In this document: in pieces, positions 1-64,000 of the stretch
How the letters are laid out: each line of letters begins with the position of its first letter
How positions within the stretch are numbered: the stretch's first letter is position 1
Source: Oculina patagonica
Taxonomy: Eukaryota
Assembly: GCF_052425735.1 (NCBI RefSeq)
Contig: NC_135761.1
Coordinates: 54,932,001 to 54,996,000, forward strand
Direction of reading: 5' to 3'
DNA: 64,000 bases
Notes under the pieces: model-generated
The model's input: the letters and a program-made list of their open reading frames with translations, nothing else
What the model was told of the DNA's origin: nothing
Database searches by the model: none
Translations under genes and position numbers: made by a program

Positions 1-155
1 AAGTAAGTGGAAATTAAGCCAAAGATTTTAAGTTAAGAATTATTCAGCGAATGGTAGATTTGTGATACGTATTGCGCATGTTAAATTAAAAAAAGAACCA
101 GCTACAAGTTCCGACGGGCAACCACGAGGCCTACCCGTATGTTGTTTTTACTTAC

Positions 156-265
156 GCCGTTTGTACGTGGAATTGAGAACTGGACAGCTTCCTCTTCTTC
201 TTTCTTTGATGGCGTACGCGGTTCAGGAAGCTCTAGCTTGGGCACTGTCTGATTCCTCTCCAGAC
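156..265 (-). CDS. Exon following the EGF array (GLERNQTVPKLELPEPRTPSKKEEEAVQFSIPRTNG)
   Basis: tag|GT acceptor at 265, GGC|GTAAG donor at 156, open in the expected phase. Confidence 0.7.
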
Positions 266-3200
266 CTAAATATATTCAACATATTATTTTAATGTAATAT
301 TAATTTTTCGATTATCAATTTTCTTTTCTTTAACGGGAACTTGAAAATAATACCTGACAAAGTTAGAACCCCTAAAGTGATACTAATAAATCAAAAAGAA
401 ACAAGGAACAAGGTTAGGTGTGGAAAGGTTGTGACTGGGTGGCACACGCTCGCAATCTTTGATCGCAACTTGCAAAGCACCCGTTAAAAAATTATTATCT
501 TGTAATCCCGAAATCTCCCCCAAGCGAAAGGCGATCCCTGACTGGCTGCTTTCAACTGCGTTGCAAGTTGCGCTTGACATGTCACACGCAGCAACTTGTC
601 TTGCAACGTTGCCATAAGAAGAGGACGGTTCTACTTATCTTGCAACTTGTAACGCAACGTTTTGTTGCATTGCAGGTTGCCCAAATGGGTGTTACACATG
701 AATTTTTTTCGCAACTTGCAATGTAGCTGCAAGTTGCAGGAAGAGTTGCCTCGTGTAACATGACCTTTAAAAGAGAAAGTTATTCTTAATATCTGGATAA
801 AAGCTACAATTGCAATCTTTTAGAGTGTCTAGTAAAACAATTAAACTACTTTCCCTCGTTTTCTATGAACGATAGTCAACTCTGCTGAGCCTCGGTGAGC
901 ATTCGCTCATAGAGAATTGCTAGAGAATTGCACTCTAATCCTTCGCTGATTACCTCTGCATTTCCCATCGATAAAGTACAGGTCTTGTTCACATTCACAC
1001 TTGTACGAGCCGCGAGTGTTGACACACTTGTGGAATTCATCCGTGCAGTTGTACGTGTCTTCATCCAGACATTCATTGACATCTAGTTAAATATATAAAA
1101 CAATCAATTAGTAACGCAGCTAATTTTAATGTCTATCGTCTTAACCGCCGCCTTTAAATTTCCTTAAAAGTAAAATTAACATAAACTATTCCGAAATTTT
1201 TGAGATAATATTAAAATATATTTGATTTTAGTCCAGTTAAGTAAGCTATGTTTACTGATCGGCCGCTTATACAGTCGAAGCTCTCTTAACGGACACTCTC
1301 GTAAGCGGACAGCTCTACTTACGGCCACCTTGTTAGAAACCCCGTTTTTACTCCCATACAAACTCTGTATTTTTACATTCTCGTAAGCGGACATTCCCGT
1401 AAGCGGCCGCGGACACTTTCCGAGATTACGACTTAGACTTTTTCTTTGTTTTTAAGCTCCCGTAAGCGGACACCGCAAAGAAAATCATATAAAAAACCTC
1501 TGTATCTTGTATTAATCAATCAACTTCACATCGCCGTTCGTCACAATGATTTTACTGTAATTACAGTACAGTACCATATTTCAGTGTTTGTTTTGTCGTC
1601 ATCCACGTCCGGTTACATTTCGAAACACCACTAACATGCATATTACCATTATGTTAGCTGGGCAAGCTCCCGTAAGCGGCCATCTATCCCCTACACCTCT
1701 AGTGGCCGCTTACAAGAACCATTCTCGTAAGCGGCCAGCTCCAGTTGCGGACACTTTTTTCGCGTCCCGAGGGTGTACGCTTATGAGAGCTTCGACTGTA
1801 CCTATATAATTATACTTATATAATTAAACAGTAAATTATGAAACAAGATTTAACGATTAAACGTCAAATACCTTCGCATTCGTAACCATCTTTGTTCAAT
1901 TCGAATCCTTTCTGACATGAACATTTATAACTTCCTGCAGTGTTTTCACAAATCTGGCTGCAGCGATGGAGAGGATTAGCTGGGTCACATTCATCGATGT
2001 CTAAGTTAAAAGGAGAAAAATTGATAGATAATTAATAATTTTTTTATACGAACGCGTGTGGATGTGAGGTAAGAAAATAATCAACAAACGCGTAACTCCT
2101 CGTACAAGTGTTTCTCTTCTCTCTTTATGCACTTGCATAAAGTAAATCGATTCTCAGTGCAAATTATGGTGTTCAATACAAAATTAAGTTATCAAGCATT
2201 ACCTCTGCAAGTCTTCCCATCATCCTCCAACTCGTAGTTAGCAAAGCAGACGCATGTTGCTTGGTTATTGCTTCCTTTGAAGCAAACATGCTCGCAGCCA
2301 TGACCAGAAGAACAAGGGTTTTCAGCTGTAAAAAACGAGTCATTCGTAATCAAGATAATTATAATGATAATGCATACGGTATATATAGCGCATTTTCTAT
2401 ATGCATATGTTCAAATGCGCAGTACACATACTTTAATTTACTACACACAAAGGCCAGACCACAACACCGGGAGCTTCGTCCCCTACTCTTTGCGAATAGT
2501 GTGTGGGTTCTTTAACGTCCCATGATACAAGACAGAAGATACAGGATACGGTTTATCGTCCTTTTCCGAGAAGATTAGACCCAACTGTAATTACAAAGGC
2601 AGGAGATTCTACTCAGTTATTTTGAGGCCCCGAGTGTTGGTCCGGCCTGGGGTTCGAACCCTCGACCTCCTGCACAATAAAATATGGACATGGCCTATAT
2701 ATATTGTAAAAGATAATTTTAAATCATATTCTTCATTATAATATTGACGTCACCCACTGTAAGAAATAGAAACAGTTAACCATAGATTTCAAAGACCTAC
2801 CGACACACTTTCTCCAGTCAGCAGGATCACGTTTAAAAAACTCGTTACATGAACAGTTGTAGCTACCAACAGTGTTGTTACACTTCTGCATGCAGTCATT
2901 TGATGGCTGGCATTCATCAATATCTATTGGTAAAGTAATTTAAAATAATTAGTTTAATATTCCATAGGAAGTCGACAGAGCGCGTTAAATTCTTTGTGAA
3001 GAAGAAGAAGAAGGTCTTTATTTAAAGAGGGTAACACATAAAAGTGAACATTCACTTTTAAAATTTTGGCCCTCACATTAAAAAATCTAACAAAGTAAAA
3101 CTAATAAACTAATCTAGCTAAATAACAACTAAAAACAATAAACAGACTACCTAGCTTGCTAAAAGACTAATTTGTAATTTTTAAAAAATTTTGCTGTCAG

Positions 3201-6200
3201 TTTGACTGCAACCTAAAGGTTTCTGTAAAGTAGTTTATCTAGAAGTGGGGCCCGGGGGTGTCCCCTTTACTGTAACAGCTCAATCGGCTTTTTTCGAGCA
3301 TGATAGCGGCACTTTTACTTCTGTCCACTCCCCTTAAAGTCCGCTATTTCTATTGGCTCATTTCTGGCAAGACGAGTAGTCGAGAAATAAATAGAACAGG
3401 AATGATATTGTAACGATTATAAACAAACCTCAGAGATGAAAAACAAAGAATTAGACGTGTTAAAAGAGCGATTAAATAACTTCACACATAAGCTGTGCAA
3501 ATCCACTAGCTACAAGACATGTCTTACCATCACAACTATGGCCATCAGCATTAAGTTCGAATCCATCGTGACATTTACAAAAGAAAGAAGCTGGCAGATT
3601 TATACAAAGTTGTTCACAGTCGTTCACGTTCGTTGAATTACTTTGGCACTCATCAATGTCTGGGAAAATGAAGACATAATGATGAAAAGTAAGAAAAATA
3701 ACCAAGAAAACAAGAGTTAAAACGAAGTTAACAGGAGCTTATCTAAAACAGGAAACAGGACCTAAAACAAGGTAAGAATATAGCTGGGAAAATTCTCAAA
3801 TCACTGTCATACATGACGTCTATAAATAAGCAATCTAACGCTTTAAATTTCCATATTTCGAAGCTACGTTTCTTAAAAGAAAAACTAGTTGTTTTGGTAG
3901 TGTCATCGCGCTCAGCCTCACGTTGGAGGCAAGCGTGGCCGAGTGGTTAAGGGCGCTGTTGTTGTAATCCGGAGGTCCCCGGTTCAAGACTTGTCCTAGC
4001 CACTAGCTGGATTTGTTTCTCGGTCGTCCCGTGTTCAAATCCTCGGTCACGCTTTGTATATAGCTAACTGGTCTGCCTCCTGCCAGTTGATTTTTAAACT
4101 TGTTATGTTCATTTAAAACATTTGTTTCCTCTGTTTCAGTGGCATGCCTGTAAATAGCTATCTCGTAGAGATATGAAGCTAAGTGCATGACCACTATAAA
4201 CAACATTTATTATTTTTATTTTTATTTTTATTATAATTGTTTAATATGTTGTCATGTAAACTCACCCACGCACTGAGCGCCATTTCCAGTATATCCAGAT
4301 GGACAAGGTCCGCATTTATATCCACTAGCATTGGCTGGTGGTGGAAGATCAATGCAGTCAACTCCTGTATAGCACGGCTGACCATTCATCTCGCAGGCAT
4401 CAATGTCACTGTCACAGAACCTACCGGTGTAACCTCCCTGACATGCGCAGCCCAAGTATACAAATTTGCTGTCAGTGTTGACAATGTCGCCTTCTTCGGG
4501 TGGCACACACTGACCGCCATGGTCGCATGCGCACATGTTGATAGTCGGACTCCAGGTGGCACTTGCGCCTTTGTCGTCGGTGGCAACAAACGACAAATTG
4601 AACTGCAATTAAATAGAAAGGTAACTGCAAATGTTACTCACCTTCCGCGTGAACAGTTTGCCTCTGAAGACACGAAAAAATAAACTAAACCTGATCTTTC
4701 CCCAAAATGTTTATTTTTCGCAAGTTGCGCAAAGAAATCTGCCAATTAATATCATTTAAAAACTTCAACAGATCAAAGATTTGTCTACAGAAGCCACTGT
4801 CACATGCTGTTACATGGTTGGTTACATAGTTACATGTTTGCCCTTCAGTTAGGCTGATATGCTACCTAGACAGCAGAGAGGAGGAGTGTGGTCAAACCGG
4901 TTTTCAAGACACGGGAAAGACTCAGAAGTGTAGCTAGCAGGAGTTGCGTGTGACGGTTGATAAGTCCCTTCCGGAGGAGGTGGTGATATGTGAGCTAGAC
5001 CAGGTTTAGTGAAGTATAGAAGGTTGCTACTGCACAGGATACTGATCATGCCCTGAAAAGAAGGGATTGAGGAGGCAGATCTGGGGAAAGTGGAACGTTC
5101 CGATGGTCTGGTAGTGTAAGTGCAGGGTCTTCCGTTTCAAGTTGAATATTGGAGGTTTGTTGGAAGATGTTAAGGTGGCAGGCGTGAGTACACATGTTGT
5201 AAAAGATGGTCTGTAAGATGCACGCGATGAATGCGACTGCTTGGATTGTCAAAGAATGTAAATGATCACAAAGTTCCGCTTTTGCGGGCCCACTACGCAA
5301 AATGGGTCGAAATTCCGCACGCTTCATCTGATGAGCTTGAAAGCCAAATGTTATGTAATTTTTGCTACTACTATTACACTGCAATAATTGCAAAGTTGCA
5401 TGCCAAAGACAATACGGTTTCACTGCAAATGGATGTGTCCATTCGTAACCATTCGTTACAATGGAAATAGAAAAATGTACTCAAACGTAAAGCTGTTTAT
5501 CTAAATAATAATAATAATACAAGGTCACTGTAGCGAATTACTTCAAAAAAATTGCTCTCAAAACGAATATATATTTTTTTTTTTTTTTATTTAATACTTT
5601 TAGCTAATGCATGGACTCCTTTTGTACTTTTGTTGTTGTTGTTGTTTTGTTTTTCTTTAATCATGTAAAATCTCCAATAGTGTATGTAATTGTAGTAATG
5701 TACGTGTTTTTAAGTGTATCAATAAAGTGTGTTTATCTTCCAAAAAAAAAACCATTCATGCTCTATTATAACTCATACGAATGTTTTTCATTTTTGTATT
5801 TTAACAAAAACGCCTAAGTAAAGCCTACCTTTTGTGATGAGGTAACATTCCAAGTAAAGTAAAGCACGTTTCCACTTTGGTTCACTGTGGCTCCTGCAGG
5901 CTTGTTAATTACACGAAACGTAATCGTATCGTTATCCACAGCGGTGATATTCAGCTTAACTGTTTCATAAAGTGTGGCATTTATTACATTTGAAGCGGTT
6001 ACTATCTTGGGTGGGAAGTTGTCTGCGAAGGAAATACATCACGTCAACGTATGACAATAAAGTAATTATCTTACGTACCAGCCAAATATGTAAAATGAAA
6101 TCCGAATCCGGTTAACAGGACGATTATTAATTGTCAAACGTAGTAATAATTAACAAGATATCAAAAGCGTTTTTAAATGAATGAGAATGACATTTGGGGT

Positions 6201-9200
6201 AAAAGCCCTTTTACTTATTGCACAATTTTACTGCTTTTTTATTATTGGTACCCCAAAGAAAGACACAAACATGGCGACAATATACTAAATATTGTAATTT
6301 TCTCAAACATAATTTCATAATAACTCAATTGTAAAAAACAGCCCTACGAAGCTAGATTTCAATAAAACACCTCTTTCTGCCTGCTTTAATATTTGGAAAT
6401 ATTATGATGTTTTTCATTAAAACAAACAGTTTTTGTGACAATGGCGAAAACAACAATTCATTTCTGTGCAGATTTCTCCTTATCTGAGTATTCTAGGCGA
6501 CTTACTGAGTGCGTTCGACTCGTTGACCAATTGAACGCTTATATCTTTTGTTACCAAGCCAATAGACAGGTCGTTAGTGGAAGCTACGTCAAACAGGCAC
6601 TCGTGATCATCTCCACACTGGGCTTCAGCTTCTTCTCTTAAGCTGTCGTTATGCCACGTGATGTTATCCGCAAACATGGGCTCGAAATCGCGGTCGGCAA
6701 AAGTATCTACGCTCTCATTGTAGGCGTAAGTAAACAATGACTGGGATTGATTGATTTGCCCTAAAAGGAAATCGACAAAATAAGCACAAAGAAATAACTT
6801 CGATCACAACAGGTGTCGTTGCTTTTATTCAGAGTGGATCGCCGTGGAAACTTAATGTTCTAGGAGAGCTATTATGGTTTCTTGTGAAGGTTGCACGATC
6901 TTTTTGAACCGTAATTCCAGATATTTTTAAAAAAAAATTATTTTGGTCCAATTAGAGAGAAATAAGGAAAAGATAATAAGCAATAGGTAGGGCTTTTGCG
7001 TTGATCTGTCAATGTAATTGTTTTAACAAAAAGGGAAGTTTTCGTTTCTTTCAGAGTGTCTACTTACTGAGTTTCTTGAATAACACTAGAGTCTTTTAAC
7101 TTATCCTTGAACAATTTAACAAGGGGTCACACAACTATCCTATGAAAGATAACTTCCAATAAAGATAATTGCTGCTAATTAACTTACATTTCACACCAAA
7201 CCCGAAGTGAATCTCCCTCAATGTTGATGATGCTGACAAAACATTCCCATCAAGCAATGTGAAGTCGTCATCCGGGTCATCGTTCCACGTTCCCAGCAAT
7301 CCTTTGGTGGTATTCTTGTAAACCTCTGCCGGAGTTACCACGAATGACATCATTCCCTTTTTCACGCAGAACTTCACCGACATTGTTGATGGAAAAGAAA
7401 CTTGTAAACATGTACAGTTTTCTTCTGGTTTTGAGACTGAAAGGTTTCTGCCAACTTCTACTGTTTGGTTTGTCAGGTTGTTGCAGCCATTGTAGATTTC
7501 CTGGTCTATCAGAATTTCTAATCCACCTTAAAACAGAGTAAGAAAATTGAGTTTAAAAACTGGACCAAATAAACTGCGTTTTGAGTTAAACGCTATGCTC
7601 TGTGAAAACCTTTACGTATTAATCAATAAAGAAATTGAATCAAATTTTCCATAGCAATTAAATTAGCAAAACAAGCTAGGCCCACAAAATGCTTTTTTCG
7701 TGCACAGAAAACACCAAATTTGCAATCTAGTTTTGCCTGTTTCTCTCTTTTTTGTTTCTGTTTACTATCGTGTTGCCCATTAAATGTTACTTCTACTGCC
7801 ATTTTCAGTTATGCTAGTTATGGAACTACCGTTGCGTCAGAAACATTCCATCCACTTTCTAAATATTTCAAAGTATAGAGGTTTGAGGGATTGACAAGAG
7901 AAAAAGACACATTTACTTGGTAGTCTAATGTACCCCTCACCTCCTTCCTTCACTCGGACTTCAATGGTGCTCGTATTTTCTTCTTTAGCAGCTCCGGCTG
8001 AAAAGATAGTTGCTGTTGTTGAATTTCCTTGTGCAAGTTTTGTTCTGGCCTGTAGCTGGAATGTTCCATTTTGAGCATCAATCATGACATATTCGCCCAG
8101 TCCATTAAAAGTATAATTCCCGTTATCCAGTGTCTTGATATGAGGATCACCCCAGAACCAACCTGAATATGCAACGAAAACGTGTATTTTAACAGGAATT
8201 TCTGGAGGAGGAGAGCGTCACTGTAAAAACTAACACAAATAGAAACGAAAACGCTGAATGAATACAACTTACTTCCACATTGCTAAACGAGCGTAACGTC
8301 TTTCATAGGGTTCTGGACCTATGCGAGTTAGCTAATCGATTAAACATAAATGAACAAACAAACGAATCGTACGGCATAACGTGACGTGACGTGATGTAAC
8401 GTGGCTTGTCATTACGTGACATGACATGACAACATAAGGCAATTTGCAGTAAAACTTACGTCTTGGTGGTGGTATGTAACGGGAACAGTCGTCTGATGGA
8501 CGATAAAAGTAAAACACATTGCACCACGGTATGTCAACACAGCAATATTTGTAGGCCTCCTCGTCCGTGTAGAACGTTTTTACGCGATTGGACCAGTAAT
8601 GGAAAGCTGTGACTTTCACGCGGCCACCATCAGGTGGACCAATCTTGAGAGAACCCCAATCTTCCCATTGTGTGGAGTAGCAGCACTCCTGCCTCAACAA
8701 AAGACCTACTAATCCTGTGTGCGGAGAATAATAATATATGAACTTGGAACGCGTGGACTCATAGCATATTTCTGGCCACGAATACCGCCAGTTCCAAGAG
8801 AATCTTCCCCAATCCAACCACGCCTGCCACATCGTACAAGGACACGCCATCCGCCAATCCGATTTTATGAGGTGGTAGTACCAGAAACGATAGTTGGCCA
8901 ATTGATTAAGAACAGCCCATGTAAAGCATTTCTCCAGTGCGCCTCTCCCATCGCTGTTTTCGATCCTCCAAAAGTATCTTCCCAGTGTTCCCGTATTCCC
9001 TTCCTTCTTGTCAAGGTTATACATTCCAAATGTACCTGAGCTGAAATATATAAGCAACAATAAAAGTAAACTTTTCAGTTTTATACTGGCATTTTTACTG
9101 CTTTATACTATACATGTTGAAAATGTTTTTATTACTTATGTGTAGCAGTAGAAATATGTTGTAGTGTCGAGCAGTCGAACGTGCGTGCGTGGATTCTCTA

Positions 9201-12200
9201 GAGAGTGTGTGAGCCAATCGGGTGTTGTCATTAGATATAAGGCTCTCGATTATGTATTCAAAGTGTAGTGTGATCTAGTGTGTGAAATGGCTCTTTAACG
9301 GACGAGCACATTAAATTTACTGTTTGTTTTCCATCGAGTTTCTGGTGATTCTACATATGTGAAAATAATTCTACGATATTTTAAGCCATTTTTCTGAACT
9401 ACAAAATAACTTCCAAATTCAAGGTAACCCTAAAAGTCAGTAAATTAAAGTAATAGTTCTGTAAGTCAGAAAAGAACCAAAAAAGTAACAATTGGAGACG
9501 AAACGGCAGTGTCATAAAACCTTACTCCAACACCGCTGACATACGAATTATCAGCGAAGATCAATTTCTTTCTTTTTATTCGTGTAGCTTTTGACAGTCT
9601 TTTACTTTTACTTCAGTGGAACTTGATCGGCTCAGCACAATTCATTATCATGTCTGTTGTTCAACGGGAGAAATGTCTTTTTTACTTGTTCACAAAATAC
9701 TATCTTTAGCCCCGCAATTATTTCGGGTCTTCCTGTGAACATAAACCATTCGTCATAACTTTCCAGGATGCGAAAAGCTTTGTATGAGAGAGATCTTGAC
9801 TGTGTTTTCGTTTCGTTTTTCATTCAGCTAATACAACGCGGCAACTCGTCCCCAGGCCTAATCCGTGCGTACTACCTAGTTTGGCGACTTGCCAAAATTT
9901 CTCGGCTTGAGGGATTTATCAATTTGGCTTAGCTATGATGCTCCGCTCGCGCGAGAGCTCCGCTACCAATTGATAACTATAATGCTGTTATGTTCTTTAC
10001 CACATAATAAAGACACAAATTTGCACAACTTTGTTACCCTTTAAGATTGTGATAGTTTGTACCATCATCTCCTGCATTCCAGCCAGCGACAGGAAGACCG
10101 TAGTAGTTTGTCCAGTAACGGTAATCCGTCCTAGAAAAATAGAGCTTAATATCAACATTTCTTTCTTTACGTTGTCAGTGGCCAAAACATCAACAATAAC
10201 GACAACAGGAAAATATGAGTTTAATAGAAATCATGACCGTAATGTAATAATCGGTTAGGTTATTAATAATTCGTAACGTCAGCACCCTCAGAATTCGTTA
10301 AAAATGTTAGGAAATGTTTTGGGACTAATCAAGGTTTAATGATTATCACCTTGTGACAAGGTTTTTTAAAATACAATGAAAAATACACTTTTGTAGGATT
10401 TTTAGGTTGGTTGTTTGGTTGGTTGGTTAGTTGTTTGGTTGGTTGGTTAGTTAGTTTGTGGGCTTGCTGGTTGATCGATTTATTGGTTAGCTGGTTAGTT
10501 GCTTAGCTGGCTGATTGATTGGTTGGTTGGTCGATCAATGCCTGAATGGATGGATTAATTGGTTTAAAAAATGGTTTACAAAACTAAGTCAGTCTCTAGA
10601 AGCATAATGGGACTAATGCAAATAAACTTACGGATCTGCTGGAATCACCCATTGAATTCCGCCATAAGGGTAATTGTACATCAGGAATGTGTTAAATCCA
10701 TCCGTTATTATCACAGCTTGAAAAGTGTTACTCTGCAAGAAAAAGGAAAGTAAAAATTGCGGGCCCATATTTGATCACTAAAATGATGCACCCATAGCTA
10801 TGGTTCCTTCAATATTTTCATTTTTTTTTCTCTGTTACAAAACAAAGAAATGGAAGAACCTAAATCAATGTGCAAGAGAAAAGAGTACGAAAATGTAGAA
10901 AATATTGTGCACAGTGACTAAAGCAACTCTAAACTGGCATTTTAAGCTCGACTAGGATCGGCTGTTACGGGTTACGTAAACATATAAGACATTAATTTCA
11001 ATAAATAGAAATAATCAAAGAAATAACGGAAATATGTGTAGATGTAATATATCAAACACGAGAGGCAGTGTTTCATCAGGCTATCCAAACACCGAGAAGA
11101 GAGTTGAAAATACGACACGAAGCGGAGTATTTTTAACGAAATTTGAGGTGTTTGGATAGCCGATGAAACACTGTCTCGAGTGCTTGATAAATCTTCTCAA
11201 TCGAAATAAAAACCAAGGAGTAAACGGAGAAATAACTCGAAAAAATCTATGCTAATTAAGATCGGGTATCCAAACCACCGTCACGGTTATGATTTTCATT
11301 GTGTTAGCTTTATGAATTATTAATGAGTTTGAGAAGTAAAAAGTAAATGCTTACCCAGGGGCAGTTTAATGGAAAGTTCTCGCCATAGTAATAGTAGTAG
11401 TAGTAATATCGGTAATAGACGTAAGGGCAGAGCTTTTCCCATGTCACAACAAGAACCCAAGTGGCTTCAAAGTTGGCAAATTCTTTAGTGTAACGTTGCA
11501 CATGCTCTGTGGCCTTACTGATGATATCGGAAGAGCTTCCCTTGCTTTTAGGCGTGTACACTTGATAATACACCTTTGAGTGTTTGGCTCTAAAGGCAAA
11601 ATTCATATCAGTGGTGGCCCAGAACGGTGCAATAACAGCCATATTTCTCAACCACCAGTAGACACCAAACTTCCGCGGCCACCACCAGCTCCATTCATAA
11701 TTCAGTTGGATTAAACCATTGCGACATATCTATAAAATGAAGTAAAATAATTGAGATTAATTCACACAACGTAAACTTTTGTACGGCAAAGGGAGAGTAT
11801 AGCACTTTTAGTCAAGGGTACCTTATCAGGGTGGTGCTTATATGTTTATTAGCCCTGTTTCCGTATATTGAATGTACCCCAAGTTTTTAATAGGTTGCCT
11901 AAAAAATCCACCGGACTCCATTTATAATGTCTTCTGGGTGGAGAGGGGCATTGAAATAGCAAAAGTGATATGTGTTGCCTAAGAAGTCAACAGAACACAA
12001 ACTGAGTCCATACACTAACTGCGCCTCTCTTCTACAAGGAAAAATTATTCACATTCATAGAAAGAAGGCGAATTCAATTTACATCCGTGTTTTACATTTG
12101 TAAATCATCTTTCCTGTACATTTTCGCGCGGTTTTACAGACGAAAGTCATTTTTGAATCATGACAGATACTTACATACAACTTGTAATGCCTCTCCGAGA

Positions 12201-15200
12201 AGAATGGAAATCCAGTCCAGTCCGTGTCGATCTTCAAGCAGTGGTAATAAGAGAAATAAGGAGAGTCTTCAAGACGAAATTCATTATCATTCTGCTCCGG
12301 GCCATAAGGATACATGTTGCTCTCGTATGGAGTGGCTTGGAATAAAAAGTTATTAAGATCGAAATCAACATCGCACTTTTTTATAAAGACATTGATAGAG
12401 AATTGTTGACTTCCGCAAGGACAATTATTTTAGTTTATTTCATTACAAACCATGGAAAGCTATAATCAAGAACTGCTTTAGCTATGACGTTCCGCTTGGT
12501 TGTCAGAAATAAATACCAATCAAAGAAGAATTGATCCATTCGTTAATAAAAATGACTTGCATTACTTAAATTTTAATAACTTTTTAACTCAAATCAAAGC
12601 AGCCTTCTATACAGCCTGGTTTTCACTAGCGGCGCAAGCATAAGGTAAGGAAAACAACTATAATTTTACCGTGAATTCGGCTTCGACGCAAGCAAAAGCA
12701 CAAACAAAATGCATTTTGATGCTTATGCTTGATCTTGTCTCAAGCACAAGCACAAAGGTCATTCTATTTTCCTGTTCGCGTGCTTGCCTTTGTGTTTGCC
12801 TTTGTGCTTGCGCTTGTGCTTGCGTCGCTAGTGAAAACCAGGCTTAAATCTCATAAATAGTTTGAAAAACAGAAAGTTACGTAAAGGGAGCCCTTATAAT
12901 CCTGAGTAACTGGATTAAGTACAATAATAGATTCACGGCATTTATATTGACATTATACTGCATCTCGGGCTCTTCATAAAATAATTTAGATCAACAGACA
13001 TGTAAAGGATTGATGATCTTAACACTACTCACTCGTTGGAGTTGGAGCTGTTGTAACTGAAAACAAAGAGAAAAACGTAAAGATCAGGTATGTGGCAGTT
13101 TTAAGAATTATAAGATAAAAATTATAAGATAAGCAGAGTAATGAAAACAGAAGCAACTTACCCGCAGTAGATTGCACAGGATTCATTGTAGCTAAGGTGA
13201 AAAAAAAATGACAACACAAGTCAATATCGTAAGAGAGATAATTACCAGAATGAGCGTAAACAGGATTGTATAATAATATTAATTTTTGCAATTAAAATTA
13301 GTTATTATATAGGTGCTTTGTTCGTTTCCGTTCTTTCGCCATGCAATGCCGTGCCGTGCCATGGCATGCCACGCAATGCCGNNNNNNNNNNNNNNNNNNN
13401 NNNNNNNNNNNNNNNNNNNNNNNNNNNNNNNNNNNNNNNNNNNNNNNNNNNNNNNNNNNNNNNNNNNNNNNNNNNNNNNNNNNNNNNNNNNNNNNNNNNN
13501 NNNNNNNNNNNNNNNNNNNNNNNCCATGCCATGCCAAGCCACGCTAGACTATGCCATGCTANNNNNNNNNNNNNNNNNNNNNNNNNNNNNNNNNNNNNNN
13601 NNNNNNNNNNNNNNNNNNNNNNNNNNNNNNNNNNNNNNNNNNNNNNNNNNNNNNNNNNNNNNNNNNNNNNNNNNNNNNNNNNNNNNNNNNNNNNNNNNNN
13701 NNNNNNNNNNNNNNNNNNNNNNNNNNNNNNNNNNNNNNNNNNNNNNNNNNNNNNNNNNNNNNNNNNNNNNNNNNNNNNNNNNNNNNNNNNNNNNNNNNNN
13801 NNNNNNNNNNNNNNNGGGCTAGGCTAAACTGGGCTGGGCTGGGCTGGGCTGGGCTGGGCTGGGCTGAGCTGGGCTGGGCTGGGCTGGGCTGGGCTGGGCT
13901 GGGCTGGGCTGGGCTGGGCTGGGCTGGCTAGGTTAGGCTAGGTTAGGCTAGGCAAGGCTAGGCTAGGCACTCACTCTGGAGGATGAGTTTTGATTCAAGC
14001 CCAAAACCTCCCAAAGGGTAAAGGTAATTTAATTTATATCAATATATACTTCAAAAAATCCCCCTAAATAACATAAAGCTATAATATTATCTTTTAACAC
14101 AGAATCGATTGCATTGACGAGGGAACTTTGAGGACTTACTTTTTGACGCCGAGATGTTCTGACTCACGGACGGTGAGGTAGTTTCCAATGCACTTGTAGT
14201 CAAGGAACCATTTTTACTGGTCGATGTTGCAGTTACCGAGGAACTTGTAGACAAAGACAGCGTTGAACTTTGGGACTGCGATTCACTTGGACTCACTGAT
14301 GTAGATTGGCTTGAGGACACCGACACGTTTTGGCTGAGACTTGCTGTGGCACTGTGCGATGTAGGTTCCGTTTGGATTGCACTTGTAGACGACGTTGTTG
14401 TGAAAGAACGAGTTGTACTATCGCTCTGTGAGACGAAACTGCTGTCACTTGCCACTTGTGGGCTTGCTGACGACGTTGTCAAAGACGTAGTTGAGCTTTG
14501 GGTCTGTGAGAAGAAGTCGCTTTCACTGACAACTTGTGAGCTTGCTGACGACGTTGTTGTCAGAGACGGAGTTGAGCTTTCGGTCTGTGAGAAGAAATTG
14601 CTCTCACTGACAACTTGTGAGCTTGCTGACGACGTTGTTGTCGTAGACGAAGTTGAGCTTTCGATCTGTGAGAAGAAATTGCTTTCACTGACAACTTGCG
14701 AGCTTGTTGACGACGTTGTTGTCAAAAACGGAGTTGAGCTTTGGGTCTGTGAGACGAAATCGCTCTCACTGGCCACTGGTGAGATTGCTGACGACGTTGT
14801 TGCCAAAGACGGAGTTGAGCTTTGAGTGTGTGAGAAGAAATTGCTTTCACTGACAACTTGTGAGCTTGTTGGCGACGTTGTTGTCAAAAACGGAGTTGAT
14901 CTTTGGGTCTGTGAGAAGGAATCACTCTCACTGGCCACTTGTGTACTTGCCGTCGACGTTGTTGTCGAAGACGGAGTTGAGCTTTGGGTTTGTGAGAAGA
15001 AATTGCTCTCACTTGCCACTTGTGTACTTGACGTCGAAGTTGTTGTCGAAGACGGAGTTGAGCTTTGGGTTTGTGAGAAGAAATTGCTCTCACTGGCCAC
15101 TTGTGAGCTTGCTGACGACGTTGTTGTCAAAAACGGAGTTGAGCTTTCAGTCTGTGAGAAGAAACCGCTCTCACTGGCCACTGGCGAGCTTAACGTCGAC

Positions 15201-18200
15201 GTTGTTGTCGAAGACGGAGTTGAGCTTTGGGTCTGTGAGAAGAAATCGCTCCCACTGGACACCTGCAAACTTGCTGACGACGTTGTTGTAAAAGACGGAG
15301 TTGTGCTTTGTGTCTGTGAAAAGAAGTCACTCTCACTGACAACTTGTCCACTTGTTGACGAACTTGCCGAAAAATTTAGAGGTGGGGTATGGGTCTGCGA
15401 GACGCTCACCGATCCATTAGCTGATTGGCTAGACATACCTGGACTGACTGACGCAGTCTCGATGATTGAAGACAGCTGAGACGCTGAAACAGATAAAAAG
15501 ACAGACTTTGTGAGGTTTTGAACAGTAAAAGGGAGACTGCACTCTCGGAGGTACCATACAGGTGGCTTCTGTAATACGTCATTACCTGCACGAGCGAGAT
15601 TCAAAGGATGTAAATTAAGATATTTAAACCAAACCAAACACGAATCAGGATCATATCAAATACAATTTTGAAACTTTAACTGTTTCGTTAAATTTATCCA
15701 TAAACCGGAACTGCAATAAGTTTGTTTGTTTTTATTGTCTATTTTTCTAAGAATGAACTACGTTCCTTAGGTTCATTTACTTACATGACGTGTAAACAGT
15801 TGAAGTTGCTGTGGTACAAAGGCAATAGCACACAGAGGAACTCAGAGCAGCAGACTGGCTGGATGTAGTGTTCACAGAAGTCGTTGAATTGTACGAGAAG
15901 AGAGATGAAGAGCTGGATGTTACGTTTGCAACAGTCGCTGAATCGTACAGGAATGAAGAACTATATGACCCCTTTGAAGAAGAGCCACAAGGACATACAC
16001 ACATGGAAGAGGCATCAACTATACTGGAAGTAGTTGCTAGAAAGACCACAAACCACATAAAATTATTAATGTTTTACACTGTTCTGCAGAAAGATTATAA
16101 AGAATGCATATCAAGCCTACATGTGTGAATTAGGAATGAACCGAAAAGAATCATTTGGAATAGAATCTTGTATCATCAGCTGATAACACATCAATCTACT
16201 AGACAATTTAAATGCCTAAAAATTGTGTAGTATCGCTATACATGTCTATCTGTATATTTGGACGAGTTTTGATGTATTTTCACAGGCTCGCAGGGCAATA
16301 AATACAAAAAATGGACCCGACATTAGATCGTGCTCGCTTGTTTTTTGTTTCGGTTTTCCACTTACTCCAAAAATATGCCCAAGTATAAAATTGTTGCCTA
16401 AATTATTTGTACCTAAGTAAGCGAAGTTGGATAATAAAAGATAATAAGCTCTACTGGAAATGATAAAATTATGGCACATTAACTTACAGATCAAAGAAGC
16501 AGCCGACGCTGTAGTGCTGCAAGGGCAATAACATACATTGGAACTGCTCGAAGTGGAAGATATTAAGGATGAAGAACTTGGTGAGCTCGTTGTATTAGAC
16601 CCACAAGGACAAATACACATGGAGACAGCATCTGCACTGCTTGAAGAAGTTGCTGAAAATAACAGAACTCGACGTTAATGTTCTCTGCCAGTGAATCTAA
16701 ATATGGGAAAGTTTTCATCCCAAGGATACACAAAATTATTTCACACTTATTGGTAAAAAGCATAAGTATTTTGTAAAAAATAATTTATGATATATAACCC
16801 ATTTTTCTGATCGAAAACCATTTCTATAGTAAATGCAATATGCAGAATTTATTTATAGCTTAAGTTTTTGAGCACTAAGACACAGACATATCGACTCTTG
16901 TGCGTGCAATTTTCCGGCTATCTTGCAGTTGGGTTTAAAATAATTTAAGTCACTGGGTTTAATATGAAGACAAAGCGCATGATTCCACTGGCTCACACCT
17001 TGCCTTGTTCCAAGGGCACAATTTAGCCGCGCAGGAAATTCGTTAGGGTCGCGTAGCTTCCTGTCTTGATCGAACCCCGTACAGGGTCTATCCACACTCT
17101 CACTAAAGAAATATCAGAGTATTGAATAATATCTCTGACGTGTTAATAACGGTATTTATATAGCGCATTTCCATGCGCTTAATGCGCTTTACAACCCTTT
17201 GCGGGGACTTATACCAGAATGCCCTATACAAGTACTTTTTTCTTCAATTTAGTTGGATCTGTCAGATTTTCGTTTAAGGCACAATCAAAACAACTGATGA
17301 ATAAGAAATAACTGAAAGCCAAGACCATTTCTATATCATTCAAATACTTTCAAATAGGGGGAGTGTTGTTTGTTATTAATATTGCATATTACTTTGGTTT
17401 CTTTCCAGCTTTTTGAAATGCATTTTCGTTAAAACACACGCAAGTTGAAACATAATTTCGAACCCATCAGAGCGTTAACAATTTGCATTTAAATGATGGG
17501 GCATTTTATTACGTTTAGGCGACTCTGTCAGGGTCAAGTTCAGCTGATAATTTCTGGAGGCCGGGCTTTTCCACTAGGGACGCTTTAATTTCCATATCAT
17601 CACAATAAGAAAGACAAAAGCTGACAGGACTGTCTATGAATTTAAAACTGATGATAAATTGAAGAGCAGTATTAGCGAAGTCCGGTCAGGGTTAAGTACA
17701 AGCAGCAACGATTTATGGGGCTATTGACTGCTATTGGGTTCTTTGGATAATATGTGCTTTTGCTTCGTTTGCATTACAGTAGAGACTAAACTGAACGGTT
17801 GGCCAATTCTGTCTGTAATTTTTGACGGTGATAAACAACGACCAATTGCATACAAAATTAGCCTAGAAATGTTTCTTTAACGACCTATAACCGACATCTG
17901 ACGTTAGACAAATTAATAATAAATCTATCTTCTCTACGATCATACATTTGGCAGATGGTGATTGTACGTTTTTGCTCTCGTAATTGTCCAAAACTAGAAA
18001 AAATCTTGACGGTAAGACTTTTTTCTATCAAGACTGGGTTGATAAGGGTGCCCTTACTTTGCAAGATGTCATTGATAACAACGGCAGATATTTGCCATTT
18101 GAACAGTTTAAACAACGATATGGAATACAGTGCAACTTTCTTCAATACTTCCAAGTAATATCCGAATTGAAATACTCAAAAGCTTTATATAATTAATAAA

Positions 18201-21200
18201 GCAAAATATAAGAAGAGTTGGTAAGGTAAATGATGAGATGAAGCTAGGAAACATCTAATTAAAGCTACATCACTTATATCTCGAATGTTTCTGCAAAAAA
18301 AATTATAATACAATACTGGAATAGTTGCAAAAGTTCTGTGTCGCTCTGCAGTCACTAAATGATATAACAAGAAAGCAAACATTACTGCTGAAGTTATCAC
18401 AGTGAAATGTTTCTTAAATAACACGATACACGAAAACAAGTCAAACACAACCGTATTACGCACAACTGTAGTTTCCATTTTCCCACCCATGAGTTGAAGT
18501 ACGACTGTTTGAGTGTGTCGAGTACAACGATGAAGGTCTTTTTGAGCTAAGACACCTTCGAAACGTTTGCCGTTAAAGTATGAATGTCAAAAGTGCTAAA
18601 GGAAGGCAAATATGACTTACCCTGGACAAAACCAAGAAGTAGAAACACAAAATAAACTGTCCACATACTGTTGTTGAGGGACATCATTCACTTTGACGTA
18701 TTGTTTAATTTCGATTTCTTTAGGACATTATTATATCAGTTGTGCATGGATGGTCATATTCAGTGGGGCGTGATGCCTTTAGACAAAATTATGCGTCTAC
18801 TGTTTTATGCATCTTGGCTTCGTTGGATGAGCACTTAATCAGATAATTTACTTTTTTTCCTGAAACACGAAGGGACATGTCGCAGCGACATTTAGCAGGG
18901 ACAAAATCAAAACATGTTCATACACAAGAAAATGTAGCATGGGCGCGACGTGTTGCAGCGACACGTGCCCTCGTGTGTGGCAATACATTCCCGGAGGGTG
19001 TGCGCTGCAAAATGGCCCTTCTACGCTTTCTCCTGTTTGTTTATGCAATGATTTCGGCAAAGCAACAACATGTCATTGCAACATGTCCTTTCTCGTCTTA
19101 ATTGAGACGAGCGTCACTGAGACGCAGGTGCACCTTAGAAACAACTTGCCAGGTTTCATCCAGGCAGATTAAAGAGTCCCATTTTCCAGACGATGACACA
19201 TTTAAAATTTTCACCAGCAGGTTGACCAAAATCGGCTAATTTGTTGTTAAGCTTCAATAAGTTTCCCTTTTCACCGAAAACAATTATCAATGCAAAATCG
19301 TTGAATTATCGAGTTGTTTGTTAAGACTCATATCCGTACTACGACTTTAGTTCCTGATGCTTTTAAGCTATAAAATACTTTTATTCACTCTGTGATCCTA
19401 GAATTGAGAGATGTACTTTATTGAACTATTAACGATAATAACTAAACAAAGAGAAGAGTTTGCTAGAAACACGGTAGCAACCGACCGCTTTATCATTAAA
19501 ACAGTAATTGTTTTTTTTTTTTAGTTTAGATAGCAATCTCTTCCATAGATGATATTGGCCTAGGTATTGAATAGATTCAGTGGCCTTTCCACTTCACAGC
19601 ATGATATAAAAACCCTTAATTTTTCAGCATGTAGTTTATGTTAAATCTTTGACGTCTACATTCTGCCTGCACTAAGTTCCAAAAAATAAGAATACCTGAC
19701 CACCTATTTAAAGCTGGACTGATTTCTAATTTGTAAGTTTTCCCCTGCTCGTTTTTTAACCTTATAACTTTATCCCACTCTTGCATTTCCTTAACCTTTG
19801 TTTTGGTTTGTTTGCATGGTTACCTTGGTGACAGTTTCAAACATGTAATTAAATGAGTTAGAAAGCTTGACCAAATACACCAACCATCATGAAAAAATCA
19901 ATTAATTCATGCCACATTTCCAGTCAGTCCCTTTCTCTTTTTTTTAAAAAAAAAAATCACTGTAATTTGATTCAAGTAAATACATTGCCTTTAATAAACC
20001 AACATGGAGGCGGCTAATGTTATTACGTTTCGACAAATCTGTCAGAGTCAACTTGAGCTGATAATTCATGGAGGCTGGGCTTTGCCAAAAGAGACGCTTT
20101 GATTTCCATTTCAACAAAATAAGGAGGACAAAGGAAGACAGGTCTATCTATGAATTTAGAACTGATGATAATGGGAAATGGATTATTAGTGAAGTATGGG
20201 TCAGGGTTAAGTACAATGCAAACATACACGATTTATGGGCTGAAGGCCGGGCTTTGCCAAAAGGGCCCCCTTGATTTCCATTTCAATAAAATAAGGAGGA
20301 CAAACGCTGACAGGTCTGTCTATGAATTTAGAACTGATGATAAATGAAGGAAGAGTATAAGTGAAGTATATGTCAGGGTTAAGTACAAGTAGCCATGATT
20401 TATGGGCCATTGGGTTACTTGGGTAATGTGTGCTTTTGCTTCGTTTGCATTACAGTAGTGATTAAACTGAAAGGTTAGCCGACTCTGTCTGTAACCGTTG
20501 ACGGTGATACACAACGATCAATCGCATAAACTATTAGCATAGAAATGTTTTTATAACCGAGGTTTCACATTATTTAAATCAATAATAAATCTAACTTCTT
20601 TCCAATCATACTTGCCTAACCTCATTATACGTTTTGCTCTTGTAATTTTCCAAAACATAGCAAAATAAGAGTCTAGAACTGGAGTTATGTTGGCCAACAA
20701 GACGGTAATTTTTAATGTTTCGTTATGTTTCAATATTTGCAGAACATTCAGTCATATTGTTACTACTTCAGTCGCTGTATTTACTCCGTGACTCTGGAAT
20801 GAAGAATTGAGATCCCAAAAGATATTCAAGTAAATGAACACAGCATGGGTAACAGAGTTTGACAGAAAAGAGGCAGAATTATAGGCATAACACATCATAA
20901 TTACTGGTATATTTTTCATTAGCGATATTGCACCCTTTCCACCTCACAGGACGTGATACAATAACTCTTGATTAATCACCCTGCGGCTGCTGTCAGAAGT
21001 CTGGATCTTGCCGCACCCGAATTACTTCCAAAACTAGGGATGTCTGACCGCACAGTCCACTGCGATATGCTTTCTAAGATTTTTGTGTACGTTTCTACTC
21101 TTTTTTTTCTCTGTTTTTCGTCTAATTGAAAACAATTATCAGTCTAAGGTTAACAAAGATCACTGGTAATCATTGTTAACTGCGGCCGCCATTCTTTGCA

Positions 21201-24200
21201 GCTTTTTCTTTTACACACCTTTCTGTTGTGCTGACAATGCGTATTAGTACATCAGTTTTGCCTTATGAATGGCCCTCTTTATACCAGTGACACATGTTTC
21301 TGCTGTTGATTAAGCTATTAAGTTTAAAATAAAAACAACCAACAGCAAATAGATCGTCTTCACGCATAATCTGATCCATGTGGCTTCCTCTTTAAATATA
21401 TTAATTCTATCCATCTTGCGCTGTTCTTTATACTGAGACGCATACGAGTTCTTCTTGACTGATTATACGTATTACCATAGTCACTACTAACTGTGGTATT
21501 ACAGTAATAGAACGCTTCAACCACAACCAAAAACGATTATCAATTCAAGATTAAAAAGGATCATGCGAAACCTTTAAGAAATATTGAGTTGTTTATTAAG
21601 ATTCACGTCTAAACCAGACAATTTGAGTTGTTATTACTTTGAGACTTTAACTGTATGCAGCCGCCAAAGCCACCAAACATTCTTTGCAGGTTTCGTTCTG
21701 ACACAATATATACACTAGCTATCTGATGTGCTGACAATGTGTCGGAGCAACTAACATTCTTGATAAAAGCGTAAAATACAATAAAAAAGCTTCATATTCG
21801 TTGGATCTTACACCTGAATTGACTGGCTTTGCTTGGAAAGAAGTAGATTTTCCGAGTGGTCTGCGATAACGAAAAACCTCACTCCACAACCTACACCAAG
21901 CTTGCTCATGCCCAGAGCCCAAAACATTTCCACGAAATCCTAAAAAAAGACACTTTTCTGAACATGTCGACATGCACGACTTCTCTTCAAACATTTCCTT
22001 GTTATACAAATATAGGGTTTCTTTTACGGATATTTGTACAATAGAATTGAAATGATATCCACAATATCGATTGGAGGAAGAGACTATTTCCCGGTACGCT
22101 CATGGTTACACTATTTATTTTTCACTTGAACAAAAACACTTGAAGTAATGTAATTAAAACAGCTTTCGCGTAAACAAAATACGTAATATAAAAGCTTTAT
22201 ATAATTAATAAAGCAAAATATAAGAAGAGTTGGTAAGGTAAATGATGATGAGATGAAGTTAGGAAACATCTGTGAAAGCTACGTCACTTATATCTCGAAG
22301 TTTCTGCAAAAAAAATTAATACAATACTGGAATAGTTGCAAAAGTTCTGTGTCGCTGCAGCCACTGAATGATATAACAAGAAAGAAACATTATTGCTGAA
22401 GATATCACATGTGAAATGTTTGTTAAATAACACAACACACGAAAACAAGTCAAACACGCACAACTGTAGTTTTCATTTTTTACATTCATGAGTGAATGAG
22501 TTCGAGCGCGACTGCGTGCATGTGTCGAGTATAACGGTTAAGGTCCTTTTGAGCTAAGAAGCCTTCAAAACGTTTGCCGTTAAAGTATGAATCTCAAAAG
22601 GTGCTAAAGAAAGGCAAATATGACTTACCCTGGACGAAACCAAGAAGTAGAAACACGAAATAAACTGTCCACATACTGTTGTAGAGGGACATCACTTTAA
22701 CGTGTTGTTTAATTTCGATTTCTTTGGGACATTATTAAATCAGTTGGGCATGGATGGTCCTGGATATTCAGTGGGGCGTGATGCCTTTAGACAAAATTAT
22801 GCGTCTACTGTTTTATGCCCCTTGGCTTCTTTGGGGGAGCACTTAATCAGATAATGTGCCTTTTAATCCTGAAACACGAAGGGACATGTCGCAGCGACAT
22901 ATTTCAGGGACAAAATCACAACATGTTCATACACAAGAAAATGTAGCATGCACGTGTTGCAGCGACACGAGCCCTCGTGTGTGCTAATACATTTCAGGGG
23001 GCTTGCGGCTGCAACATGCCCCTGCTACATCTTCTTGTGTGTGTTTATGTAGTAACTTTGTCGCAACAACATGTCGCTGCAACATGTACTTTCGCCAAAT
23101 CCGTCTTTTTCTCATCTTACTTGAGGCGAAAGTCATTGAGACTCATAACGAGGTGCACTAAAAAAAAAACTTCAGGTTTCATCCAGGCGGACAAAGGTTC
23201 CGATTGTCCAAATGATGTCACATTAATTTTCAACAGCAGGTTGACAAAAATCGGCTTAGTTGTTGTTAAGCTTCTATCAGTTTCCCTTTTCACCGAAAAC
23301 TAGTTGGAAATCGTTGAAATATTGAGTTGTTTATTGAAAACTCATATCCTTATCTTTTCTATACGACTTCAGTTGCTGATGCTCTAAAGCTCTAAATACC
23401 AGTATTTACTCCGTGATCCTGGTATGAAGACATACACTTCATTGAAATCGTAAAGATAAAAACTAAACAAATAGAAGAGTTTGCTAGAATAATGGTAGAC
23501 CAACCCGCTTTATAACTAACCGTAATTGTTTTTTTACTTAAGATAGAATCTTTAATTGACGATATTGGCCTACAGTGTGGATATTGAATAGATTCAGTGA
23601 CCTTTCCACTTCACAACCTGATGTAATAACCCTTAATTTATCAACATGCGGTTTTTGTTAAATCTTTGACGTCAGTATTCTGCTGCACCAAGTTCCAAAA
23701 ATAAGAACTCTGCCCATGTTTGTCTGGGGGAATAATAGTTAAAGCGCGACTGATTTTTGAGAATTTTTGCGTACCTTTTTTCCTGCTCTCTTTTTAACCT
23801 TATAGACTATCTTTATTTCACTCTCACATTTCCGTAGCCATGTTTTGATGTGTTTTCATGGTTACCTTGGCAACAGTTTCAAAACATGTAATTAAACGAG
23901 TTAGAAGGCTTGAATTGACGGAGTAACCCAACCGTCATGATAAAGGGCCATTAATTCGTGCCACGTTTCCTGTCAGTCCCGTTCTTTAGAAAAAGATCAC
24001 TGTGACTTGATGGAGTAAATCATTGCCATATTTAATTACCTTCTGCCATATTGTGTGTTTCCAATGTAAACTTATTGTACCTATAACTTTTTGTTCACTT
24101 TTTTCGATTTCCACTTCATTAAAGCCTAATTATGCTTTAAACATATAGGTTATTTAATTTAATGTCTTAGCTCTGTTCTACTCTGCCACTGATTTTGTAA

Positions 24201-27200
24201 TTTCTTTGTAGTGGCAAAATAAATGAACTTGAAAACTTGCAACTTGAAATACTTTTGCATTTTTTGCATTAACAACCGAAAGCAATTATCAGTCCAAATA
24301 GTACTGAAAATATACACAATTTTCTAACCTGCTGACAGTGCATCTGAGCAGCTCAGCTGATTTTTGATGAAAGACAATTCCACAAAAGCCTGACGATTGA
24401 TGGTGCCATAAAACTTTCTGGCTTGGCTTGGAAAGAAGGAGATTTTGCCGAACATGCCGACTTGATCTCGCCTCAGTTTGAATACACAGTATTCCCGGCC
24501 ATGGAAATAAAAATGTTGCTTTCCGAAGCGGGCTTTTAAAAAAGAATGTTTTATGTAGGATTCACACTAAACCAAAAATGACTAAGAAAAATTCGACAGC
24601 TTTTCAGTATAACTACTATATCAAACCGGGTAAGAGTTTATATAGTAAATTATGGGGCGCTGGTGAAAGCTTTCTCTTTAAATCGAAAACGTAGCTGGCA
24701 AAATATCTAATCTATCAATCCCACATCCTTTCTCATATGCACCTAACTAAGAGTTACTAGTTAAGTTCCTTGTGTCGCTTATTGTTACTGAATATTGCAA
24801 CAACAAATTAAATTAAACGTTACTGCTGGAGCTATTACTGGTGGAATGTTGCTAAGTAACACGAAAACAAGTAAAAAAAAGTCAAACACGACGATTAGGA
24901 TCAACTACAACTTTCATTTTTCCATCCATGAATTCAAGCACGACTGCTTGCATGTTTCGAGTGCAACGGTCAAAGTCCTTGGAAAAAATACCTTGATCAT
25001 GTTTGCCGTTTGAGTACGAAGGCGAAAAAATTTATAAAGGAAGACAAATGTTACTTACCCTGGATGAAAACAGGAAGTAGAAACACAAAATAAACTGCCC
25101 GCATAATGCTGTAGAAGGACATTACTTTGGCTTGTTGTTTAATTTCTATTTTTTTGTTCATTATTAAATCAGTGTTGCATGAGTGGTCCTCTTCAGTGAT
25201 GCATAATCTGTTCAGATGAATCATCTGCTGTTGTATTAGTCTTGGCTTTCGGGCGCACTAAGCCCTTTTTTTTTAGTAAAATAACAGAGTCTACTTGGGG
25301 TATACAGAGCTGAGGTATATTTATTTATTACATTTAACATAAATTTCAAAATAGCTGGTAACAAGATTCCATGCTAATTGGCTATGAAATTCTGAGAAAC
25401 CAGGAACACAGTAGTTGAAAGGTCGTTTTCTTCGAAAGATTTAAGAGTGTTTCGAGAGTGTCATTCATGATCAGCTCTCAGACATTCAAGTTCACCAGAA
25501 ATAACTATTTTTTAATCAACTAGCACGTACATCTGAAAGCAATCCTTTTAATTTAACGACTAGGCAAAAAACATAAACAGTTTTCTAACAATTAAGTATA
25601 AGTAAAAAGGGAAACTGATTGAAGGTTATACACGAGCAAGTTAGCGACCCAGCTTTATTTGGGTCTGCAGTTTGATTATTAAAAATGTATGTGACAGGGA
25701 ATGCAGGCGATGAAAAAAACTGAGTTAAGAATATTCTGGATGAACTCAGGGATATGTTTTAAATAATGCACCTGGTTATAAAAATAAAAAGAAGAGAAGA
25801 AGATTATGCATCAAGACGAACTATGTGATTTGGAACGTAGCTTTAAGAGACCACTGCGGAGTATCTTGAGGGCGAGTATTTTAGCAACCGTATTTATTCA
25901 GGCGTCGCGTTTTGGTCAACTGCATGAGAACAGCACAGTCACTTGTACTGACATTCTGTTACGAAAAACAGACGCGTCTATTTTTTAGAACGTGCAGGAT
26001 TAAGTTCACTTGTACACATTTTATGTAGTTATCTACCATACAGAATACCGTCATTGTGGTGCTCTTGGCAGCACCCAGTCTAAGTTAGTGTGCCTTCTCT
26101 TCAGCCTGAAGCCGGTGAAAACCGATTTACAGCCTTCAAGTAAGTAACGAGTAGTTTACAACACGACAAGAACTTAAACTTAAAGTTATAATTGATGCAA
26201 TGATAATGAATAATACAAAAACGGGAAACGATCTCTCTTGAGTGAAACAGAACGCTGTTTGAGTACGAGCGTAAAATATTTTAGAGAAAGACTTACTTAC
26301 ATTACTTATCCTGGAAGAAAACAAGGAGTAGGAAAACAACGCCAACCGCTCGTTTTATGTCGAGTGACATTACTGCGCCGCGTTTTTTAGCTATCTGTGC
26401 AAACTTCTAACATCAACACGTTTTTCCAATTCGCGGAAAAATATCCTCTTTATTTTGGTCCACCTGACGTCATGCTATCGGGCAGAGTTGACACGAGCAA
26501 CAAACTTTACTGAGAACTTGAAAGCTTTATATAATAAACATATCAATCGTATGAACAGTTGATAATGCGTTTGCGGCTTCAAGACCAAACATGCCAACCA
26601 AAGCATCTTATCACAGCTACATCGAAATCTCGAAAGTTTCAGCGCCTCCTGGGATACGAAATCTTGGCTTGTGCAAAAAGCGCTTTCAGGTAACACTATT
26701 TGAGTTTCAAAACAACAGGAAAATGATTTTAGTATTGTGCAACAAATAAAGGACCACTTTAACTGAAAATAACGGCTTATAAAACGGGAGTAAAGAATCT
26801 TGTTCAAAACGGTTTACTACAATTTTTCTTATGAAGTTATCTGCCAAAATCTTGAACCGTATTCCGTAGACAATCATTTTCATTTAAAAAAAACGTCGCT
26901 TCTCTCACGTGCGCCTTTGATTCTGCCATAAGCACAAAGAATCATTTAAATCATCTTTTAAATTTTAGCTTTGCACAATAATTTTGGCTTTAGGTGTCAG
27001 GTTGGCTAAACAAAAATATTCCACGGTTATTTTAGCAACGTTTCAGGCAACATGTTACAAAACAAACTTATTATTAAAAGAAAAGGAATCATTATCGTCG
27101 TTTTAAAAATTTCAAGTCACGCCCATCGTCAAAGTACAAAGTACGCAATAAATCGAATTATTTATAGCTAAGGTAAAACAAACATTACAAAAAGCTATCT

Positions 27201-30200
27201 CATACTTATTCTTTAAGCAATAGACCGCGCTTTCTAGGGCTTTACTGGCGTAATAAAACCACGCGGGATGTTGGGAGAACACGAGAAAAGCTTGTAAATC
27301 TCGAGCCGCAGAGTGATTTACAAGCTTTTCGAGTGTTCTCCCAACATCCAAAGTGGTTTTATTACGCCAGTAAAGCCCTAGAAAGTGCGGTTTATTGCTT
27401 TTATGAAATTACTATAGAAAACTTTCGTCAAAGACATAGGAATCTATTTTATTTTTCGTGATCAAATGTCTTATTCTCAACAAGTTCATCGGATGACGCG
27501 GTAAACCAATCACAGCGGCTGAAAGAATAAAACACAGGTTCAGCTCCGCACACAAAACCCACGGATCGACGAGCAAAAACGTTCAAAAGTTGTCTTAAAG
27601 CTATAAAAGTCTTAAGAAAGGAAAGGAAAAATGCAAACTGACATAGTACGAAATGTATTCAACGATTCTTTGTTCTTTGACGTGGAAAACTAGCAAATTG
27701 TGGCCGGAGTCATTCATCGCGAAAGTGTGAGAGACTGCACGAAAACTTTGCAAGATTACAAACTTCGCAGACTGACGAAGGTATTGAGAATAAAGGTTAG
27801 TTTCACAAACTCTGCTTTAGAAATTTGTTATGATTTTATTTATTCCGTATTCTTTCGTTTTCGCCGAATAACAGACTTGGCAGAAAGCACTGAAAGCATA
27901 TAAAACTAAAATTATAATTCAAGCGCGAGGACTCAGCGTAAGTTTCTGCCATCAAAATAATTCAAGTAAGCTTTCATTGCGACCAATTTGATGCAGTTTT
28001 AATTCCTTTCAAATAACATTTCCGAGTAAATGTTGATTGGAACGATATCCATGTTTTTAATATTTTCCAGTCCGATAAAAGCCGACCTGTTTATAATGTT
28101 TCTTCTCATATGTTTTTCTCCGCGTTTTCGTTTTTTTTCTCTAGTTACTTCGCTCCATATGTGGCGAGTGGGAAAATTTGTTTTTGTGATCCACCCTCAG
28201 TAAATTTTCACATTGAGAACCATATTCTCCGTTTTAACAATCAGATAGACCAAAAGAAGATATTAAACTAACGTTAATTCTTCGTCCTTATGGCTTATGC
28301 GTAATCGAGCGCAGTGCGACCATGTCGGCACGGAAGCGGGAGTTTACCGGTACAATAGTACATAGGTTTTTTGAACAATTTGACCAATCAGAGCGCGCGT
28401 AGTATCTGAGTTATTTTATAAAATCCGATAAAGTTCTGAAAAGCATAGGAGTTCATCTTGTTAGATGTAAACAGGAAATTCCACAGCAAACTGGGGGAGC
28501 TGTATTACAAAGACATTTTAACTAAATTACGTAATTGCAAGAAGAGAAACAAATATTTGCCGGAATTTTTACTGAATCACAAATTATTATCTGTAGATGT
28601 GGTCAATAAAGTATAAAAAATTTGACGTAAGATGCGAAACAAAATTAAAAGTGAGCTGGACTGCGAAGACGATATGGACATGCCCAAAGAATTTAATATA
28701 AACACGAACAATTAAAATTGATCACTTTATCTTTGTACTAAGTTGCATGATTCATAAACAACGGAGAACAACATACCGGGAGATGGAGACACACTGCTGG
28801 ATGAAAACACGCTGAAACTGCTGCTGCTTGAGCTTGAAGGAACACTGAAACTGCTGCTGCTTGAGCTTGAAGGTAAACTGTAACTGCTGCTGCTTGAGCT
28901 TGAAGGAACACTGAAACTGCTGCTGCTGCTTGAGCTTGAAGTCAGACTGAAACTGCTGCTGCTTGAGCTTGAAGGCAAACTGTTACTGCTGCTGCTGCTT
29001 GAGCTTGAAGGTAGACTAAAACTGCTGCTGCTTGAACTTGAAGACACACTGAAACTGCTGCTGCTTGAGCTTGAAGACACACTGTAACTGCTGCTGCTTA
29101 AGCTTGAAGATAGACTGAAACTGCTGCTGCTTGAGCTTGAAGGTAGACTGAAACTGCTGCTGCTTGAGCTTGGAGACAAACTGAAACTGCTGCTGCTTGA
29201 GCTTGAAGGCAAACTGTAACTGCTGCTGCTTGAGCTTGAAGGAACACTGAAACTGTTGCTGCTTGAGCTTGAAGACACACTGAAGCTGCTGCTGCTTGAG
29301 CTTGAAGATACACTGAAACTGCTGCTGCTTGAGCTTGGAGACAAACCGAAACTGCTGCTGCTTGAGCTTGAAGTCAAACTGAAACTGCTACTAATTGAGC
29401 TTGAAGGAAGACTGAAACTGCTGCTGCTTGAGCTTGGAGACAAACTGAAACTGCTGCTGCTTGAGCTTGAAGGTACACTGAAACTGCTGCTGCTTGAGCT
29501 CGAAGGCAAACTGTAACTGCTAATGCTTGAGCTTGAAGGCAAACTATAACTGCTGCTGTTTGAGCTTGAAGACAAACTGTAACTGCTGCTGCCTGAGCTT
29601 GAAGGTGAAATGAAACTGCCGCTGCTTGAGCTTGAAGGAACACTGTAACTGCTAATGCTTGAGCTTGAAGGCAAACTGTAACTGCTAATGCTTGAGCTTG
29701 AAGGCAAACTATAACTGCTGCTGCTTGAGCTTGAAGGCAAACTGGAACTGCTGCTGCTTGAGCTTGAAGGTGAACTGAAACTGCCGCTGCTTGAGCTTGA
29801 AGGAACACTGTAACTGCTAATGCTTGAGCTTGAAGGTAAACTGTAACTGCTGCTGCTTGTACTTGGACACACACATAAACTGCTACTGCTTGAGCTTGAA
29901 GGCAAATTATAACTGCTGCTGCTTGAGCTTGAAGGCAAACTGTAACTGCTGCTGCTTGAGCTTGAAGGTAAACTGTAACTGCTGCTGCTTGAGCTTGAAG
30001 GCAAATTATAACTGCTGCTGCTTGAGCTTGAAGGTAAACTGTAACTGCTGCTGCTTGAGCTTGAAGGTAAACTGAAACTGCTGCTGCTTGAACTTGAAGG
30101 CAAACTGAAACTGCTGCTGCTTGTACTTGGACACACACATAAACCGCTACTGCTTGAGCTTGAAGGTAAACTGTAACTGCTGCTGCTTGAGCTTGAAAGC

Positions 30201-33200
30201 AAACTGTAACTGCTGCTGCTTGAACTTGAAGGCAAACTGTAACTGCTGCTGCTTGAGCTTGAAGGCAAACTGAAACTGCTGCTGCTTGAACTTGGACACA
30301 CACATAAACTGCTACTGCTTGAGCTTGAAGAAAAACTGAAACTGCGGCTGCTTGAACTTGAAGGCAGACTGAAACTGCTACTGCTTGAACTTGGACACAC
30401 ACATAAATTGTTGCTGCTTGAAGTTGGAGAAACACTGAAACTGCTGCTGCTCGAAGTTGGGGACACACTGAAACTGCTACTGCTTGAGCTTGGACACACA
30501 CATAAACTGCTGCTGCTTGAACTTGAAGGCAGACTGAAACTGCTACTGCTTGAACTTGGACACACACATAAACTGCTGCTGCTTGAAGTTGGAGACACAC
30601 TAAAACTGCTGCTGCTTGAACTTGAAGGTAAACTGAAACTGCTACTGCTTGAGCTTAAAGGCAGACTGAAACTGCTACTGCTTGAGCTCGGACAGACACA
30701 TAAACTGCTGCTGCTCGAAGTTGGGGACACACTGAAACTGCCGCTGCTTGAACTTGACGACACACTGTAACTACTACTGCTTGAACTTGGAGACACACTG
30801 AAACTGCTACTGCTTGAACTTGGACACACACATAAGCTGCTGCTGATTGAGCTTGGAGACACACTAAAACTGCTGCTGCTCGAAGTTGGGGACACACTAT
30901 AACTGCTGCTGCTTGAACTTGTAGGCACACTGTAACTGCTACTGCTTGAACTTGGACACAGACATAAACTGCTTCTGCTTGAACTTTGGAACACACTGAA
31001 ACTACTGCTGCTTGAGCTTGAAGACAAACTGAAACTGCTGCTGCTTGAACTTGGTGACAAACTGAAACTGCTACTGCTTGAACTTGGACACACACATAAA
31101 CTGCTACTGGGTGAACTTGCAGACACACTGAAACTGCTGCTGCTTGAGCTTGAAGACCAACTGTAACTGCTACTGCTTGATCTTGAGGAATGACTGAAAC
31201 TGCTACTGCTTGAAGTTGGAGACACACTGGAACTGCTACTGCTTGAGCTTGGAGACCAACTGTAACTGCTACTGCTTGAACTTGAGGAGTGACTGAAACT
31301 GCTACTGCTTAAACTTGTAGACGGACTGAAACTGCTACTGCTTGAAGTTGGAGACACACTGGAACTGCTACTGCTTGAGCTTGGAGACCAACTGTAACTG
31401 CTACTGCTTGAACTTGAGGAGTGACTGAAACTGCTACTGCTTAAACTTGTAGACGGACTGAAACTGCTACTGCTTGAAGTTGGAGACACACTGGAACTGC
31501 TACTGCTTGAGCTTGGAGACCAACTGTAACTGCTACTGCTTGAACTTGAGGAGTGACTGAAACTGCTACTGCTTAAACTTGTAGACGGACTGAAACTGCT
31601 ACTGCTTGAAGTTGGAGACACACTGAAACTGCTACTGCTTGAACTTGGACACAAACATAAACTGCTACTGCTTGTGCTGGAAGACAAACTGAAACTGCTG
31701 CTGCTTGAACTTGGAGATAAACTTAAACTGCTGCTGCTGCTGCTTGAACTTGGACACACACATAAACTGCTGCACTGTAGAGCTGTGGAGCAAAGGTTTC
31801 TCTCCAGTTATACATTGACCGAAAACTTGACTGCTATGCTAGTTGTTTTTCATTTCTGGTATTTCGGGGTACGACTTTAAATTTGAATGGGTTGCTGTAG
31901 TGTTTTAGTTTGTTATTAACAACGCCCAGAGAGCGTTTAAGATTGTCGTGGTCTAAAGCGATAATTTTACACATCCCCTTTACAAGGACTACGCGTACCG
32001 TGACTTGCCCTCCATCTGGTTGTAGTTTATGCAGTCCCATGTAAACTGACCCCAAATGTTTCCACGCACAACTCAGGGTAACTTAGACATTGTTTAAACA
32101 ATCGGCCTCATAAATTCTGTGTCCATGTATTTCGTTTTTAATTCGTATTTTGATTGCAATAAAATCATTTTTGAACATTTTAATCCGATTGATAAACAGC
32201 AACTATTTGGAAGTTCGAGTTAAATATATAAATTCTGGCTGCTTACATTCGTCAAGTGCTCTCGTCAGCTGAGGGGCAATCGAGAAAAGTGACTAAAACA
32301 TTGTCTTTGAAAAGCAGTCAAGTCATAAAAATAATTCTAAATGCTGTCAATGTCGAGTAAATGACAAAAAAAAAACAATAACAAGCCAATGATTCGCCTC
32401 TCCAGTTGATCAACCCAGATAACTAATTAGATAACTAATTTAATCCATCAGACTCGTATTCTTTGTTTCACTACCTTTTGTACTACTAATGTTAAACGAA
32501 CAAATAAAAGGGAAGCACGGAAATGAGAAAAAACAAAATCTTTGTCGCTGACAGACCGAAGGCATCACGCCTGTGATGATCAACGAGCCGACAGTCGCAC
32601 CGAGTGACCCACCGAGCAAATTGGAATCCACAATCGATTGAAAATAACCGCCGAAAAGACGAAAGCACGGGTGAGAAGGGAGCGCGTGGCGCGCGCGGAC
32701 GAACAAACCGACAAACGGGCCCCAAACGCAAAGACGCAAATGTGCAAGAACGAAGTGTGAAAAGCAAAATGGTGAGTGGAGGGCCACGCCCCAGCGCGAC
32801 GAGGGACGGCACCCCGGGGGAGCCAAGATCCAGGGACGGACGGGGGGCCAAATTGGGGGAACCAAGATCACTGCGACACCGCATTCTTAATATAAACACG
32901 CTATGGCCATACGTATTCTTACAACAGTTACGGTGGTTAGCGTGGATAAATAATCAATTTTTCCTTTGTATTTTGGTGACAGTAGGGAAACTCCTTTGCG
33001 AACGTATATTATTCGATTCATTCAAGAAACAAATTGAAATTTGCCTCAAATAAAGTTTGGTTGTTTACATCAGTGCATTGCGAGCATTTGTGAACATTTC
33101 AACGAGTTATATTAGGCTTGACTAATAAACTGACAATCAATTTTGAGTCTGTTTTCTTGATCTTTTTTTAAATACTGAGCAGATTTTAGAATGTTGCGTT

Positions 33201-34254
33201 GTCTATGAACAGGTCCATTTAATTCGGCCTATTGAAGTTGTTTCGACTTATATAACAAGAGCTGCCATTCGTGTGAACCGTTAGTCTTGCCACAATATGC
33301 ATGGTTCAAGTAATTAGCTGGTTATTGTTTTCTTCTTTATTTTTTAATTAATCCATTTTCACTGCGCAATATATAATCCACCCATACCCTTTCTTTTGGT
33401 AGACCTTTGGAAAGTAATGAAATATTCAGTGCAAGGTTGCAATGTGTTAAACATGCTTACAGGATTACTAATTACTTATCGGTCGACATAATACTTATGA
33501 TGTTTATCAAAGAACTGCGTTGTTGTGAATCGCTTCTTTGTGACGTTATGTGCCTTAAGAAAAATACTGTGGTAGCCGGTAGTCTTTATAGCAACAGTCA
33601 GTGTTAATCAGGAATCAACAACCTATTCCAACTTGAAGCGGGTAATGAGCGGTTTTTATTTTCTACGCCATATAAGATTAATTACATTGTTAGCAACAAG
33701 CGGCACGCCAATCATTAGGAGATCAGTTGCACAAATACATGTTCACTGCCATTCGTGAGATTTCGTTAAAGCGATTTCTGTTAAGCATTACTCTAGCAAC
33801 ATACTAAACGAATGTAGAGTTGATATGGTGAGTTATAACCGCCATAACATGAAATGTCTCTTATTCTTATAAGACCAATCATAACCAAAGCGGTAAATAG
33901 AACGTTAGAATAGCTGCTCTTGCATAAATAGATGAAAGCACTACCAAGTCTCAAAGTCACTGCCTAAGCTCATATATAAATCGGTTTTTAACAAATTATG
34001 TAACAATTAAGAAATCAAACATTGATGTCAAACGCGACATACCGCAGTTCGTATTTTTGTTTTAACATCACAAATTGTTAGCAGTGTTTATCTCGAACTT
34101 TCTATTTCGTGAAAAATGCTGTGACACAATGCCATATATATGACCATGGTTGAAAAACAAAAATGCTTAAAGAAGGAAAATATCGCTTACCTTGGAAGAA
34201 ACTAGCGAGTAGAAGCACAAACCAAGCTGTGCCAATATTGTTGTGGAGGGACAT
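156..34254 (-). CDS. MUC4-like / mucin-like protein (signal peptide, Ser-rich mucin region, NIDO, AMOP, VWD, EGF repeats), multi-exon, 3' end outside the window
   Basis: Manually joined GT-AG exons with consistent phases: a 64-nt leader (e.g. 34191-34254 or 18621-18684), [28777-31782], 16488-16652, 15785-16036, 14140-15483, 13162-13191, 13033-13056, 12175-12335, 11355-11729, 10632-10732, 10038-10130, 8460-9040, 7941-8162, 7188-7526, 6506-6760, 5829-6022, 4266-4602, 3528-3659, 2801-2923, 2203-2325, 1872-2000, 954-1082, 156-265. In-window length is 1761 codons without, or 2763 with, the large exon. Motifs: IAPFW and NTFQAVIITDG (NIDO), QECCY..GSL..GPPDGG (AMOP), WGDPH and GLLGTWNDDPDDDF (VWD), DIDEC (Ca-binding EGF). 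Confidence 0.9.
954..3659 (-). CDS. Five phase-1 EGF-domain exons (3528-3659, 2801-2923, 2203-2325, 1872-2000, 954-1082)
   Basis: Each is 123-132 nt with six-Cys EGF spacing; four begin D(I/V)(D/N)EC; canonical splice sites. Confidence 0.9.
1272..1798. mobile_element. Tc1/mariner-type MITE
   Basis: TIR CAGTCGAAGCTCTC...GAGAGCTTCGACTG flanked by TA; internal CGTAAGCGG subrepeats. Confidence 0.85.
3926..4200 (+). mobile_element. tRNA-derived SINE
   Basis: A box TGGCCGAGTGG, B-box-like GGTTCAAGAC, non-tRNA body, AT-rich (TTTTTA)n tail. Confidence 0.75.
4266..4602 (-). CDS. Exon encoding the end of a cadherin-like/beta segment and two EGF-like modules
   Basis: FVATDDKGASA..CACDHGGQC..CACQGGYTGRFCDSDIDAC..CGPCPSGYTGNGAQC; cag|TTC acceptor and G|GTGAG donor. 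Confidence 0.9.
5829..8162 (-). CDS. VWD domain and following exons (7941-8162, 7188-7526, 6506-6760, 5829-6022)
   Basis: WFWGDPHIKTLDNGNYTFNGLGEY; KGLLGTWNDDPDDDF; CGDDHECLFD; NFPPKI. Confidence 0.9.
8460..9040 (-). CDS. End of NIDO plus AMOP domain exon
   Basis: ACPCTMWQAWLDWGRF, QECCYST, YKYCC, YRPSDDCSRYIPP; canonical splice sites. Confidence 0.9.
9141..9355 (+). mobile_element. Solo LTR
   Basis: TGTAG...CTACA ends, 4-bp TSD TATG on both sides, internal TATAA and ATTAAA. Confidence 0.75.
10038..12335 (-). CDS. NIDO-region exons (12175-12335, 11355-11729, 10632-10732, 10038-10130)
   Basis: MYPYG..GFPFF..LY|ICRNGLI..IAPFWATTD..WVLVVTW..|SNTFQAVIITDG..AGWNAGD. Confidence 0.9.
11047..11336. 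repeat. Interspersed repeat; further copies at about 40297-40565 and 46890-47178
   Basis: Shared GTGTTTCATC..GAGTTGAAAAT..GATGAAACACTGTCTC..ATGAGTTTGAGAA. Confidence 0.8.
12613..12844. mobile_element. MITE, PIF/Harbinger-like
   Basis: TIR AGCCTGGTTTTCACTAGCG...CGCTAGTGAAAACCAGGCT. Confidence 0.8.
13033..13191 (-). CDS. Two phase-1 microexons (30 nt at 13162-13191; 24 nt at 13033-13056), Thr/Pro linker
   Basis: ccttag|CT..GCG G|GTAAG and ttttcag|TT..ACG A|GTGAG; both lengths are multiples of 3. Confidence 0.65.
13335..13968. repeat. Pentanucleotide microsatellites (GCCAT)n, (GGGCT)n, (AGGCT)n spanning two N gaps
   Basis: Directly visible. Confidence 0.95.
14140..15483 (-). CDS. Ser/Thr-rich mucin exon with about 11 tandem 28-aa (84-bp) repeats
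   Basis: Unit such as SSASSQVASESNFFSQTQSSTPSSTTTS; tttcag|CG acceptor, A|GTAAG donor; 1344 nt, phase 1-1. Confidence 0.88.
15785..16036 (-). CDS. Ser-rich exon with MCVCPC and VCYCLC Cys clusters
   Basis: ttctag|CA acceptor, T|GTAAG donor; 252 nt, phase 1-1. Confidence 0.85.
16488..16652 (-). CDS. Ser-rich exon with MCICPC and VCYCPC Cys clusters (paralog of 15785-16036)
   Basis: ttttcag|CA acceptor, T|GTAAG donor; 165 nt, phase 1-1. Confidence 0.85.
17995..18172 (+). mobile_element. Non-LTR retrotransposon ORF2 fragment (Tx1/L1-like)
   Basis: FYQDWVDKGALTLQDVIDNNGRYLPFEQFKQRYGIQCNFLQYFQVIS resembles the region C-terminal to the RT domain. Confidence 0.6.
18621..18684 (-). CDS. Signal-peptide first exon, copy 1 (MSLNNSMWTVYFVFLLLGFVQ)
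   Basis: ATG...CAG G|GTAAG, 64 nt, hydrophobic core. Confidence 0.8.
22629..22692 (-). CDS. Signal-peptide first exon, copy 2 (MSLYNSMWTVYFVFLLLGFVQ)
   Basis: ATG...CAG G|GTAAG, 64 nt. Confidence 0.75.
25059..25122 (-). CDS. Signal-peptide first exon, copy 3 (MSFYSIMRAVYFVFLLPVFIQ)
   Basis: ATG...CAG G|GTAAG, 64 nt. Confidence 0.7.
26310..26370 (-). pseudogene. Signal-peptide exon, copy 4 (MSLDIKRAVGVVFLLLVFFQ), donor mutated
   Basis: 61 nt, homologous to the other copies, but ends CAG G|ATAAGT (GT to AT); read-through hits TAA two codons later. Confidence 0.6.
27210..28422. mobile_element. Interspersed element with a terminal hairpin of about 185 bp (27217-27400)
   Basis: GCAATAGACCGCGCTTTCTAGGGCTTTACTGGCG inverted to CGCCAGTAAAGCCCTAGAAAGTGCGGTTTATTGC; right boundary approximate. 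Confidence 0.55.
28777..31782 (-). CDS. Large 1002-codon poly-Ser exon built from 33-bp (11-aa) repeats with 12 LC(V/L)CP motifs
   Basis: Uninterrupted ORF; ccacag|CT CTA CAG TGC acceptor, CCC G|GTATGT donor; 3006 nt, phase 1-1. Confidence 0.85.
34191..34254 (-). CDS. Signal-peptide first exon, copy 5 (MSLHNNIGTAWFVLLLASFFQ)
   Basis: ATG...CAA G|GTAAG, 64 nt; nearest leader upstream of the large exon. Confidence 0.8.
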
Positions 34255-35318
34255 TACTTCTTCATATGTTGTTTTTTGGGGGTGTTTTTTTTTTTTGGTG
34301 CTTCGCGATTTGCATTTATCAGTCTCGCATGAAATACATCCCAGTGGCGGTTTGCATTGGCTACCTCGTTTACTCTAAGTGGCAGTTAAGAATAACGGTA
34401 GTCCCAAATAAAGCGGATTTGTCGACTTAGCTAGTATCTCTTTTTAATCAATACCACAAACTTAGAAAGATCTTTCATTGGTTTATTTGTCTTTCAGTGA
34501 AAGTTTTTATTTGAAATGTTTAAAAATTGTTATTCATGAGTTCATTGTTTGAGAGCGGACGACGTCTCAATTTCGCTTTCCAAGAAAATAACCTTTGCCC
34601 TGATCTATTCATCTCAGTGACGGCAATTTGATTTATACGGCAACTAATTTGTTTTAGTTCATTACCTGAAAGCAAGATCTTGAAGTGCGTTTGATTGATA
34701 ACTTGAATATCTCGCTAAAACATGAATATTACCCGAATTTGGAGTTTCCTTTGAATGGCTTTCTGTTTGTAACTTTACTTTGATTACCGTAAAATTTCGA
34801 TAATAAACGTTTATGTATATTATATACGTACTGAGATTGTCATTGAAGTCATTGAACGCCCCATTTAATGAACAATTCAGTCGAAGATATTTTCGAAGTT
34901 ATTTTCGTAAACAGCGTAAAGCAGTTCACAGTCTTCATCAGTCAACGGCGCGTCCAGCAGCTTTGTATTTGCTTCCACGGTCTTCTTTTTTCGGTTCTTT
35001 TTGTTTTGATTGTTCGAGTCAACTGAAGTGGATAACCTGCAAGATAACAGTTTCACGTCCGCTTTGCTTTTAACTTGTGCGTTTTCCTGACTTTCGACGT
35101 ATTCTTTTGCGGAAGAAACGTGGGCTTTTCACTTTTGTTTTTTCTTAGGAATACCGAAAAAGTTTTAACGTAAACGTTGGAATTATAATAGTAAAAAAAA
35201 CCTTTTTAGCGCTACGCAAGAAATGGCCTTTGTGAGAAACGCCGCCAATCAACCTTGAATGAAAACTTCAACTTGAAACGTCTCACACGTCAAAAACATG
35301 ATACGCGGCTTCTAACTG

Positions 35319-36948
35319 GGGTCTCTGTAAAGAGCGGACCGGATGGCGGCGGATGGCGGATGGCGGATGGCGGATGACAAAAGGCGGATGAGAAAAGGCG
35401 GATGGGAAAAGGCGGATAAATTATTTTTTATCAATTTTTTTTTATTAAATCAATAACTAATAAATAAATTAATAAATAAAAGAAGTAAATATTAGAATAT
35501 TCAGTCTAGGAGATAGTAATTTTAAATGCACGGCTAGTACGACGACACTTGTATTGGACAATTTATTTGGCCGATATTTCGATTAGTCAACTAGTCTTCT
35601 ACAGGGCCAGAGCTGGAGTGTAGAAGACTAGCTGACTACAGTATGGGGCCCAGTTCTCGGCCACTTCAGACGTATTTCTTTCCTCAGAACAACCAAAGAA
35701 ACTTGAAATTTCTCCCAGAGCTAGCTTCATCATTCAGCTTTTTGCTGTAAAGCTATCGACCGGTCAAAAATTAATTTGCCAGAGCAATAATAAAAATAAA
35801 AGCTCCATTTGTGGGCCCAGTTCTCGGCCACCTTGGCCCAGTTCTCGGCCACTAAAAAGCTTGTGCGTAATTATCTGTAAAAAAATGCTCAATTAATTTT
35901 CACAGTCATAAAATCACTCTGTAAACTTATTTATGTTATATCGATCCCAAATTATTTTTATGAGGCTTTGTTTTACTTTAGAAAAGAAGGTTTTCAACGC
36001 GCCTAGTTGCCTATGTGCAGGTTCTGGCAAAACCGCATTGTGTGACCAATGCATTTAGATGGTTTATTTTGCAGTGAAAAGGTCTTGAAAGAGTTAGGTG
36101 TTGTAGAAATAATAGACAAAACAAGAGTCAGCTCAAAACTTAGAGATAAGATTGAACTTTTTTAAAAAAAAACATTTCTTTCTTTCATTCTGGCAGCAGC
36201 AGATGAAATTATATTAAAAACCAAGCGATAAGCTGTGATAGCGAGCAGGGTGGCCGAGAACTGGCAAATACGCAAACGTCGCAAGAAAAAATTTCGAAGT
36301 AAATTAAGACCAAAAACTACAACGGTTCAACGAAAAGTTAACTCAAGCAGAAAGCTGAATTATTCTACGTTTCACATGCCAATAATTAGCTCGTTTGCTG
36401 GGGGCTTTCGGATGAAATACGAATTTAATTACATCCGTGAATTTTAAGGAGCCGTAAACAAACAATTTTTTCGGGAAAACAAATTCACCTACCTCCGCGT
36501 AAACTCGACGTGTGAGCTTTCTATATCGAGTTGAACGATCAAACTCAAGATACTTAAAGCACATGAATCAATCTATCATTTGCAGGAAATAACTTTTTTT
36601 TTAATTCAACTGGAGCGTGAAAAAACGCGTTAAACACAAAGTGGCCGAGAACTGGACCCGGCCGAGAACTTGGGGCCATACTGTAGTCGAAATATCGGCC
36701 AAATAAAGTGTCCAATACAAGTGTCGTCGTACTAGCCGTGCATTTAAAATTACTATCTCCTAGACTGAATATGCTAATATTTACTTATTTTATTTATTAA
36801 TTTATTTATTAGTTATTGATTTAATAAAAAAAATTGATAAAAAATAATTTATCCGCCTTTTCTCATCCGCCTTTTTTCATCCGCCTTTTTCATCCGCCAT
36901 CCGCCATCCGCCATCCGCCGCCATTTGGTCCTCTCTTTACAGAGACCC
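35319..36948. mobile_element. Foldback (Mutator-like) element with 9-bp TSD
   Basis: GGGTCTCTGTAAAGAG...CTCTTTACAGAGACCC; TSD TTCTAACTG at 35310-35318 and 36949-36957; arms of about 270 bp. Confidence 0.9.
35639..36683. mobile_element. Tc1/mariner-type non-autonomous element nested in the foldback
   Basis: CAGTATGG..GTTCTCGGCC and GGCCGAGAAC..CCATACTG termini, TA on both sides. Confidence 0.85.
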
Positions 36949-39644
36949 TTCTAACTGGACGTATAATTTTCCTCACAAGTGAAAAAAGCGATACGCGCCA
37001 TTTGATTGGTTTACATCGGTTTGCGAACGAAAATTTACTTTGCGGCTTTTCAGTGAGTAAATATCAGTACGTATATAATAAAATAAGTTCGGTTGCTCTC
37101 ATTAGTACGCTCGTTAAAAACAAAACTTGTTCTCGCCAGCTGAGGGGCAAAACTAGAAAATGACAACAACTTGTCTTTCAAAAGCAGCCAAGACAAAGAA
37201 ATAAGTAAAAATGCTGAATTAAAATAACAAGTCAATGATTTATCTCAGTGGTTGATCAACCCAAGATGATAAGGATTATTTTTTTTATTCCGCATTTTTT
37301 TTATAAACACACTATCACTATATTTATGCCCACAACGATTACGGCTGCTAGTGTGGATAAACAGTCGGCTTTTCCTTTGTATTTTGGTGACAGTGGTGAA
37401 ACTTCTATATCAAAATTAGTCTCTAATAAAGTTTGGTTGTTTGCATTAATGCATTGCCAGCAATTAAAAACATTTCAACGAGTTGTGAGGCTTGACCAAT
37501 TACTCAACTGTCCATCAGTTTTTATCCTATTTTCTTTCTTTTGTTTCTAAACAGTTTGCAAAATTTGGAATGTACGAGTTTCATTTAATTTAGACTACTG
37601 AAGTTGTTTTGACTTAGACGTTATACAACAAGAGTTCCCATTCGTTTAAACTGTTGGTCCTGCCACAGTATGCACGCTTCAAGTTATTAGCTAGTTATTT
37701 GCAATCCACCATTAGTCTGTCCTGTTATTGCATTTCGTTGGGCTTTGAAAATAAAATATTAAGCGAAAGATTGCAAGAAATGCATAGAACATGCTTACTT
37801 AAATAGTTACTAATGGGTCAAGAAAATAATTATGATAGATACCAAAGAATTGCATTGTTATGAATTCCTCCATGTGGCGTTGAACCTTGTGAAAATTATG
37901 TGGTTGCCGAAGTCTTAGCAACAATCGGTGCTAATAAGGATGGCTTCTTCCAACTTAAACCGAGTAAAGACTGGTTTTTAGTTACTATGCTATATAAGAT
38001 TAAATATATCGTTAGAAAGAAACGGCTTGTCCGTGATGAAGAGGGAGCAGAAATGCATTTTTCACTGCCAGCGGTAAGATGTCGTCAAAGTGGTTTCCAA
38101 GTCTTTGAACAAATTCTTTCTATTCTGGAGCACTTGACGTAATGAAATTAAGAATTTATCACGAAAATAACATCTGTACAGCTTTAATTTATGAAGAGTT
38201 AATAAAGCGAATGTTATGCTTCTGAGACCAGTCAAACTTAGCCAAAGCGGAAAATAGAACGTTAAAATTGTTTTTGCCTATAACTAGATGAAAACACTTT
38301 CAAGTATATCAAAACGATGCTTACGTTCATACATCGATTGTTAAATGACATAACAATAACGAAATCAAACATTAACGTTACTTATGTTGAACAAACGGGA
38401 GAACCTGCAGTTACTGTTTAAACGTGTGTTCCAAGGAATTAAGACATTACAATTAGTACTGAAAAATATACTGGAAATAAATAACAAGTCAATGACGCAA
38501 AACATCATCAAGTCAATGATTCATCTTGGCGGTCTATCGACCTAGATGATTGATTTTTACATTCCGCATTCTTTTTATAAGCACGCTATCGTGATCGTAA
38601 GCTCAGTAAGATTACAGCTGCTAGCGTGGATTAATAGTTAGTCCTTCATTTGTATTTTCAGTTATTTGAAAAGCACTATATTAAAATAAAGTTTGGCTTT
38701 TGACATTAATGCATTACCAACAATTTTAAACATTTCAAAGAGATATAAGGCTTGACCAATAACCTAACTGCCCATCAATATTTAACCTATTTTGTTGCTC
38801 ATTTTCCTAAACAGTTAGCGAGTTTTAGAATGATGTGTTGTTTATGAACAGTTTCAACTAATCCAGACAATTGAAGTTGTTTCGACTTCGACGTTATACA
38901 GCAAGAGTAGCCATTTGTTTAAACCTTTGGTTCTGCCACAGTGTGCATGTGCATGCTTCAAGTTAGTAGCTAGTTATTTGCAATCCACCCATACTCTGTT
39001 AACTTAATTATTTTCTTTCTTTGGCCTCTGGAAAGGAAATATTTAGCTTTTTAAGGTTAATTATATCGTTAGTAAGAAATGGAGTGTTAGTGATAAAGAG
39101 GGAGCATAAATGCATTTACTGGCAGCCATAAGATTTCGTCAAAGTGGTTTCCAATTCGTTAAACTAATTCTTTCAATTCTGGAACCATTGTCGTAATGAA
39201 ATCAAGACCGTATCACGAAAACAACATCTGTAAAGCTTTACTCTAACAACAAATTAAACGAATGAAGACATGATATGGCCAATTTATATAAAACCGTCAT
39301 GGAATCGAATGATTCTTATGCTTTAAGATCAGTCATACTAACCAAAAGCGGAAAAATAGAGCGATAGAACTGTTTTTGCATAAGTAGATGAAAACACTAC
39401 CAAGTCTATCAAAATGACTGCTTACGTTCATATATCGGCTGTTATTAAATAACATGACAATTAAGAAACCAAACATTAATCTCGTGCATGTTGAACAAAC
39501 GCGTTAAACTACAGTTCTTATTTTTCAACTCCATGAGCTGTTAGCAGTGTTTATGGAAGCTTTCTGATGCGTGCAAAATGCCGTGACGCAATTCCATGAG
39601 TATATATGGGTGAAAAAGTGCTAAAGGAAGGCAATATTACTTAC

Positions 39645-39709
39645 CTTGGAAAAAAACCAGCGAGTTGAAACACGAAACAAGCTACGCGCATATTGCTGTG
39701 AAGGAACAT
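39645..39709 (-). pseudogene. Signal-peptide exon, copy 6 (MFLHSNMRVACFVFQLAGFF..), +1 frameshift
   Basis: 65 nt: T7 run where copy 8 has T6, giving phase 2; could be a homopolymer sequencing error. Confidence 0.6.
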
Positions 39710-40605
39710 TACTGCATGGTTTAATCCACTGACATATATTCTAGGCTATGGGTGTGTCACCCTTGAAAGCGAGCAAATTAGCTTCGCGATTTGCAATTAT
39801 TAGTCTCGCATGAAATACATATCCCTCTAAGCACTGGCTACCTCGTTAACTCTATAAGTGACAGTTAAGAATAACGCTTGTCCCAAATAAAGCCGATTTG
39901 TCGAGTTTTGTAAACTTTAGCTAGCATCTCTTTTCAATCAATACCACAATCTTGGAAAGATCTTTTATTAGTTTATTTGTCTTTCAGTGAAAGTTTTTAC
40001 TTAAAATGTTTAAAAATAGTTATTTATGAGTTTATTGTTTGAGAACGGATGACGCACGTTCGCTTTCAAAGAGAAAAACCTTTGCCCCAATCTATTTTTG
40101 GCAATTTGATTTATACTTCAACTTATTTGTTTTAGTTCACTACCTGAACGCAAGATCTTGAAGTGCGTTTGACTGAGCACTTGAATATCTAGCTAAAATA
40201 TGAATATTAACCGAATGCGGAGTTTCCTTTGAATGGATTCCTTGCCCTCTGATAGTCGAGTACCGTTAAATTTCGATAAGAAGAGATGGACTTTTATGTG
40301 TTTCATCGGTATATCAAAACAGTAAGAAGAGAGTTGAAAATACGACGCGCGCGGAGTATTTTTGACGAAATTCGAGGTGTTTGGATAGCTGATGAAACAC
40401 TGTCTCGAGTGTCTGATGTATCTTCTCAATCGAAATAAAAACTACGGAGTAAACGGAGAAATAAAATCGTTAATATCTATGCTAATTAAGACCGGGTATC
40501 AAAACCTTCTTCACGGTTTTAATTTTCTTTGTTTGAACTTGATGAATTACTTATGAGTTTGAGAATATCTGATGAAGACTCATTCAAACGAAGCCGGTTT
40601 AGGAC

Positions 40606-40724
40606 TTATTTGAGCACAGACTTTTCCGTAAGTTTATTTTCGAGATTCTCTGCGATGCACCTTCTGCTCGCGCAGTAAAAAGGCACTTGTATGAACTCAT
40701 GGATTGTCGTGAGGTGCCGTAGAG
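40606..40724 (-). CDS. Candidate short terminal exon behind a duplicated acceptor (ALRHLTTIHEFIQVPFYCASRRCIAENLENKLTEKSVLK*)
   Basis: gtcag|CT CTA acceptor and upstream intron match those of the large exon at 31782; 1-nt deletion relative to the 47.3-kb copy. Confidence 0.35.
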
Positions 40725-41151
40725 CTGACTAGCAACGTTTTCTCTCCAGTAACCTTTTTTCATACAGTGACCAAAAAATTGAATGACTTGCTAGTTGTTT
40801 TTTCATTTCTGGTATTTCAGATACGAATTGAAATTTCAGTGGGTTACTAAGTTCGCAAGAGGCTGTAGTGTGTCGATTACAGATTATTAGTAGAAACTCA
40901 GCCGTGTTCTATTCAAAATCCACGAATCTGATTGGTTCTCCAACTGTTTTCTATTCGCTGATAGAAAACGATCGCGCGCTCGTTGCTCATTAAAAGATTA
41001 ATTTTTCTTCATTTTTGGCTTATAAGTACGTAAAATTGTAGGTTTTTGGACTGCAGTCCTTTAAGAGTTTCTACTAAAACAATTACACTACTCGCCCTCG
41101 TTTTCTATGAGCAATAGTCAACTCGGCTGCGCCTTGTTGACTATTTGCTCA

Positions 41152-41186
<35 letters not shown>

Positions 41187-43212
41187 AAACGACGTTAAGA
41201 CACCGTTTATGATAGACGTGGTCTAAAGTGTCTTTTTTTACACATCATCTTTACCGGGTCTACGTGAACTGTGGCTTATTCACAATAATAAAATTTTGCC
41301 TTCGCCTGGTTGTCGTTTACGCAGTCCAGTGTAAACCCCCAGTTCTTCAACAATTTAGGACAAACTTGGACCCTATTTAAAAAATCGGCTCAATAGATTC
41401 TATTAATTTTGATATATACCGTTTTTATTTTGTTTTTTGGTTGCAGTAAACATCATTGGTGAAATATTTTAATGCAATCAATAAACAGTAATCATTTGAT
41501 AAGTTCTGTATTGACGTTTGTCTTAAATATATAAATTTTGGTTGTTTACATTAGTACATCCGGCCAATTTTCCCCCTCTGGGTAAACGCATTAAGTCAAG
41601 ACATTAGTGGGTCATTAGTACATTCGTTAAGTAAATTTGTCAAGTGTTTTCACCAGCTGAGGGGCAAACTAGAAAATGACAACAACTTGTCTTTCAAAAG
41701 CAGCCAAGACATAACAATGAGTAAAAATGCCAAATTGAAATAAGACTCAATGACAAAAACAATAAGTCGATGATTCAGCTCGGCAGTTGATCGACCTTGA
41801 TGATAAGTTTCTTTATTCCGCGTTCTTTTTATAACACGCTATCGCTATATTTATGCCCACAACGATTACAGCTGCTAGCGTGGATTAATAGTCGGCTTTT
41901 CTTTTGTATTTTGGTGACAGTAGAGAAACTTCTTTGTGAACTTGTTTTATCAAGTTAAGTAACAGTTATTTGAATAGCACTATATCAAAAATTGTCTGAG
42001 ATAAAGTTTGGTTGTTTACAATAATGCATTGCCAGCAATTTAGAAAATTTCAACGAGTCATAAGGCTTGACCAGTTAGTTAACTGTCCATCAGTTTTGAA
42101 CCTATTTGCTTGCTCTTCTTTCTAAATAGTAAGCAAATTTTGAAATGTTGCGCTGTCTTCGACTGAAGAATTTCGTTTAATTTAGACTACTAAAAATTTT
42201 TCTACTTCGACTTTATAAAACCAGAGTCGCTATTTAGCCTTGCCATAGTATGCATGCTTCTAGTTGTTAGCTAGCAACATCCATGGGATTGTTCTGTCTT
42301 GTTATTTCCTTTCATTAGCCTTTGAAAATGAAATATTTAGTAAAAGGTTGCTGAAAGATTAAGTCTGGGAAACGATCTGTCGAGAAATACATGGAACATG
42401 CTTCACTGAAATATTGTAAACTAATGGGTCGAGAAAATATTTCTGATGGATATCAAAGAATTGCATTGTTGTGAATTTCTTCTTGTGACCTTATGTGCCT
42501 TATGAAAAATACTGTGGTTGCTGTAGTCTTGGCAACAGTCGGTGTTATTAACGATAATGTCTTCCAAATTGAAGCGAGTAAAGACCAGTTTTTAATTTCT
42601 ACGCTATATAATATTTATCATATTGTTAGTAAGATACGTTATGCCCGTACTGAAGAGCGAGCACAAATGCAATTCTCTTTGCCAGCCGTCAGATGTCGTC
42701 AAAGTGGTTTCCAATTCGTTAAACAAATTCTTTCAATTCTGGAGCACTTGACGTAATGAAATCAAAAACTTATCACGAAAACAACATTTGTGAAGCTTTA
42801 CTTTAACAACATATTAAACTAATGGAGAGTTGATATGATGAATTATAAGATCGTCAAGGAGTCGAATGCTTCTTATGATTTTAGGCCAATCATACTGAAC
42901 CAAACCGGAAAATAGAACGTTAAAATTGTTCTTGCATAATAGATGAAAACACTACCATATTTATCAAAATGACTGCTAATTACGCTCATATATCGGTTGT
43001 TATTAAATAACATAACAATTAAGAAATCAAACATTGAGGTCATTAATGTTGAACAAACGCGAGATATCTACTGCAGTTCTTATTTTTGTTTCAACGTCAC
43101 GAGTCGTTATAACGGTGTGATGTCGAGCTTTCTCGTGCGTAAAAAATGCTGTGACGCAGAGCTTTATCAGTATGGGTGCACAAAGTGCTAAAGGAAGGCA
43201 AATATCACTTAC

Positions 43213-43276
43213 CTTGGAAGAAACCAGCAAGTAGAAACACAAACCAAGCTGCGCGCATATTGTTGTGAAGGGACAT
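43213..43276 (-). CDS. Signal-peptide first exon, copy 7 (MSLHNNMRAAWFVFLLAGFFQ)
   Basis: ATG...CAA G|GTAAG, 64 nt. Confidence 0.75.
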
Positions 43277-45140
43277 TACTGTATGGTGTGTTCTGCAATT
43301 AACTTCACGATTTGCATTTTTCAGCAGTCTTGCATGAAATATATCCCAGTGTTTGTATTGGCTACCTCGTTTACTCTAAGTGACAGTTAGAATAACGGTA
43401 GCCTCAAATAAAGCCGATTTGAGAAGTTTGACTGTATCTCTTTTCTTTTCAATCAACACCACAATCTCAGAAAGTGCTTTCTTCAGTTTATTTGTCTTTC
43501 AGTGAAGGTTTTACCTAAAGGTGCTTAAAAACGCGTTCTACAACCTGACGGAGTCTCGATGCTTTTCACAATTTAAGTTCTGTACCTAATTAAATAAAGA
43601 CGCTGTTAAAAAGAAAAGTGTTTAGTCTCGATTTAAATCAAGAAATCAAGAACTTAACACGAAAACAACATTTGTGAAGCTGTACTTTAACAATATATTA
43701 AACGAATGAAGAGGTGATATGGTGAATTATAAGATCGTCGTGGAAACGAATGTTTTTATGCTTCTGAGACCAGTCATACAGAGCTAAAGCGGAAAATGCA
43801 ACGTTAAATTCTTTTGCATAAATAGATGAAAACACTTTCAAGTATATCAAAACGACTGCTTACGTTCATACATCGGTTGTTAGATGACAAAACATTACGA
43901 AATCAAACATTAACGTTATTTATGTTGAAAAAATGCGAGGAACATTGCAATAAGTACTGAAAAATATACTGGAGATAAATAACAAGTCGATGACGAAAAA
44001 CACTTATAAGTCAAACGATTCATCTTGGCGGTCTACCGACCTAGATGATTGATTTTTACATTCCGCATTCTTCTTATAAGCGCGCTATCGTGATCGTATG
44101 CTCAGCACGATTACGGCTGCTAGCGTGGATTAATAGTCAGTCCTTCATTTGTATTTTCAGTTATTTGAAAAGCACTATATTAAAATAAAGTTTGGCTTTT
44201 GACATTAATGCATTGCCAACAATTTTAAACATTTCAAAGAGATATAAGGCTTGACCAATAACCTAACTGCCCATCAATATTTAACCTATTTTGTTGCTCA
44301 TTTTCCTAAACAGTTAGCGAATTTTAGAATGATGTGTTGTTTATGAACAGTTTCAACTAATCCAGACAATTGAAGTTGTTTCGACTTCGACGTTATACAG
44401 CAAGAGTGGCCATTTGTTTAAACCTTTGGTTCTGCCACAGTGTGCATGTGCATGCTTCAAGTTAGTAGCTAGTTATTTGCAATCCACCCATACTCTGTTA
44501 ACTTAATTATTTTCTTTCTTTGGCCTCTGGAAAGGAAATATTTAGCTTTTTAAGGTTAATTATATCGTTAGTAAGAAATAGAGTGTCAGTGATAAAGAGG
44601 GAGCATAAATGCATTTACTGGCAGCCATAAGATTTCGTCAAAGTGGTTTCCAATTCGTTAAACTAATTCTTTCAATTCTGGAACCATTGTCGTAATGAAA
44701 TCAAGACCTTATCACGAAAACAACATCTGTAAAGCTTTACTCTAACAACAAAATAAACGAATGAAGACATGATATGGCCAATTTATATAAAACCGTCATG
44801 GAATCGAATGATTCTTATGCTTTAAGATCACTCATATTGACCCAAAGCGGAAAAATAGAGATAGAACGTTTGATAAATAGATAAAAACACTACCAAGTTT
44901 ATCACAATGACTGCTTACGTTCATATATCCGCTGTTATTAAATAACATAACAATTAAGAAATCAAACATTAATGTCGTTCATGTTGAAATCAAACGCGAG
45001 AAACTCCAGTTCTTATTTTTCAAGGCCATGAGCTGTAAGCAGTGTTTATGCAAGCTTAATGTTCCGTGCAAAATGCCGTGACGCAATTCCATGAGTATAT
45101 ATGGGTGTAACAAGTGCTAAAGGAGGGCAATATTACTTAC

Positions 45141-45204
45141 CTTGGAAAAAACCAGCGAGTTGAAGCACGAAACAAGCAACGCGCATATTGCTGTGAAGGA
45201 ACAT
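45141..45204 (-). CDS. Signal-peptide first exon, copy 8 (MFLHSNMRVACFVLQLAGFFQ)
   Basis: ATG...CAA G|GTAAG, 64 nt; Gln in the hydrophobic core. Confidence 0.65.
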
Positions 45205-45951
45205 TACTGCATGGTTTGATTCACTGACATATATTCTAGGCTATCGGTGTGTCACCCTTGAAAGCGAGCAAATTAGCTTCGCGATTTGCAATTATTAGTC
45301 TCGCATGAAATACATATCGCTCTTAGGTCCTCTAAGCACTGGCTACTTCGTTAACTCTAAGTAGCAGTAAAGAATAACGGTAGTCCCAAATAAAGCCGAT
45401 TTGTCGAGATGTAAACTTTAGCTGGTATCTTTTTTCAATCAATACCACAATCTTGGAAAGATCTTTCATTAGTTTATTTGTCTTTCAGTGAAAGTTTTTA
45501 CTTTAAATGTTTAAAACTAGTTATTTATGAGTTTATTGTTTGAAAACGGATGACGCACGTTCGCTTTCAAAGAGAAAAACCTTTGCCCCGATCTATTTAT
45601 AGCAATTTGATTTATACGGCAACTAATTTGTTTAGTTCATTACCTGAACGCAAGATCTTGAAGTGCGTTTGACTGAGCACTTGAATATCTAGCTAATATA
45701 AGAACATTTACCAAATGCGGAGTTTCCTTTGAATGAATTCCTTGCCCTCAGTTTCTAATATTGCGTTGAGTACAGTAAAATTTCGATGAGAAGATGGGCT
45801 TAAATTTATTTGAAAGCTTTGCTGGAGTCATTTTCCGGAGTGGGTGAGGGCGTGGAGTCGGGGGAGGTTGCAAGATGTAAGTCGGGTGCATGTGTGGGTG
45901 GGGGCAGTATTTTTTTTTTGGGGGGGGGGGGGGTAGTATATATTAATTTAA

Positions 45952-46500
45952 AGGAGAAGTTCACTCCAGAATGGCAATTTATTTTCTTTACGCCAATAAA
46001 AAGTTTACACAAAGATATGTTATTCACCAAAATTTCAGCCTCCAACGTGCGCTATAACCCTACGAAATCTTTCCCAAAACTCGACAACTGAACGCCGCCA
46101 TCTTGGAGCTGGTAATGTATGCGTGACGTCAAAGAGCTCAGCCTGACGTTTGGCGAGAAAATTTAAATACTCAAAACTCCTTGTTTCTTCGTAGTGGCTT
46201 TTGTTTGTCAAAATGCCTGTTTGTGCATCTCCATTTTGCTCAAACAGAGCTCCAAGAAATACAAAACACAAGGAGTTTTGACTATTAAAATTTTCCCGCA
46301 AAACTTCAGGCTGAGCTCTTTGACGTCACGCATACATTACCAGCTCCAAGATGGCGGCGTTCAGCTGTCGAGTTTTGGGAAAGATTTCGTAGGGTTATAG
46401 CGCACGTTGGAGGCTGAAATTTTGGTGAATAACATATCTTTGTATAAACTTTTTATTGGCGTAAAGAAAATGAATGGCCATTCTGGAGTGAACTTCTCCT
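45952..46500. mobile_element. Near-perfect palindromic MITE with TTAA target site (Kolobok-like AGG..CCT ends)
   Basis: TTAA|AGGAGAAGTTCACTCCAGAATGGC...GCCATTCTGGAGTGAACTTCTCCT|TTAA; arms over 200 bp. Confidence 0.9.
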
Positions 46501-47191
46501 TTAAGAGCTAAATCTAACTGATAAGCTCGTACACTTCTATTCTTGAGGAGAGGGCTCCTTAAAAAGACGAATTTTAGCTTATGAAATTCGAAAAGGGAGG
46601 GGGTTATCTTGGGGAGGGCATTGCTTGGAACAAATCGATAACTGACCGAGAATCGATATTCTCAGATAGTACGGTCGCGAGCAAGCTTGGTTAATAACAG
46701 ATATGTTATATGATTCTATTACTAGAAATGAGCCGTAGTGGCTTTACCCGGTCCAATACTGATACCAATATTGGGCCAGCAATAAAGCGTTCTTATTGGC
46801 TGATTTATGTTATTGACCCACTCAGCACACTTGTGCAATAAAATGGCACACTGTCTGAGTGCTTAGTAGACAAAAACACAACTGGAAGTAATATATCAAA
46901 CACTAATAACAGTGTTTCATCGGGATATCCAAACACCGAGAAGGGAGTTGAAAATGCGACGCACAGCGGAGTATTTTTGACGAAATTCGAGATGTTTGGA
47001 AGCCGATGAAACACTGTCTCAATGTTGATATATCTTCTCAATCGAAACAAAAACTACGGAGAAAATGGAGGAATAAAATCGTAAATATCTATGCTAATTA
47101 AGACCGGGTATCAAAACCTTCTTCACGGTTTTAATTTTCTTTGTTTTAACTTGATAAATTACTAATGAGTTTGAGAATATGTGATAAAGAC

Positions 47192-47337
47192 TCATTCAAA
47201 CGAGGTCGGCTTAGGACTAATTTGGGCACAGACTTTTCCGTAAGTTTGTTTTTGAGATTCTCTGCGATGCACCTTCTGCTTGCGCAGTAGAGAAGTCATT
47301 TGTATAGGCTCATGGATTGTCGTGGGGCGCTGTAGAG
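47192..47337 (-). CDS. Candidate short terminal exon behind a duplicated acceptor (ALQRPTTIHEPIQMTSLLRKQKVHRRESQKQTYGKVCAQISPKPTSFE*)
   Basis: ctccag|CT CTA CAG matches the start of the large exon; phase compatible with the leader exons. Confidence 0.4.
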
Positions 47338-47741
47338 CTGGAGAGCAGCATTTTTTTTTTCTCCCGGAACGTTTTTCCATACATTGACCCCAAAATTGAA
47401 TGTCTTACTAGTAGTTTTTTCAATTCTGGCATTTCAGGTATAAATTTACAGGGTCTACTTGAACTGTGGCTTATCCACAATAATACAATTCAGCCTCCGC
47501 CTGGTTGTTGTTTACGCAGTCCCGTGTAAACCCAAATTCTTCCACAATTTAAGTAAAAATTGGACCCTGTTTAAATATTCGGCTCAATAGATTCTAATAA
47601 TAATAATAATAATAGATAGTTTATTCATATTTCTACATGACAGTCTAAAACTGAATTGCGTAAAAATTTACAAAGAGATAAATTATTAAAAATACAACTG
47701 TTAAAATCTATTATAGCTACATTAAAAATTTGCCATAGAGG

Positions 47742-49077
47742 TAGACTTTCTAAAAGTCGTTCGCTTTTTCATTTCCGGTTTGGTGGTAGTAGACCCCGGT
47801 GCGAACGACTTTTATCACTTGCAGCGCGCCAAAATTACCGGAGGAATTTTCCTCCGGTAGAATTGACCAATCAGAGAACAGCGTTGTCAAGTTCACGTCA
47901 ATCAAACCAGATCCTTGCCAGACCCGCCAGGTAATGATCGATCACGCGTGAAAGATGAAACCAGCAATCTGTATATCGCACGTAGACTTTCTTGTCGTGT
48001 TGTGATATTCGTCGATTCTTCTGTTTTTGTTCGGCAAAAATCGTACAAAAAACGTACAAAAATCGTACACTAATGAACGTAGCAGGAACACTTTCTGTTT
48101 TTCGCAAAACGAAGCGATCAGCATATCGAATCTCCTAGAGTTTTGCGCCGAGAAGTCTTGTATACAAGTTGAAAGCAACACTTTGGCGTAATTGTAAAGG
48201 TGAGAAAATTTGTACCTACCTCGACGGAGGATGATGTGCTTAAGTTTACTTCTGTATCTGTGCTTTTGGGATCTGTTTGTGTACTACCATCTCTTTTCTT
48301 CAGAAGAGGCTTATCATTAATGACTTCTTCTGGAATAGCGCTTGCATGAAATAATGCTCTTCTCTTCGATGAGAATTTTTTCACACCTTCACTGAGGTCC
48401 TCGCGTTCATCGGACGGTTTTGTCAAACGCTTGACGCGAATGGAGCTATCCAAGTTGGATGCCACCATCATTTCTTGTGTTTTGTGGAAATTCTCCCTTG
48501 CTGAAAAAATTTTCTTACAGAGCGTTTCGTTCCGCTCTGAACAGTTTCGGCAAATAATTGCCGATTTATCATATTTATCTTGAAGCACATCTCCAAGAAG
48601 TAGCTCCAGATTTCGGCCGGTTTTGGTGTTATCCGAGCCAGAAAACAATCTCCTTCGTAAGTCCGTATTTGCAATTGACCCTCCACATTGCAGACAAATA
48701 TTTTCTGGCAAAGCGACGCGAACATAACATTTCGTTGGAGTGTTTTCCTCCGCCATGAGCTCCGAGTGTAAAATTGACTACATATCGAAAGCGCGAAAAT
48801 GAGCGGCGTTTTCCTCCAAAAGTCATTACTTGCGAAAAGAAATTTTGACAGCTTGACAGTTAAGCGAACGACTTATAGTAAGTCTAGACAGTTTTGACAC
48901 CCTGCCGTCTCGGAGAATTTCGCGCCAAAATCACGTCATTTGATGCGTTCTCCTGCAGGGGAAACAAGTCGAGCTCTCGCGCTTCGCGCTCGAGCTCTCG
49001 CGCTTCGCGCTCGCTCTCGCGCTGCGCGCTCGCCTTCGCGCTTCGCGCTCTGTGAGCTCGACTTGTAAGCAAGTCTA
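47742..49077. mobile_element. DNA transposon with TAGACT..AGTCTA ends and 9-bp TSD
   Basis: TSD CCATAGAGG at 47733-47741 and 49078-49086; an additional internal TIR-like end near 48862-48886. Confidence 0.8.
48118..48756 (-). CDS. Transposon-borne ORF with an N-terminal CxxC...CxxC zinc-binding motif
   Basis: 212-aa ATG ORF (CLQC..CRNC) inside TIR element 47742-49077; possible donor GAG|GTAGG near 48220. Confidence 0.55.
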   Translation of the reverse strand: MAEENTPTKCYVRVALPENICLQCGGSIANTDLRRRLFSGSDNTKTGRNLELLLGDVLQDKYDKSAIICRNCSERNETLCKKIFSARENFHKTQEMMVASNLDSSIRVKRLTKPSDEREDLSEGVKKFSSKRRALFHASAIPEEVINDKPLLKKRDGSTQTDPKSTDTEVNLSTSSSVEVGTNFLTFTITPKCCFQLVYKTSRRKTLGDSIC

Positions 49078-49330
49078 CCATAGAGGGGAAAAAGCTATGT
49101 TTAAAACGATTGGTTCGAGCCTTATATGCTTGAAAATGACATTGACTTCTTAAGTTATACGTATTTACATTTTCCTGTGGTAAGAACTTATGTAATTTGT
49201 GGCTACTATCGAGCATGATCTTATTGAAGAGTTTCTTGCACAGGATAGAACGTCTTTCCTTTAGGGAGCTTAGATTACAACATGATAGGTTATCCTGATA
49301 TGATGCGTGTGGATCGATAATAAATAGCGC

Positions 49331-50712
49331 CAAGAGAGGATAAGGGGACAGAGAGGTAGTCTCCTAGTCTAGGCCTTGGGATATGTCAAAGACAGAAAAG
49401 TTATATTTAGCCGCGTGCAAAACGGAAGTGTCTGTTTTTCTTGGCTTCCGCACACGCCATTCATGATCAAGGCGTGAGAAATGTCATTAACAATAGCGGA
49501 AACGTTTCATTGATGAGAGCGAGTTGTGAAATAAAATTTTAGCAGGAAATATTGGGAATAAGGGATAGATTCTACAATTTTTTTCAAATCCAATGGCTCG
49601 CGAAGAATAAAGTCAAAACCATATATATTAAACCTGCATTAACAGGCAAAACAGATAACAGATAACAGACCCCAGTACGCCTAGAGATACTCTTACATTT
49701 CATTCATGCGGTGCCAGACCAAACGTGCGAACAGGGGAATAAATCAATAAAAAACCTCCGTTATTTCGAGCTCAAGCGACAAAACGCCCGATCGAATACG
49801 GCACAGCGTCTCTTTGAAACAAATATATATCTTTATCGACATTCTCTGATGAATCAGACGAAACCGGAAAAACACAGATACCGGTATGTCATCTGTGATA
49901 AGATACATCACACCTTCAAGCAAAGTTAATTAAACAGCCTGGTTCGGCGTCACAAAATAAAATAAAATTACACTTTCAAAGAAAGTTTCCGACAAAGTCC
50001 TTCCAGGGCGAATATTTTGAGAGATTAAAATATATCTTGCAAAATGATATCAGCCAAATCAAACCTCACGGGCAAAATCATTTAGCAAATGAGAGAGGTG
50101 TTAATGTCTACAAACTGCAGGAAAGCATGCAGACTTGTGTGACCTCCAGTCTACACTTTTGGAGTGCCATAAACGTCTATTTGACCTAAAACGCTTCCCA
50201 ATAATAATTATAGTATGCAGAAGGAGAAGGCCTTTTTCGAAAGCCTCCTATCCTATGTTGTCGCATTAAAAAGGCAAATCGCTTAAAGACACTCTTCTCA
50301 GAGCGATACTTATAAGACACAGCGGTTAAAAAATCAGGTCGCAAATAGTAATAATAAACAGTAGGAGTCCGTGTAGGCAAGAGAAAATAATATTTTCTCT
50401 TGGTGTAGGCCTGTCACGATTTTTATTTAGCATCTACAGAAGACGCTTACTTTGGAAAGCTTCCGATTCAATCTATCATTGACATTAACATCGTTGCCGA
50501 ACTCTAAACGCCTGTAAAATGCCCTCTAAAAATGACATGCTGAATGTTAATTAGCCAATAAAACAAATGTCACGCTGGCCCGATTTATTGACTTTACTAG
50601 AACCGGAACTACGCTTTTGTGGGCGTCCGCATATCTAAAAATAACTTTTCTGTCTTTGACATATCCCGGCCAACGCCCTCTAAGTCCCTCTCTGTCCCAT
50701 TATCCTCTCTTG
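49331..50712. mobile_element. P-element-like non-autonomous transposon
   Basis: CAAGAGAGGATAA...TTATCCTCTCTTG TIRs, subterminal inverted GATATGTCAAAGACAGAAAAGTTAT, 7-bp TSD ATAGCGC. Confidence 0.85.
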
Positions 50713-52678
50713 ATAGCGCGCGTTTCTGTACACGTTTTATATCGTCGCTTAGGTAAGTGGGAAGGCTATGGTGAAAAGCCGGCGCGCAATACTCTAGAAC
50801 TGGTCTTATGCATGTACAATAGACGTCAAGAATGACCTTTTTTGAGACACCAGCTCTTTTCAGTAATTTGAGATGACATTCTATTTTCCTATATATATCG
50901 TTTTTATTTTATTTTTTGTTTTTTTGGTTGCAGTAAAAATCCTTGGTGAAACATTTTAATCCAATCAATAAACAGTAATTATTTGATAAGTACTGTATTG
51001 ACGTTTGCCTCAAATATATACATTTTGGTTGTTTACATTAGTACATCTGGCCCATTATAATCCTCCCTCGGGGTAAAGGCACTAAGACAAGACATAAGTG
51101 GGTCATTAGACTGTTCCAGGCTCATTAGTACATTCGTTAAGTACATTCGTCAAGTGTTTTCACCAGCTGAGGGGCAAACTAGAAAATGACAATAAGTGAA
51201 AATGCTAAATTAAAATAACGAGTCAATCACAAAAAACAATAAGTTGATGATTCAGCTCGGCAGTTGATCGACCAAGATGATAAGTTTCTTTATTGCGCGT
51301 TCTTTTTATAAACACGCTATCGCTATATTTATGCCCACAACGATTACGGCTGCTAATGTGGATAAACAGTCGGCTTTTCCTTTGTATTTTGGTGACAGCA
51401 GTAAAACCTTTTTTTGTGAACTTGTTTAATCAAGTTAAGTAACAGTAATTTGAATATACAATATCAAAAATTGTCTGAGATGAAGTTAGGTTGTTTATAA
51501 TAATGCATTGCCAGCAATTTAGAACATTTCAACGAGTCATAAGGCTTGACCAATTACTCAACTGTCCATCAGTTTTGAACCTATTTTCTTGCTCTTCTTT
51601 CTAAATATTTAGCAAATTTTGAAATGTTGCGCTGTCTTGGATGAACTGAAAATGTTTCGACTTCGAATTTATTAAAACCTGAGTCGCTATTTAGTCTTGC
51701 CATAGTACGCATGCTTCGAGATGTAAGCTAGCCACTTCCAATCGACTCTTACGCTGTCTTGTTATTTCCTTTCATTGGCCTTTGAAAATGAAATATTTAG
51801 TAAAAGGTTGCTGAAAGATTAAGTCTGGGAAACGATCTGTCGAGAAATACATGGAACATGCTTCACTGAAATATTGTAAACTAATGGGTCAAGAAAATAT
51901 TTCTGATGGTTATCAGAGAATTGCATTGTTGTGAATTCCTTCTTGTGACGGTATGTGCCTTATGAAAAATACTGTGGTTGCTGTAGTCTTGGCAACAGTC
52001 GGTGCTATTAACGATAGTGTCTTCCAACTTGAAGCGAGTAAAGGCCGGTTTCCAGTCTCTACGCTGTATAATACTAATCATATTGTTAGTAAGATACGGA
52101 AGACCCGTACTGAAGAGTACTGAAGAGCGAGCACAAATGCAATTCTCTTTGCCAGCTGTCAGATGACGTCAAAGTGGTTTCCAATTCGTTGAACAAATTC
52201 TTACAATTCTGGAGCACTTGACGCAATGAAATCAAGAACTTATCATGAAAACAACACTGATTTGTAATGCTTTACTTAAACAACATATTCAACGAATTAA
52301 GAGTTGATATGGTGACTTATTAGACCGCCATGGGAATGTTTCTTCTGCTTTTAGATCAATCATACTCAGCCAATACGGAAAATAGAGGGTTCAAATTGTT
52401 TTTGCACAAATAGATATAACACGACCAAGTCTATCAAAATGACTGCTTACGTTCATATATCTGCTGTTATTTCATAACATAACAATTAAGAAATCAAACA
52501 CTGAGGTCATTATTGTTGAACAAACGCGAGATATCTACTGCATTTCTTATTTTTGTTTCAATGTCACGAGTTGTTGTAACAATGTGATGCGAGCTTTCTC
52601 TTGCGTGAAAAATGCTGTGACGCAGTGCTTTATCAGTATGGGTGCACAAAGTGCTAACGGAAAGCAAATAACACTTAC

Positions 52679-52742
52679 CTTGGAAGAAACCAGCGAGTAA
52701 AAGCACAAACCAAGCTGTGCGCATATTGGTGTGAAGGGACAT
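52679..52742 (-). CDS. Signal-peptide first exon, copy 9 (MSLHTNMRTAWFVLLLAGFFQ)
   Basis: ATG...CAA G|GTAAG, 64 nt; matches the start of ORF 52494..52742. Confidence 0.75.
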
Positions 52743-54677
52743 TACTGCATGATGTGTTCTGAAATTAGCTTTCCGATTTGCATTTATCAGCAGTGTTGCA
52801 TGAAAAACATATATCCCGGTGTTTGCATTGGCTACCTCGTTTACTCTAAGTGACAGTTAAGAATAACGGTAGCCTCAAATAAAGCCGATTTGTGGAGTTT
52901 GCCAACTTAAGCCAGTATCCCTTTTCAATCAATACCACAAACTCAGAAAGTTCTTTCTTTAGTTTATTTGTCTTTCAGTAAAAGTTTTTACTTTGAATGT
53001 CAAATAGTTATGAGTCCATTGTTTGCGAACGGATGACGCACTTTCGCTTTCCAAGAAAATAACCTTTGCCCTCATCTATTAAACTTAGTGATGGCAAATT
53101 GATTTATACGGCAACTAATTTATTTTAGTTCATTACGCGAATGCAAAACCTTGAATTGAGCATAACTGAACACTCGAATAGCTGCCTTAATATGAAGACT
53201 ACCCGAATGCAATGTTTCCTATGAATGGATTCTAGCCTTGTATTTGTAACTTTACTTTGAGCACCGTAAAATTCCGATAACAAGAGCTGTCCTTAGATTT
53301 ATTCAAGGGCTTTGGTGGGATCATTTTCCGAAGTGGGCGAGGGGATGGGTCGGGGAGAATTGGAAGATGTGGGTCGTGGGGTCGGTAGGTTTTTATCGGG
53401 GGTGGAGAAAGTATGTATTTCTTTATGTACTAAATCTGATAAGCGCATGGAGTTCTATTCCTGGGGAGGGGACGCTTAAAGAAAGACGGATTTTAGCTCA
53501 TGAAATTTGGGAGGGGACTATCTTGGGGAGAGTTGATATTATGAGGGACCCATTATCGGAATTTTACGGTAACTTCTTTTGCTTATTTTGTCGGTAACTT
53601 AAACCCTTTCATGTCAGCTTGGCGTCTCGATCTTTTTGTTGTGGATCGTGCTGCGCCGAGTTACCCACATTTCGCTGAGGCAGAAGCCCATAACCATGGG
53701 CTCCTGGCTGAAGTAAAGTAATATTTCAAAGTTCCCGGTATATCGCTATCTACCAATGTATCGAACCTTCCGTAATTTAAAACATTTCCAGTTTTGGTAT
53801 TTCTAATTGAAGTTTGTCTTGGCATAGAAAATAAAGAAAAAATTATAATAGAAAACGTTATCAAGTCAAGCGCTTAAAAATTGGAGGTTTTGAGTAGCAA
53901 CGCGAAAATAAATCACGTTACTTTTTAGAAGAATTGAATATATAACTGTTCCGCCAACGAGCGTTTTGCAATCGGCAGTTCTCTTAAAGCAGTGCGCCAT
54001 GTTTCCAAGGACTTACAGGCATAATTATTTTTTCTGTGCGTCAGATACCATGTCTGTGAGAGAGGAAAATTAGGAAGGCAGCCGGGATAAAGTAGGCGTC
54101 CTCCTGGAGCTGTGTGCACGTCAGGAAGCCGCGACGCCACAACGGCTTATTGCCAGCAGATCCTGGGGATTGGAGGGGGGGTTGTTTCCTCCTTCGTCGT
54201 CTCCCCGTCGTCCTCATCCCCAGTCTCCTCTCCGTCACTAGATGCAGTACCAGTATCTTCCTGTGTGTTCTGTGAAGCTCGCCGTGACTCCTCAGCAGCA
54301 CGCATACGTCGGAATCCTAGCTCGCGAGTTCGTGCTGTTCTGTCTAAAGCGCGATCCACATTGGCTAGTAGCTGTTGATTTCCATGTTATTGACCGCCAT
54401 GTCAAGACGTATCTTGAGAAACTCAAGTCTTCATTATGACCGAGCTCCTCGATATCGTCGTCAGATTTGGGTTCCTCAACTACAGATGAAGGCGAGAAGG
54501 ACGCGTTCGATTCGCTACCGGTCATAGGCCTTTTTATGCCTTCTCCGGGAAAACTTTCCTCTGAGGAATTTTCGCTCGGCGTGGATGGCTTCAAAACGAT
54601 AATCCTCGCATTTGACGCTCCGGGCTCAATCCCAGGACTTTCTGGTTTTTCATGAATCGGAAGAGCCCGGCCAATGA

Positions 54678-55637
54678 TAGCCTCCCACGCAGTCGTTCTT
54701 AGGGGCGATCGTGTTTCACTCCTCCCCACGAACGCCTGCTTAACCAAGGCCAACATTCCTTTCCCATTGTTTTACTCACCAGACAACCTACCAATCACCA
54801 TTGATTGTCTGTCGGTTAACAATCAAAATGATCGCGGAGTTGCGGCATGTGGGCTTGAAGTGTTTCACTTTAGTTATGCATTTTACGATGGCTAAAACAC
54901 CGGGAAAAAATTATCGATTGGAATAATTCAAGTGCTTTTTAAGCAACGCTTTGATTAAGTCATCTGCTGGAAGAGTTAGAAGATTTGGGAAAAGTGTAGT
55001 TGATCTTCCTCGCCTACATATACATGTAATCCAATCGACAATCTGTGAGACAGTGTGAGAACATCGACAAACTATCAACACAGCGGATCAGCACTGCTTC
55101 AAAGAAAAGATCTCTAGTATTTCCAAGTCAATAAATCGAAGGGTAAAACAACAATGAACCGGCCAAGTTGACGAACCCGTAGAGCTCAGAAATAGTGATC
55201 ACAATATAATTCACCGCGCGGCCGGTGAATTATTTTTTCCATTCGGTGATACTTGCCCTTGGACGATTCTCAAGGTTGAATGTTGTGTTAAAAGGCTAGC
55301 TTTGTATTTTTCACGCCGATAGTTCGACAGTCCTTCGATTTTAGGGTTGCGAAAAATATTTTTCCTTCGTGGAAACACATTTAAAGTGATAAATGAACCA
55401 CACACAAATATTATTTTCTCGAACGGCAATATCCCAACGGAGCTAACGAATCGGTGAGACTGTCGAACAGCAAAGGACAAGTTTGATATAAAGCAAGCGA
55501 TTAACCGTAGCCAGCAAATTAAGAAATTGCTTTCATCTGAATGAATTTAAGCGAAACATCCTAAACGTCAAAGCACACGGTGCTAACAGCTCTCTCGTTC
55601 CGCGAAGAGCGTCTTGCAGTCAAGGTCAAGGTCAAGG

Positions 55638-55694
<57 letters not shown>

Positions 55695-58018
55695 CCTCTG
55701 GATTTTGGTAGGTAAAATCTGACGGTGTTGGACACGGTTCACGTGACATTTCTCGACCAATCATATGTCATTTTTGGGAGAAGCAATGGCGGACAATTTT
55801 GTCGCGGGATTTGAAGAAGGTCACATCATCTTTGTGCGATTCCGGCGAATCTTTAACGTATTTACGGACTATTTTCTTGGAGCTGGAAGAAAAATACCTA
55901 GGCCAGTTATCTGTCAAGTTTTGAATTAAAGCGATTATGCTCGTAAAACTAGTCGATTGAAATTATGCTGTATCGCTGAAAGGTTTGGTTGGCGCACGCG
56001 TTCGACATGCTTGAACATATGCTCATTCCTTGATAAACAAGGATCAGTACCGTAGATTATTTTTGCATAGAACTCAAGTTCGATAGTTGAACTTTAAGAA
56101 AAGTGCGGTGGGCCCGGGCGGGCCCCGCCGTTTTAACGGTCAAAATTGGACTTGAAGTTGGGGTTTTTCCTTGATATGTCACTTAGTTCTCTTCCACTTC
56201 GCCGCCCTTCGCGGGAGTTGATGGTGTGATTTCTGTCGATGTTTGACAGGAAAAGGGCCCAAATCGGTGCTAGTGTTGGTAAAATTTATATTTTAATGTT
56301 AACTTGCAATTTTTGTTTTTGTAGTGTTTATATCGTCTTTTTGTTTGGCCGATATTCGGCATGTCGGAGCGATTGCCCGGAATTCCAGGCCACAGGCAGT
56401 TGAACTATTGCTCCCGTGTCGACGAATAATTATCCTTCGCGCAACATGCTTTATGAACGAGAAATACACGTGTATTCCCCTTATCCTTCGCGCAACACGC
56501 TTTAAGAACGAGAAATACACATGTATTCCACTTATCCTTCGCGCAACACGCTTTAAGAACGAGAAATATACATGTGTTCAAATAATCCTTTGCGCAACAT
56601 GTTTCACAAATTATGAGAAATGTACATGTATTCCACTTTAATATCCTTCGCGCGACACGCTTTAAGAACGAAAAACATAGAATTATATTCCACTTATCCT
56701 TCGCGCAACACACTCGAATAATGAGAAATGCGCCTGTGTTCCGCTTTTCTATTCGCACAACACGCTTATAAGAAGACAAATATTAAGTGTTGTTAAATAC
56801 CATCCTTCAGTTTGGCCGATATTCGACATTTACCGTACCCAAATTCGCAAGTAGCCAATCAGAAGCGCGATCTACTGTCCTGATATCCTACGATATCAAG
56901 TCACTGACCTGATATGCCACCATATCACGGTCACTTTGAAGTAAAATAGTGTTACCGTATGATCAATTGAAAAGAGGTTTTTTACCAATAAAACAGAACC
57001 TCGTAATTTAAATTTAGCTGGTGTTTACCGGTCGTAAAATGAGAACAACTTTCCCGCCAAAACTAAACTTGAGCGCGCTCGCCAATTGTGCGATGTTTTC
57101 CGACGAGTACTGAAAAATTCAGACTGAAACAATGGAGTCGGAGTTTCCAAATATTTCGCTAAATTTGGATTTTAAAAATTTAGAGAATGAAACTCCAAAC
57201 AAAACAGTAAAAACAGATGGCAGAAGATCAGAGAGGAACTTGATAAAAGAGTTGAAGACCAAAAAACTATCAATACAAGCAGGTCAACACATTTTGCACT
57301 ACGTACCTTGCAAGCATGGCTTCAACAGAGCGATTAATATCACCGGATTTTTGGCTGAATTTGGGTACGGTAAATACCTAATCGTTCCTTTTTGGTACGC
57401 TTCGGCGGCATATCAGGCTCGTTTGGTCTCGCCTTGGATATTTTGGCTCGACTGCGTCTCGCCAAAATACGAACCATGGCTCGACCAAACTCGCCTGATA
57501 TGCCGCCGAAGCGTACCAAAAAGGTGCGATTAGGTATAAAAACAACCCAGCGAAACCCCATCAAAAACCATGATATGGCGAACTTGGTTGGCCAGCAGTA
57601 CATCGACGTACTTCATACATAACTCGACATTTCTTGAGAAGGAAGCGCTAAAGATAAGTTCGATTATAGCCAGTTTACTTCGATCACAAACGTGCCAGAA
57701 TCGAATATAATTTCCAAAAGTCGACGAACCGCAATGTTTCGTCTCCCAGTTTGAGTTGTTCCGCCGTAAAATGGCGTCTTTATGAATCCAGCAATACGTG
57801 ATATGGATTTCCTCTGATATTTCTCTCAGCATAGGAATATCTTCGCAACTCGAGGTTATGTTTACAGATCGACGACCTGACGATAATGAATGGAATTGAA
57901 ACTTTCTTCCGGCATGCTTTGCGAGTCGTGTCCAACACCGCCTGGGCCTCGGTTAAGCAGGCGTTCGTGGGGAGGAGTAAAACATGATCGCCCCTAAGAA
58001 CGACTGCGTGGGAGGCTA
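54678..58018. mobile_element. 3.3-kb DNA transposon with TAG..CTA ends and 9-bp TSD
   Basis: TIRs of about 70 bp beginning TAGCCTCCCACGCAGTCGTTCTTAGGGGCGATC; TSD GGCCAATGA at 54669-54677 and 58019-58027. Confidence 0.9.
56430..56775. repeat. Minisatellite of about 51 bp, 6-7 units
   Basis: TATCCTTCGCGCAACACGCTTTAAGAACGAGAAATACAC.. starting at 56431, 56482, 56533 and onward. Confidence 0.9.
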
Positions 58019-58685
58019 GGCCAATGACTGCTAAATCCTCAATTGATTGACGTCCTTCACTCAGGCACTCGCTCTTTGAACTAACAGTACCGGCTACATT
58101 GGGTGACTCTACTGAAGTAACTGAGAGTTTGTCGTCTTTCGGTGTTGACGATGGAGAGTTTTTTCGAGAATTCTTAGGGTTGTTACTCCTTGTTAGTCTA
58201 AATCTTCGTCTTCCTTTGGCATTCTTCTTTTGTCTTGACGAGGATGCGCTATCGTCACTTTTCGTGCAACCTGAGAAACAGTTTCCCATTTTTGAGCTTT
58301 TTTACAGCTGGCAAAGGCTTTGCAAAGAAATACGATAAATGAGTTTATTACATCATAAATAAAATGCAATTGAAGTTGATATTATTATTGTGAATGCGCG
58401 CTACAAACATGAAGCAAACATCGGTAATGAATTCGAAAAGCTACTTACGTAACTAATTATCACTTACGTAAAAAAGCTAACAAAGAATATCATTTTTCTT
58501 TCAATAACGACTAGGATATGAAAAAGACTCGTACATAATCACAATAATAACTGTTTTTTACGGTCAAACAGACTGGCAACCGCATGTCAAGAAGGACACT
58601 AGCGTGACGCGCGACGTGTGATGCATAACGCGTGATGCACCTAGCGCGGGTGTGTTCAAATAACATGTTTTTGATTGCGCGTTTA

Positions 58686-59777
58686 GGGACTGGTCAATAA
58701 GTACAGGGGGGGGGGGGGGGGGGGGTGGGCCGGAGCAGAAAAGGGGGTGGATCATCAGTTTTTGAGCCCTTGAAAAGGGGTGGGTTATGTAGTTTTGATC
58801 TACACATAGGGGGTGGGTCATCTTATTTATTCACTAACTTTAAACTGTTATAGTTCCAAGAAAAGTTGTATTCATCAGTATATAAAATTGATAAATTTCT
58901 CCATGTAAGCAGTTTTAAATGAATTTCTAGCGATTTCAAAAGGCCCAAATATAAAAATTTTCCGGGGGAGCAAGCCCCCTGACCCCCCTAGATGGCTTGT
59001 AATCATATCATCAGTTTTATCTGACTCTCTTCAAACTGCATAGATTCACGCTGGGCTTTAGGCCTTTTAATACCAGTAAACTCTTTTCTCAAACAATTTG
59101 CAAATATGAATGATGGACAGTGGTTGTATTTTATGTTATTAATTTCCTGTATAAAAATATGAACTCTTCAATAATTGATTATGAATTATTATTGATTATG
59201 AAACCCGTGAAATATTTATTGCACTTTTTGATACTATTAGACACTTATTCCATTGTTTTGTTTTTTTGTTTATTTTTGACTATTACGCACTGACTGGTAG
59301 ACAATGTTTCACGGGTTAAATGAAATCACTCTATCATATACTGATTCAGTTTTTTGCATATGTTTGTGTCTAAATTTCCCCATGGACTTTACACACAAAT
59401 ATGTGGAAAACTTACAAAAGGCTAGTATAAGAAGTGAGAAATTTATCCTTCTTTGGTGTGTCAAGAAATGGAAAAAGACGTACATGGAACTGCAGTGTCC
59501 ATCAGAGAAAATGTCTATGTAGGGAATTTCACTGTTAAAAGCTAAAGTCAAATAAAAAATCTCCAACCCCTAACAGATGATAAAGAAATGATAGGTCCCT
59601 TGATCTTTTTTAAGCAAAGGGGGTGGGTCATGTAATTTTCAACCCCCTGTCAGGGGTGGGTTAGTCAGTTTTGAGCCAGACGGAAGGGGTGGGTCACAAA
59701 TTTTCGAGCCACCACTTTTCCAATTGCTCCGGCCCACCCCCCCCCCCCCCCCCCCCTGATACTTATTGACCAGTCCC
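58686..59777. mobile_element. PIF/Harbinger-like MITE
   Basis: TTA|GGGACTGGTCAATAAGTA + polyG ... polyC + TACTTATTGACCAGTCCC|TTA. Confidence 0.85.
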
Positions 59778-60944
59778 TTATGTTTTGCGTTTGAAGTTGC
59801 CGTCGGTTTTCTCTTAATTTTTGTAAGTTTTCTCGAAGCTTTCTTATCGTCGCTATTTTCTTGACAAGGATTTCTCGTTTTCACCGAGCTTAGTTTTTTT
59901 ACAAAGGCTCGTGCAAAACGGATAGTTGACCAATCAGTGCGCGTGTTATATCATCAAAACTTAAGAGCAAACTATTGCTGGCGTGCACTGTCACGCCATA
60001 AAAAGGTAAATTGGAAACCTTTCAATGAAAGAAGAAAATGAAATGCTATAAACGAAAAACACAGAAAAAGTTCTCAAAATCTCAGGTCTCTGTGGTACGC
60101 CGTTTGTGAGTTGTTTGCCGAAAAGTTTCGCGCAACTTAATAGAGCTTTGTATGGAGACGCCATATTGATGTACAACTTTGGTTCATTAACAGGAGGATG
60201 GCGGCCGCAAATCAGCCAAACTATCTAAAATTCCTTTTTGCGATAAAAGCGCTTTTTCTTCGCCTGTGAGCTAGTATACATGCGCATAAACACATCTTCC
60301 AAGTTTTTAAATGTTTAAAGTGCTGAAAACCATAAAAGAAAACCTTTTTTTACTCAGACAGCTTTTTCGCTGCCACTATCTTCGTGTTACGCAAGGGAAA
60401 TCCAGAAGCTGTAGTTTTCAAAACGAAAGACATTCCAGGACTCATAACTTGAAAAAAGATTTATTTCATCTTCACTCTAGTGTAGAGAAAAATTCAGGAG
60501 ACCTCGCGTTTTTGAATTTGACGTCACATGCAAACCAAGAATTACGAAATCACAACATTTCAAGAAACAAGAAAAATTCGAAAGAGTCTTTTAACAAAGC
60601 AATAAACACAAGTTCACCACACAAGACTACTGCTACACACTACCTACCGTCTGCCAAATTTTAAACTCTCTGATAGAATGCACTTTCTAACGGACATGTG
60701 AAATGTTGCCTCATTTGCAACAACGGCCTGGCACATTTTAACTGATATTTTCCACGTCAAGAATGAGCGTTAAGATCCCAAAATATTTGGCCAAGAACAA
60801 CAACAAAATGGCAAACAAAACATGATACTTGTAGGAAAGCGCGAAATAGCGCGATAGATGGAACTCACCAATTAGCCACAACAATTAAAATCAGAGACCG
60901 TGAAATCAAATAAGGTTCGTGTAAAAATTCGTCTCGCAGATTTT

Positions 60945-61210
60945 GTTTTTCGTTTAAGTTCGTTTTTCCCCGACTAACAGCCCTTGGGACGCCGACAAAG
61001 TTCCATCTTAGATGTCGCAGTTGCCTCGAAGACAGTTAATTGTAATATATGTGCTGCTGTCTTTTACATAAAGTTGAGTTTTTCGTTTAAGTTCGTTTTT
61101 CCCCGACTAACAGCCCTTGGGACGCCGACAAAGTTCCATCTTAGATGTCGCAGTTGCCTCGAAGACAGTTAATTGTAATGTATGTGCTGCTGTCTTTCAC
61201 ATAAAGTTGA
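60945..61210. repeat. Tandem duplication of 133 bp next to an assembly gap
   Basis: Two near-identical units, GTTTTTCGTTTAAGTTCG...ATAAAGTTGA. Confidence 0.85.
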
Positions 61211-61403
61211 TAATCGATCATTCGANNNNNNNNNNNNNNNNNNNNNNNNNNNNNNNNNNNNNNNNNNNNNNNNNNNNNNNNNNNNNNNNNNNNNNNNNNN
61301 NNNNNNNNNNNNNNNNNNNNNNNNNNNNNNNNNNNNNNNNNNNNNNNNNNNNNNNNNNNNNNNNNNNNNNNNNNNNNNNNNNNNNNNNNNNNNNNNNNNN
61401 NNN

Positions 61404-61668
61404 TGGAACGAATTACCTCGGACTCTAACGGATTTTAATTTTAATTCTAATTTTAAGGCTGCCATAAAGAGTCGCGCTTGGAAGAATTCATGGATTCATA
61501 TCCGGAACCCTTTTATACGTAGACCTTTTGTAATAGTTAGGATGATTTGATTTTTTATTTTTTTTATTTATTTTTTAACTGTACATTTTTTTAAAACATT
61601 TTACTGTAATTTGGCACTGAAAAACTATTATTGGTGTGGCAAATAAAATCTTATTCTTATTCTTATTT
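61404..61668 (+). mobile_element. LINE 3' end fragment
   Basis: WNELP..FKAAIK motif, AATAAA, (TCTTAT)n tail. Confidence 0.55.
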
Positions 61669-61841
61669 TAGTACCCGCGTTGGCCTTGCATGTTCCATGT
61701 TGTGGACAAAGCACTCAAAGTTTGGTACTATTTGAAACTCATGTTAGTTTAGCTTAGCTTAGCTTAGCTTAGATTAGATTAGATTAGATTAGATTAGATT
61801 AGATTAGATTAGATTAGATTAGATTAGATTAGATTAGATTA

Positions 61842-62648
61842 GGGCCGAATCGCACTAGCGGACAAATTTTGTAACAAATGGTAGATTTCATCATTAATGA
61901 GTCACTTGTTGCAGAACACAAGTGCGATTACGTTTTTCGAGACCTACAACTTGTCCAACATTTTAGGAAAACAAAGAAGCAGCTGTCTTATGATTGGTCC
62001 GCGTTGCACGCGCGATACATTTTGTCAAACAATTGCAAAAACAAGTGCGTACGACTTGTTGGACAAGGGCAAATTTTGTCAAAACGGACAAATCATCAAA
62101 GGGGCCGAAGTCCTGCCTCGAGGCAGGACATTTCATGACAAGTCGCATTCCCATGCCCTCGTAATGCCAGATAACAATACGTTGTTGATTGGCTATTGTG
62201 TTTGGCCCAAACTGGACCTAATAACAACACGCACACCAAAATGTTTGCGATAGTATGCACCGTGATGTGGCTCTCACTATCATAATTCAGCCGCAAAATC
62301 TTTCCGCGATAGGCAAGGCATGTTTATAAGCGAAGTATTTGCCCAATGTAAGAATGAGAAAAGAAAAAGTTATCTTGAGACGACTCATTATTCCACTGCA
62401 TGAGAACACGCGTGCTCTAAATGCAAATTTTTTTAGAATTTTTTTACCGCGTGGTACTGCATATTAAATGTTTGCCCAAGACGGCCGTGCTGAGAAATGT
62501 ACAGGGATGCCAGAAGCACGTGCAAAGCTATTGTACTAATAATTTCACCTTTTGTTCTCTTCAAGATGTCTCTGACTTGTCGCGACAATTTTGTTTTTGT
62601 CAAAAATGTCATGACATTTAAAACTTGTCCGCTAGTGCGATTCGGCCC
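61842..62648. mobile_element. PIF/Harbinger-like MITE inserted in a (TTAGA/TTAGC)n microsatellite
   Basis: TTA|GGGCCGAATCGCACTAGCGGACAA...TTGTCCGCTAGTGCGATTCGGCCC|TTA. Confidence 0.9.
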
Positions 62649-64000
62649 TTAGATTAGATTAGCTTAGCTTAGCTTAGCTTAGCTTCGCTTCGCTTCGCTT
62701 CGCCTAGCTTAGCTTAGNNNNNNNNNNNNNNNNNNNNNNNNNNNNNNNNNNNNNNNNNNNNNNNNNNNNNNNNNNNNNNNNNNNNNNNNNNNNNNNNNNN
62801 NNNNNNNNNNNNNNNNNNNNNNNNNNNNNNNNNNNNNNNNNNNNNNNNNNNNNNNNNNNNNNNNNNNNNNNNNNNNNNNNNNNNNNNNNNNNNNNNNNNN
62901 NNNNNNNNNNNNNNNNTTGTCCATCTTACCAACTAGCTTGCGCTTGGCCTTGTTCCTTGTTCCATTTAAAAAATCACCAAACTTGTAGACAGAGTGAAAA
63001 AAAAACATGGACTCAGAGTTTGGTGCCTTTTGAAACCCTCTTTTATTTCAGTTCAGTTTACAATCTTTTTGTCGTATTGCCCATCTGACCAACTCACTAA
63101 AATACCCAGTGTTAAACAATTTACGCCAGTCCAGTTCCGTGTCGGTAAATACTTCAGCGGCCGAGCGAAATCTTGCGTTTATGCCTGCAGGATGATAAAA
63201 ATATAAACAGTACTTAGACATTTGGAATACTACCCTACCCTAAGAGGAACCAAATTAGTTAATAGTAGAACAGAAATTACAGCGACAGCGAATGAATTTC
63301 AAAATTTCTTTAGTATTGGAAAACCTTCAATGTCAGCGCCTGAATTAAGAACACCGCCAAAACAGCAAATTGGCAACAAAGGGTCCGGTTTTTGTGCAAG
63401 GCCATTCTTTTGGCGTTCTGTTCTTGAGCAAGACACTATTCTCACATATCTCTTTCTCCACCCAAAAGTAATAAACGGATAAGAAATTATGCAATCTGAC
63501 AAGGGGGTTCTTTATGATTGGCAAGCATACTCTTAGCCAATCGGGAATAAGCGACGGAGGAAGGAGTTACTTGGAAACCCTCTTATTGCCAGAACATTCG
63601 TTCCTAATAGTCACGGAAAGTCGCCTTCGGCAAGCAGTAAGAGCAATTTTGGTGAATACTTTAAAATTTTCAAGGGAGTTACTGAAACAGAGCTGCAACG
63701 TCCGTTGCCAATATAGTAAAGTGTATCCAAAGAATAACAGTGACAAGAAGCAAGCAGTGACACGATCCTTACCGTGTGTGGCTCACGGCCAGGATTGTAT
63801 CACTGCTTGTTTCTCTCTGCCGTGCAAAATAATTTCATTTTTTCTAACAAACGGTGACTGTTAAGAATTTAAGTTTTATGTACGGTAATAGGGTGTTTGC
63901 TTACCAAAGCTATAAGCAGCAAATACAATTAAAATGGCAATGCCCCGAACGACAGCAGAAGATCCGTTCAATAGGTTTTTCCACCTGAAGGAAAATTGTT

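Follow-up and report, generated by a model that had tools for sequence, protein, structure and literature searches.

The window analysed here, a stretch of 64,000 nucleotides of Oculina patagonica (CM126638.1, positions 54,932,001-54,996,000), carries a MUC4-like gene on its minus strand, the strand of all features described below. The gene body (156-13191), delimited with Pfam, tblastn and the exon map, encodes NIDO, AMOP-like, VWD, C8-3_MUC4 and EGF domains and consists of a 30-nt micro-exon (13191-13162) and 16 more exons, while the final three exons, including the transmembrane segment, fall outside the window, past position 1. In Pfam searches the NIDO domain (PF06119) was found at 11313-11729 with an E value of 2e-14 and 54 bits (cut-off 25), VWD (PF00094) on two exons with 29 and 32 bits (cut-off 22.9), and a MUC4-type C8-3 domain after VWD (PF23263, 58 bits); the EGF-like domains correspond to matches to EGF_CA, cEGF and FXa_inhibition. 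The AMOP-like exon scores 16.7 bits with PF03782, under the cut-off of 25, and is 82% identical to the matching part of an O. patagonica mucin-like protein. The transmembrane segment, WKWIAIGVSIGVVVIIIIIVIVFWW, lies in the exon directly past the window edge (L004:4371-4742), and the last exon contributes 39 codons, a short cytoplasmic tail. By its predicted NIDO, VWD plus C8-3_MUC4, EGF and transmembrane segments the gene encodes a MUC4-like membrane mucin. The product is about 80% identical to XP_078368612.1/KAL9978281.1 of O. patagonica, and its identity to homologs from Pocillopora, Montipora, Porites and Acropora is 55-60%.

Three exons, all of phase 1-1, precede the body. Exon 2 (16488-16652) encodes ATSSSSADAVSMCICPCG...VCYCPCS..., and its acceptor, with a PWM score of 12.6, is the first strong in-frame acceptor downstream of a giant exon described below. 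Exon 3 (15785-16036) is a second Ser-rich module bounded by CxCPC, and exon 4 (14140-15483) is a Ser/Thr-rich mucin exon made of 12 repeats of 81 nt. Exons 2-4 alone already supply a smaller Ser/Thr-rich region, with or without the giant exon.

Further upstream lies an array of leader first exons, of which a preliminary description had counted nine, five upstream of the giant exon and four downstream of it, ahead of exon 2. All nine are present in this arrangement, but two of them appear dead and a third is doubtful. In the proximal group, L1 (MSLNNSMWTVYFVFLLLGFVQ, 18621-18684) has the donor AGG/GTAAGT (the slash marks the exon boundary), L2 (22629-22692) is 95% identical to L1 versus 86% in the flanks, and L3 (25059-25122) is nearest to the leader MSLYNSMRAIYFVFLLPAFIQ of a paralog. 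L4 (26310-26370) is decayed and, as judged from its sequence, dead: its donor GT has become AT, an in-frame TAA follows the lost donor and the promoter-like motif found before the other leaders is absent. In the distal group, L5 (MSLHNNIGTAWFVLLLASFFQ, 34191-34254, donor AAG/GTAAGC) is the nearest leader upstream of the giant exon and is 89-91% identical to the intact distal leaders L7 (43213-43276) and L9 (52679-52742), against 62-79% in the flanks. L6 (39645-39709) is 65 nt long and therefore frameshifted, its exon identity to L5 (78%) is not above that of the flanks, and it is probably dead. L8 (45141-45204), a duplicate of the L6 unit at 91-95% identity, has an intact frame and a Gln in the hydrophobic core, so that its functional status is doubtful. 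A triplicated super-unit joining L4 to L6 and L8 was considered and rejected, since no significant similarity was found beyond the exon.

Each leader encodes a 21-residue signal peptide ending in ..Q, with an Ala created at the junction, and the two subfamilies previously proposed, VYFVFLL..V/IQ and A(W/C)FV..AGFFQ, were confirmed. Leader donors have PWM scores of 10.3-12.5 in the eight copies that retain the GT, and the leader ATGs have no acceptor in front of them. A motif, CATGC..ACTGAT(T/A)TAAT, occurs 59-64 nt before the ATG in L1-L3, L7 and L9, at -77 in L5 (as CATGCGAGACTGATAAAT) and at -103 in L6 and L8. The same motif precedes both cassettes of the paralog, and we consider it promoter-like, a putative promoter element of each intact cassette. 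Intact leaders are also better conserved than their own flanks, which counts in favour of a long form of the mucin that would begin at a distal leader. The ends of the distal leaders were also considered as recursive splice sites, and this was discarded because their acceptor scores range from -0.9 to 1.4, with the exception of the dead L6.

Within this array lies the giant tandem-repeat coding exon, 3006 nt long (28777-31782, phase 1-1), with position, phases and placement among the leaders exactly as first described. It contains 91 units of 33 nt and encodes 1002 aa, 68% of which are Ser, with LC(V/L)CP punctuation and no D, E or K. Its boundaries are the acceptor ...ctccacag/CTCTACAG at 31782 and the donor TCTCCCG/GTATGT at 28777, and the Ser frame runs without a stop from 31807 down to a TAA at 28729-28727. 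TRF reports 88.6 copies of the 33-nt unit at 83% identity, while the codon register gives 91 units, with two +3 events as the sole indels; higher-order copies show that in-frame homogenisation of the array is ongoing. The LC(V/L)CP punctuation echoes the SMC(I/V)CPCG and VCYCPC of exons 2-3, and a Stylophora homolog (P0119) carries similar motifs in its N-terminus, both of which argue for the long form.

To evaluate constraint on the block, its 65 distinct units were compared with a neutral repeat-array null, and a companion test was run on all 83 units. No stop was seen against 6.2 expected (P 0.002), the synonymous fraction was 0.305 against 0.232 expected (P 0.003), and only 3 of 173 replacements were charged, against 12.6% expected (P<0.0003); the two other frames of the array carry 8 and 46 stops. 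Since all three measures (absence of stops, surplus of synonymous change and scarcity of charged replacements) deviate from the neutral null, the block is not a chance feature, and a noncoding minisatellite kept open by composition is ruled out by the same test. The array is thus under protein-level selection, including selection against charge, and the 3006-nt block is supported as a genuine coding exon, with constraint well beyond chance. A profile search with the exon among proteins of 560-1780 aa gave no match at E<=1e-5; this search is uninformative because of HMMER composition filters, whose correction probably masks matches.

The donor of the exon (CCG/GTATGT, 28768-28779, last exon base 28777) has a PWM score of 6.9, inside the range of 5.7-10.7 spanned by 25 training donors from the same gene family. 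No other GT within the 3-kb ORF scores 6.9 or higher; the site is located where the array ends, and its phase, 1, matches that of exon 2. Window-wide, GT sites with such scores occur once per 914 nt, so that an in-phase donor in the last 80 nt would be expected by chance in about 2-3% of cases, which supports the long form. Support also comes from the acceptors that follow 28777: 12 of them, either strong or sampled, were translated, and 16652 alone keeps the frame open; nearer acceptors (e.g. 27518, score 12.4) would close it within 4-50 codons. Against the long form, the interval from 28777 to 16652 contains about 40 acceptor-like sites scoring at least 5.6. The acceptor of the exon itself (...cctttgctccacag, 31783-31802) scores 3.5. 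This places it at the 89th percentile among AG sites in general, and the lowest of the 25 training acceptors reaches 4.4; judged by this score it is weak, and this too weighs against the long form. A stronger acceptor at 32268 is unproductive and was rejected as the true entry, since a stop follows after 5 codons. The exact 28-mer of the 28777/16652 junction is absent from JGI metagenome and transcriptome contigs, where the control junction of exons 2 and 3 is equally absent, so that this result speaks neither for nor against the junction.

If the donor is read through, the frame continues for 16 codons (GMLFSVVYESCNLVQR) and ends at the TAA, 48 nt past the donor (28727-28776), in agreement with the preliminary description. 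To this we add a poly(A)-signal-like hexamer, ATTAAA (28692-28697), 30 nt past the TAA, so that donor, in-frame stop and hexamer all fall within 85 nt. On the minus strand one or other of the hexamers AATAAA and ATTAAA is met every 477 nt on average, and the probability of finding one by chance within 100 nt is therefore about 0.2.

The acceptor of the giant exon is homologous to two relic acceptors located in distal units. The one downstream of L7 (40600-40724, acceptor PWM -5.2) is followed by a 39-codon ORF, and the one downstream of L9 (47190-47337, acceptor PWM -3.6) by an ORF of 48 codons; the frame is not conserved between the two relics. Both ORFs end in a stop, without a donor. The predicted 69-aa product of L9 plus relic has no exact match in protein records, nor have two ORFs of the window looked up in the same way, and a comparison of the tail and downstream flank of the giant exon with the relic units found no homology. 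The units of L5, L7 and L9 resemble duplicates of one unit made up of a leader and a short exon, which counts against the long form; given that the two other exon copies are dead and without a donor, this unit may originally have been a small gene of two exons.

Comparison with related loci gave evidence in both directions. The paralog (P0189), 11 Mb away, contains two proximal-type cassettes, its annotated model uses the proximal leader type only, and neither a distal array nor a giant exon was found there, which argues against the long form. In its favour, both the paralog and the next downstream gene have a phase-1 leader followed directly by a Ser/Thr-rich exon. None of the coral homologs inspected has a comparable poly-Ser module. 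At the orthologous locus of Stylophora (L003) no leader is recognisable, and 7 kb of N lie directly upstream. A search with exon 4 matched only the adjacent chimeric gene (P0188); neither in this search nor in the homology search for the family was a protein of the MUC4-like gene itself among the matches. A recorded 3061-aa gene model overlaps the 3' end of the MUC4-like gene, is within 105 aa of the length predicted for the long form and leaves a masked low-complexity stretch unaccounted for, and we take it as a lead only. It has no recorded Pfam match, its range spans the next two genes and it was absent from a homology search expected to catch any MUC4 body, so that it may be unrelated to the MUC4-like gene.

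From these data we propose that promoter choice could decide whether the mucin carries the poly-Ser exon. Each intact leader has a promoter-like motif of its own and a consensus donor, and lacks an acceptor, which would allow a distal start to read leader, giant exon and exon 2 in succession. Transcription from L5, possibly also from L7 or L9, would provide the 21-residue signal peptide, the leader being joined in phase 1 with the poly-Ser exon (predicted junction 34191 to 31782), and the in-phase GTATGT donor would then be joined over a 12-kb intron to exon 2 (predicted junction 28777 to 16652), passing over the proximal cassettes inside that intron, which have no acceptor. By the exon map the long product would reach about 2956 aa and consist of the signal peptide, an uncharged Ser brush of 1002 aa, the CxCPC and Ser/Thr-rich exons and the NIDO-AMOP-VWD-EGF-TM part. 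Starts at L1-L3 would lie downstream of the giant exon and give only the form that lacks the brush, with about 1954 aa overall and 1753 aa within the window, the latter figure replacing the 1761 aa given earlier. That transcripts from L1-L4 cannot include the giant exon, as had been stated, follows from the position of these leaders downstream of it; firing of the leader promoters is presumed from their motifs.

That the giant exon is joined to the MUC4-like membrane mucin, with the long form from distal starts and the short form from proximal ones, has in our opinion slightly less than an even chance of being correct. The switch by promoter position, as originally put forward, holds only in part: the genuine exon, its in-phase donor and the acceptor-less leaders speak for it, while the weak acceptor at 31782, the two dead leaders and a paralog without distal array or giant exon speak against it. 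Accordingly worded, a hard-wired isoform switch, in which distal promoters yield the brush-bearing mucin (maybe in competition with poly(A) release of a secreted brush) and intronic cassettes a bare, receptor-like form, is a tentative proposal that we hold with somewhat less than even confidence.

A competing reading to be taken seriously, although we give it a lower chance than the long form, is that L5 and the giant exon form a two-exon gene of their own, encoding a secreted, uncharged, poly-Ser and Cys-punctuated protein of about 1040 aa that ends at TAA 28727, with polyadenylation after ATTAAA (28697-28692) or a short 3' exon nearby, and that the MUC4-like gene begins at L1-L3. The stop 16 codons past the array and the hexamer beyond it would fit a terminal exon, the relic acceptors and donor-less short ORFs of the L7 and L9 units suggest an ancestral leader-plus-one-exon gene, and distal and proximal leaders are separate subfamilies, with the distal array missing from a paralog whose annotated model uses the proximal type only; the early closing of the frame by nearer acceptors such as 27518 points the same way. 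However, a good in-phase donor at the end of the array would be expected by chance in only about 2-3% of cases, the hexamer is weak evidence given its background frequency, and the CxCP motif is common to the giant exon and exons 2-3. No matching protein of 560-1780 aa was retrieved, although the composition filters deprive this search of weight. It is improbable, in our judgement, that the giant exon is composite, with distal transcripts yielding both products, the long membrane mucin and the secreted poly-Ser brush, through competition between the 28777 donor and ATTAAA: both signals are indeed present within 85 nt, but nothing separates this from either simple model and both weakly supported signals would have to be functional. 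That the exon is not used or died recently, as a relic enlarged by minisatellite expansion and, like the two relic acceptors upstream, left unspliced while all functional transcripts start from L1-L3, has an equally small chance: the weak 31782 acceptor, its two clearly dead sister acceptors, the three of nine leaders decayed or doubtful and the lack of an annotated protein with this exon in the profile search (560-1780 aa) are opposed by three independent signatures of protein-level selection over 65 distinct units, by the continuing in-frame homogenisation indicated by higher-order copies and by the conservation of L5 above its flanks.

The preferred promoter-switch reading can be compared with known systems. 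Membrane mucins with their repeat domain act as a barrier and anti-adhesive brush, those without it as a signalling ectodomain, and in mammals exon skipping decides between the two. The MUC4 repeat is a Thr/Ser/Pro-rich 16-mer, unlike the coral repeat, which spans 11 residues, is 68% Ser, contains Cys pairs and has almost no Thr and no charge. Human and vertebrate MUC4 (sialomucin complex) has the same C-terminal architecture as the coral gene (NIDO, AMOP-like, VWD, C8-3_MUC4, EGF, TM), and MUC4/X and MUC4/Y are the closest variants compared. In human MUC4 the tandem-repeat domain is encoded by exon 2, which MUC4/Y lacks (PMC4902942). The MUC4 order of signal exon, giant repeat exon and body would match the coral long form, provided that the predicted joining takes place. 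Whereas MUC4/Y loses the repeats by exon skipping, the repeat-less coral form would use internal promoters with their own signal-peptide exons. If our model is true, the outcome of MUC4 versus MUC4/Y would be reached by transcription start site and not by exon skipping, a coral would possess the layout of MUC4, with a NIDO-AMOP-VWD body after the signal exon and the giant repeat exon, and the locus would be a simple, testable case of isoform control born from tandem first-exon duplication.

The coral array, with tandem cassettes (promoter-like motif, ATG first exon, strong donor, no acceptor) ahead of exons that they would share, resembles the clustered protocadherins and UGT1A. The variable exons of the coral, however, encode only a cleavable signal peptide and not a distinct part of the mature protein, and would therefore diversify regulation, not protein. 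The coral array also contains one large constitutive-looking exon, of a kind not known within protocadherin or UGT1A clusters. The close succession of donor, in-frame stop and poly(A)-like hexamer, all inside 85 nt, recalls, in layout only, the secreted/membrane switch of immunoglobulin mu.

The coral mucin4-like proteins, which are part of the Acropora skeletal organic matrix and carry the annotation "mucin-like protein" in many corals, belong by sequence to the same family as this gene. Proteins of the mucin4-like type have been found in the coral calcifying matrix, and the Acropora matrix protein has N-terminal TSP1 domains (PMC4890752) in place of a poly-Ser module of this kind. The observations added here are the protein-level selection on the block, its sole good donor, which is in phase with exon 2, its weak acceptor, the dead leaders and the promoter-like motif common with the paralog. 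The poly-Ser module, 68% Ser, selected against charge and with spaced Cys pairs, is unusual and is a candidate part of the coral surface mucus or calcifying matrix.

The poly-Ser exon ahead of exon 2 of the minus-strand MUC4-like gene (window 31782-28777, 3006 nt, phase 1-1; acceptor ...ctccacag before CTCTACAG, donor TCTCCCG before GTATGT) lies, as the preliminary description had it, inside an array of leader exons, and the two leader subfamilies distinguished there are real. Ninety-one 33-nt units make up the exon, all exactly in register with the codons; the only indels are two of +3, and a recent threefold higher-order copy is present within its repeat array. It encodes 680 Ser, 72 Pro, 60 Leu, 49 Phe and 25 Cys but no Asp, Glu or Lys, and the remaining two sense frames contain 8 and 46 stops. 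Since repeat arrays can be open through composition alone, we compared the exon with a null model in which each of 65 distinct units received its observed number of substitutions, placed randomly and following the observed base spectrum. The units contained no stops against 6.2 expected (P 0.002), a synonymous fraction of 0.305 against 0.232 (P 0.003) and 3 charged-residue replacements out of 173, where 12.6% were expected (P<0.0003). The block is protein-coding and under selection for absence of charge.

The 64-nt ATG-to-donor leader exon occurs in nine copies, five upstream (L5-L9) and four downstream (L1-L4) of the poly-Ser exon. L4 has lost the GT of its donor, L6 is frameshifted because it is 65 nt long and L8 has a Gln within the hydrophobic core; L1-L3, L5, L7 and L9 are intact, with exons that have diverged less than the sequence around them (L5 versus L7 or L9, 89-91% identity in the exon and 62-79% in flanks; L1 versus L3, 84% and 58-75%). 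A promoter-like motif, CATGC..ACTGAT(T/A)TAAT, is common to the intact cassettes about 60 nt ahead of the ATG, with an additional CCAAT-like box in the distal ones. In the paralog 11 Mb away, whose GenBank model begins MSLYNSMRAIYFVFLLPAFIQ, two cassettes are preceded by the same motif and have the same leader type, and for this reason promoter-plus-signal-peptide cassettes appear to be a feature of the family. L5 alone has a poly(A) run between motif and ATG, and also a 3-codon upstream ORF (ATG AAG AAG TAA, 34263-34274) ending 6 nt before the main ATG.

The window, eukaryotic DNA of about 37% GC, is identical to Oculina patagonica chromosome record CM126638.1 (GCA_052425735.1; record position = 54,932,000 + window position), and positions 3105-1 correspond to 1-3105 of the overlapping downstream locus L004 (100%). 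Pfam places NIDO, VWD (in two exons), C8-3_MUC4 and EGF-type domains in the gene, with AMOP below threshold, and tblastn of an O. patagonica 'mucin-like protein' (P0111) gave about 80% identity across 19 exon-sized pieces. With the paralog's 23-exon GenBank model serving as an exact structural guide, exons 5-22 were placed with canonical splice sites and the last exon just beyond the window edge; a 30-nt micro-exon (13191-13162, minus strand, TTMNPVQSTA, canonical AG/GT) has a conserved counterpart in annotated exon 4 of the paralog. At the 5' end of the gene, exons 2 (16652-16488), 3 (16036-15785) and 4 (15483-14140), all on the minus strand, are phase 1-1 and Ser/Thr-rich. An 81-nt Ser/Thr-rich repeat (27 aa, ..SSQVVSESNFFSQTQSSTPS..) is present 12 times in exon 4 (14388-15361) and gives the same gene a second mucin-type array, of a more conventional kind. 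Two N runs bordered by (CTGGG)n and (GGCTA)n simple repeats occupy 13382-13968, in the interval separating exon 4 from the micro-exon; since what can be read on the minus strand is a (PAQPS)n frame that stays open into the masked stretch (13562-13927), an additional low-complexity exon may lie there.

Self-comparison of the window shows that L1/L2 are a 4-kb tandem duplication, while L6/L8 (91%) and L7/L9 (85%) form a duplicated super-unit of two leaders. Two further copies of the poly-Ser exon's acceptor, at 40724 (after L7) and 47337 (after L9), are without a usable polypyrimidine tract (PWM -5.2 and -3.6), and the frame of the short ORFs behind them is not conserved. As these copies follow L7 and L9, the ancestral distal unit would have been leader, 2.4-kb intron and exon, the live exon being retained in the L5 unit only. 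The paralog locus has no distal array and no giant exon, its nearest upstream gene being 2.7 kb away. A retroelement-like insertion (47600-50900; ORFs 48118-48756, 48884-49333 and 50612-50908) splits the L9 leader from its relic acceptor. Between L5 and L6, inverted repeats of 267 nt with 96% identity (35319-35585 and 36684-36948), with (GGCGGAT)n-type microsatellites at both inner ends, enclose about 1.1 kb and are probably a terminal-inverted-repeat transposon.

Proximal starts can give only the short form, predicted at 1954 aa, because position excludes the poly-Ser exon; distal starts would join leader, poly-Ser exon and exon 2 onward into a form of 2956 aa, to which we assign slightly less than an even chance from these sequence signals. 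Splice sites were scored with PWMs whose training set was 25 genuine donors and as many genuine acceptors, taken from the paralog and from exons 2-4. The donors of eight leaders score 10.3-12.5 and that of the poly-Ser exon 6.9 (training range 5.7-10.7), the sole GT of at least 6.9 across the 3-kb ORF; such donors occur once per 914 nt window-wide, which puts the chance of finding one in phase within the last 80 nt at roughly 2-3%. Of 12 strong or sampled acceptors translated from 28777 to 16652, all except 16652 (score 12.6) stop within 4-50 codons. The non-random donor in phase and the frame continued, among these acceptors, by exon 2 alone both favour the long form, as do the CxCP motif common to the poly-Ser exon, exons 2-3 and the N-terminus of a Stylophora homolog, and the family grammar, in which a Ser/Thr-rich exon comes after a leader. 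The 31782 acceptor scores 3.5, under every training site. Nine among the LCVCP codon blocks (TTA TGT GTG TGT, 29875-31762) yield weak donor-like sites, TAT before GTGTGT (PWM 5.5), and as all are phase 1, cryptic splicing from the array interior to exon 2 would keep the frame.

A stand-alone secreted protein from the distal start is a less probable but serious alternative to the long form. Read-through of the 28777 donor does reach TAA 28727, as previously proposed, after 16 codons, and an ATTAAA lies 30 nt past it, which argues weakly for a terminal exon since such hexamers come once per 477 nt; a stand-alone protein would also fit the distal units' seeming descent from a two-exon gene and the paralog's lack of such units. 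A mixed switch, with distal starts giving both outcomes, seems improbable, and the selection tests make it equally doubtful that the exon is unused. Junction 28-mers were absent from the one contig collection scanned, as was a control junction. About 300 nt past the read-through stop begins a 1.2-kb repeat (27209-28424), 82% identical to a non-syntenic part of the paralog's locus (L002:41002-42156). Position 27518, where the interval has its strongest acceptor-like site, falls inside this repeat.

The observation behind the proposed promoter-position switch is confirmed and made more precise, and its interpretation is a reasonable hypothesis with partial support from sequence signals. The long form would have the same layout as human MUC4, of which MUC4/Y is a known repeat-less variant (PMC4902942); if true, this would be a new variation on a mucin isoform logic that is already known, not a separate type of system. 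In corals, mucin4-like proteins are known components of the skeletal matrix (PMC4890752), and for this reason the possible part of the poly-Ser module in mucus or matrix is of interest.

Homology searches with this gene returned neither its own protein nor any transcript-derived one. Around the downstream neighbour, a public gene table has an entry for a 3061-aa product that overlaps the last exons of the window's gene, its range (L004:1-28682, including window 1-3105) covering the whole 28.7-kb locus and both downstream genes. It is 105 aa longer than the long form, an excess which the masked (PAQPS)n stretch could explain; the model has no Pfam match on record and was not among the matches of a search suited to any MUC4 body of 1089-3465 aa. 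Directly downstream, L004:10001-18682 encodes a chimera (KAL9979193.1 / XP_078363782.1, 653/647 aa): its N-terminus is of Delta/Serrate type (MNNL, DSL), a Ser/Thr-rich exon follows that matches part of exon 4 at 69% identity, and the C-terminal juxtamembrane, TM and tail exons are those of the mucin-like family. From L004:22745 on, a third MUC4-like gene (1421-aa product, NIDO/VWD/C8-3) has a related 67-nt leader in phase 1 (MSHEKSMKTAVCLVFLFSVFCQ), so that the gene studied here heads a tandem cluster.

Follow-up and report, generated by a model that had tools for sequence, protein, structure and literature searches.

A mucin-like gene of Oculina patagonica with two probable banks of alternative signal-peptide first exons

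The window analysed here, a 64-kb stretch of the Oculina patagonica genome, carries nine homologous leader exons, all on the minus strand at 18.6-52.7 kb and upstream of one set of constant exons. The locus is probably one mucin-like gene with two alternative-first-exon banks that arose by nested tandem duplication, in which inclusion of a poly-serine (poly-Ser) exon is gated by the choice of bank. Transcripts from the proximal bank would splice directly to exon 2 at acceptor 16652 and yield a short precursor, and those from the distal bank would pass through the poly-Ser exon to exon 2 and yield one that is longer by a 1,002-residue poly-Ser block. Within-bank choice would then act on regulation and between-bank choice on the protein. 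Probably two to four leaders are live, the remainder being spare or decaying duplicates.

Leader exons and their duplication history

The nine exons had been proposed in an earlier sequence-only reading of this DNA, and a profile search recovered every one of them; an nhmmer profile of the seven intact copies returned just these nine matches (E 5e-25 to 5e-9) and no further leader copies in the whole 64-kb window (Table 1). Also borne out was the description of the seven intact copies (18621, 22629, 25059, 34191, 43213, 45141 and 52679) as exactly 64 nt long, in phase 1, running from ATG to CA(A/G)G/GTAAG (the last slash, here and below, marking the exon boundary) and each coding for a hydrophobic 21-aa core. 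Of the two others, 26310 is 3 nt short, at 61 nt, and reads AGG/ATAAGT in place of the lost GT donor, and 39645 is 65 nt long, an extra T shifting the frame onto an in-frame stop. Every copy is accompanied by upstream DNA of its own, as had been claimed; this DNA is homologous and 75 to ~550 nt long, and each copy also has its own intron start. TATA-like motifs occur in the upstream DNA of the copies, and CCAAT in that of 34191, 43213 and 52679.

Table 1. Features of the locus, in positions of the 64-kb window.
Feature	Position	Strand	Remarks
Leader II-A1, intact 64 nt	52679..52742	(-)	MSLHTNMRTAWFVLLLAGFFQ; donor AAG/GTAAGT; most distal copy
Stub acceptor 47337	47193..47438	(-)	then unrelated repeat DNA; stop after 48 codons
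Leader II-B1, formally intact, decaying	45141..45204	(-)	MFLHSNMRVACFVLQLAGFFQ; Gln in hydrophobic core
Leader II-A2, intact	43213..43276	(-)	MSLHNNMRAAWFVFLLAGFFQ; weak transcription hint
Stub acceptor 40724	40606..40848	(-)	purine-rich tract (6/20 pyrimidines); stop after 39 codons
Leader II-B2, dead	39645..39709	(-)	+1 T frameshift; 97% identity to 45141
Leader II-C, intact	34191..34254	(-)	MSLHNNIGTAWFVLLLASFFQ; donor AAG/GTAAGC
Poly-Ser exon, 3,006 nt, phase 1-1	28777..31782	(-)	~89 copies of a 33-nt unit; 1,002 codons
Leader remnant, dead	26310..26370	(-)	donor GT to AT; weakest profile match, 32 bits
Leader I, intact, old copy	25059..25122	(-)	MSFYSIMRAVYFVFLLPVFIQ; LLP.FIQ in common with Oculina leader Lo1
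Leader I, intact	22629..22692	(-)	MSLYNSMWTVYFVFLLLGFVQ; young duplicate of 18621, 3/64 differences
Leader I, use demonstrated	18621..18684	(-)	MSLNNSMWTVYFVFLLLGFVQ; RNA splice 18621 to 16652
Exon 2, 165 nt, phase 1-1	16488..16652	(-)	Ser-rich, CxCPCG motifs; acceptor common to both routes
Exon 3, 252 nt, phase 1-1	15785..16036	(-)	exon 2 paralogue
Large Ser/Thr-rich exon	14130..15483	(-)	12 copies of an 81-nt (27-aa) repeat; 3' end approximate
Constant exons: NIDO, AMOP-like, VWD, C8-3_MUC4, EGF/cEGF	141..12349	(-)	Pfam and tblastn

The leaders fall into two sequence families, across which the exons align gap-free and within which alone the flanks align, and family II forms a long separate branch of the leader tree. 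Family I makes up the proximal bank (18621, 22629, 25059 and the dead 26310), and family II the distal bank (34191, 43213, 52679, the decaying 45141 and the dead 39645). Within the latter, 52679 and 43213 are sisters (5/64 differences in the exon, 10% in the flanks), and a unit of A leader, stub and B leader is present twice, with 41397-43512 matching 50878-52988, 40298-40829 matching 46912-47446, and 38205-40284 matching 43744-45794. The stubs are acceptors 40724 and 47337, which had been put forward as further phase 1 entry points to the gene. This part of the earlier reading is to be abandoned: both are truncated copies of the 31782 acceptor (~115 nt of intron and ~8 nt of exon are homologous) that continue into unrelated DNA and soon reach stop codons. 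The stretch 46912-47446 shares 87% identity with 40298-40829 and 85% with 11041-11335. Acceptors 16652 and 31782 are in phase 1, as stated. Nested tandem duplication has probably multiplied the 5' end of the gene, comprising the core promoter, the 64-nt signal-peptide exon and the first part of intron 1, and so formed two banks, leaving the stub acceptors as putative by-products.

Evidence for selection on the leader copies is mixed between old and young copies. Old family I copies are 2-3x better conserved than their flanks, with exon divergence of 9-16% versus 26-35% (p 0.0001-0.05); between 25059 and Oculina leader Lo1 the exon differs by 9% and the flanks by 31-35% (Fisher p < 0.0001), and both leaders at the homologous O. 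patagonica locus are, like 25059, clearly constrained. In the young pairs (18621/22629, 43213/52679 and 39645/45141), however, exon-specific constraint is not significant (pooled 5.2% versus 9.3%, p = 0.077), and the 45141/39645 lineage has diverged at the flank rate and lost its CCAAT motif, which in 45141 has become CCAGT, with a 46-nt insertion ahead of the ATG. The comparison of exon and flank rates, proposed earlier as a check, indicates constraint on the old copies and no significant constraint on the young ones. Substitutions in the leaders are mainly non-synonymous. The claim that length and frame were kept despite indels in the flanks holds in that exon indels are depleted, with one event where the flanks predict 6.25 (P = 0.014), but this retention is only mildly beyond chance.

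Gene body and predicted signal peptide

The window contains one NIDO/AMOP/VWD/EGF set, as the earlier reading had it, and the gene extends past the low end of the window; its transmembrane end lies outside. Pfam matches were obtained for NIDO (2e-14), VWD (1e-6 and 2e-7), C8-3_MUC4 (5e-16) and EGF_CA/FXa_inhibition (1e-6 to 2e-9). AMOP scored 16.7 bits against a cut-off of 25, yet the exon shares 82% identity with the AMOP region of P0111, an O. patagonica mucin-like protein that matches the constant exons at 67-94% amino acid identity per exon in tblastn. NIDO, AMOP and VWD followed by EGF repeats, behind a Ser/Thr-rich region, is the order of MUC4-like and coral mucin-like proteins. The closest annotated homologue is the O. 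patagonica mucin-like protein, and the nearest Acropora protein found is 57% identical in the AMOP region. Further upstream, the poly-Ser exon (donor CCG/GTATGT) has an L/M-C-x-C-P motif in common with exons 2 and 3, and the frame is open across leader, poly-Ser exon, exon 2, exon 3 and large exon.

Signal peptides have a short n-region, a hydrophobic core of 7-15 residues and small residues at -1 and -3. The Kyte-Doolittle mean over 11 aa is 2.2-3.3 in all leader copies, and the junction of leader and exon 2 reads V-Q-A/T; the exon junction (...Q-A) is the likely predicted cleavage site. Each leader encodes a 21-aa signal-peptide-like sequence ending at that junction and not a diversified functional part of the mature protein. 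Judged by sequence, and with the cleavage site presumed, leaders within a bank differ in the signal peptide alone and share the same mature protein; choice within a bank would for this reason alter regulation alone. Between banks the mature protein is not the same, the distal route being longer by 1,002 residues. The poly-Ser exon has the five distal leaders upstream of it and the four proximal leaders downstream; the latter therefore cannot include it, and bank choice changes the mature protein. The earlier view that only the cleaved leader varies no longer stands.

RNA routes and competing explanations

In RNA run X1, a contig with a word depth of 15.8 joins 18621 to 16652 on the minus strand, skipping 1,968 nt with GT..AG ends, which supports the proposal that the leaders serve as first exons in a single mucin-like gene. 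A second X1 contig, at a depth of 5.9, aligns as far as 16652/3, and its next 30 letters agree with 28778-28807 at 28/30 positions. This segment is the 3' end of the poly-Ser exon, placing donor 28777 in a junction with 16652, and for this reason the distal bank and the poly-Ser exon are assigned to the mucin-like gene. The poly-Ser contig accounts for ~27% of the summed word depth of both contigs reaching 16652 in X1. Leader 18621 and the poly-Ser exon are the two forms that meet this acceptor in X1, the junctions being those of short assembled contigs (95 and 105 nt) from that single run; the other three RNA runs yielded no contig spanning 16652, and the X1 contigs at 16652 showed no 22629 junction, a weak negative. 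Contigs from run X2 join exon 3 to exon 2 and to 15483 (the loose end placed at 15454-15483). Over the 6-kb stretch covered by the RNA mapping, introns show no depth in any of the four runs; the contigs therefore represent RNA and not DNA carry-over. Two of six sampled 31-mers specific to leader 43213 were present in X2, a weak signal, and a protein search found no leader-bearing fragments. A transcript that runs from the poly-Ser exon to 16652 needs a leader of the distal bank, and the long form would most simply start at 34191, the closest leader upstream, from which the frame is open through 31782 to 16652.

It is rather unlikely that every one of the seven intact leaders serves as a live and differently regulated promoter for a skeletal-matrix-type mucin in which bank choice toggles an almost uncharged poly-Ser block, and the same low probability attaches to a full promoter-choice array of the PCDH/UGT1A kind, with seven live, separately regulated and selected leaders and an essentially regulatory variable part. 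Retention of ATG, 64-nt length, frame and a strong GTAAG donor in seven copies, the deficit of exon indels, the constraint on 25059 and the two leaders of the homologous locus, the 43213 k-mers in RNA, and the CCAAT and TATA-like motifs retained upstream of 34191, 43213 and 52679 all fit such an array. Against these, RNA supports more than one 5' route but the direct junction is for 18621 alone, the second form at 16652 in X1 being the poly-Ser exon; the young pairs and the B lineage evolve at the flank rate, 26310 and 39645 are dead, splicing from distal leaders would have to bypass the stub acceptors, just two leaders exist at the homologous locus, and the protein search was empty. Part of the sequence-only interpretation is supported, but not a regulated promoter-choice array of nine, or even seven, members. 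A separate gene for a secreted poly-Ser protein, made of the distal leaders and the poly-Ser exon and joined to 16652 by occasional read-through (conjoined-gene) splicing, is about equally doubtful. The unspliced poly-Ser frame stops 16 codons past 28777, an ATTAAA follows 80 nt after the donor, family II is phylogenetically distant from family I, and neither family II nor the poly-Ser exon has a counterpart at the homologous locus, where two intact leaders stand in tandem (one used by the GenBank model) and an unrelated gene lies 2.7 kb upstream of them. The 28777-16652 joint is nevertheless canonical and frame-keeping, the exon has the 1-1 phase and the shared motif of exons 2 and 3, and its share of depth at 16652 is above trace.

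That 18621 alone matters, with the other copies and the distal bank inert by-products of duplication and the second junction splicing noise, is improbable: young-pair exons and flanks diverge alike with mainly non-synonymous changes, and dead copies and truncated stubs are present, but the second junction reaches about a third of the first's depth, a 3,006-nt open frame through ~89 repeat units is unexpected in inert DNA, and the old copies are better conserved than their flanks. Mis-assembly, which the earlier reading had named as a possible refutation, is very improbable. Tandem repeats and transposon-like DNA abound in the region, which would suit an inflated or mis-joined repeat; however, there is no assembly gap at 18-53 kb, and a collapsed or inflated assembly is unlikely because the leader copies differ by 3-30% and all six 43213-specific 31-mers occur in DNA runs of at least three studies.

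Meaning and comparison with known systems

If the banks of this one gene are used as the contigs suggest, the same adhesive or matrix mucin would be made with or without a long poly-serine block by choice of start site. Poly-Ser blocks can undergo dense O-glycosylation or phosphorylation, and the locus would offer a testable handle on how mucus or skeletal-matrix properties are tuned across tissues, life stages and stress states. Were all seven leaders live, it would be a cnidarian counterpart of the vertebrate variable-first-exon clusters, with within-bank choice tuning tissue, stage and dose. With its live, spare, decaying and dead copies and the scars of duplication left as stub acceptors, the locus probably represents the early-stage birth of such a cluster, for which the homologous two-leader locus offers a comparison.

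The likeness to variable-first-exon clusters drawn in the earlier reading is upheld. As in clusters of the PCDH/UGT1A/GCNT2 type, homologous first exons, arranged in tandem and each with upstream DNA of its own and a donor but no acceptor, precede shared downstream exons and have a tandem-duplication origin, dead members included. In those clusters, however, the variable exon is a large diversified functional domain, whereas here it is a 21-aa signal peptide alone, it is a separate poly-Ser exon between the banks that changes the protein, and most leaders are candidate members.

A model for within-bank choice may be IGF1, whose mutually exclusive leader exons 1 and 2 have their own promoters and give alternative signal peptides with the same mature protein, pointing to a regulatory role (PMC3607797). 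As described there, IGF1 has two unrelated leader exons and no leader-gated cassette exon, whereas the leaders here are recent homologous duplicates. The Acropora millepora skeletal organic matrix protein (SOMP) B3EWY9 and vertebrate MUC4 have, as here, C-terminal nidogen-like, AMOP, VWD and EGF domains behind a Ser/Thr-rich region (PMC3748352); a two-bank leader array with a 1,002-residue poly-Ser exon is not reported for the Acropora SOMP in that study, and the likeness to that skeletal protein is one of domain architecture. In a Schistosoma japonicum family, a unit of core promoter and signal peptide was likewise multiplied by repeat-mediated duplication, although those copies are dispersed and head different genes, whereas here they are in tandem and head one gene (PMC3434034). 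The locus is most likely a variant of the already known variable-first-exon layout and, because multiple first exons are well known, it is of value as an example and for its gated poly-Ser exon, not for a new principle.

The leader array and its host gene

Direct reading of the window places nine clearly homologous leader exons at nine minus-strand positions, and a profile built from the seven intact copies recovers just those nine across the window, each on that strand, bearing out the sequence-only reading, which had described nine homologous leaders with seven intact at 64 nt. Each intact copy opens with ATG, closes with CA(A/G)G ahead of a GTAAG donor, and codes for 21 residues that include a hydrophobic core. 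No assembly gap falls between 18 and 53 kb, the copies diverge from one another by 3 to 30%, and the 31-mers of copy 43213 are unique within the window, with all six of those sampled present in DNA runs from three or more studies; on these grounds the array is real, and an assembly artefact is very unlikely. Pfam searches of ten ORFs between and beyond the leaders, in transposable element-like stretches at 48-51 kb, 32-33 kb and 54-58 kb, returned no family. The array contains no further gene that can be recognised. A degenerate leader pattern had zero matches among JGI metagenome contigs. Past the array on its distal side lies an ORF without a Pfam match that contains a myristoylation-like start (MGNCFSGC...) and then a basic Ser-rich region.

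Minus-strand ORFs below 12.4 kb match the Pfam families NIDO, VWD, C8-3_MUC4 and EGF-type, and AMOP weakly. The closest annotated protein is a "mucin-like protein" of Oculina patagonica (P0111/P0209), with 67-94% amino-acid identity per exon, and alignment to it indicates that the gene continues past the low end of the window; searches seeded with the homologues from A. palmata and O. patagonica found no annotated protein for the window's own gene. The same architecture is known in coral skeletal proteomes from the A. millepora mucin-like SOMP (PMC3748352). The large exon of the gene carries a classic mucin-type tandem repeat that reads SESxFFSQTQSSTPSxTTTS....

Features of the array, its exons and associated repeats (window coordinates unless L001, the locus of P0209, is named; leaders are given by their low-end coordinate)
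Feature	Position	Description
Leader	18621	64 nt, intact; family I
Leader	22629	64 nt, intact; family I
Leader	25059	64 nt, intact; family I
Leader	26310	61 nt, donor AGG/ATAAGT with GT lost; family I, long-branch remnant
Leader	34191	64 nt, intact; family II
Leader	39645	65 nt, one extra T shifts frame onto a stop; family II, paired with 45141
Leader	43213	64 nt, intact; family II, paired with 52679
Leader	45141	64 nt, intact; family II
Leader	52679	64 nt, intact; family II
Exon 2	16488-16652	165 nt, phase 1-1
Exon 3	15785-16036	252 nt, phase 1-1
Large-exon repeat	14388-15361 (-)	12 copies of an 81-nt (27-aa) Ser/Thr-rich unit, 84% identity, no indels
Poly-Ser exon	31782-28777	3,006 nt, phase 1-1
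Poly-Ser repeat	28808-31738 (-)	~89 copies of a 33-nt (11-aa) unit, 83% identity
Stub acceptor	40724	stop after 39 codons; pyrimidine tract 6/20
Stub acceptor	47337	stop after 48 codons; pyrimidine tract 8/20
Repeat pair	50878-52988 = 41397-43512	85%, self-comparison
Repeat pair	46912-47446 = 40298-40829	87%, self-comparison
Repeat pair	43744-45794 = 38205-40284	91%, self-comparison
Short repeat	10975-11335, 40196-40565, 46808-47177	three copies, 85-87% identical
Inverted repeat pair	35319-35585 / 36684-36948	267 nt, 96% identical, 1.1 kb apart
Element shared with L001	27209-28424	1.2 kb, 82% identical to L001 41002-42156
Element shared with L001	1269-1804	93% identical to L001 21213-21756
Short tandem repeat	56302-56807	units roughly 50 nt, 76-78% identical; also matches L001 29827-30342
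ORF	57783-58301 (-)	
Leader Lo1	L001 10001-10064	intact, 64 nt
Leader Lo2	L001 11167-11230	intact, 64 nt
Exon 3 counterpart	L001 11900-12100	decayed, with stops

Transcripts and the poly-Ser exon

Contigs of four RNA runs were aligned to positions 15,700-21,699 of the window. Their depth there is limited to exons plus a handful of transposon-like fragments, with introns at zero, and the contigs are therefore RNA; RNA runs also contain about one-fifth of the words sampled from 4,000-12,500, about as expected for the exons there. One contig of RNA run X1, with a word depth of 15.8, splices leader 18621 to the exon 2 acceptor at 16652, and this proximal leader is live. Another contig from X1, of depth 5.9, spans exon 2 as far as 16652/3 and goes on into 30 letters foreign to 15,700-21,699, which match 28778-28807 at 28 of 30 places; this position is the 3' end of a long poly-Ser ORF adjoining CCG/GTATGT. 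In RNA run X2, a contig joins the exon 2 donor at 16488 to the exon 3 acceptor at 16036, and its loose end puts the next acceptor at 15483. The frame is open through leader, exon 2, exon 3 and the large exon, and equally through leader, poly-Ser exon, exon 2 and onward. The junction to 16652, the shared 1-1 phase and the open frames thus indicate that the poly-Ser exon belongs to the same gene as the NIDO/VWD exons. The 33-nt units of this exon are punctuated by L-C-(V/L)-C-P; exons 2 and 3 have the related motifs S-M-C-(I/V)-C-P-C-G and V-C-Y-C, and Stylophora mucin-like models have C-E-C-P-C-G. A further X1 contig (128 nt; window 15777-15813) runs 8 nt beyond the exon 3 donor and then into 90 letters absent from the window; these could reflect a different allele, splicing from an alternative donor to an exon beyond the window, or a chimeric contig.

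Alignment and tree place the leaders in two families, the exons of which align across families without gaps at 69-80% identity, with flanks alignable within a family only. Family I, the proximal bank, sits between the poly-Ser exon and exon 2, and family II, the distal bank, sits upstream of the poly-Ser exon. That exon is available solely to transcripts begun upstream of it, so that precursors begun in the proximal bank would lack the poly-Ser block and those begun in the distal bank would contain it; the proposal that only the cleaved leader varies accordingly did not hold.

At the 16652 acceptor, the X1 contigs contain the 18621 form and the poly-Ser form only, and the lack of 22629 or 25059 joined to 16652 among them is a weak negative, as contigs drop rare variants. 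The poly-Ser form implies that a distal leader is in use. With the 98-nt first exon of 43213 as query, two of six copy-specific words were present in X2, a run without intron coverage in 15,700-21,699, giving a thin hint that leader 43213 is transcribed. A search for leader-bearing protein fragments, based on the ORF that surrounds leader 52679 with scoring over 40 aa, gave no candidate sharing three words; Logan RNA contigs, broken wherever splicing branches, are not long enough to give proteins in such a search.

Duplication history and divergence of the copies

In the distal bank, a higher-order unit of A leader, stub and B leader occurs in two copies, after which come 34191 and the complete poly-Ser exon. 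Both stubs, put forward previously as acceptors, turn out to be truncated homologues of the 31782 acceptor that retain ~115 nt of intron plus ~8 nt from the exon start before entering a repeat also present at 11041-11335; they appear to be scars of duplications with one edge barely within the poly-Ser exon. Pyrimidines are sparse in the tracts of both stubs, and the 31782 tract is modest too (9/20). The three-copy short repeat, found once in a gene-body intron and twice directly after the stub acceptors, is probably a non-autonomous transposon, and the inverted repeat pair in the interval from leader 34191 to leader 39645 likely represents a transposon of the terminal-inverted-repeat type.

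At the homologous O. patagonica locus L001 (CM126638.1, 43.97 Mb), the GenBank model P0209 begins MSLYNSMRAIYFVFLLPAFIQ, a family I leader, and two intact leaders lie 1.2 kb apart; whether L001 is the orthologue or a paralogue, tandem intact leaders recur in this gene family. The poly-Ser exon is absent from L001, and the exon 3 counterpart is a decayed piece (...YACYCLWPSN, stop, FNCLHVM) adjoining a G-rich insertion. The L001 gene has lost the CxCPCG exons kept in the window, and the large distal bank and poly-Ser exon are, relative to L001, specific to the window locus; should L001 be the orthologue, they would represent a lineage-specific gain or a loss. An unrelated BTB/Kelch gene that ends 2.7 kb upstream of the L001 leaders was absent from the window by tblastx, including the 11 kb beyond the last leader, indicating that upstream synteny is not kept. 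Two further matches to L001 are transposon families shared by both loci: one lies just downstream of the poly-Ser exon and, at L001, in an intron of a neighbouring gene, and the other is at a non-corresponding intron.

Exon and flank divergence was compared within homologous blocks. For old family I contrasts, exon-specific conservation is clear: between 25059 and Lo1 the exon divergence is 9%, against 31-35% for the flanks (p < 0.0001), and between 22629 and 25059 the values are 14% and ~30% (p = 0.013). Such conservation was not seen against homologous-block flanks in the young sister pairs 18621/22629 (exon 5%, flanks 5-13%), 43213/52679 (8%, 10-12%) and 39645/45141 (3%, 6-9%); pooled with 250-nt flanks, which overstate flank divergence where duplicated blocks end, these pairs gave 5.2% versus 9.3% (p = 0.077). 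From the remaining family II copies, the B lineage (45141/39645) differs in the exon at a rate matching that of the flanks (exon 16-20%, flanks 18-27%); in this lineage CCAAT is replaced by CCAGT, 46 nt are inserted ahead of the ATG, and the hydrophobic core includes a Gln. Indels counted as parsimony events are depleted in leader exons (1 observed, 6.25 expected, P = 0.014), however much of this would follow from at least two functional lineages alone. Differences among leader exons are mostly non-synonymous, as is usual for signal peptides, and dN/dS was dropped as a selection argument, 21 codons offering too few sites.

Interpretation of the locus and known systems

The promoter-choice array suggested by the sequence-only reading, with nine leaders feeding one MUC4-like gene, survives in part: leader 18621 is spliced to 16652 and a second route runs through the poly-Ser exon, but variation extends past the leader, two copies are dead, and one lineage is decaying. 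A choice among all seven intact leaders would fit their preserved length and donor sites, however the flank-rate divergence of the B lineage and the two forms found at 16652 make this reading improbable. A separate poly-Ser gene, with transcripts that would end near an ATTAAA at 28697 and be joined by read-through splicing, could also produce the second X1 contig; given the matching phases and open frames, we regard this as unlikely. The locus is rather probably one gene with two banks of alternative first exons that arose through nested tandem duplication.

A leader array of this kind in a cnidarian was not found in a full-text literature search, which is weak evidence of absence. The principle of multiple first exons is already known; the locus offers an example of it at an early stage, in a coral mucin where a poly-Ser module of 1,002 residues would be gated. 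Splicing of tandemly arrayed variable first exons to a constant set is an established arrangement in PCDH, UGT1 and GCNT2 (PMC1885805), and alternative leader exons of IGF1 alter the signal peptide only (PMC3607797). The locus is similar in layout to PCDH, UGT1 and GCNT2 but lacks one of their defining features, as its variable exon would contribute no part of the mature protein, and in this it would resemble the alternative leader exons of IGF1; its own extra feature relative to all four is a long cassette exon, the inclusion of which would be set by which bank fires.

What the first reader, a model, noticed from the sequence alone, without database searches (positions are those of the whole stretch)
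28777..31782. Almost uncharged 11-residue poly-serine repeat punctuated by LC(V/L)CP
Seen: about 90 units of a 33-bp repeat encoding S6-7-(F/Y)-S-(L/V)-(S/P), no Asp or Glu, and very little Thr, unlike a typical PTS mucin. Twelve units read LCVCP or LCLCP, often every fourth unit, and all lie in the N-terminal two thirds. A 132-bp higher-order repeat occurs three times at about 31200-31620. Indels within the array keep the frame. Inference: regularly spaced CxC motifs could cross-link chains or bind metal. The Ser tracts could be O-glycosylated or phosphorylated (relevant to mineralisation or adhesion), or form silk-like or low-complexity assemblies.
Basis: partly seen in the sequence, partly recalled or inferred. 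Interest (0 to 1): 0.7.

Follow-up and report, generated by a model that had tools for sequence, protein, structure and literature searches.

The report
Poly-serine repeat exon of coral mucin
The 3-kb repeat is most likely the giant serine-rich "mucin domain" exon at the front of a membrane-anchored MUC4-like mucin gene of the stony coral Oculina patagonica. That makes it an unusual, almost threonine-free variant of an ordinary kind of protein domain, although its transcription could not be shown here.

Summary
There are 89 units of 33 bp on the minus strand, 68% Ser, no D/E/K, 12 LC[VL]CP motifs, and three identical 132-bp higher-order copies.

The array fills a 3006-bp exon (28777-31782) with AG/GT boundaries in phase 1-1. 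A 64-nt signal-peptide exon (ATG at 34254) lies upstream. Downstream on the same strand lie two CxCPC exons, a classical PTS repeat exon, NIDO, an AMOP-like region, VWD, C8-3_MUC4 and EGF exons, and a transmembrane helix. This is a MUC4-like "mucin-like protein" gene.

A paralogue 220 kb away carries a 1650-codon array at the same position. In both arrays the Ser frame has no stops, while the other two sense frames have 8/46 and 27/76. Synonymous variants are enriched in both.

LCVCP is a degenerate copy of a CxCPC motif that brackets Ser-rich linkers in this family, including in Stylophora. Its regular spacing reflects higher-order duplication.

Three further signal-peptide exons lie between the array and the rest of the gene, so inclusion of the array probably depends on promoter choice.

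Transcription was not shown. The available runs behaved like low-coverage DNA. Glycosylation, cross-linking and metal binding remain inferences.

The scan holds one other note (s1-317046) on this same stretch, not on other DNA.

The parts
34191..34254 (-). Distal first exon 1a. It has an ATG, 21 codons plus 1 base, a hydrophobic core (signal-peptide-like) and a gtaagc donor in phase 1.
   Evidence: It is homologous to the first exon of the paralogue.
28777..31782 (-). Array exon of 3006 bp, phase 1-1. It holds 89 units of 33 bp encoding S6-8-(F/Y/L)-(S/C)-(V/L)-(S/P/C)-(P/S).
29864..31765 (-). Zone holding the twelve LC[VL]CP motifs. Each motif spans a unit boundary and differs from the standard F-S-V-S-P unit by 3 linked substitutions.
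31223..31618 (-). Three base-identical copies of a 132-bp (4-unit) higher-order repeat, followed by a diverged half copy.
25059..25122 (-). Alternative first exon 1b (64 nt, intact ATG, gtaagt donor, phase 1). It lies downstream of the array.
22629..22692 (-). Alternative first exon 1c.
18621..18684 (-). Alternative first exon 1d.
16488..16652 (-). Exon 3 (165 nt, phase 1-1). It holds an MCICPCG motif, a Ser-rich linker and a VCYCPC motif.
15785..16036 (-). Exon 4 (252 nt, phase 1-1). It holds an MCVCPCG motif, a Ser-rich linker with SSSSS-L-F-S-Y elements and a VCYCLC motif.
14140..15483 (-). Classical PTS mucin exon (1344 nt, phase 1-1) with 12 copies of an 81-bp / 27-residue repeat.
10037..12345 (-). 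Pre-NIDO and NIDO exons.
   Evidence: Pfam NIDO E = 1.3e-11. Colinear tblastn to coral mucin-like proteins.
8461..9042 (-). AMOP-like exon.
   Evidence: Pfam AMOP scores 19.3 bits, E = 1.3e-3, below the 25-bit cut-off. It is 54-82% identical to coral mucin-like proteins.
6486..8160 (-). VWD exons (7927-8160 and 7159-7527) and a C8-3_MUC4 exon (6486-6758).
159..4605 (-). EGF-type exons. The gene continues beyond the window start to a transmembrane helix (L021:8363-8437) and a cytoplasmic tail.

Best explanation
The array is exon 2 of a MUC4-like, type I membrane 'mucin-like protein' gene of Oculina patagonica. It is a VNTR-type mucin domain that arose by runaway amplification of the Ser-rich, aromatic-punctuated linker lying between CxCPC motifs in this gene family.

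When transcription starts at the distal first exon (ATG at 34254), the signal peptide is spliced in frame to 1002 codons of almost pure Ser with F/Y-S-L/V-P punctuation. The reading frame then continues through two CxCPC modules, a PTS repeat exon, NIDO, an AMOP-like region, VWD, C8-3, EGFs and a transmembrane helix.

Inferred, not shown: the domain is an extended, densely O-glycosylated, uncharged stalk or brush on the cell surface or in shed mucus or matrix. The 12 LC[VL]CP copies, which are degenerate CxCPC motifs, give 24 cysteines free for disulfide cross-links. Starting transcription at one of the three proximal first exons yields the same protein without this domain.
For: Exon anatomy:
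- The AG acceptor at 31783 and the GTATGT donor at 28776 bound exactly 3006 bp.
- The only acceptor compatible with the phase-1 donor of exon 1a puts the reading in the Ser frame.
- All N-terminal exons are phase 1-1.

Gene context on the same strand:
- NIDO at E = 1.3e-11.
- VWD and C8-3_MUC4 (3.7e-16).
- Exons colinear with A. palmata XP_074618591 and O. patagonica XP_078368612.
- A transmembrane helix in the flank.

Paralogue at C4:55,180,199-55,185,229:
- It has the same signal-peptide exon and a 1650-codon array exon at 77% DNA identity.
- It has a homologous donor context, and its NIDO exons begin 850 bp downstream.
- It has no other mucin domain.

Frame-specific constraint:
- Stops in the three sense frames are 0/8/46 (window) and 0/27/76 (paralogue).
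- These occur in 0/6/17 and 0/23/53 distinct sequence contexts.
- The share of single-base changes that would create a stop is similar across frames: 4.8/4.2/6.4% and 2.6/4.9/6.7%.
- Synonymous variants are over-represented: 12 of 19 possible versus 28 of 80 (p = 0.036), and 17 of 19 versus 51 of 80 (p = 0.031).
- In the window array codon position 2 varies least; in the paralogue position 1 does.

Distribution: the unit is not a dispersed satellite. The own-genome search finds it at five places, the two arrays on C4 and three on C13; four of them adjoin mucin-like genes, and the largest C13 array is unassigned.

Annotation of a relative: a homologous C13 array exon is part of GenBank model KAL9952157.

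Motif conservation: CxCPC motifs bracket Ser/aromatic-rich linkers four times in Stylophora XP_022805810.

Composition: S+T is 69.7% and P is 7.2%, which meets the mucin-domain definition quoted in PMC9080433.
Against: - No RNA evidence. The four runs laid showed no 34191|31782 splice joint. Their depth pattern (unique DNA about 2-3, transposon hundreds) looks like low-coverage or reduced-representation DNA. The one certain RNA run gave only a 34-nt match with 2 mismatches.
- No protein containing this array, and no model of this gene, was found in the protein databases. A local control showed that HMMER would detect such a protein. Length limits of the tool leave models above about 3465 residues, fragments below 881 residues (outside the array search) and models with too few shared words untested.
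- The array lies 12 kb upstream of the next exon, with three intact alternative first exons in between. It could therefore be bypassed always.
- Long open frames can occur in such repeats without coding. A C13 array is open on both strands.
- 3-bp indels are what AGC slippage produces anyway.
Confidence: 0.7

Rival explanations
1. Relic or silent exon. The array and exon 1a are the leftover 5' end of an older gene arrangement. Present-day transcription starts only at the proximal first exons (25122, 22692, 18684), and the array now drifts as an intronic or upstream minisatellite that has not yet acquired stops.
For: - Three intact first exons lie between the array and exon 3.
- No splice joint or RNA support was found.
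- No database protein carries the array.
- The three base-identical 132-bp copies show recent unequal crossing-over that can erase mutations.
Against: - There are zero stops in 1001 codons, against 8 and 46 in the other sense frames at similar stop-proneness. The independently evolving paralogue repeats this pattern with 0/27/76.
- Synonymous variants are in excess.
- The ATG, the donor and the acceptor in the matching phase are all intact.
- In the paralogue the array is the only mucin domain and has no bypassing first exon.
Confidence: 0.15
2. Stand-alone gene. Exon 1a plus the array encode a separate secreted poly-Ser protein that ends by read-through of the donor (stop 16 codons after 28777) and is not joined to the MUC4-like body.
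For: - The frame stays open for 16 codons past the donor and then stops.
- There is a 12-kb gap to the next exon.
- The read-through tail is similar in the paralogue.
Against: - The GTATGT donor is conserved in both paralogues, and the post-donor similarity (about 80%) is no higher than the general paralogue divergence.
- In the paralogue the next coding exon follows about 100 bp later in the matching phase and completes the CxCPC bracket.
- No protein of 550-1752 residues resembling the array exists in the database.
Confidence: 0.05
3. Coding, but working as a phosphoserine or mineral-binding (skeletal matrix) or metal-binding domain rather than as a glycosylated mucin stalk.
For: - Relatives of this gene family are found in coral skeletal organic matrix (A. 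millepora mucin-like SOMP B3EWY9, PMC3748352; A. digitifera mucin4-like, PMC4890752).
- Ser runs can be phosphorylated.
- CxC and CxCPC motifs resemble metal-binding cysteine clusters (my own knowledge, not tested).
Against: - There are no Asp or Glu at all, so there is no acidic priming site of the S-x-E type and no acidic character, unlike known coral acidic matrix proteins.
- The composition fits the mucin definition.
- Cysteines are absent from the last third of this array and from the repeat body of the paralogue's array, whose only cysteines are the three of the lead-in CxCPC motif and one beyond the donor.
Confidence: 0.1

Closest known systems
Human MUC4 and its large tandem-repeat exon (architecture as summarised in PMC9080433 and PMC4890752; the exon layout is from my own knowledge)
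   Same: A signal-peptide exon is followed by one giant exon of in-frame S/T/P-rich tandem repeats, N-terminal to NIDO, AMOP, VWD, EGF, a transmembrane helix and a short tail. Pfam C8-3_MUC4 is hit at 3.7e-16.
   Different: - The unit is 11 residues.
- It has 68% Ser but only 1.8% Thr, and no charged residues apart from 3 Arg (plus 4 His).
- It has an F/Y-S-L/V-P hydrophobic punctuation and 12 CxC motifs.
- A second, classical PTS exon is also present.
- Inclusion of the array probably depends on which of four first exons is used.
Coral 'mucin-like' / 'mucin4-like' skeletal organic matrix proteins (A. millepora B3EWY9, PMC3748352; A. digitifera aug_v2a.09809, PMC4890752)
   Same: They share the NIDO-AMOP-VWD-EGF body. 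The window's exons are 50-85% identical to Acropora and Oculina mucin-like proteins.
   Different: The Acropora matrix proteins are described with TSP1 repeats or truncated N-termini. No poly-Ser VNTR or CxCPC modules were reported. It is unknown whether this Oculina paralogue reaches the skeleton.
O. patagonica chromosome-13 mucin-like proteins XP_078352119 / KAL9952157 and Stylophora pistillata XP_022805810
   Same: Their N-terminal regions are built from Ser-rich linkers bracketed or punctuated by CxC(P)(C) motifs (LVCVCSSP; M/V/L-C-x-C-P-C). The DNA of the C13 arrays is 67-69% identical to this array.
   Different: The C13 units are 10 residues (SSSSSASVSD) and acidic. The Stylophora linkers are short and not tandemly amplified. 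Neither has a 1000-residue uncharged array.
Bacterial serine-rich repeat (SRR) glycoproteins such as GspB (PMC5578698)
   Same: They are long Ser-dominated repeats that serve as scaffolds for dense O-glycosylation on a surface protein. This is a resemblance in how it may work only.
   Different: They are an unrelated lineage with a different export route and repeat sequence. No homology is claimed.

Membership tests
Mucin (PTS/VNTR) domain | In-frame tandem repeats of a short unit within one large exon | tested here: met
   There are 89 units of 33 bp. The only indels are two 3-bp insertions. The exon is 3006 bp.
Mucin (PTS/VNTR) domain | More than 40% Ser+Thr and about 5% Pro (definition quoted in PMC9080433) | tested here: met
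   S+T is 69.7% and P is 7.2%, but Thr alone is only 1.8%.
Mucin (PTS/VNTR) domain | Dense O-glycosylation of the repeats | not testable with these tools
   No glycoproteomic data or predictor was available.
Mucin (PTS/VNTR) domain | Part of a secreted or membrane protein, behind a signal peptide | tested here: inconclusive
   Exon 1a encodes a 21-residue N-terminus with a hydrophobic core and joins in phase. No signal-peptide predictor was run and no RNA junction was seen.
MUC4-like / coral mucin-like protein | NIDO domain | tested here: met
   Pfam PF06119 at E = 1.3e-11 on 11310-11651.
MUC4-like / coral mucin-like protein | AMOP domain | tested here: inconclusive
   PF03782 scores 19.3 bits against a 25-bit cut-off, but covers positions 3-132 of the 143-position profile. 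The exon is strongly homologous to the same region of coral mucin-like proteins.
MUC4-like / coral mucin-like protein | VWD plus the MUC4-type C8-3 domain | tested here: met
   VWD at 6.6e-7 and 1.7e-7 on two exons; C8-3_MUC4 at 3.7e-16.
MUC4-like / coral mucin-like protein | EGF modules, a single transmembrane helix and a cytoplasmic tail | tested here: met
   EGF exons are colinear with P0004 and P0123. A hydrophobic 25-residue stretch after WKW is encoded in L021.
MUC4-like / coral mucin-like protein | The array exon is actually spliced into this gene's mRNA | tested here: inconclusive
   The phases fit, and the paralogue has the same layout with only 850 bp from the array to its first NIDO-region exon. 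However, no RNA joint was seen and no database model was found.
Neutral minisatellite | No reading frame is protected: stops and frameshifts accumulate alike in all frames | tested here: not met
   Stops are 0 versus 8 and 46 (window) and 0 versus 27 and 76 (paralogue), at similar stop-proneness. Synonymous variants are in excess at p of about 0.03 in each array.
Acidic phosphoprotein of mineralised matrices (phosphophoryn-like, coral SAARP/acidic SOMP) | A high Asp/Glu content interleaved with Ser | tested here: not met
   D = 0 and E = 0 in 1001 residues.

The most novel reading that the evidence does not exclude
CxCPC-bracketed Ser-rich modules are an undescribed building block of robust-clade coral MUC4-like mucins. 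In this gene the amplified, CxC-punctuated poly-Ser array would let a membrane-tethered mucin form covalent (disulfide or metal-bridged) networks. Choice among four signal-peptide first exons would switch that cross-linkable 1002-residue domain on or off, for example between mucus, adhesion and calcifying epithelia.
Probability: 0.12. Interest if true: 0.6.

Novelty: new variant of a known kind. Interest (0 to 1): 0.35.

Why it matters
If expressed, this is one of the most extreme Ser-only mucin domains known. It has almost no Thr, no acidic residues and only three Arg.

With so few Arg and no Lys it would be invisible to the tryptic proteomics used for coral mucus and skeletal matrix. Assemblers and gene predictors also tend to drop such arrays. 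Part of the coral surface or matrix glycoprotein repertoire may therefore be systematically missed.

It also shows how a mucin VNTR can arise from a short linker inside a conserved cysteine-bracketed module, and how duplicated first exons could make such a domain optional.

It does not change what is known about mucins in principle.

Tried and rejected
- Protein search with the array: none of 8000 scored candidates of 550-1752 residues reached E <= 0.001. A local control showed that phmmer finds the array itself (1126 bits) and the paralogue (519 bits), so the blank is not a bias-filter artefact. The tool's length window and its word-based candidate pick still limit what the blank means.

- Two searches from the conserved body found many coral mucin-like proteins and identified the genome as O. 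patagonica. They found no model of this gene or of the 55.18-Mb paralogue. An array-bearing model of this gene (about 2950 residues by my count) would have fitted one search's length range, so the blank counts mildly against one being annotated; models above about 3465 residues, or with too few shared words, could not be seen.

In hindsight the array itself would have been the better query.

- Sequencing runs: I did not lay reads on the array itself, because the tool states that it turns away long repeats. I laid 31640-37000 instead, covering the acceptor, intron 1, exon 1a and the upstream region. There was no exon 1a-to-array joint. Depth was about 2-3 on unique DNA and hundreds to two thousand on a transposon at 35.4-36.8 kb. 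I read this as DNA libraries, so the test says nothing about expression. One contig in X2 joins 31758 to 34241 on opposite strands; I could not interpret it.

- A hypergeometric test of stop-making single variants on the consensus unit was uninformative. Variant space is nearly saturated and multi-step codons confound it. I replaced it with the between-frame comparison.

- Rejected readings: dispersed satellite (found at only five own-genome places, four of them beside mucin-like genes); antisense coding (30-162 stops in the plus-strand frames); acidic phosphoprotein (no D/E).


Full report
**1.

Tandem Repeats Finder reports one array at 28808-31738 with period 33, 88.6 copies, 83% matches and no indels. 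The sense strand is the minus strand.

Cutting the 1001 codons into units gives 87 units of 33 bp and two of 36 bp, each of the latter with one extra AGC. There is also a 30-bp last unit and a 10-codon lead-in, LQCSSLCVCP.

The composition is 680 Ser, 72 Pro, 60 Leu, 49 Phe, 37 Val, 26 Tyr, 25 Cys and 18 Thr. There is no Asp, Glu or Lys, with 3 Arg and 4 His.

Twelve LC[VL]CP motifs lie at residues 7 to 636. Five in a row are exactly 44 residues apart. Three base-identical copies of a 132-bp, four-unit block lie at 31618-31223.

**2. Exon anatomy**

On the minus strand the array is bounded by ...ccacag|CT at 31783/31782 and by CCCG|gtatgt at 28777/28776. That gives 3006 bp, or 1002 codons.

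About 2.4 kb upstream lies an ATG at 34254, followed by 21 codons with a hydrophobic core and AAG|gtaagc after 64 nt, which is phase 1. Joining this donor to the 31782 acceptor puts translation into the Ser frame. A second AG eight bases further on would put it into a frame with 46 stops.

Downstream on the same strand are four features:
- Exon 3 (16652-16488, 165 nt).
- Exon 4 (16036-15785, 252 nt).
- A classical PTS exon (15483-14140, 1344 nt) with twelve 27-residue repeats.
- All of these have good splice sites and all are phase 1-1.

Any combination of these exons therefore keeps the frame.

**3. What gene this is**

Further downstream on the same strand the exons hit Pfam NIDO (1.3e-11), VWD on two exons and the MUC4-type C8-3 domain (3.7e-16). 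AMOP is hit only weakly, at 19.3 bits, below the cut-off.

The exons are colinear with residues 474-1763 of Acropora palmata XP_074618591, whose cluster also holds A. cervicornis 'Mucin-like protein' KAK2568181. They are also colinear with residues 267-1536 of Oculina patagonica 'mucin-like protein' XP_078368612.

The gene runs off the window start. In the fetched flank it continues to a 25-residue hydrophobic helix after WKW and to a tail.

The genome is O. patagonica:
- The contig lengths 64,437,903 and 38,349,888 equal those recorded for NCBI O. patagonica proteins.
- XP_078368612 maps at 99% identity to C4:43.98 Mb of this genome.

This family is known. 'Mucin-like' or 'mucin4-like' proteins with NIDO, AMOP, VWD and EGF occur in Acropora skeletal matrix (PMC3748352, PMC4890752) and in sea anemones (PMC9080433).

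**4. Paralogues**

The 33-bp unit is not a dispersed satellite. The own-genome search finds it at five places, the two arrays on C4 and three on C13; four adjoin mucin-like genes, and the largest C13 array (section 9) is unassigned.

The closest lies at C4:55,180,199-55,185,229, which is 220 kb away and in inverted orientation. Its features are:
- It is 77% identical over 3.1 kb.
- It is open for 1677 codons.
- It starts behind an AG with the module SSSADDASMCICPCGS.
- It ends at a homologous GTATGT donor.
- It is preceded by a homologous 64-nt signal-peptide exon.
- About 100 bp downstream an exon carries SVCYCPCSTT. The NIDO-region exons start 850 bp downstream of the array.

That paralogue has no PTS exon, so the array is its only mucin domain.

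The chromosome-13 arrays (unit SSSSSASVSD, 67-69% DNA identity) also precede mucin-like genes. One of them (L019:5496-5822) is included in GenBank model KAL9952157.

**5. Is it coding?**

Direct evidence is lacking (see section 7). The indirect evidence is consistent.

Stops in the three sense frames:
- In the window array they number 0, 8 and 46. In the paralogue they number 0, 27 and 76.
- They sit in 0/6/17 and 0/23/53 distinct sequence contexts, so they are many independent events.
- The share of possible single-base changes that would create a stop is similar across frames: 4.8/4.2/6.4% and 2.6/4.9/6.7%.
- Scaling from the other frames gives an expectation of roughly 10 and 17 distinct stops in the Ser frame. 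This scaling is my own arithmetic from those calls and is rough.

Variants among units:
- Synonymous single-step variants are over-represented: 12 of 19 possible versus 28 of 80 (p = 0.036), and 17 of 19 versus 51 of 80 (p = 0.031).
- In the window array codon position 2 varies least; in the paralogue position 1 does.
- The last position of the unit is Leu or Val through nine different codons.

Caveats:
- Units are copies of each other, so counts are not independent events.
- 3-bp indels are expected from AGC slippage.
- A chromosome-13 array is open on both strands, so length of ORF alone proves nothing.

**6. Origin and meaning of LCVCP**

In exons 3 and 4, in the paralogue, and four times in Stylophora pistillata XP_022805810, a motif (M/L/V)-C-x-C-P-C opens a Ser- and aromatic-rich linker. 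A motif V-C-Y-C-(P/L)-C closes it.

The linkers contain elements such as SSSSS-L-F-S-Y, which resemble the array unit. In the paralogue the array sits exactly between the opening and closing motifs.

I therefore read the arrays as hyper-amplified linkers of this module. The window's LC[VL]CP would be copies of the opening motif that have lost the third Cys. At the exon start, AGT replaces TGT.

Each LCVCP differs from the standard F-S-V-S-P by three linked substitutions and spans a unit boundary. Its 44-residue spacing equals the four-unit higher-order period. The regularity is thus a by-product of unequal crossing-over, not in itself a sign of function.

Conservation of the parent motif between Oculina and Stylophora suggests that the cysteines matter, but what they do was not tested. 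The chromosome-13 proteins carry LVCVCSSP in the same context.

**7. Expression: not shown**

The run search returned eight runs, only one of them certainly RNA.

The reads tool states that it turns away long repeats, so I laid the acceptor, intron 1, exon 1a and the upstream region (31640-37000), not the array. No contig joined 34191 to 31782. Unique DNA had depth about 2-3, a transposon at 35.4-36.8 kb had hundreds to two thousand, and intronic DNA was present. This is the pattern of low-coverage or reduced-representation DNA. The RNA run gave only a 34-nt match with two mismatches.

No database protein contains the array or models this gene. A local control shows that HMMER would see such a protein. 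A full model of the paralogue (above about 3465 residues) falls outside the tools' length limits. An array-bearing model of this gene (about 2950 residues by my count) would have been within the range, so that blank counts mildly against one being annotated.

**8. Alternative first exons**

Three further copies of the 64-nt signal-peptide exon lie between the array and exon 3, with ATG at 25122, 22692 and 18684. All have intact ATGs and gtaagt donors in phase 1.

Only transcripts from the distal exon (34254) can include the array. This agrees with another first-stage note on this window (s1-316977). I verified the sequences but not promoter activity. It also leaves room for the main rival reading, that the array is no longer used.

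**9. Verdict**

The most likely reading (about 0.7) is a real coding exon. It would be the Ser-dominated VNTR mucin domain of a MUC4-like membrane mucin, optional through promoter choice.

O-glycosylation and disulfide cross-linking are inferences from composition and family. The lack of any acidic residue argues against a phosphophoryn-like or acidic-matrix role.

It is a new variant of a known kind, and the interest is moderate to low. The practically useful point is that a domain with only 3 Arg and no Lys would be missed by tryptic proteomics.

Noticed in passing
window 34191-34254, 25059-25122, 22629-22692, 18621-18684 (minus strand): There are four homologous 64-nt signal-peptide first exons, each with an intact ATG and a phase-1 gtaag donor. 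Three of them lie downstream of the array, so they would give array-less proteins.
   Followed up: partly
G000:C4:55180199-55185229 (L014:199-5229, + strand): A paralogous MUC4-like gene carries a 1650-codon Ser-rich array exon of about 145 units. Apart from the opening CxCPC module it has no internal Cys, and it has more Thr/Ala and charged residues. The array sits between an MCICPCG motif and a VCYCPC motif.
   Followed up: yes
G000:C13:1939395-1946024 (L016/L017, minus strand): A 2210-codon open frame is built of 30-bp SSSSSASVSD units (64% Ser, 6% Asp) with one SVCVCD motif. The opposite strand is also open for 2006 codons. The gene it belongs to was not identified. Smaller related arrays lie at C13:1.980 and 2.036 Mb, upstream of mucin-like genes.
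   Followed up: partly
G000:C4 at 43.98, 54.85, 54.895, 54.94 (this window) and 55.19 Mb: At least five MUC4-like paralogues lie on one chromosome, four of them within 340 kb. In the protein searches only the 43.98-Mb copy appeared with a RefSeq protein (XP_078368612).
   Followed up: partly
window 35348-36919: An element of about 1.6 kb is flanked by inverted GGCGGAT-type repeats (35348-35417 and 36851-36919). It has very high depth in all three non-RNA runs, and contigs skip it (joints 35296 to 36948). It is probably a high-copy DNA transposon or MITE that is polymorphic or absent at this site in other individuals.
   Followed up: no
window 14388-15361 (minus strand): Twelve copies of an 81-bp repeat encode a classical Thr/Ser/Pro mucin repeat of 27 residues with Glu/Asp and Phe-Phe. 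It lies in the same gene, downstream of the poly-Ser array.
   Followed up: partly
window 31758 / 34241: One contig of run X2 joins these two places on opposite strands (depth 4.8). One side lies in the first array units and the other in exon 1a. It may be an assembly chimera or a structural difference in the other organism.
   Followed up: no
window 31728: Run X2 shows a 3-bp deletion variant inside the first array units, an in-frame length variant in another individual or species.
   Followed up: no
window 13382-13523, 13562-13815: Runs of N lie in the intron between the PTS exon and the pre-NIDO exon, next to (CTGGG)n and (GGCTA)n microsatellites.
   Followed up: no
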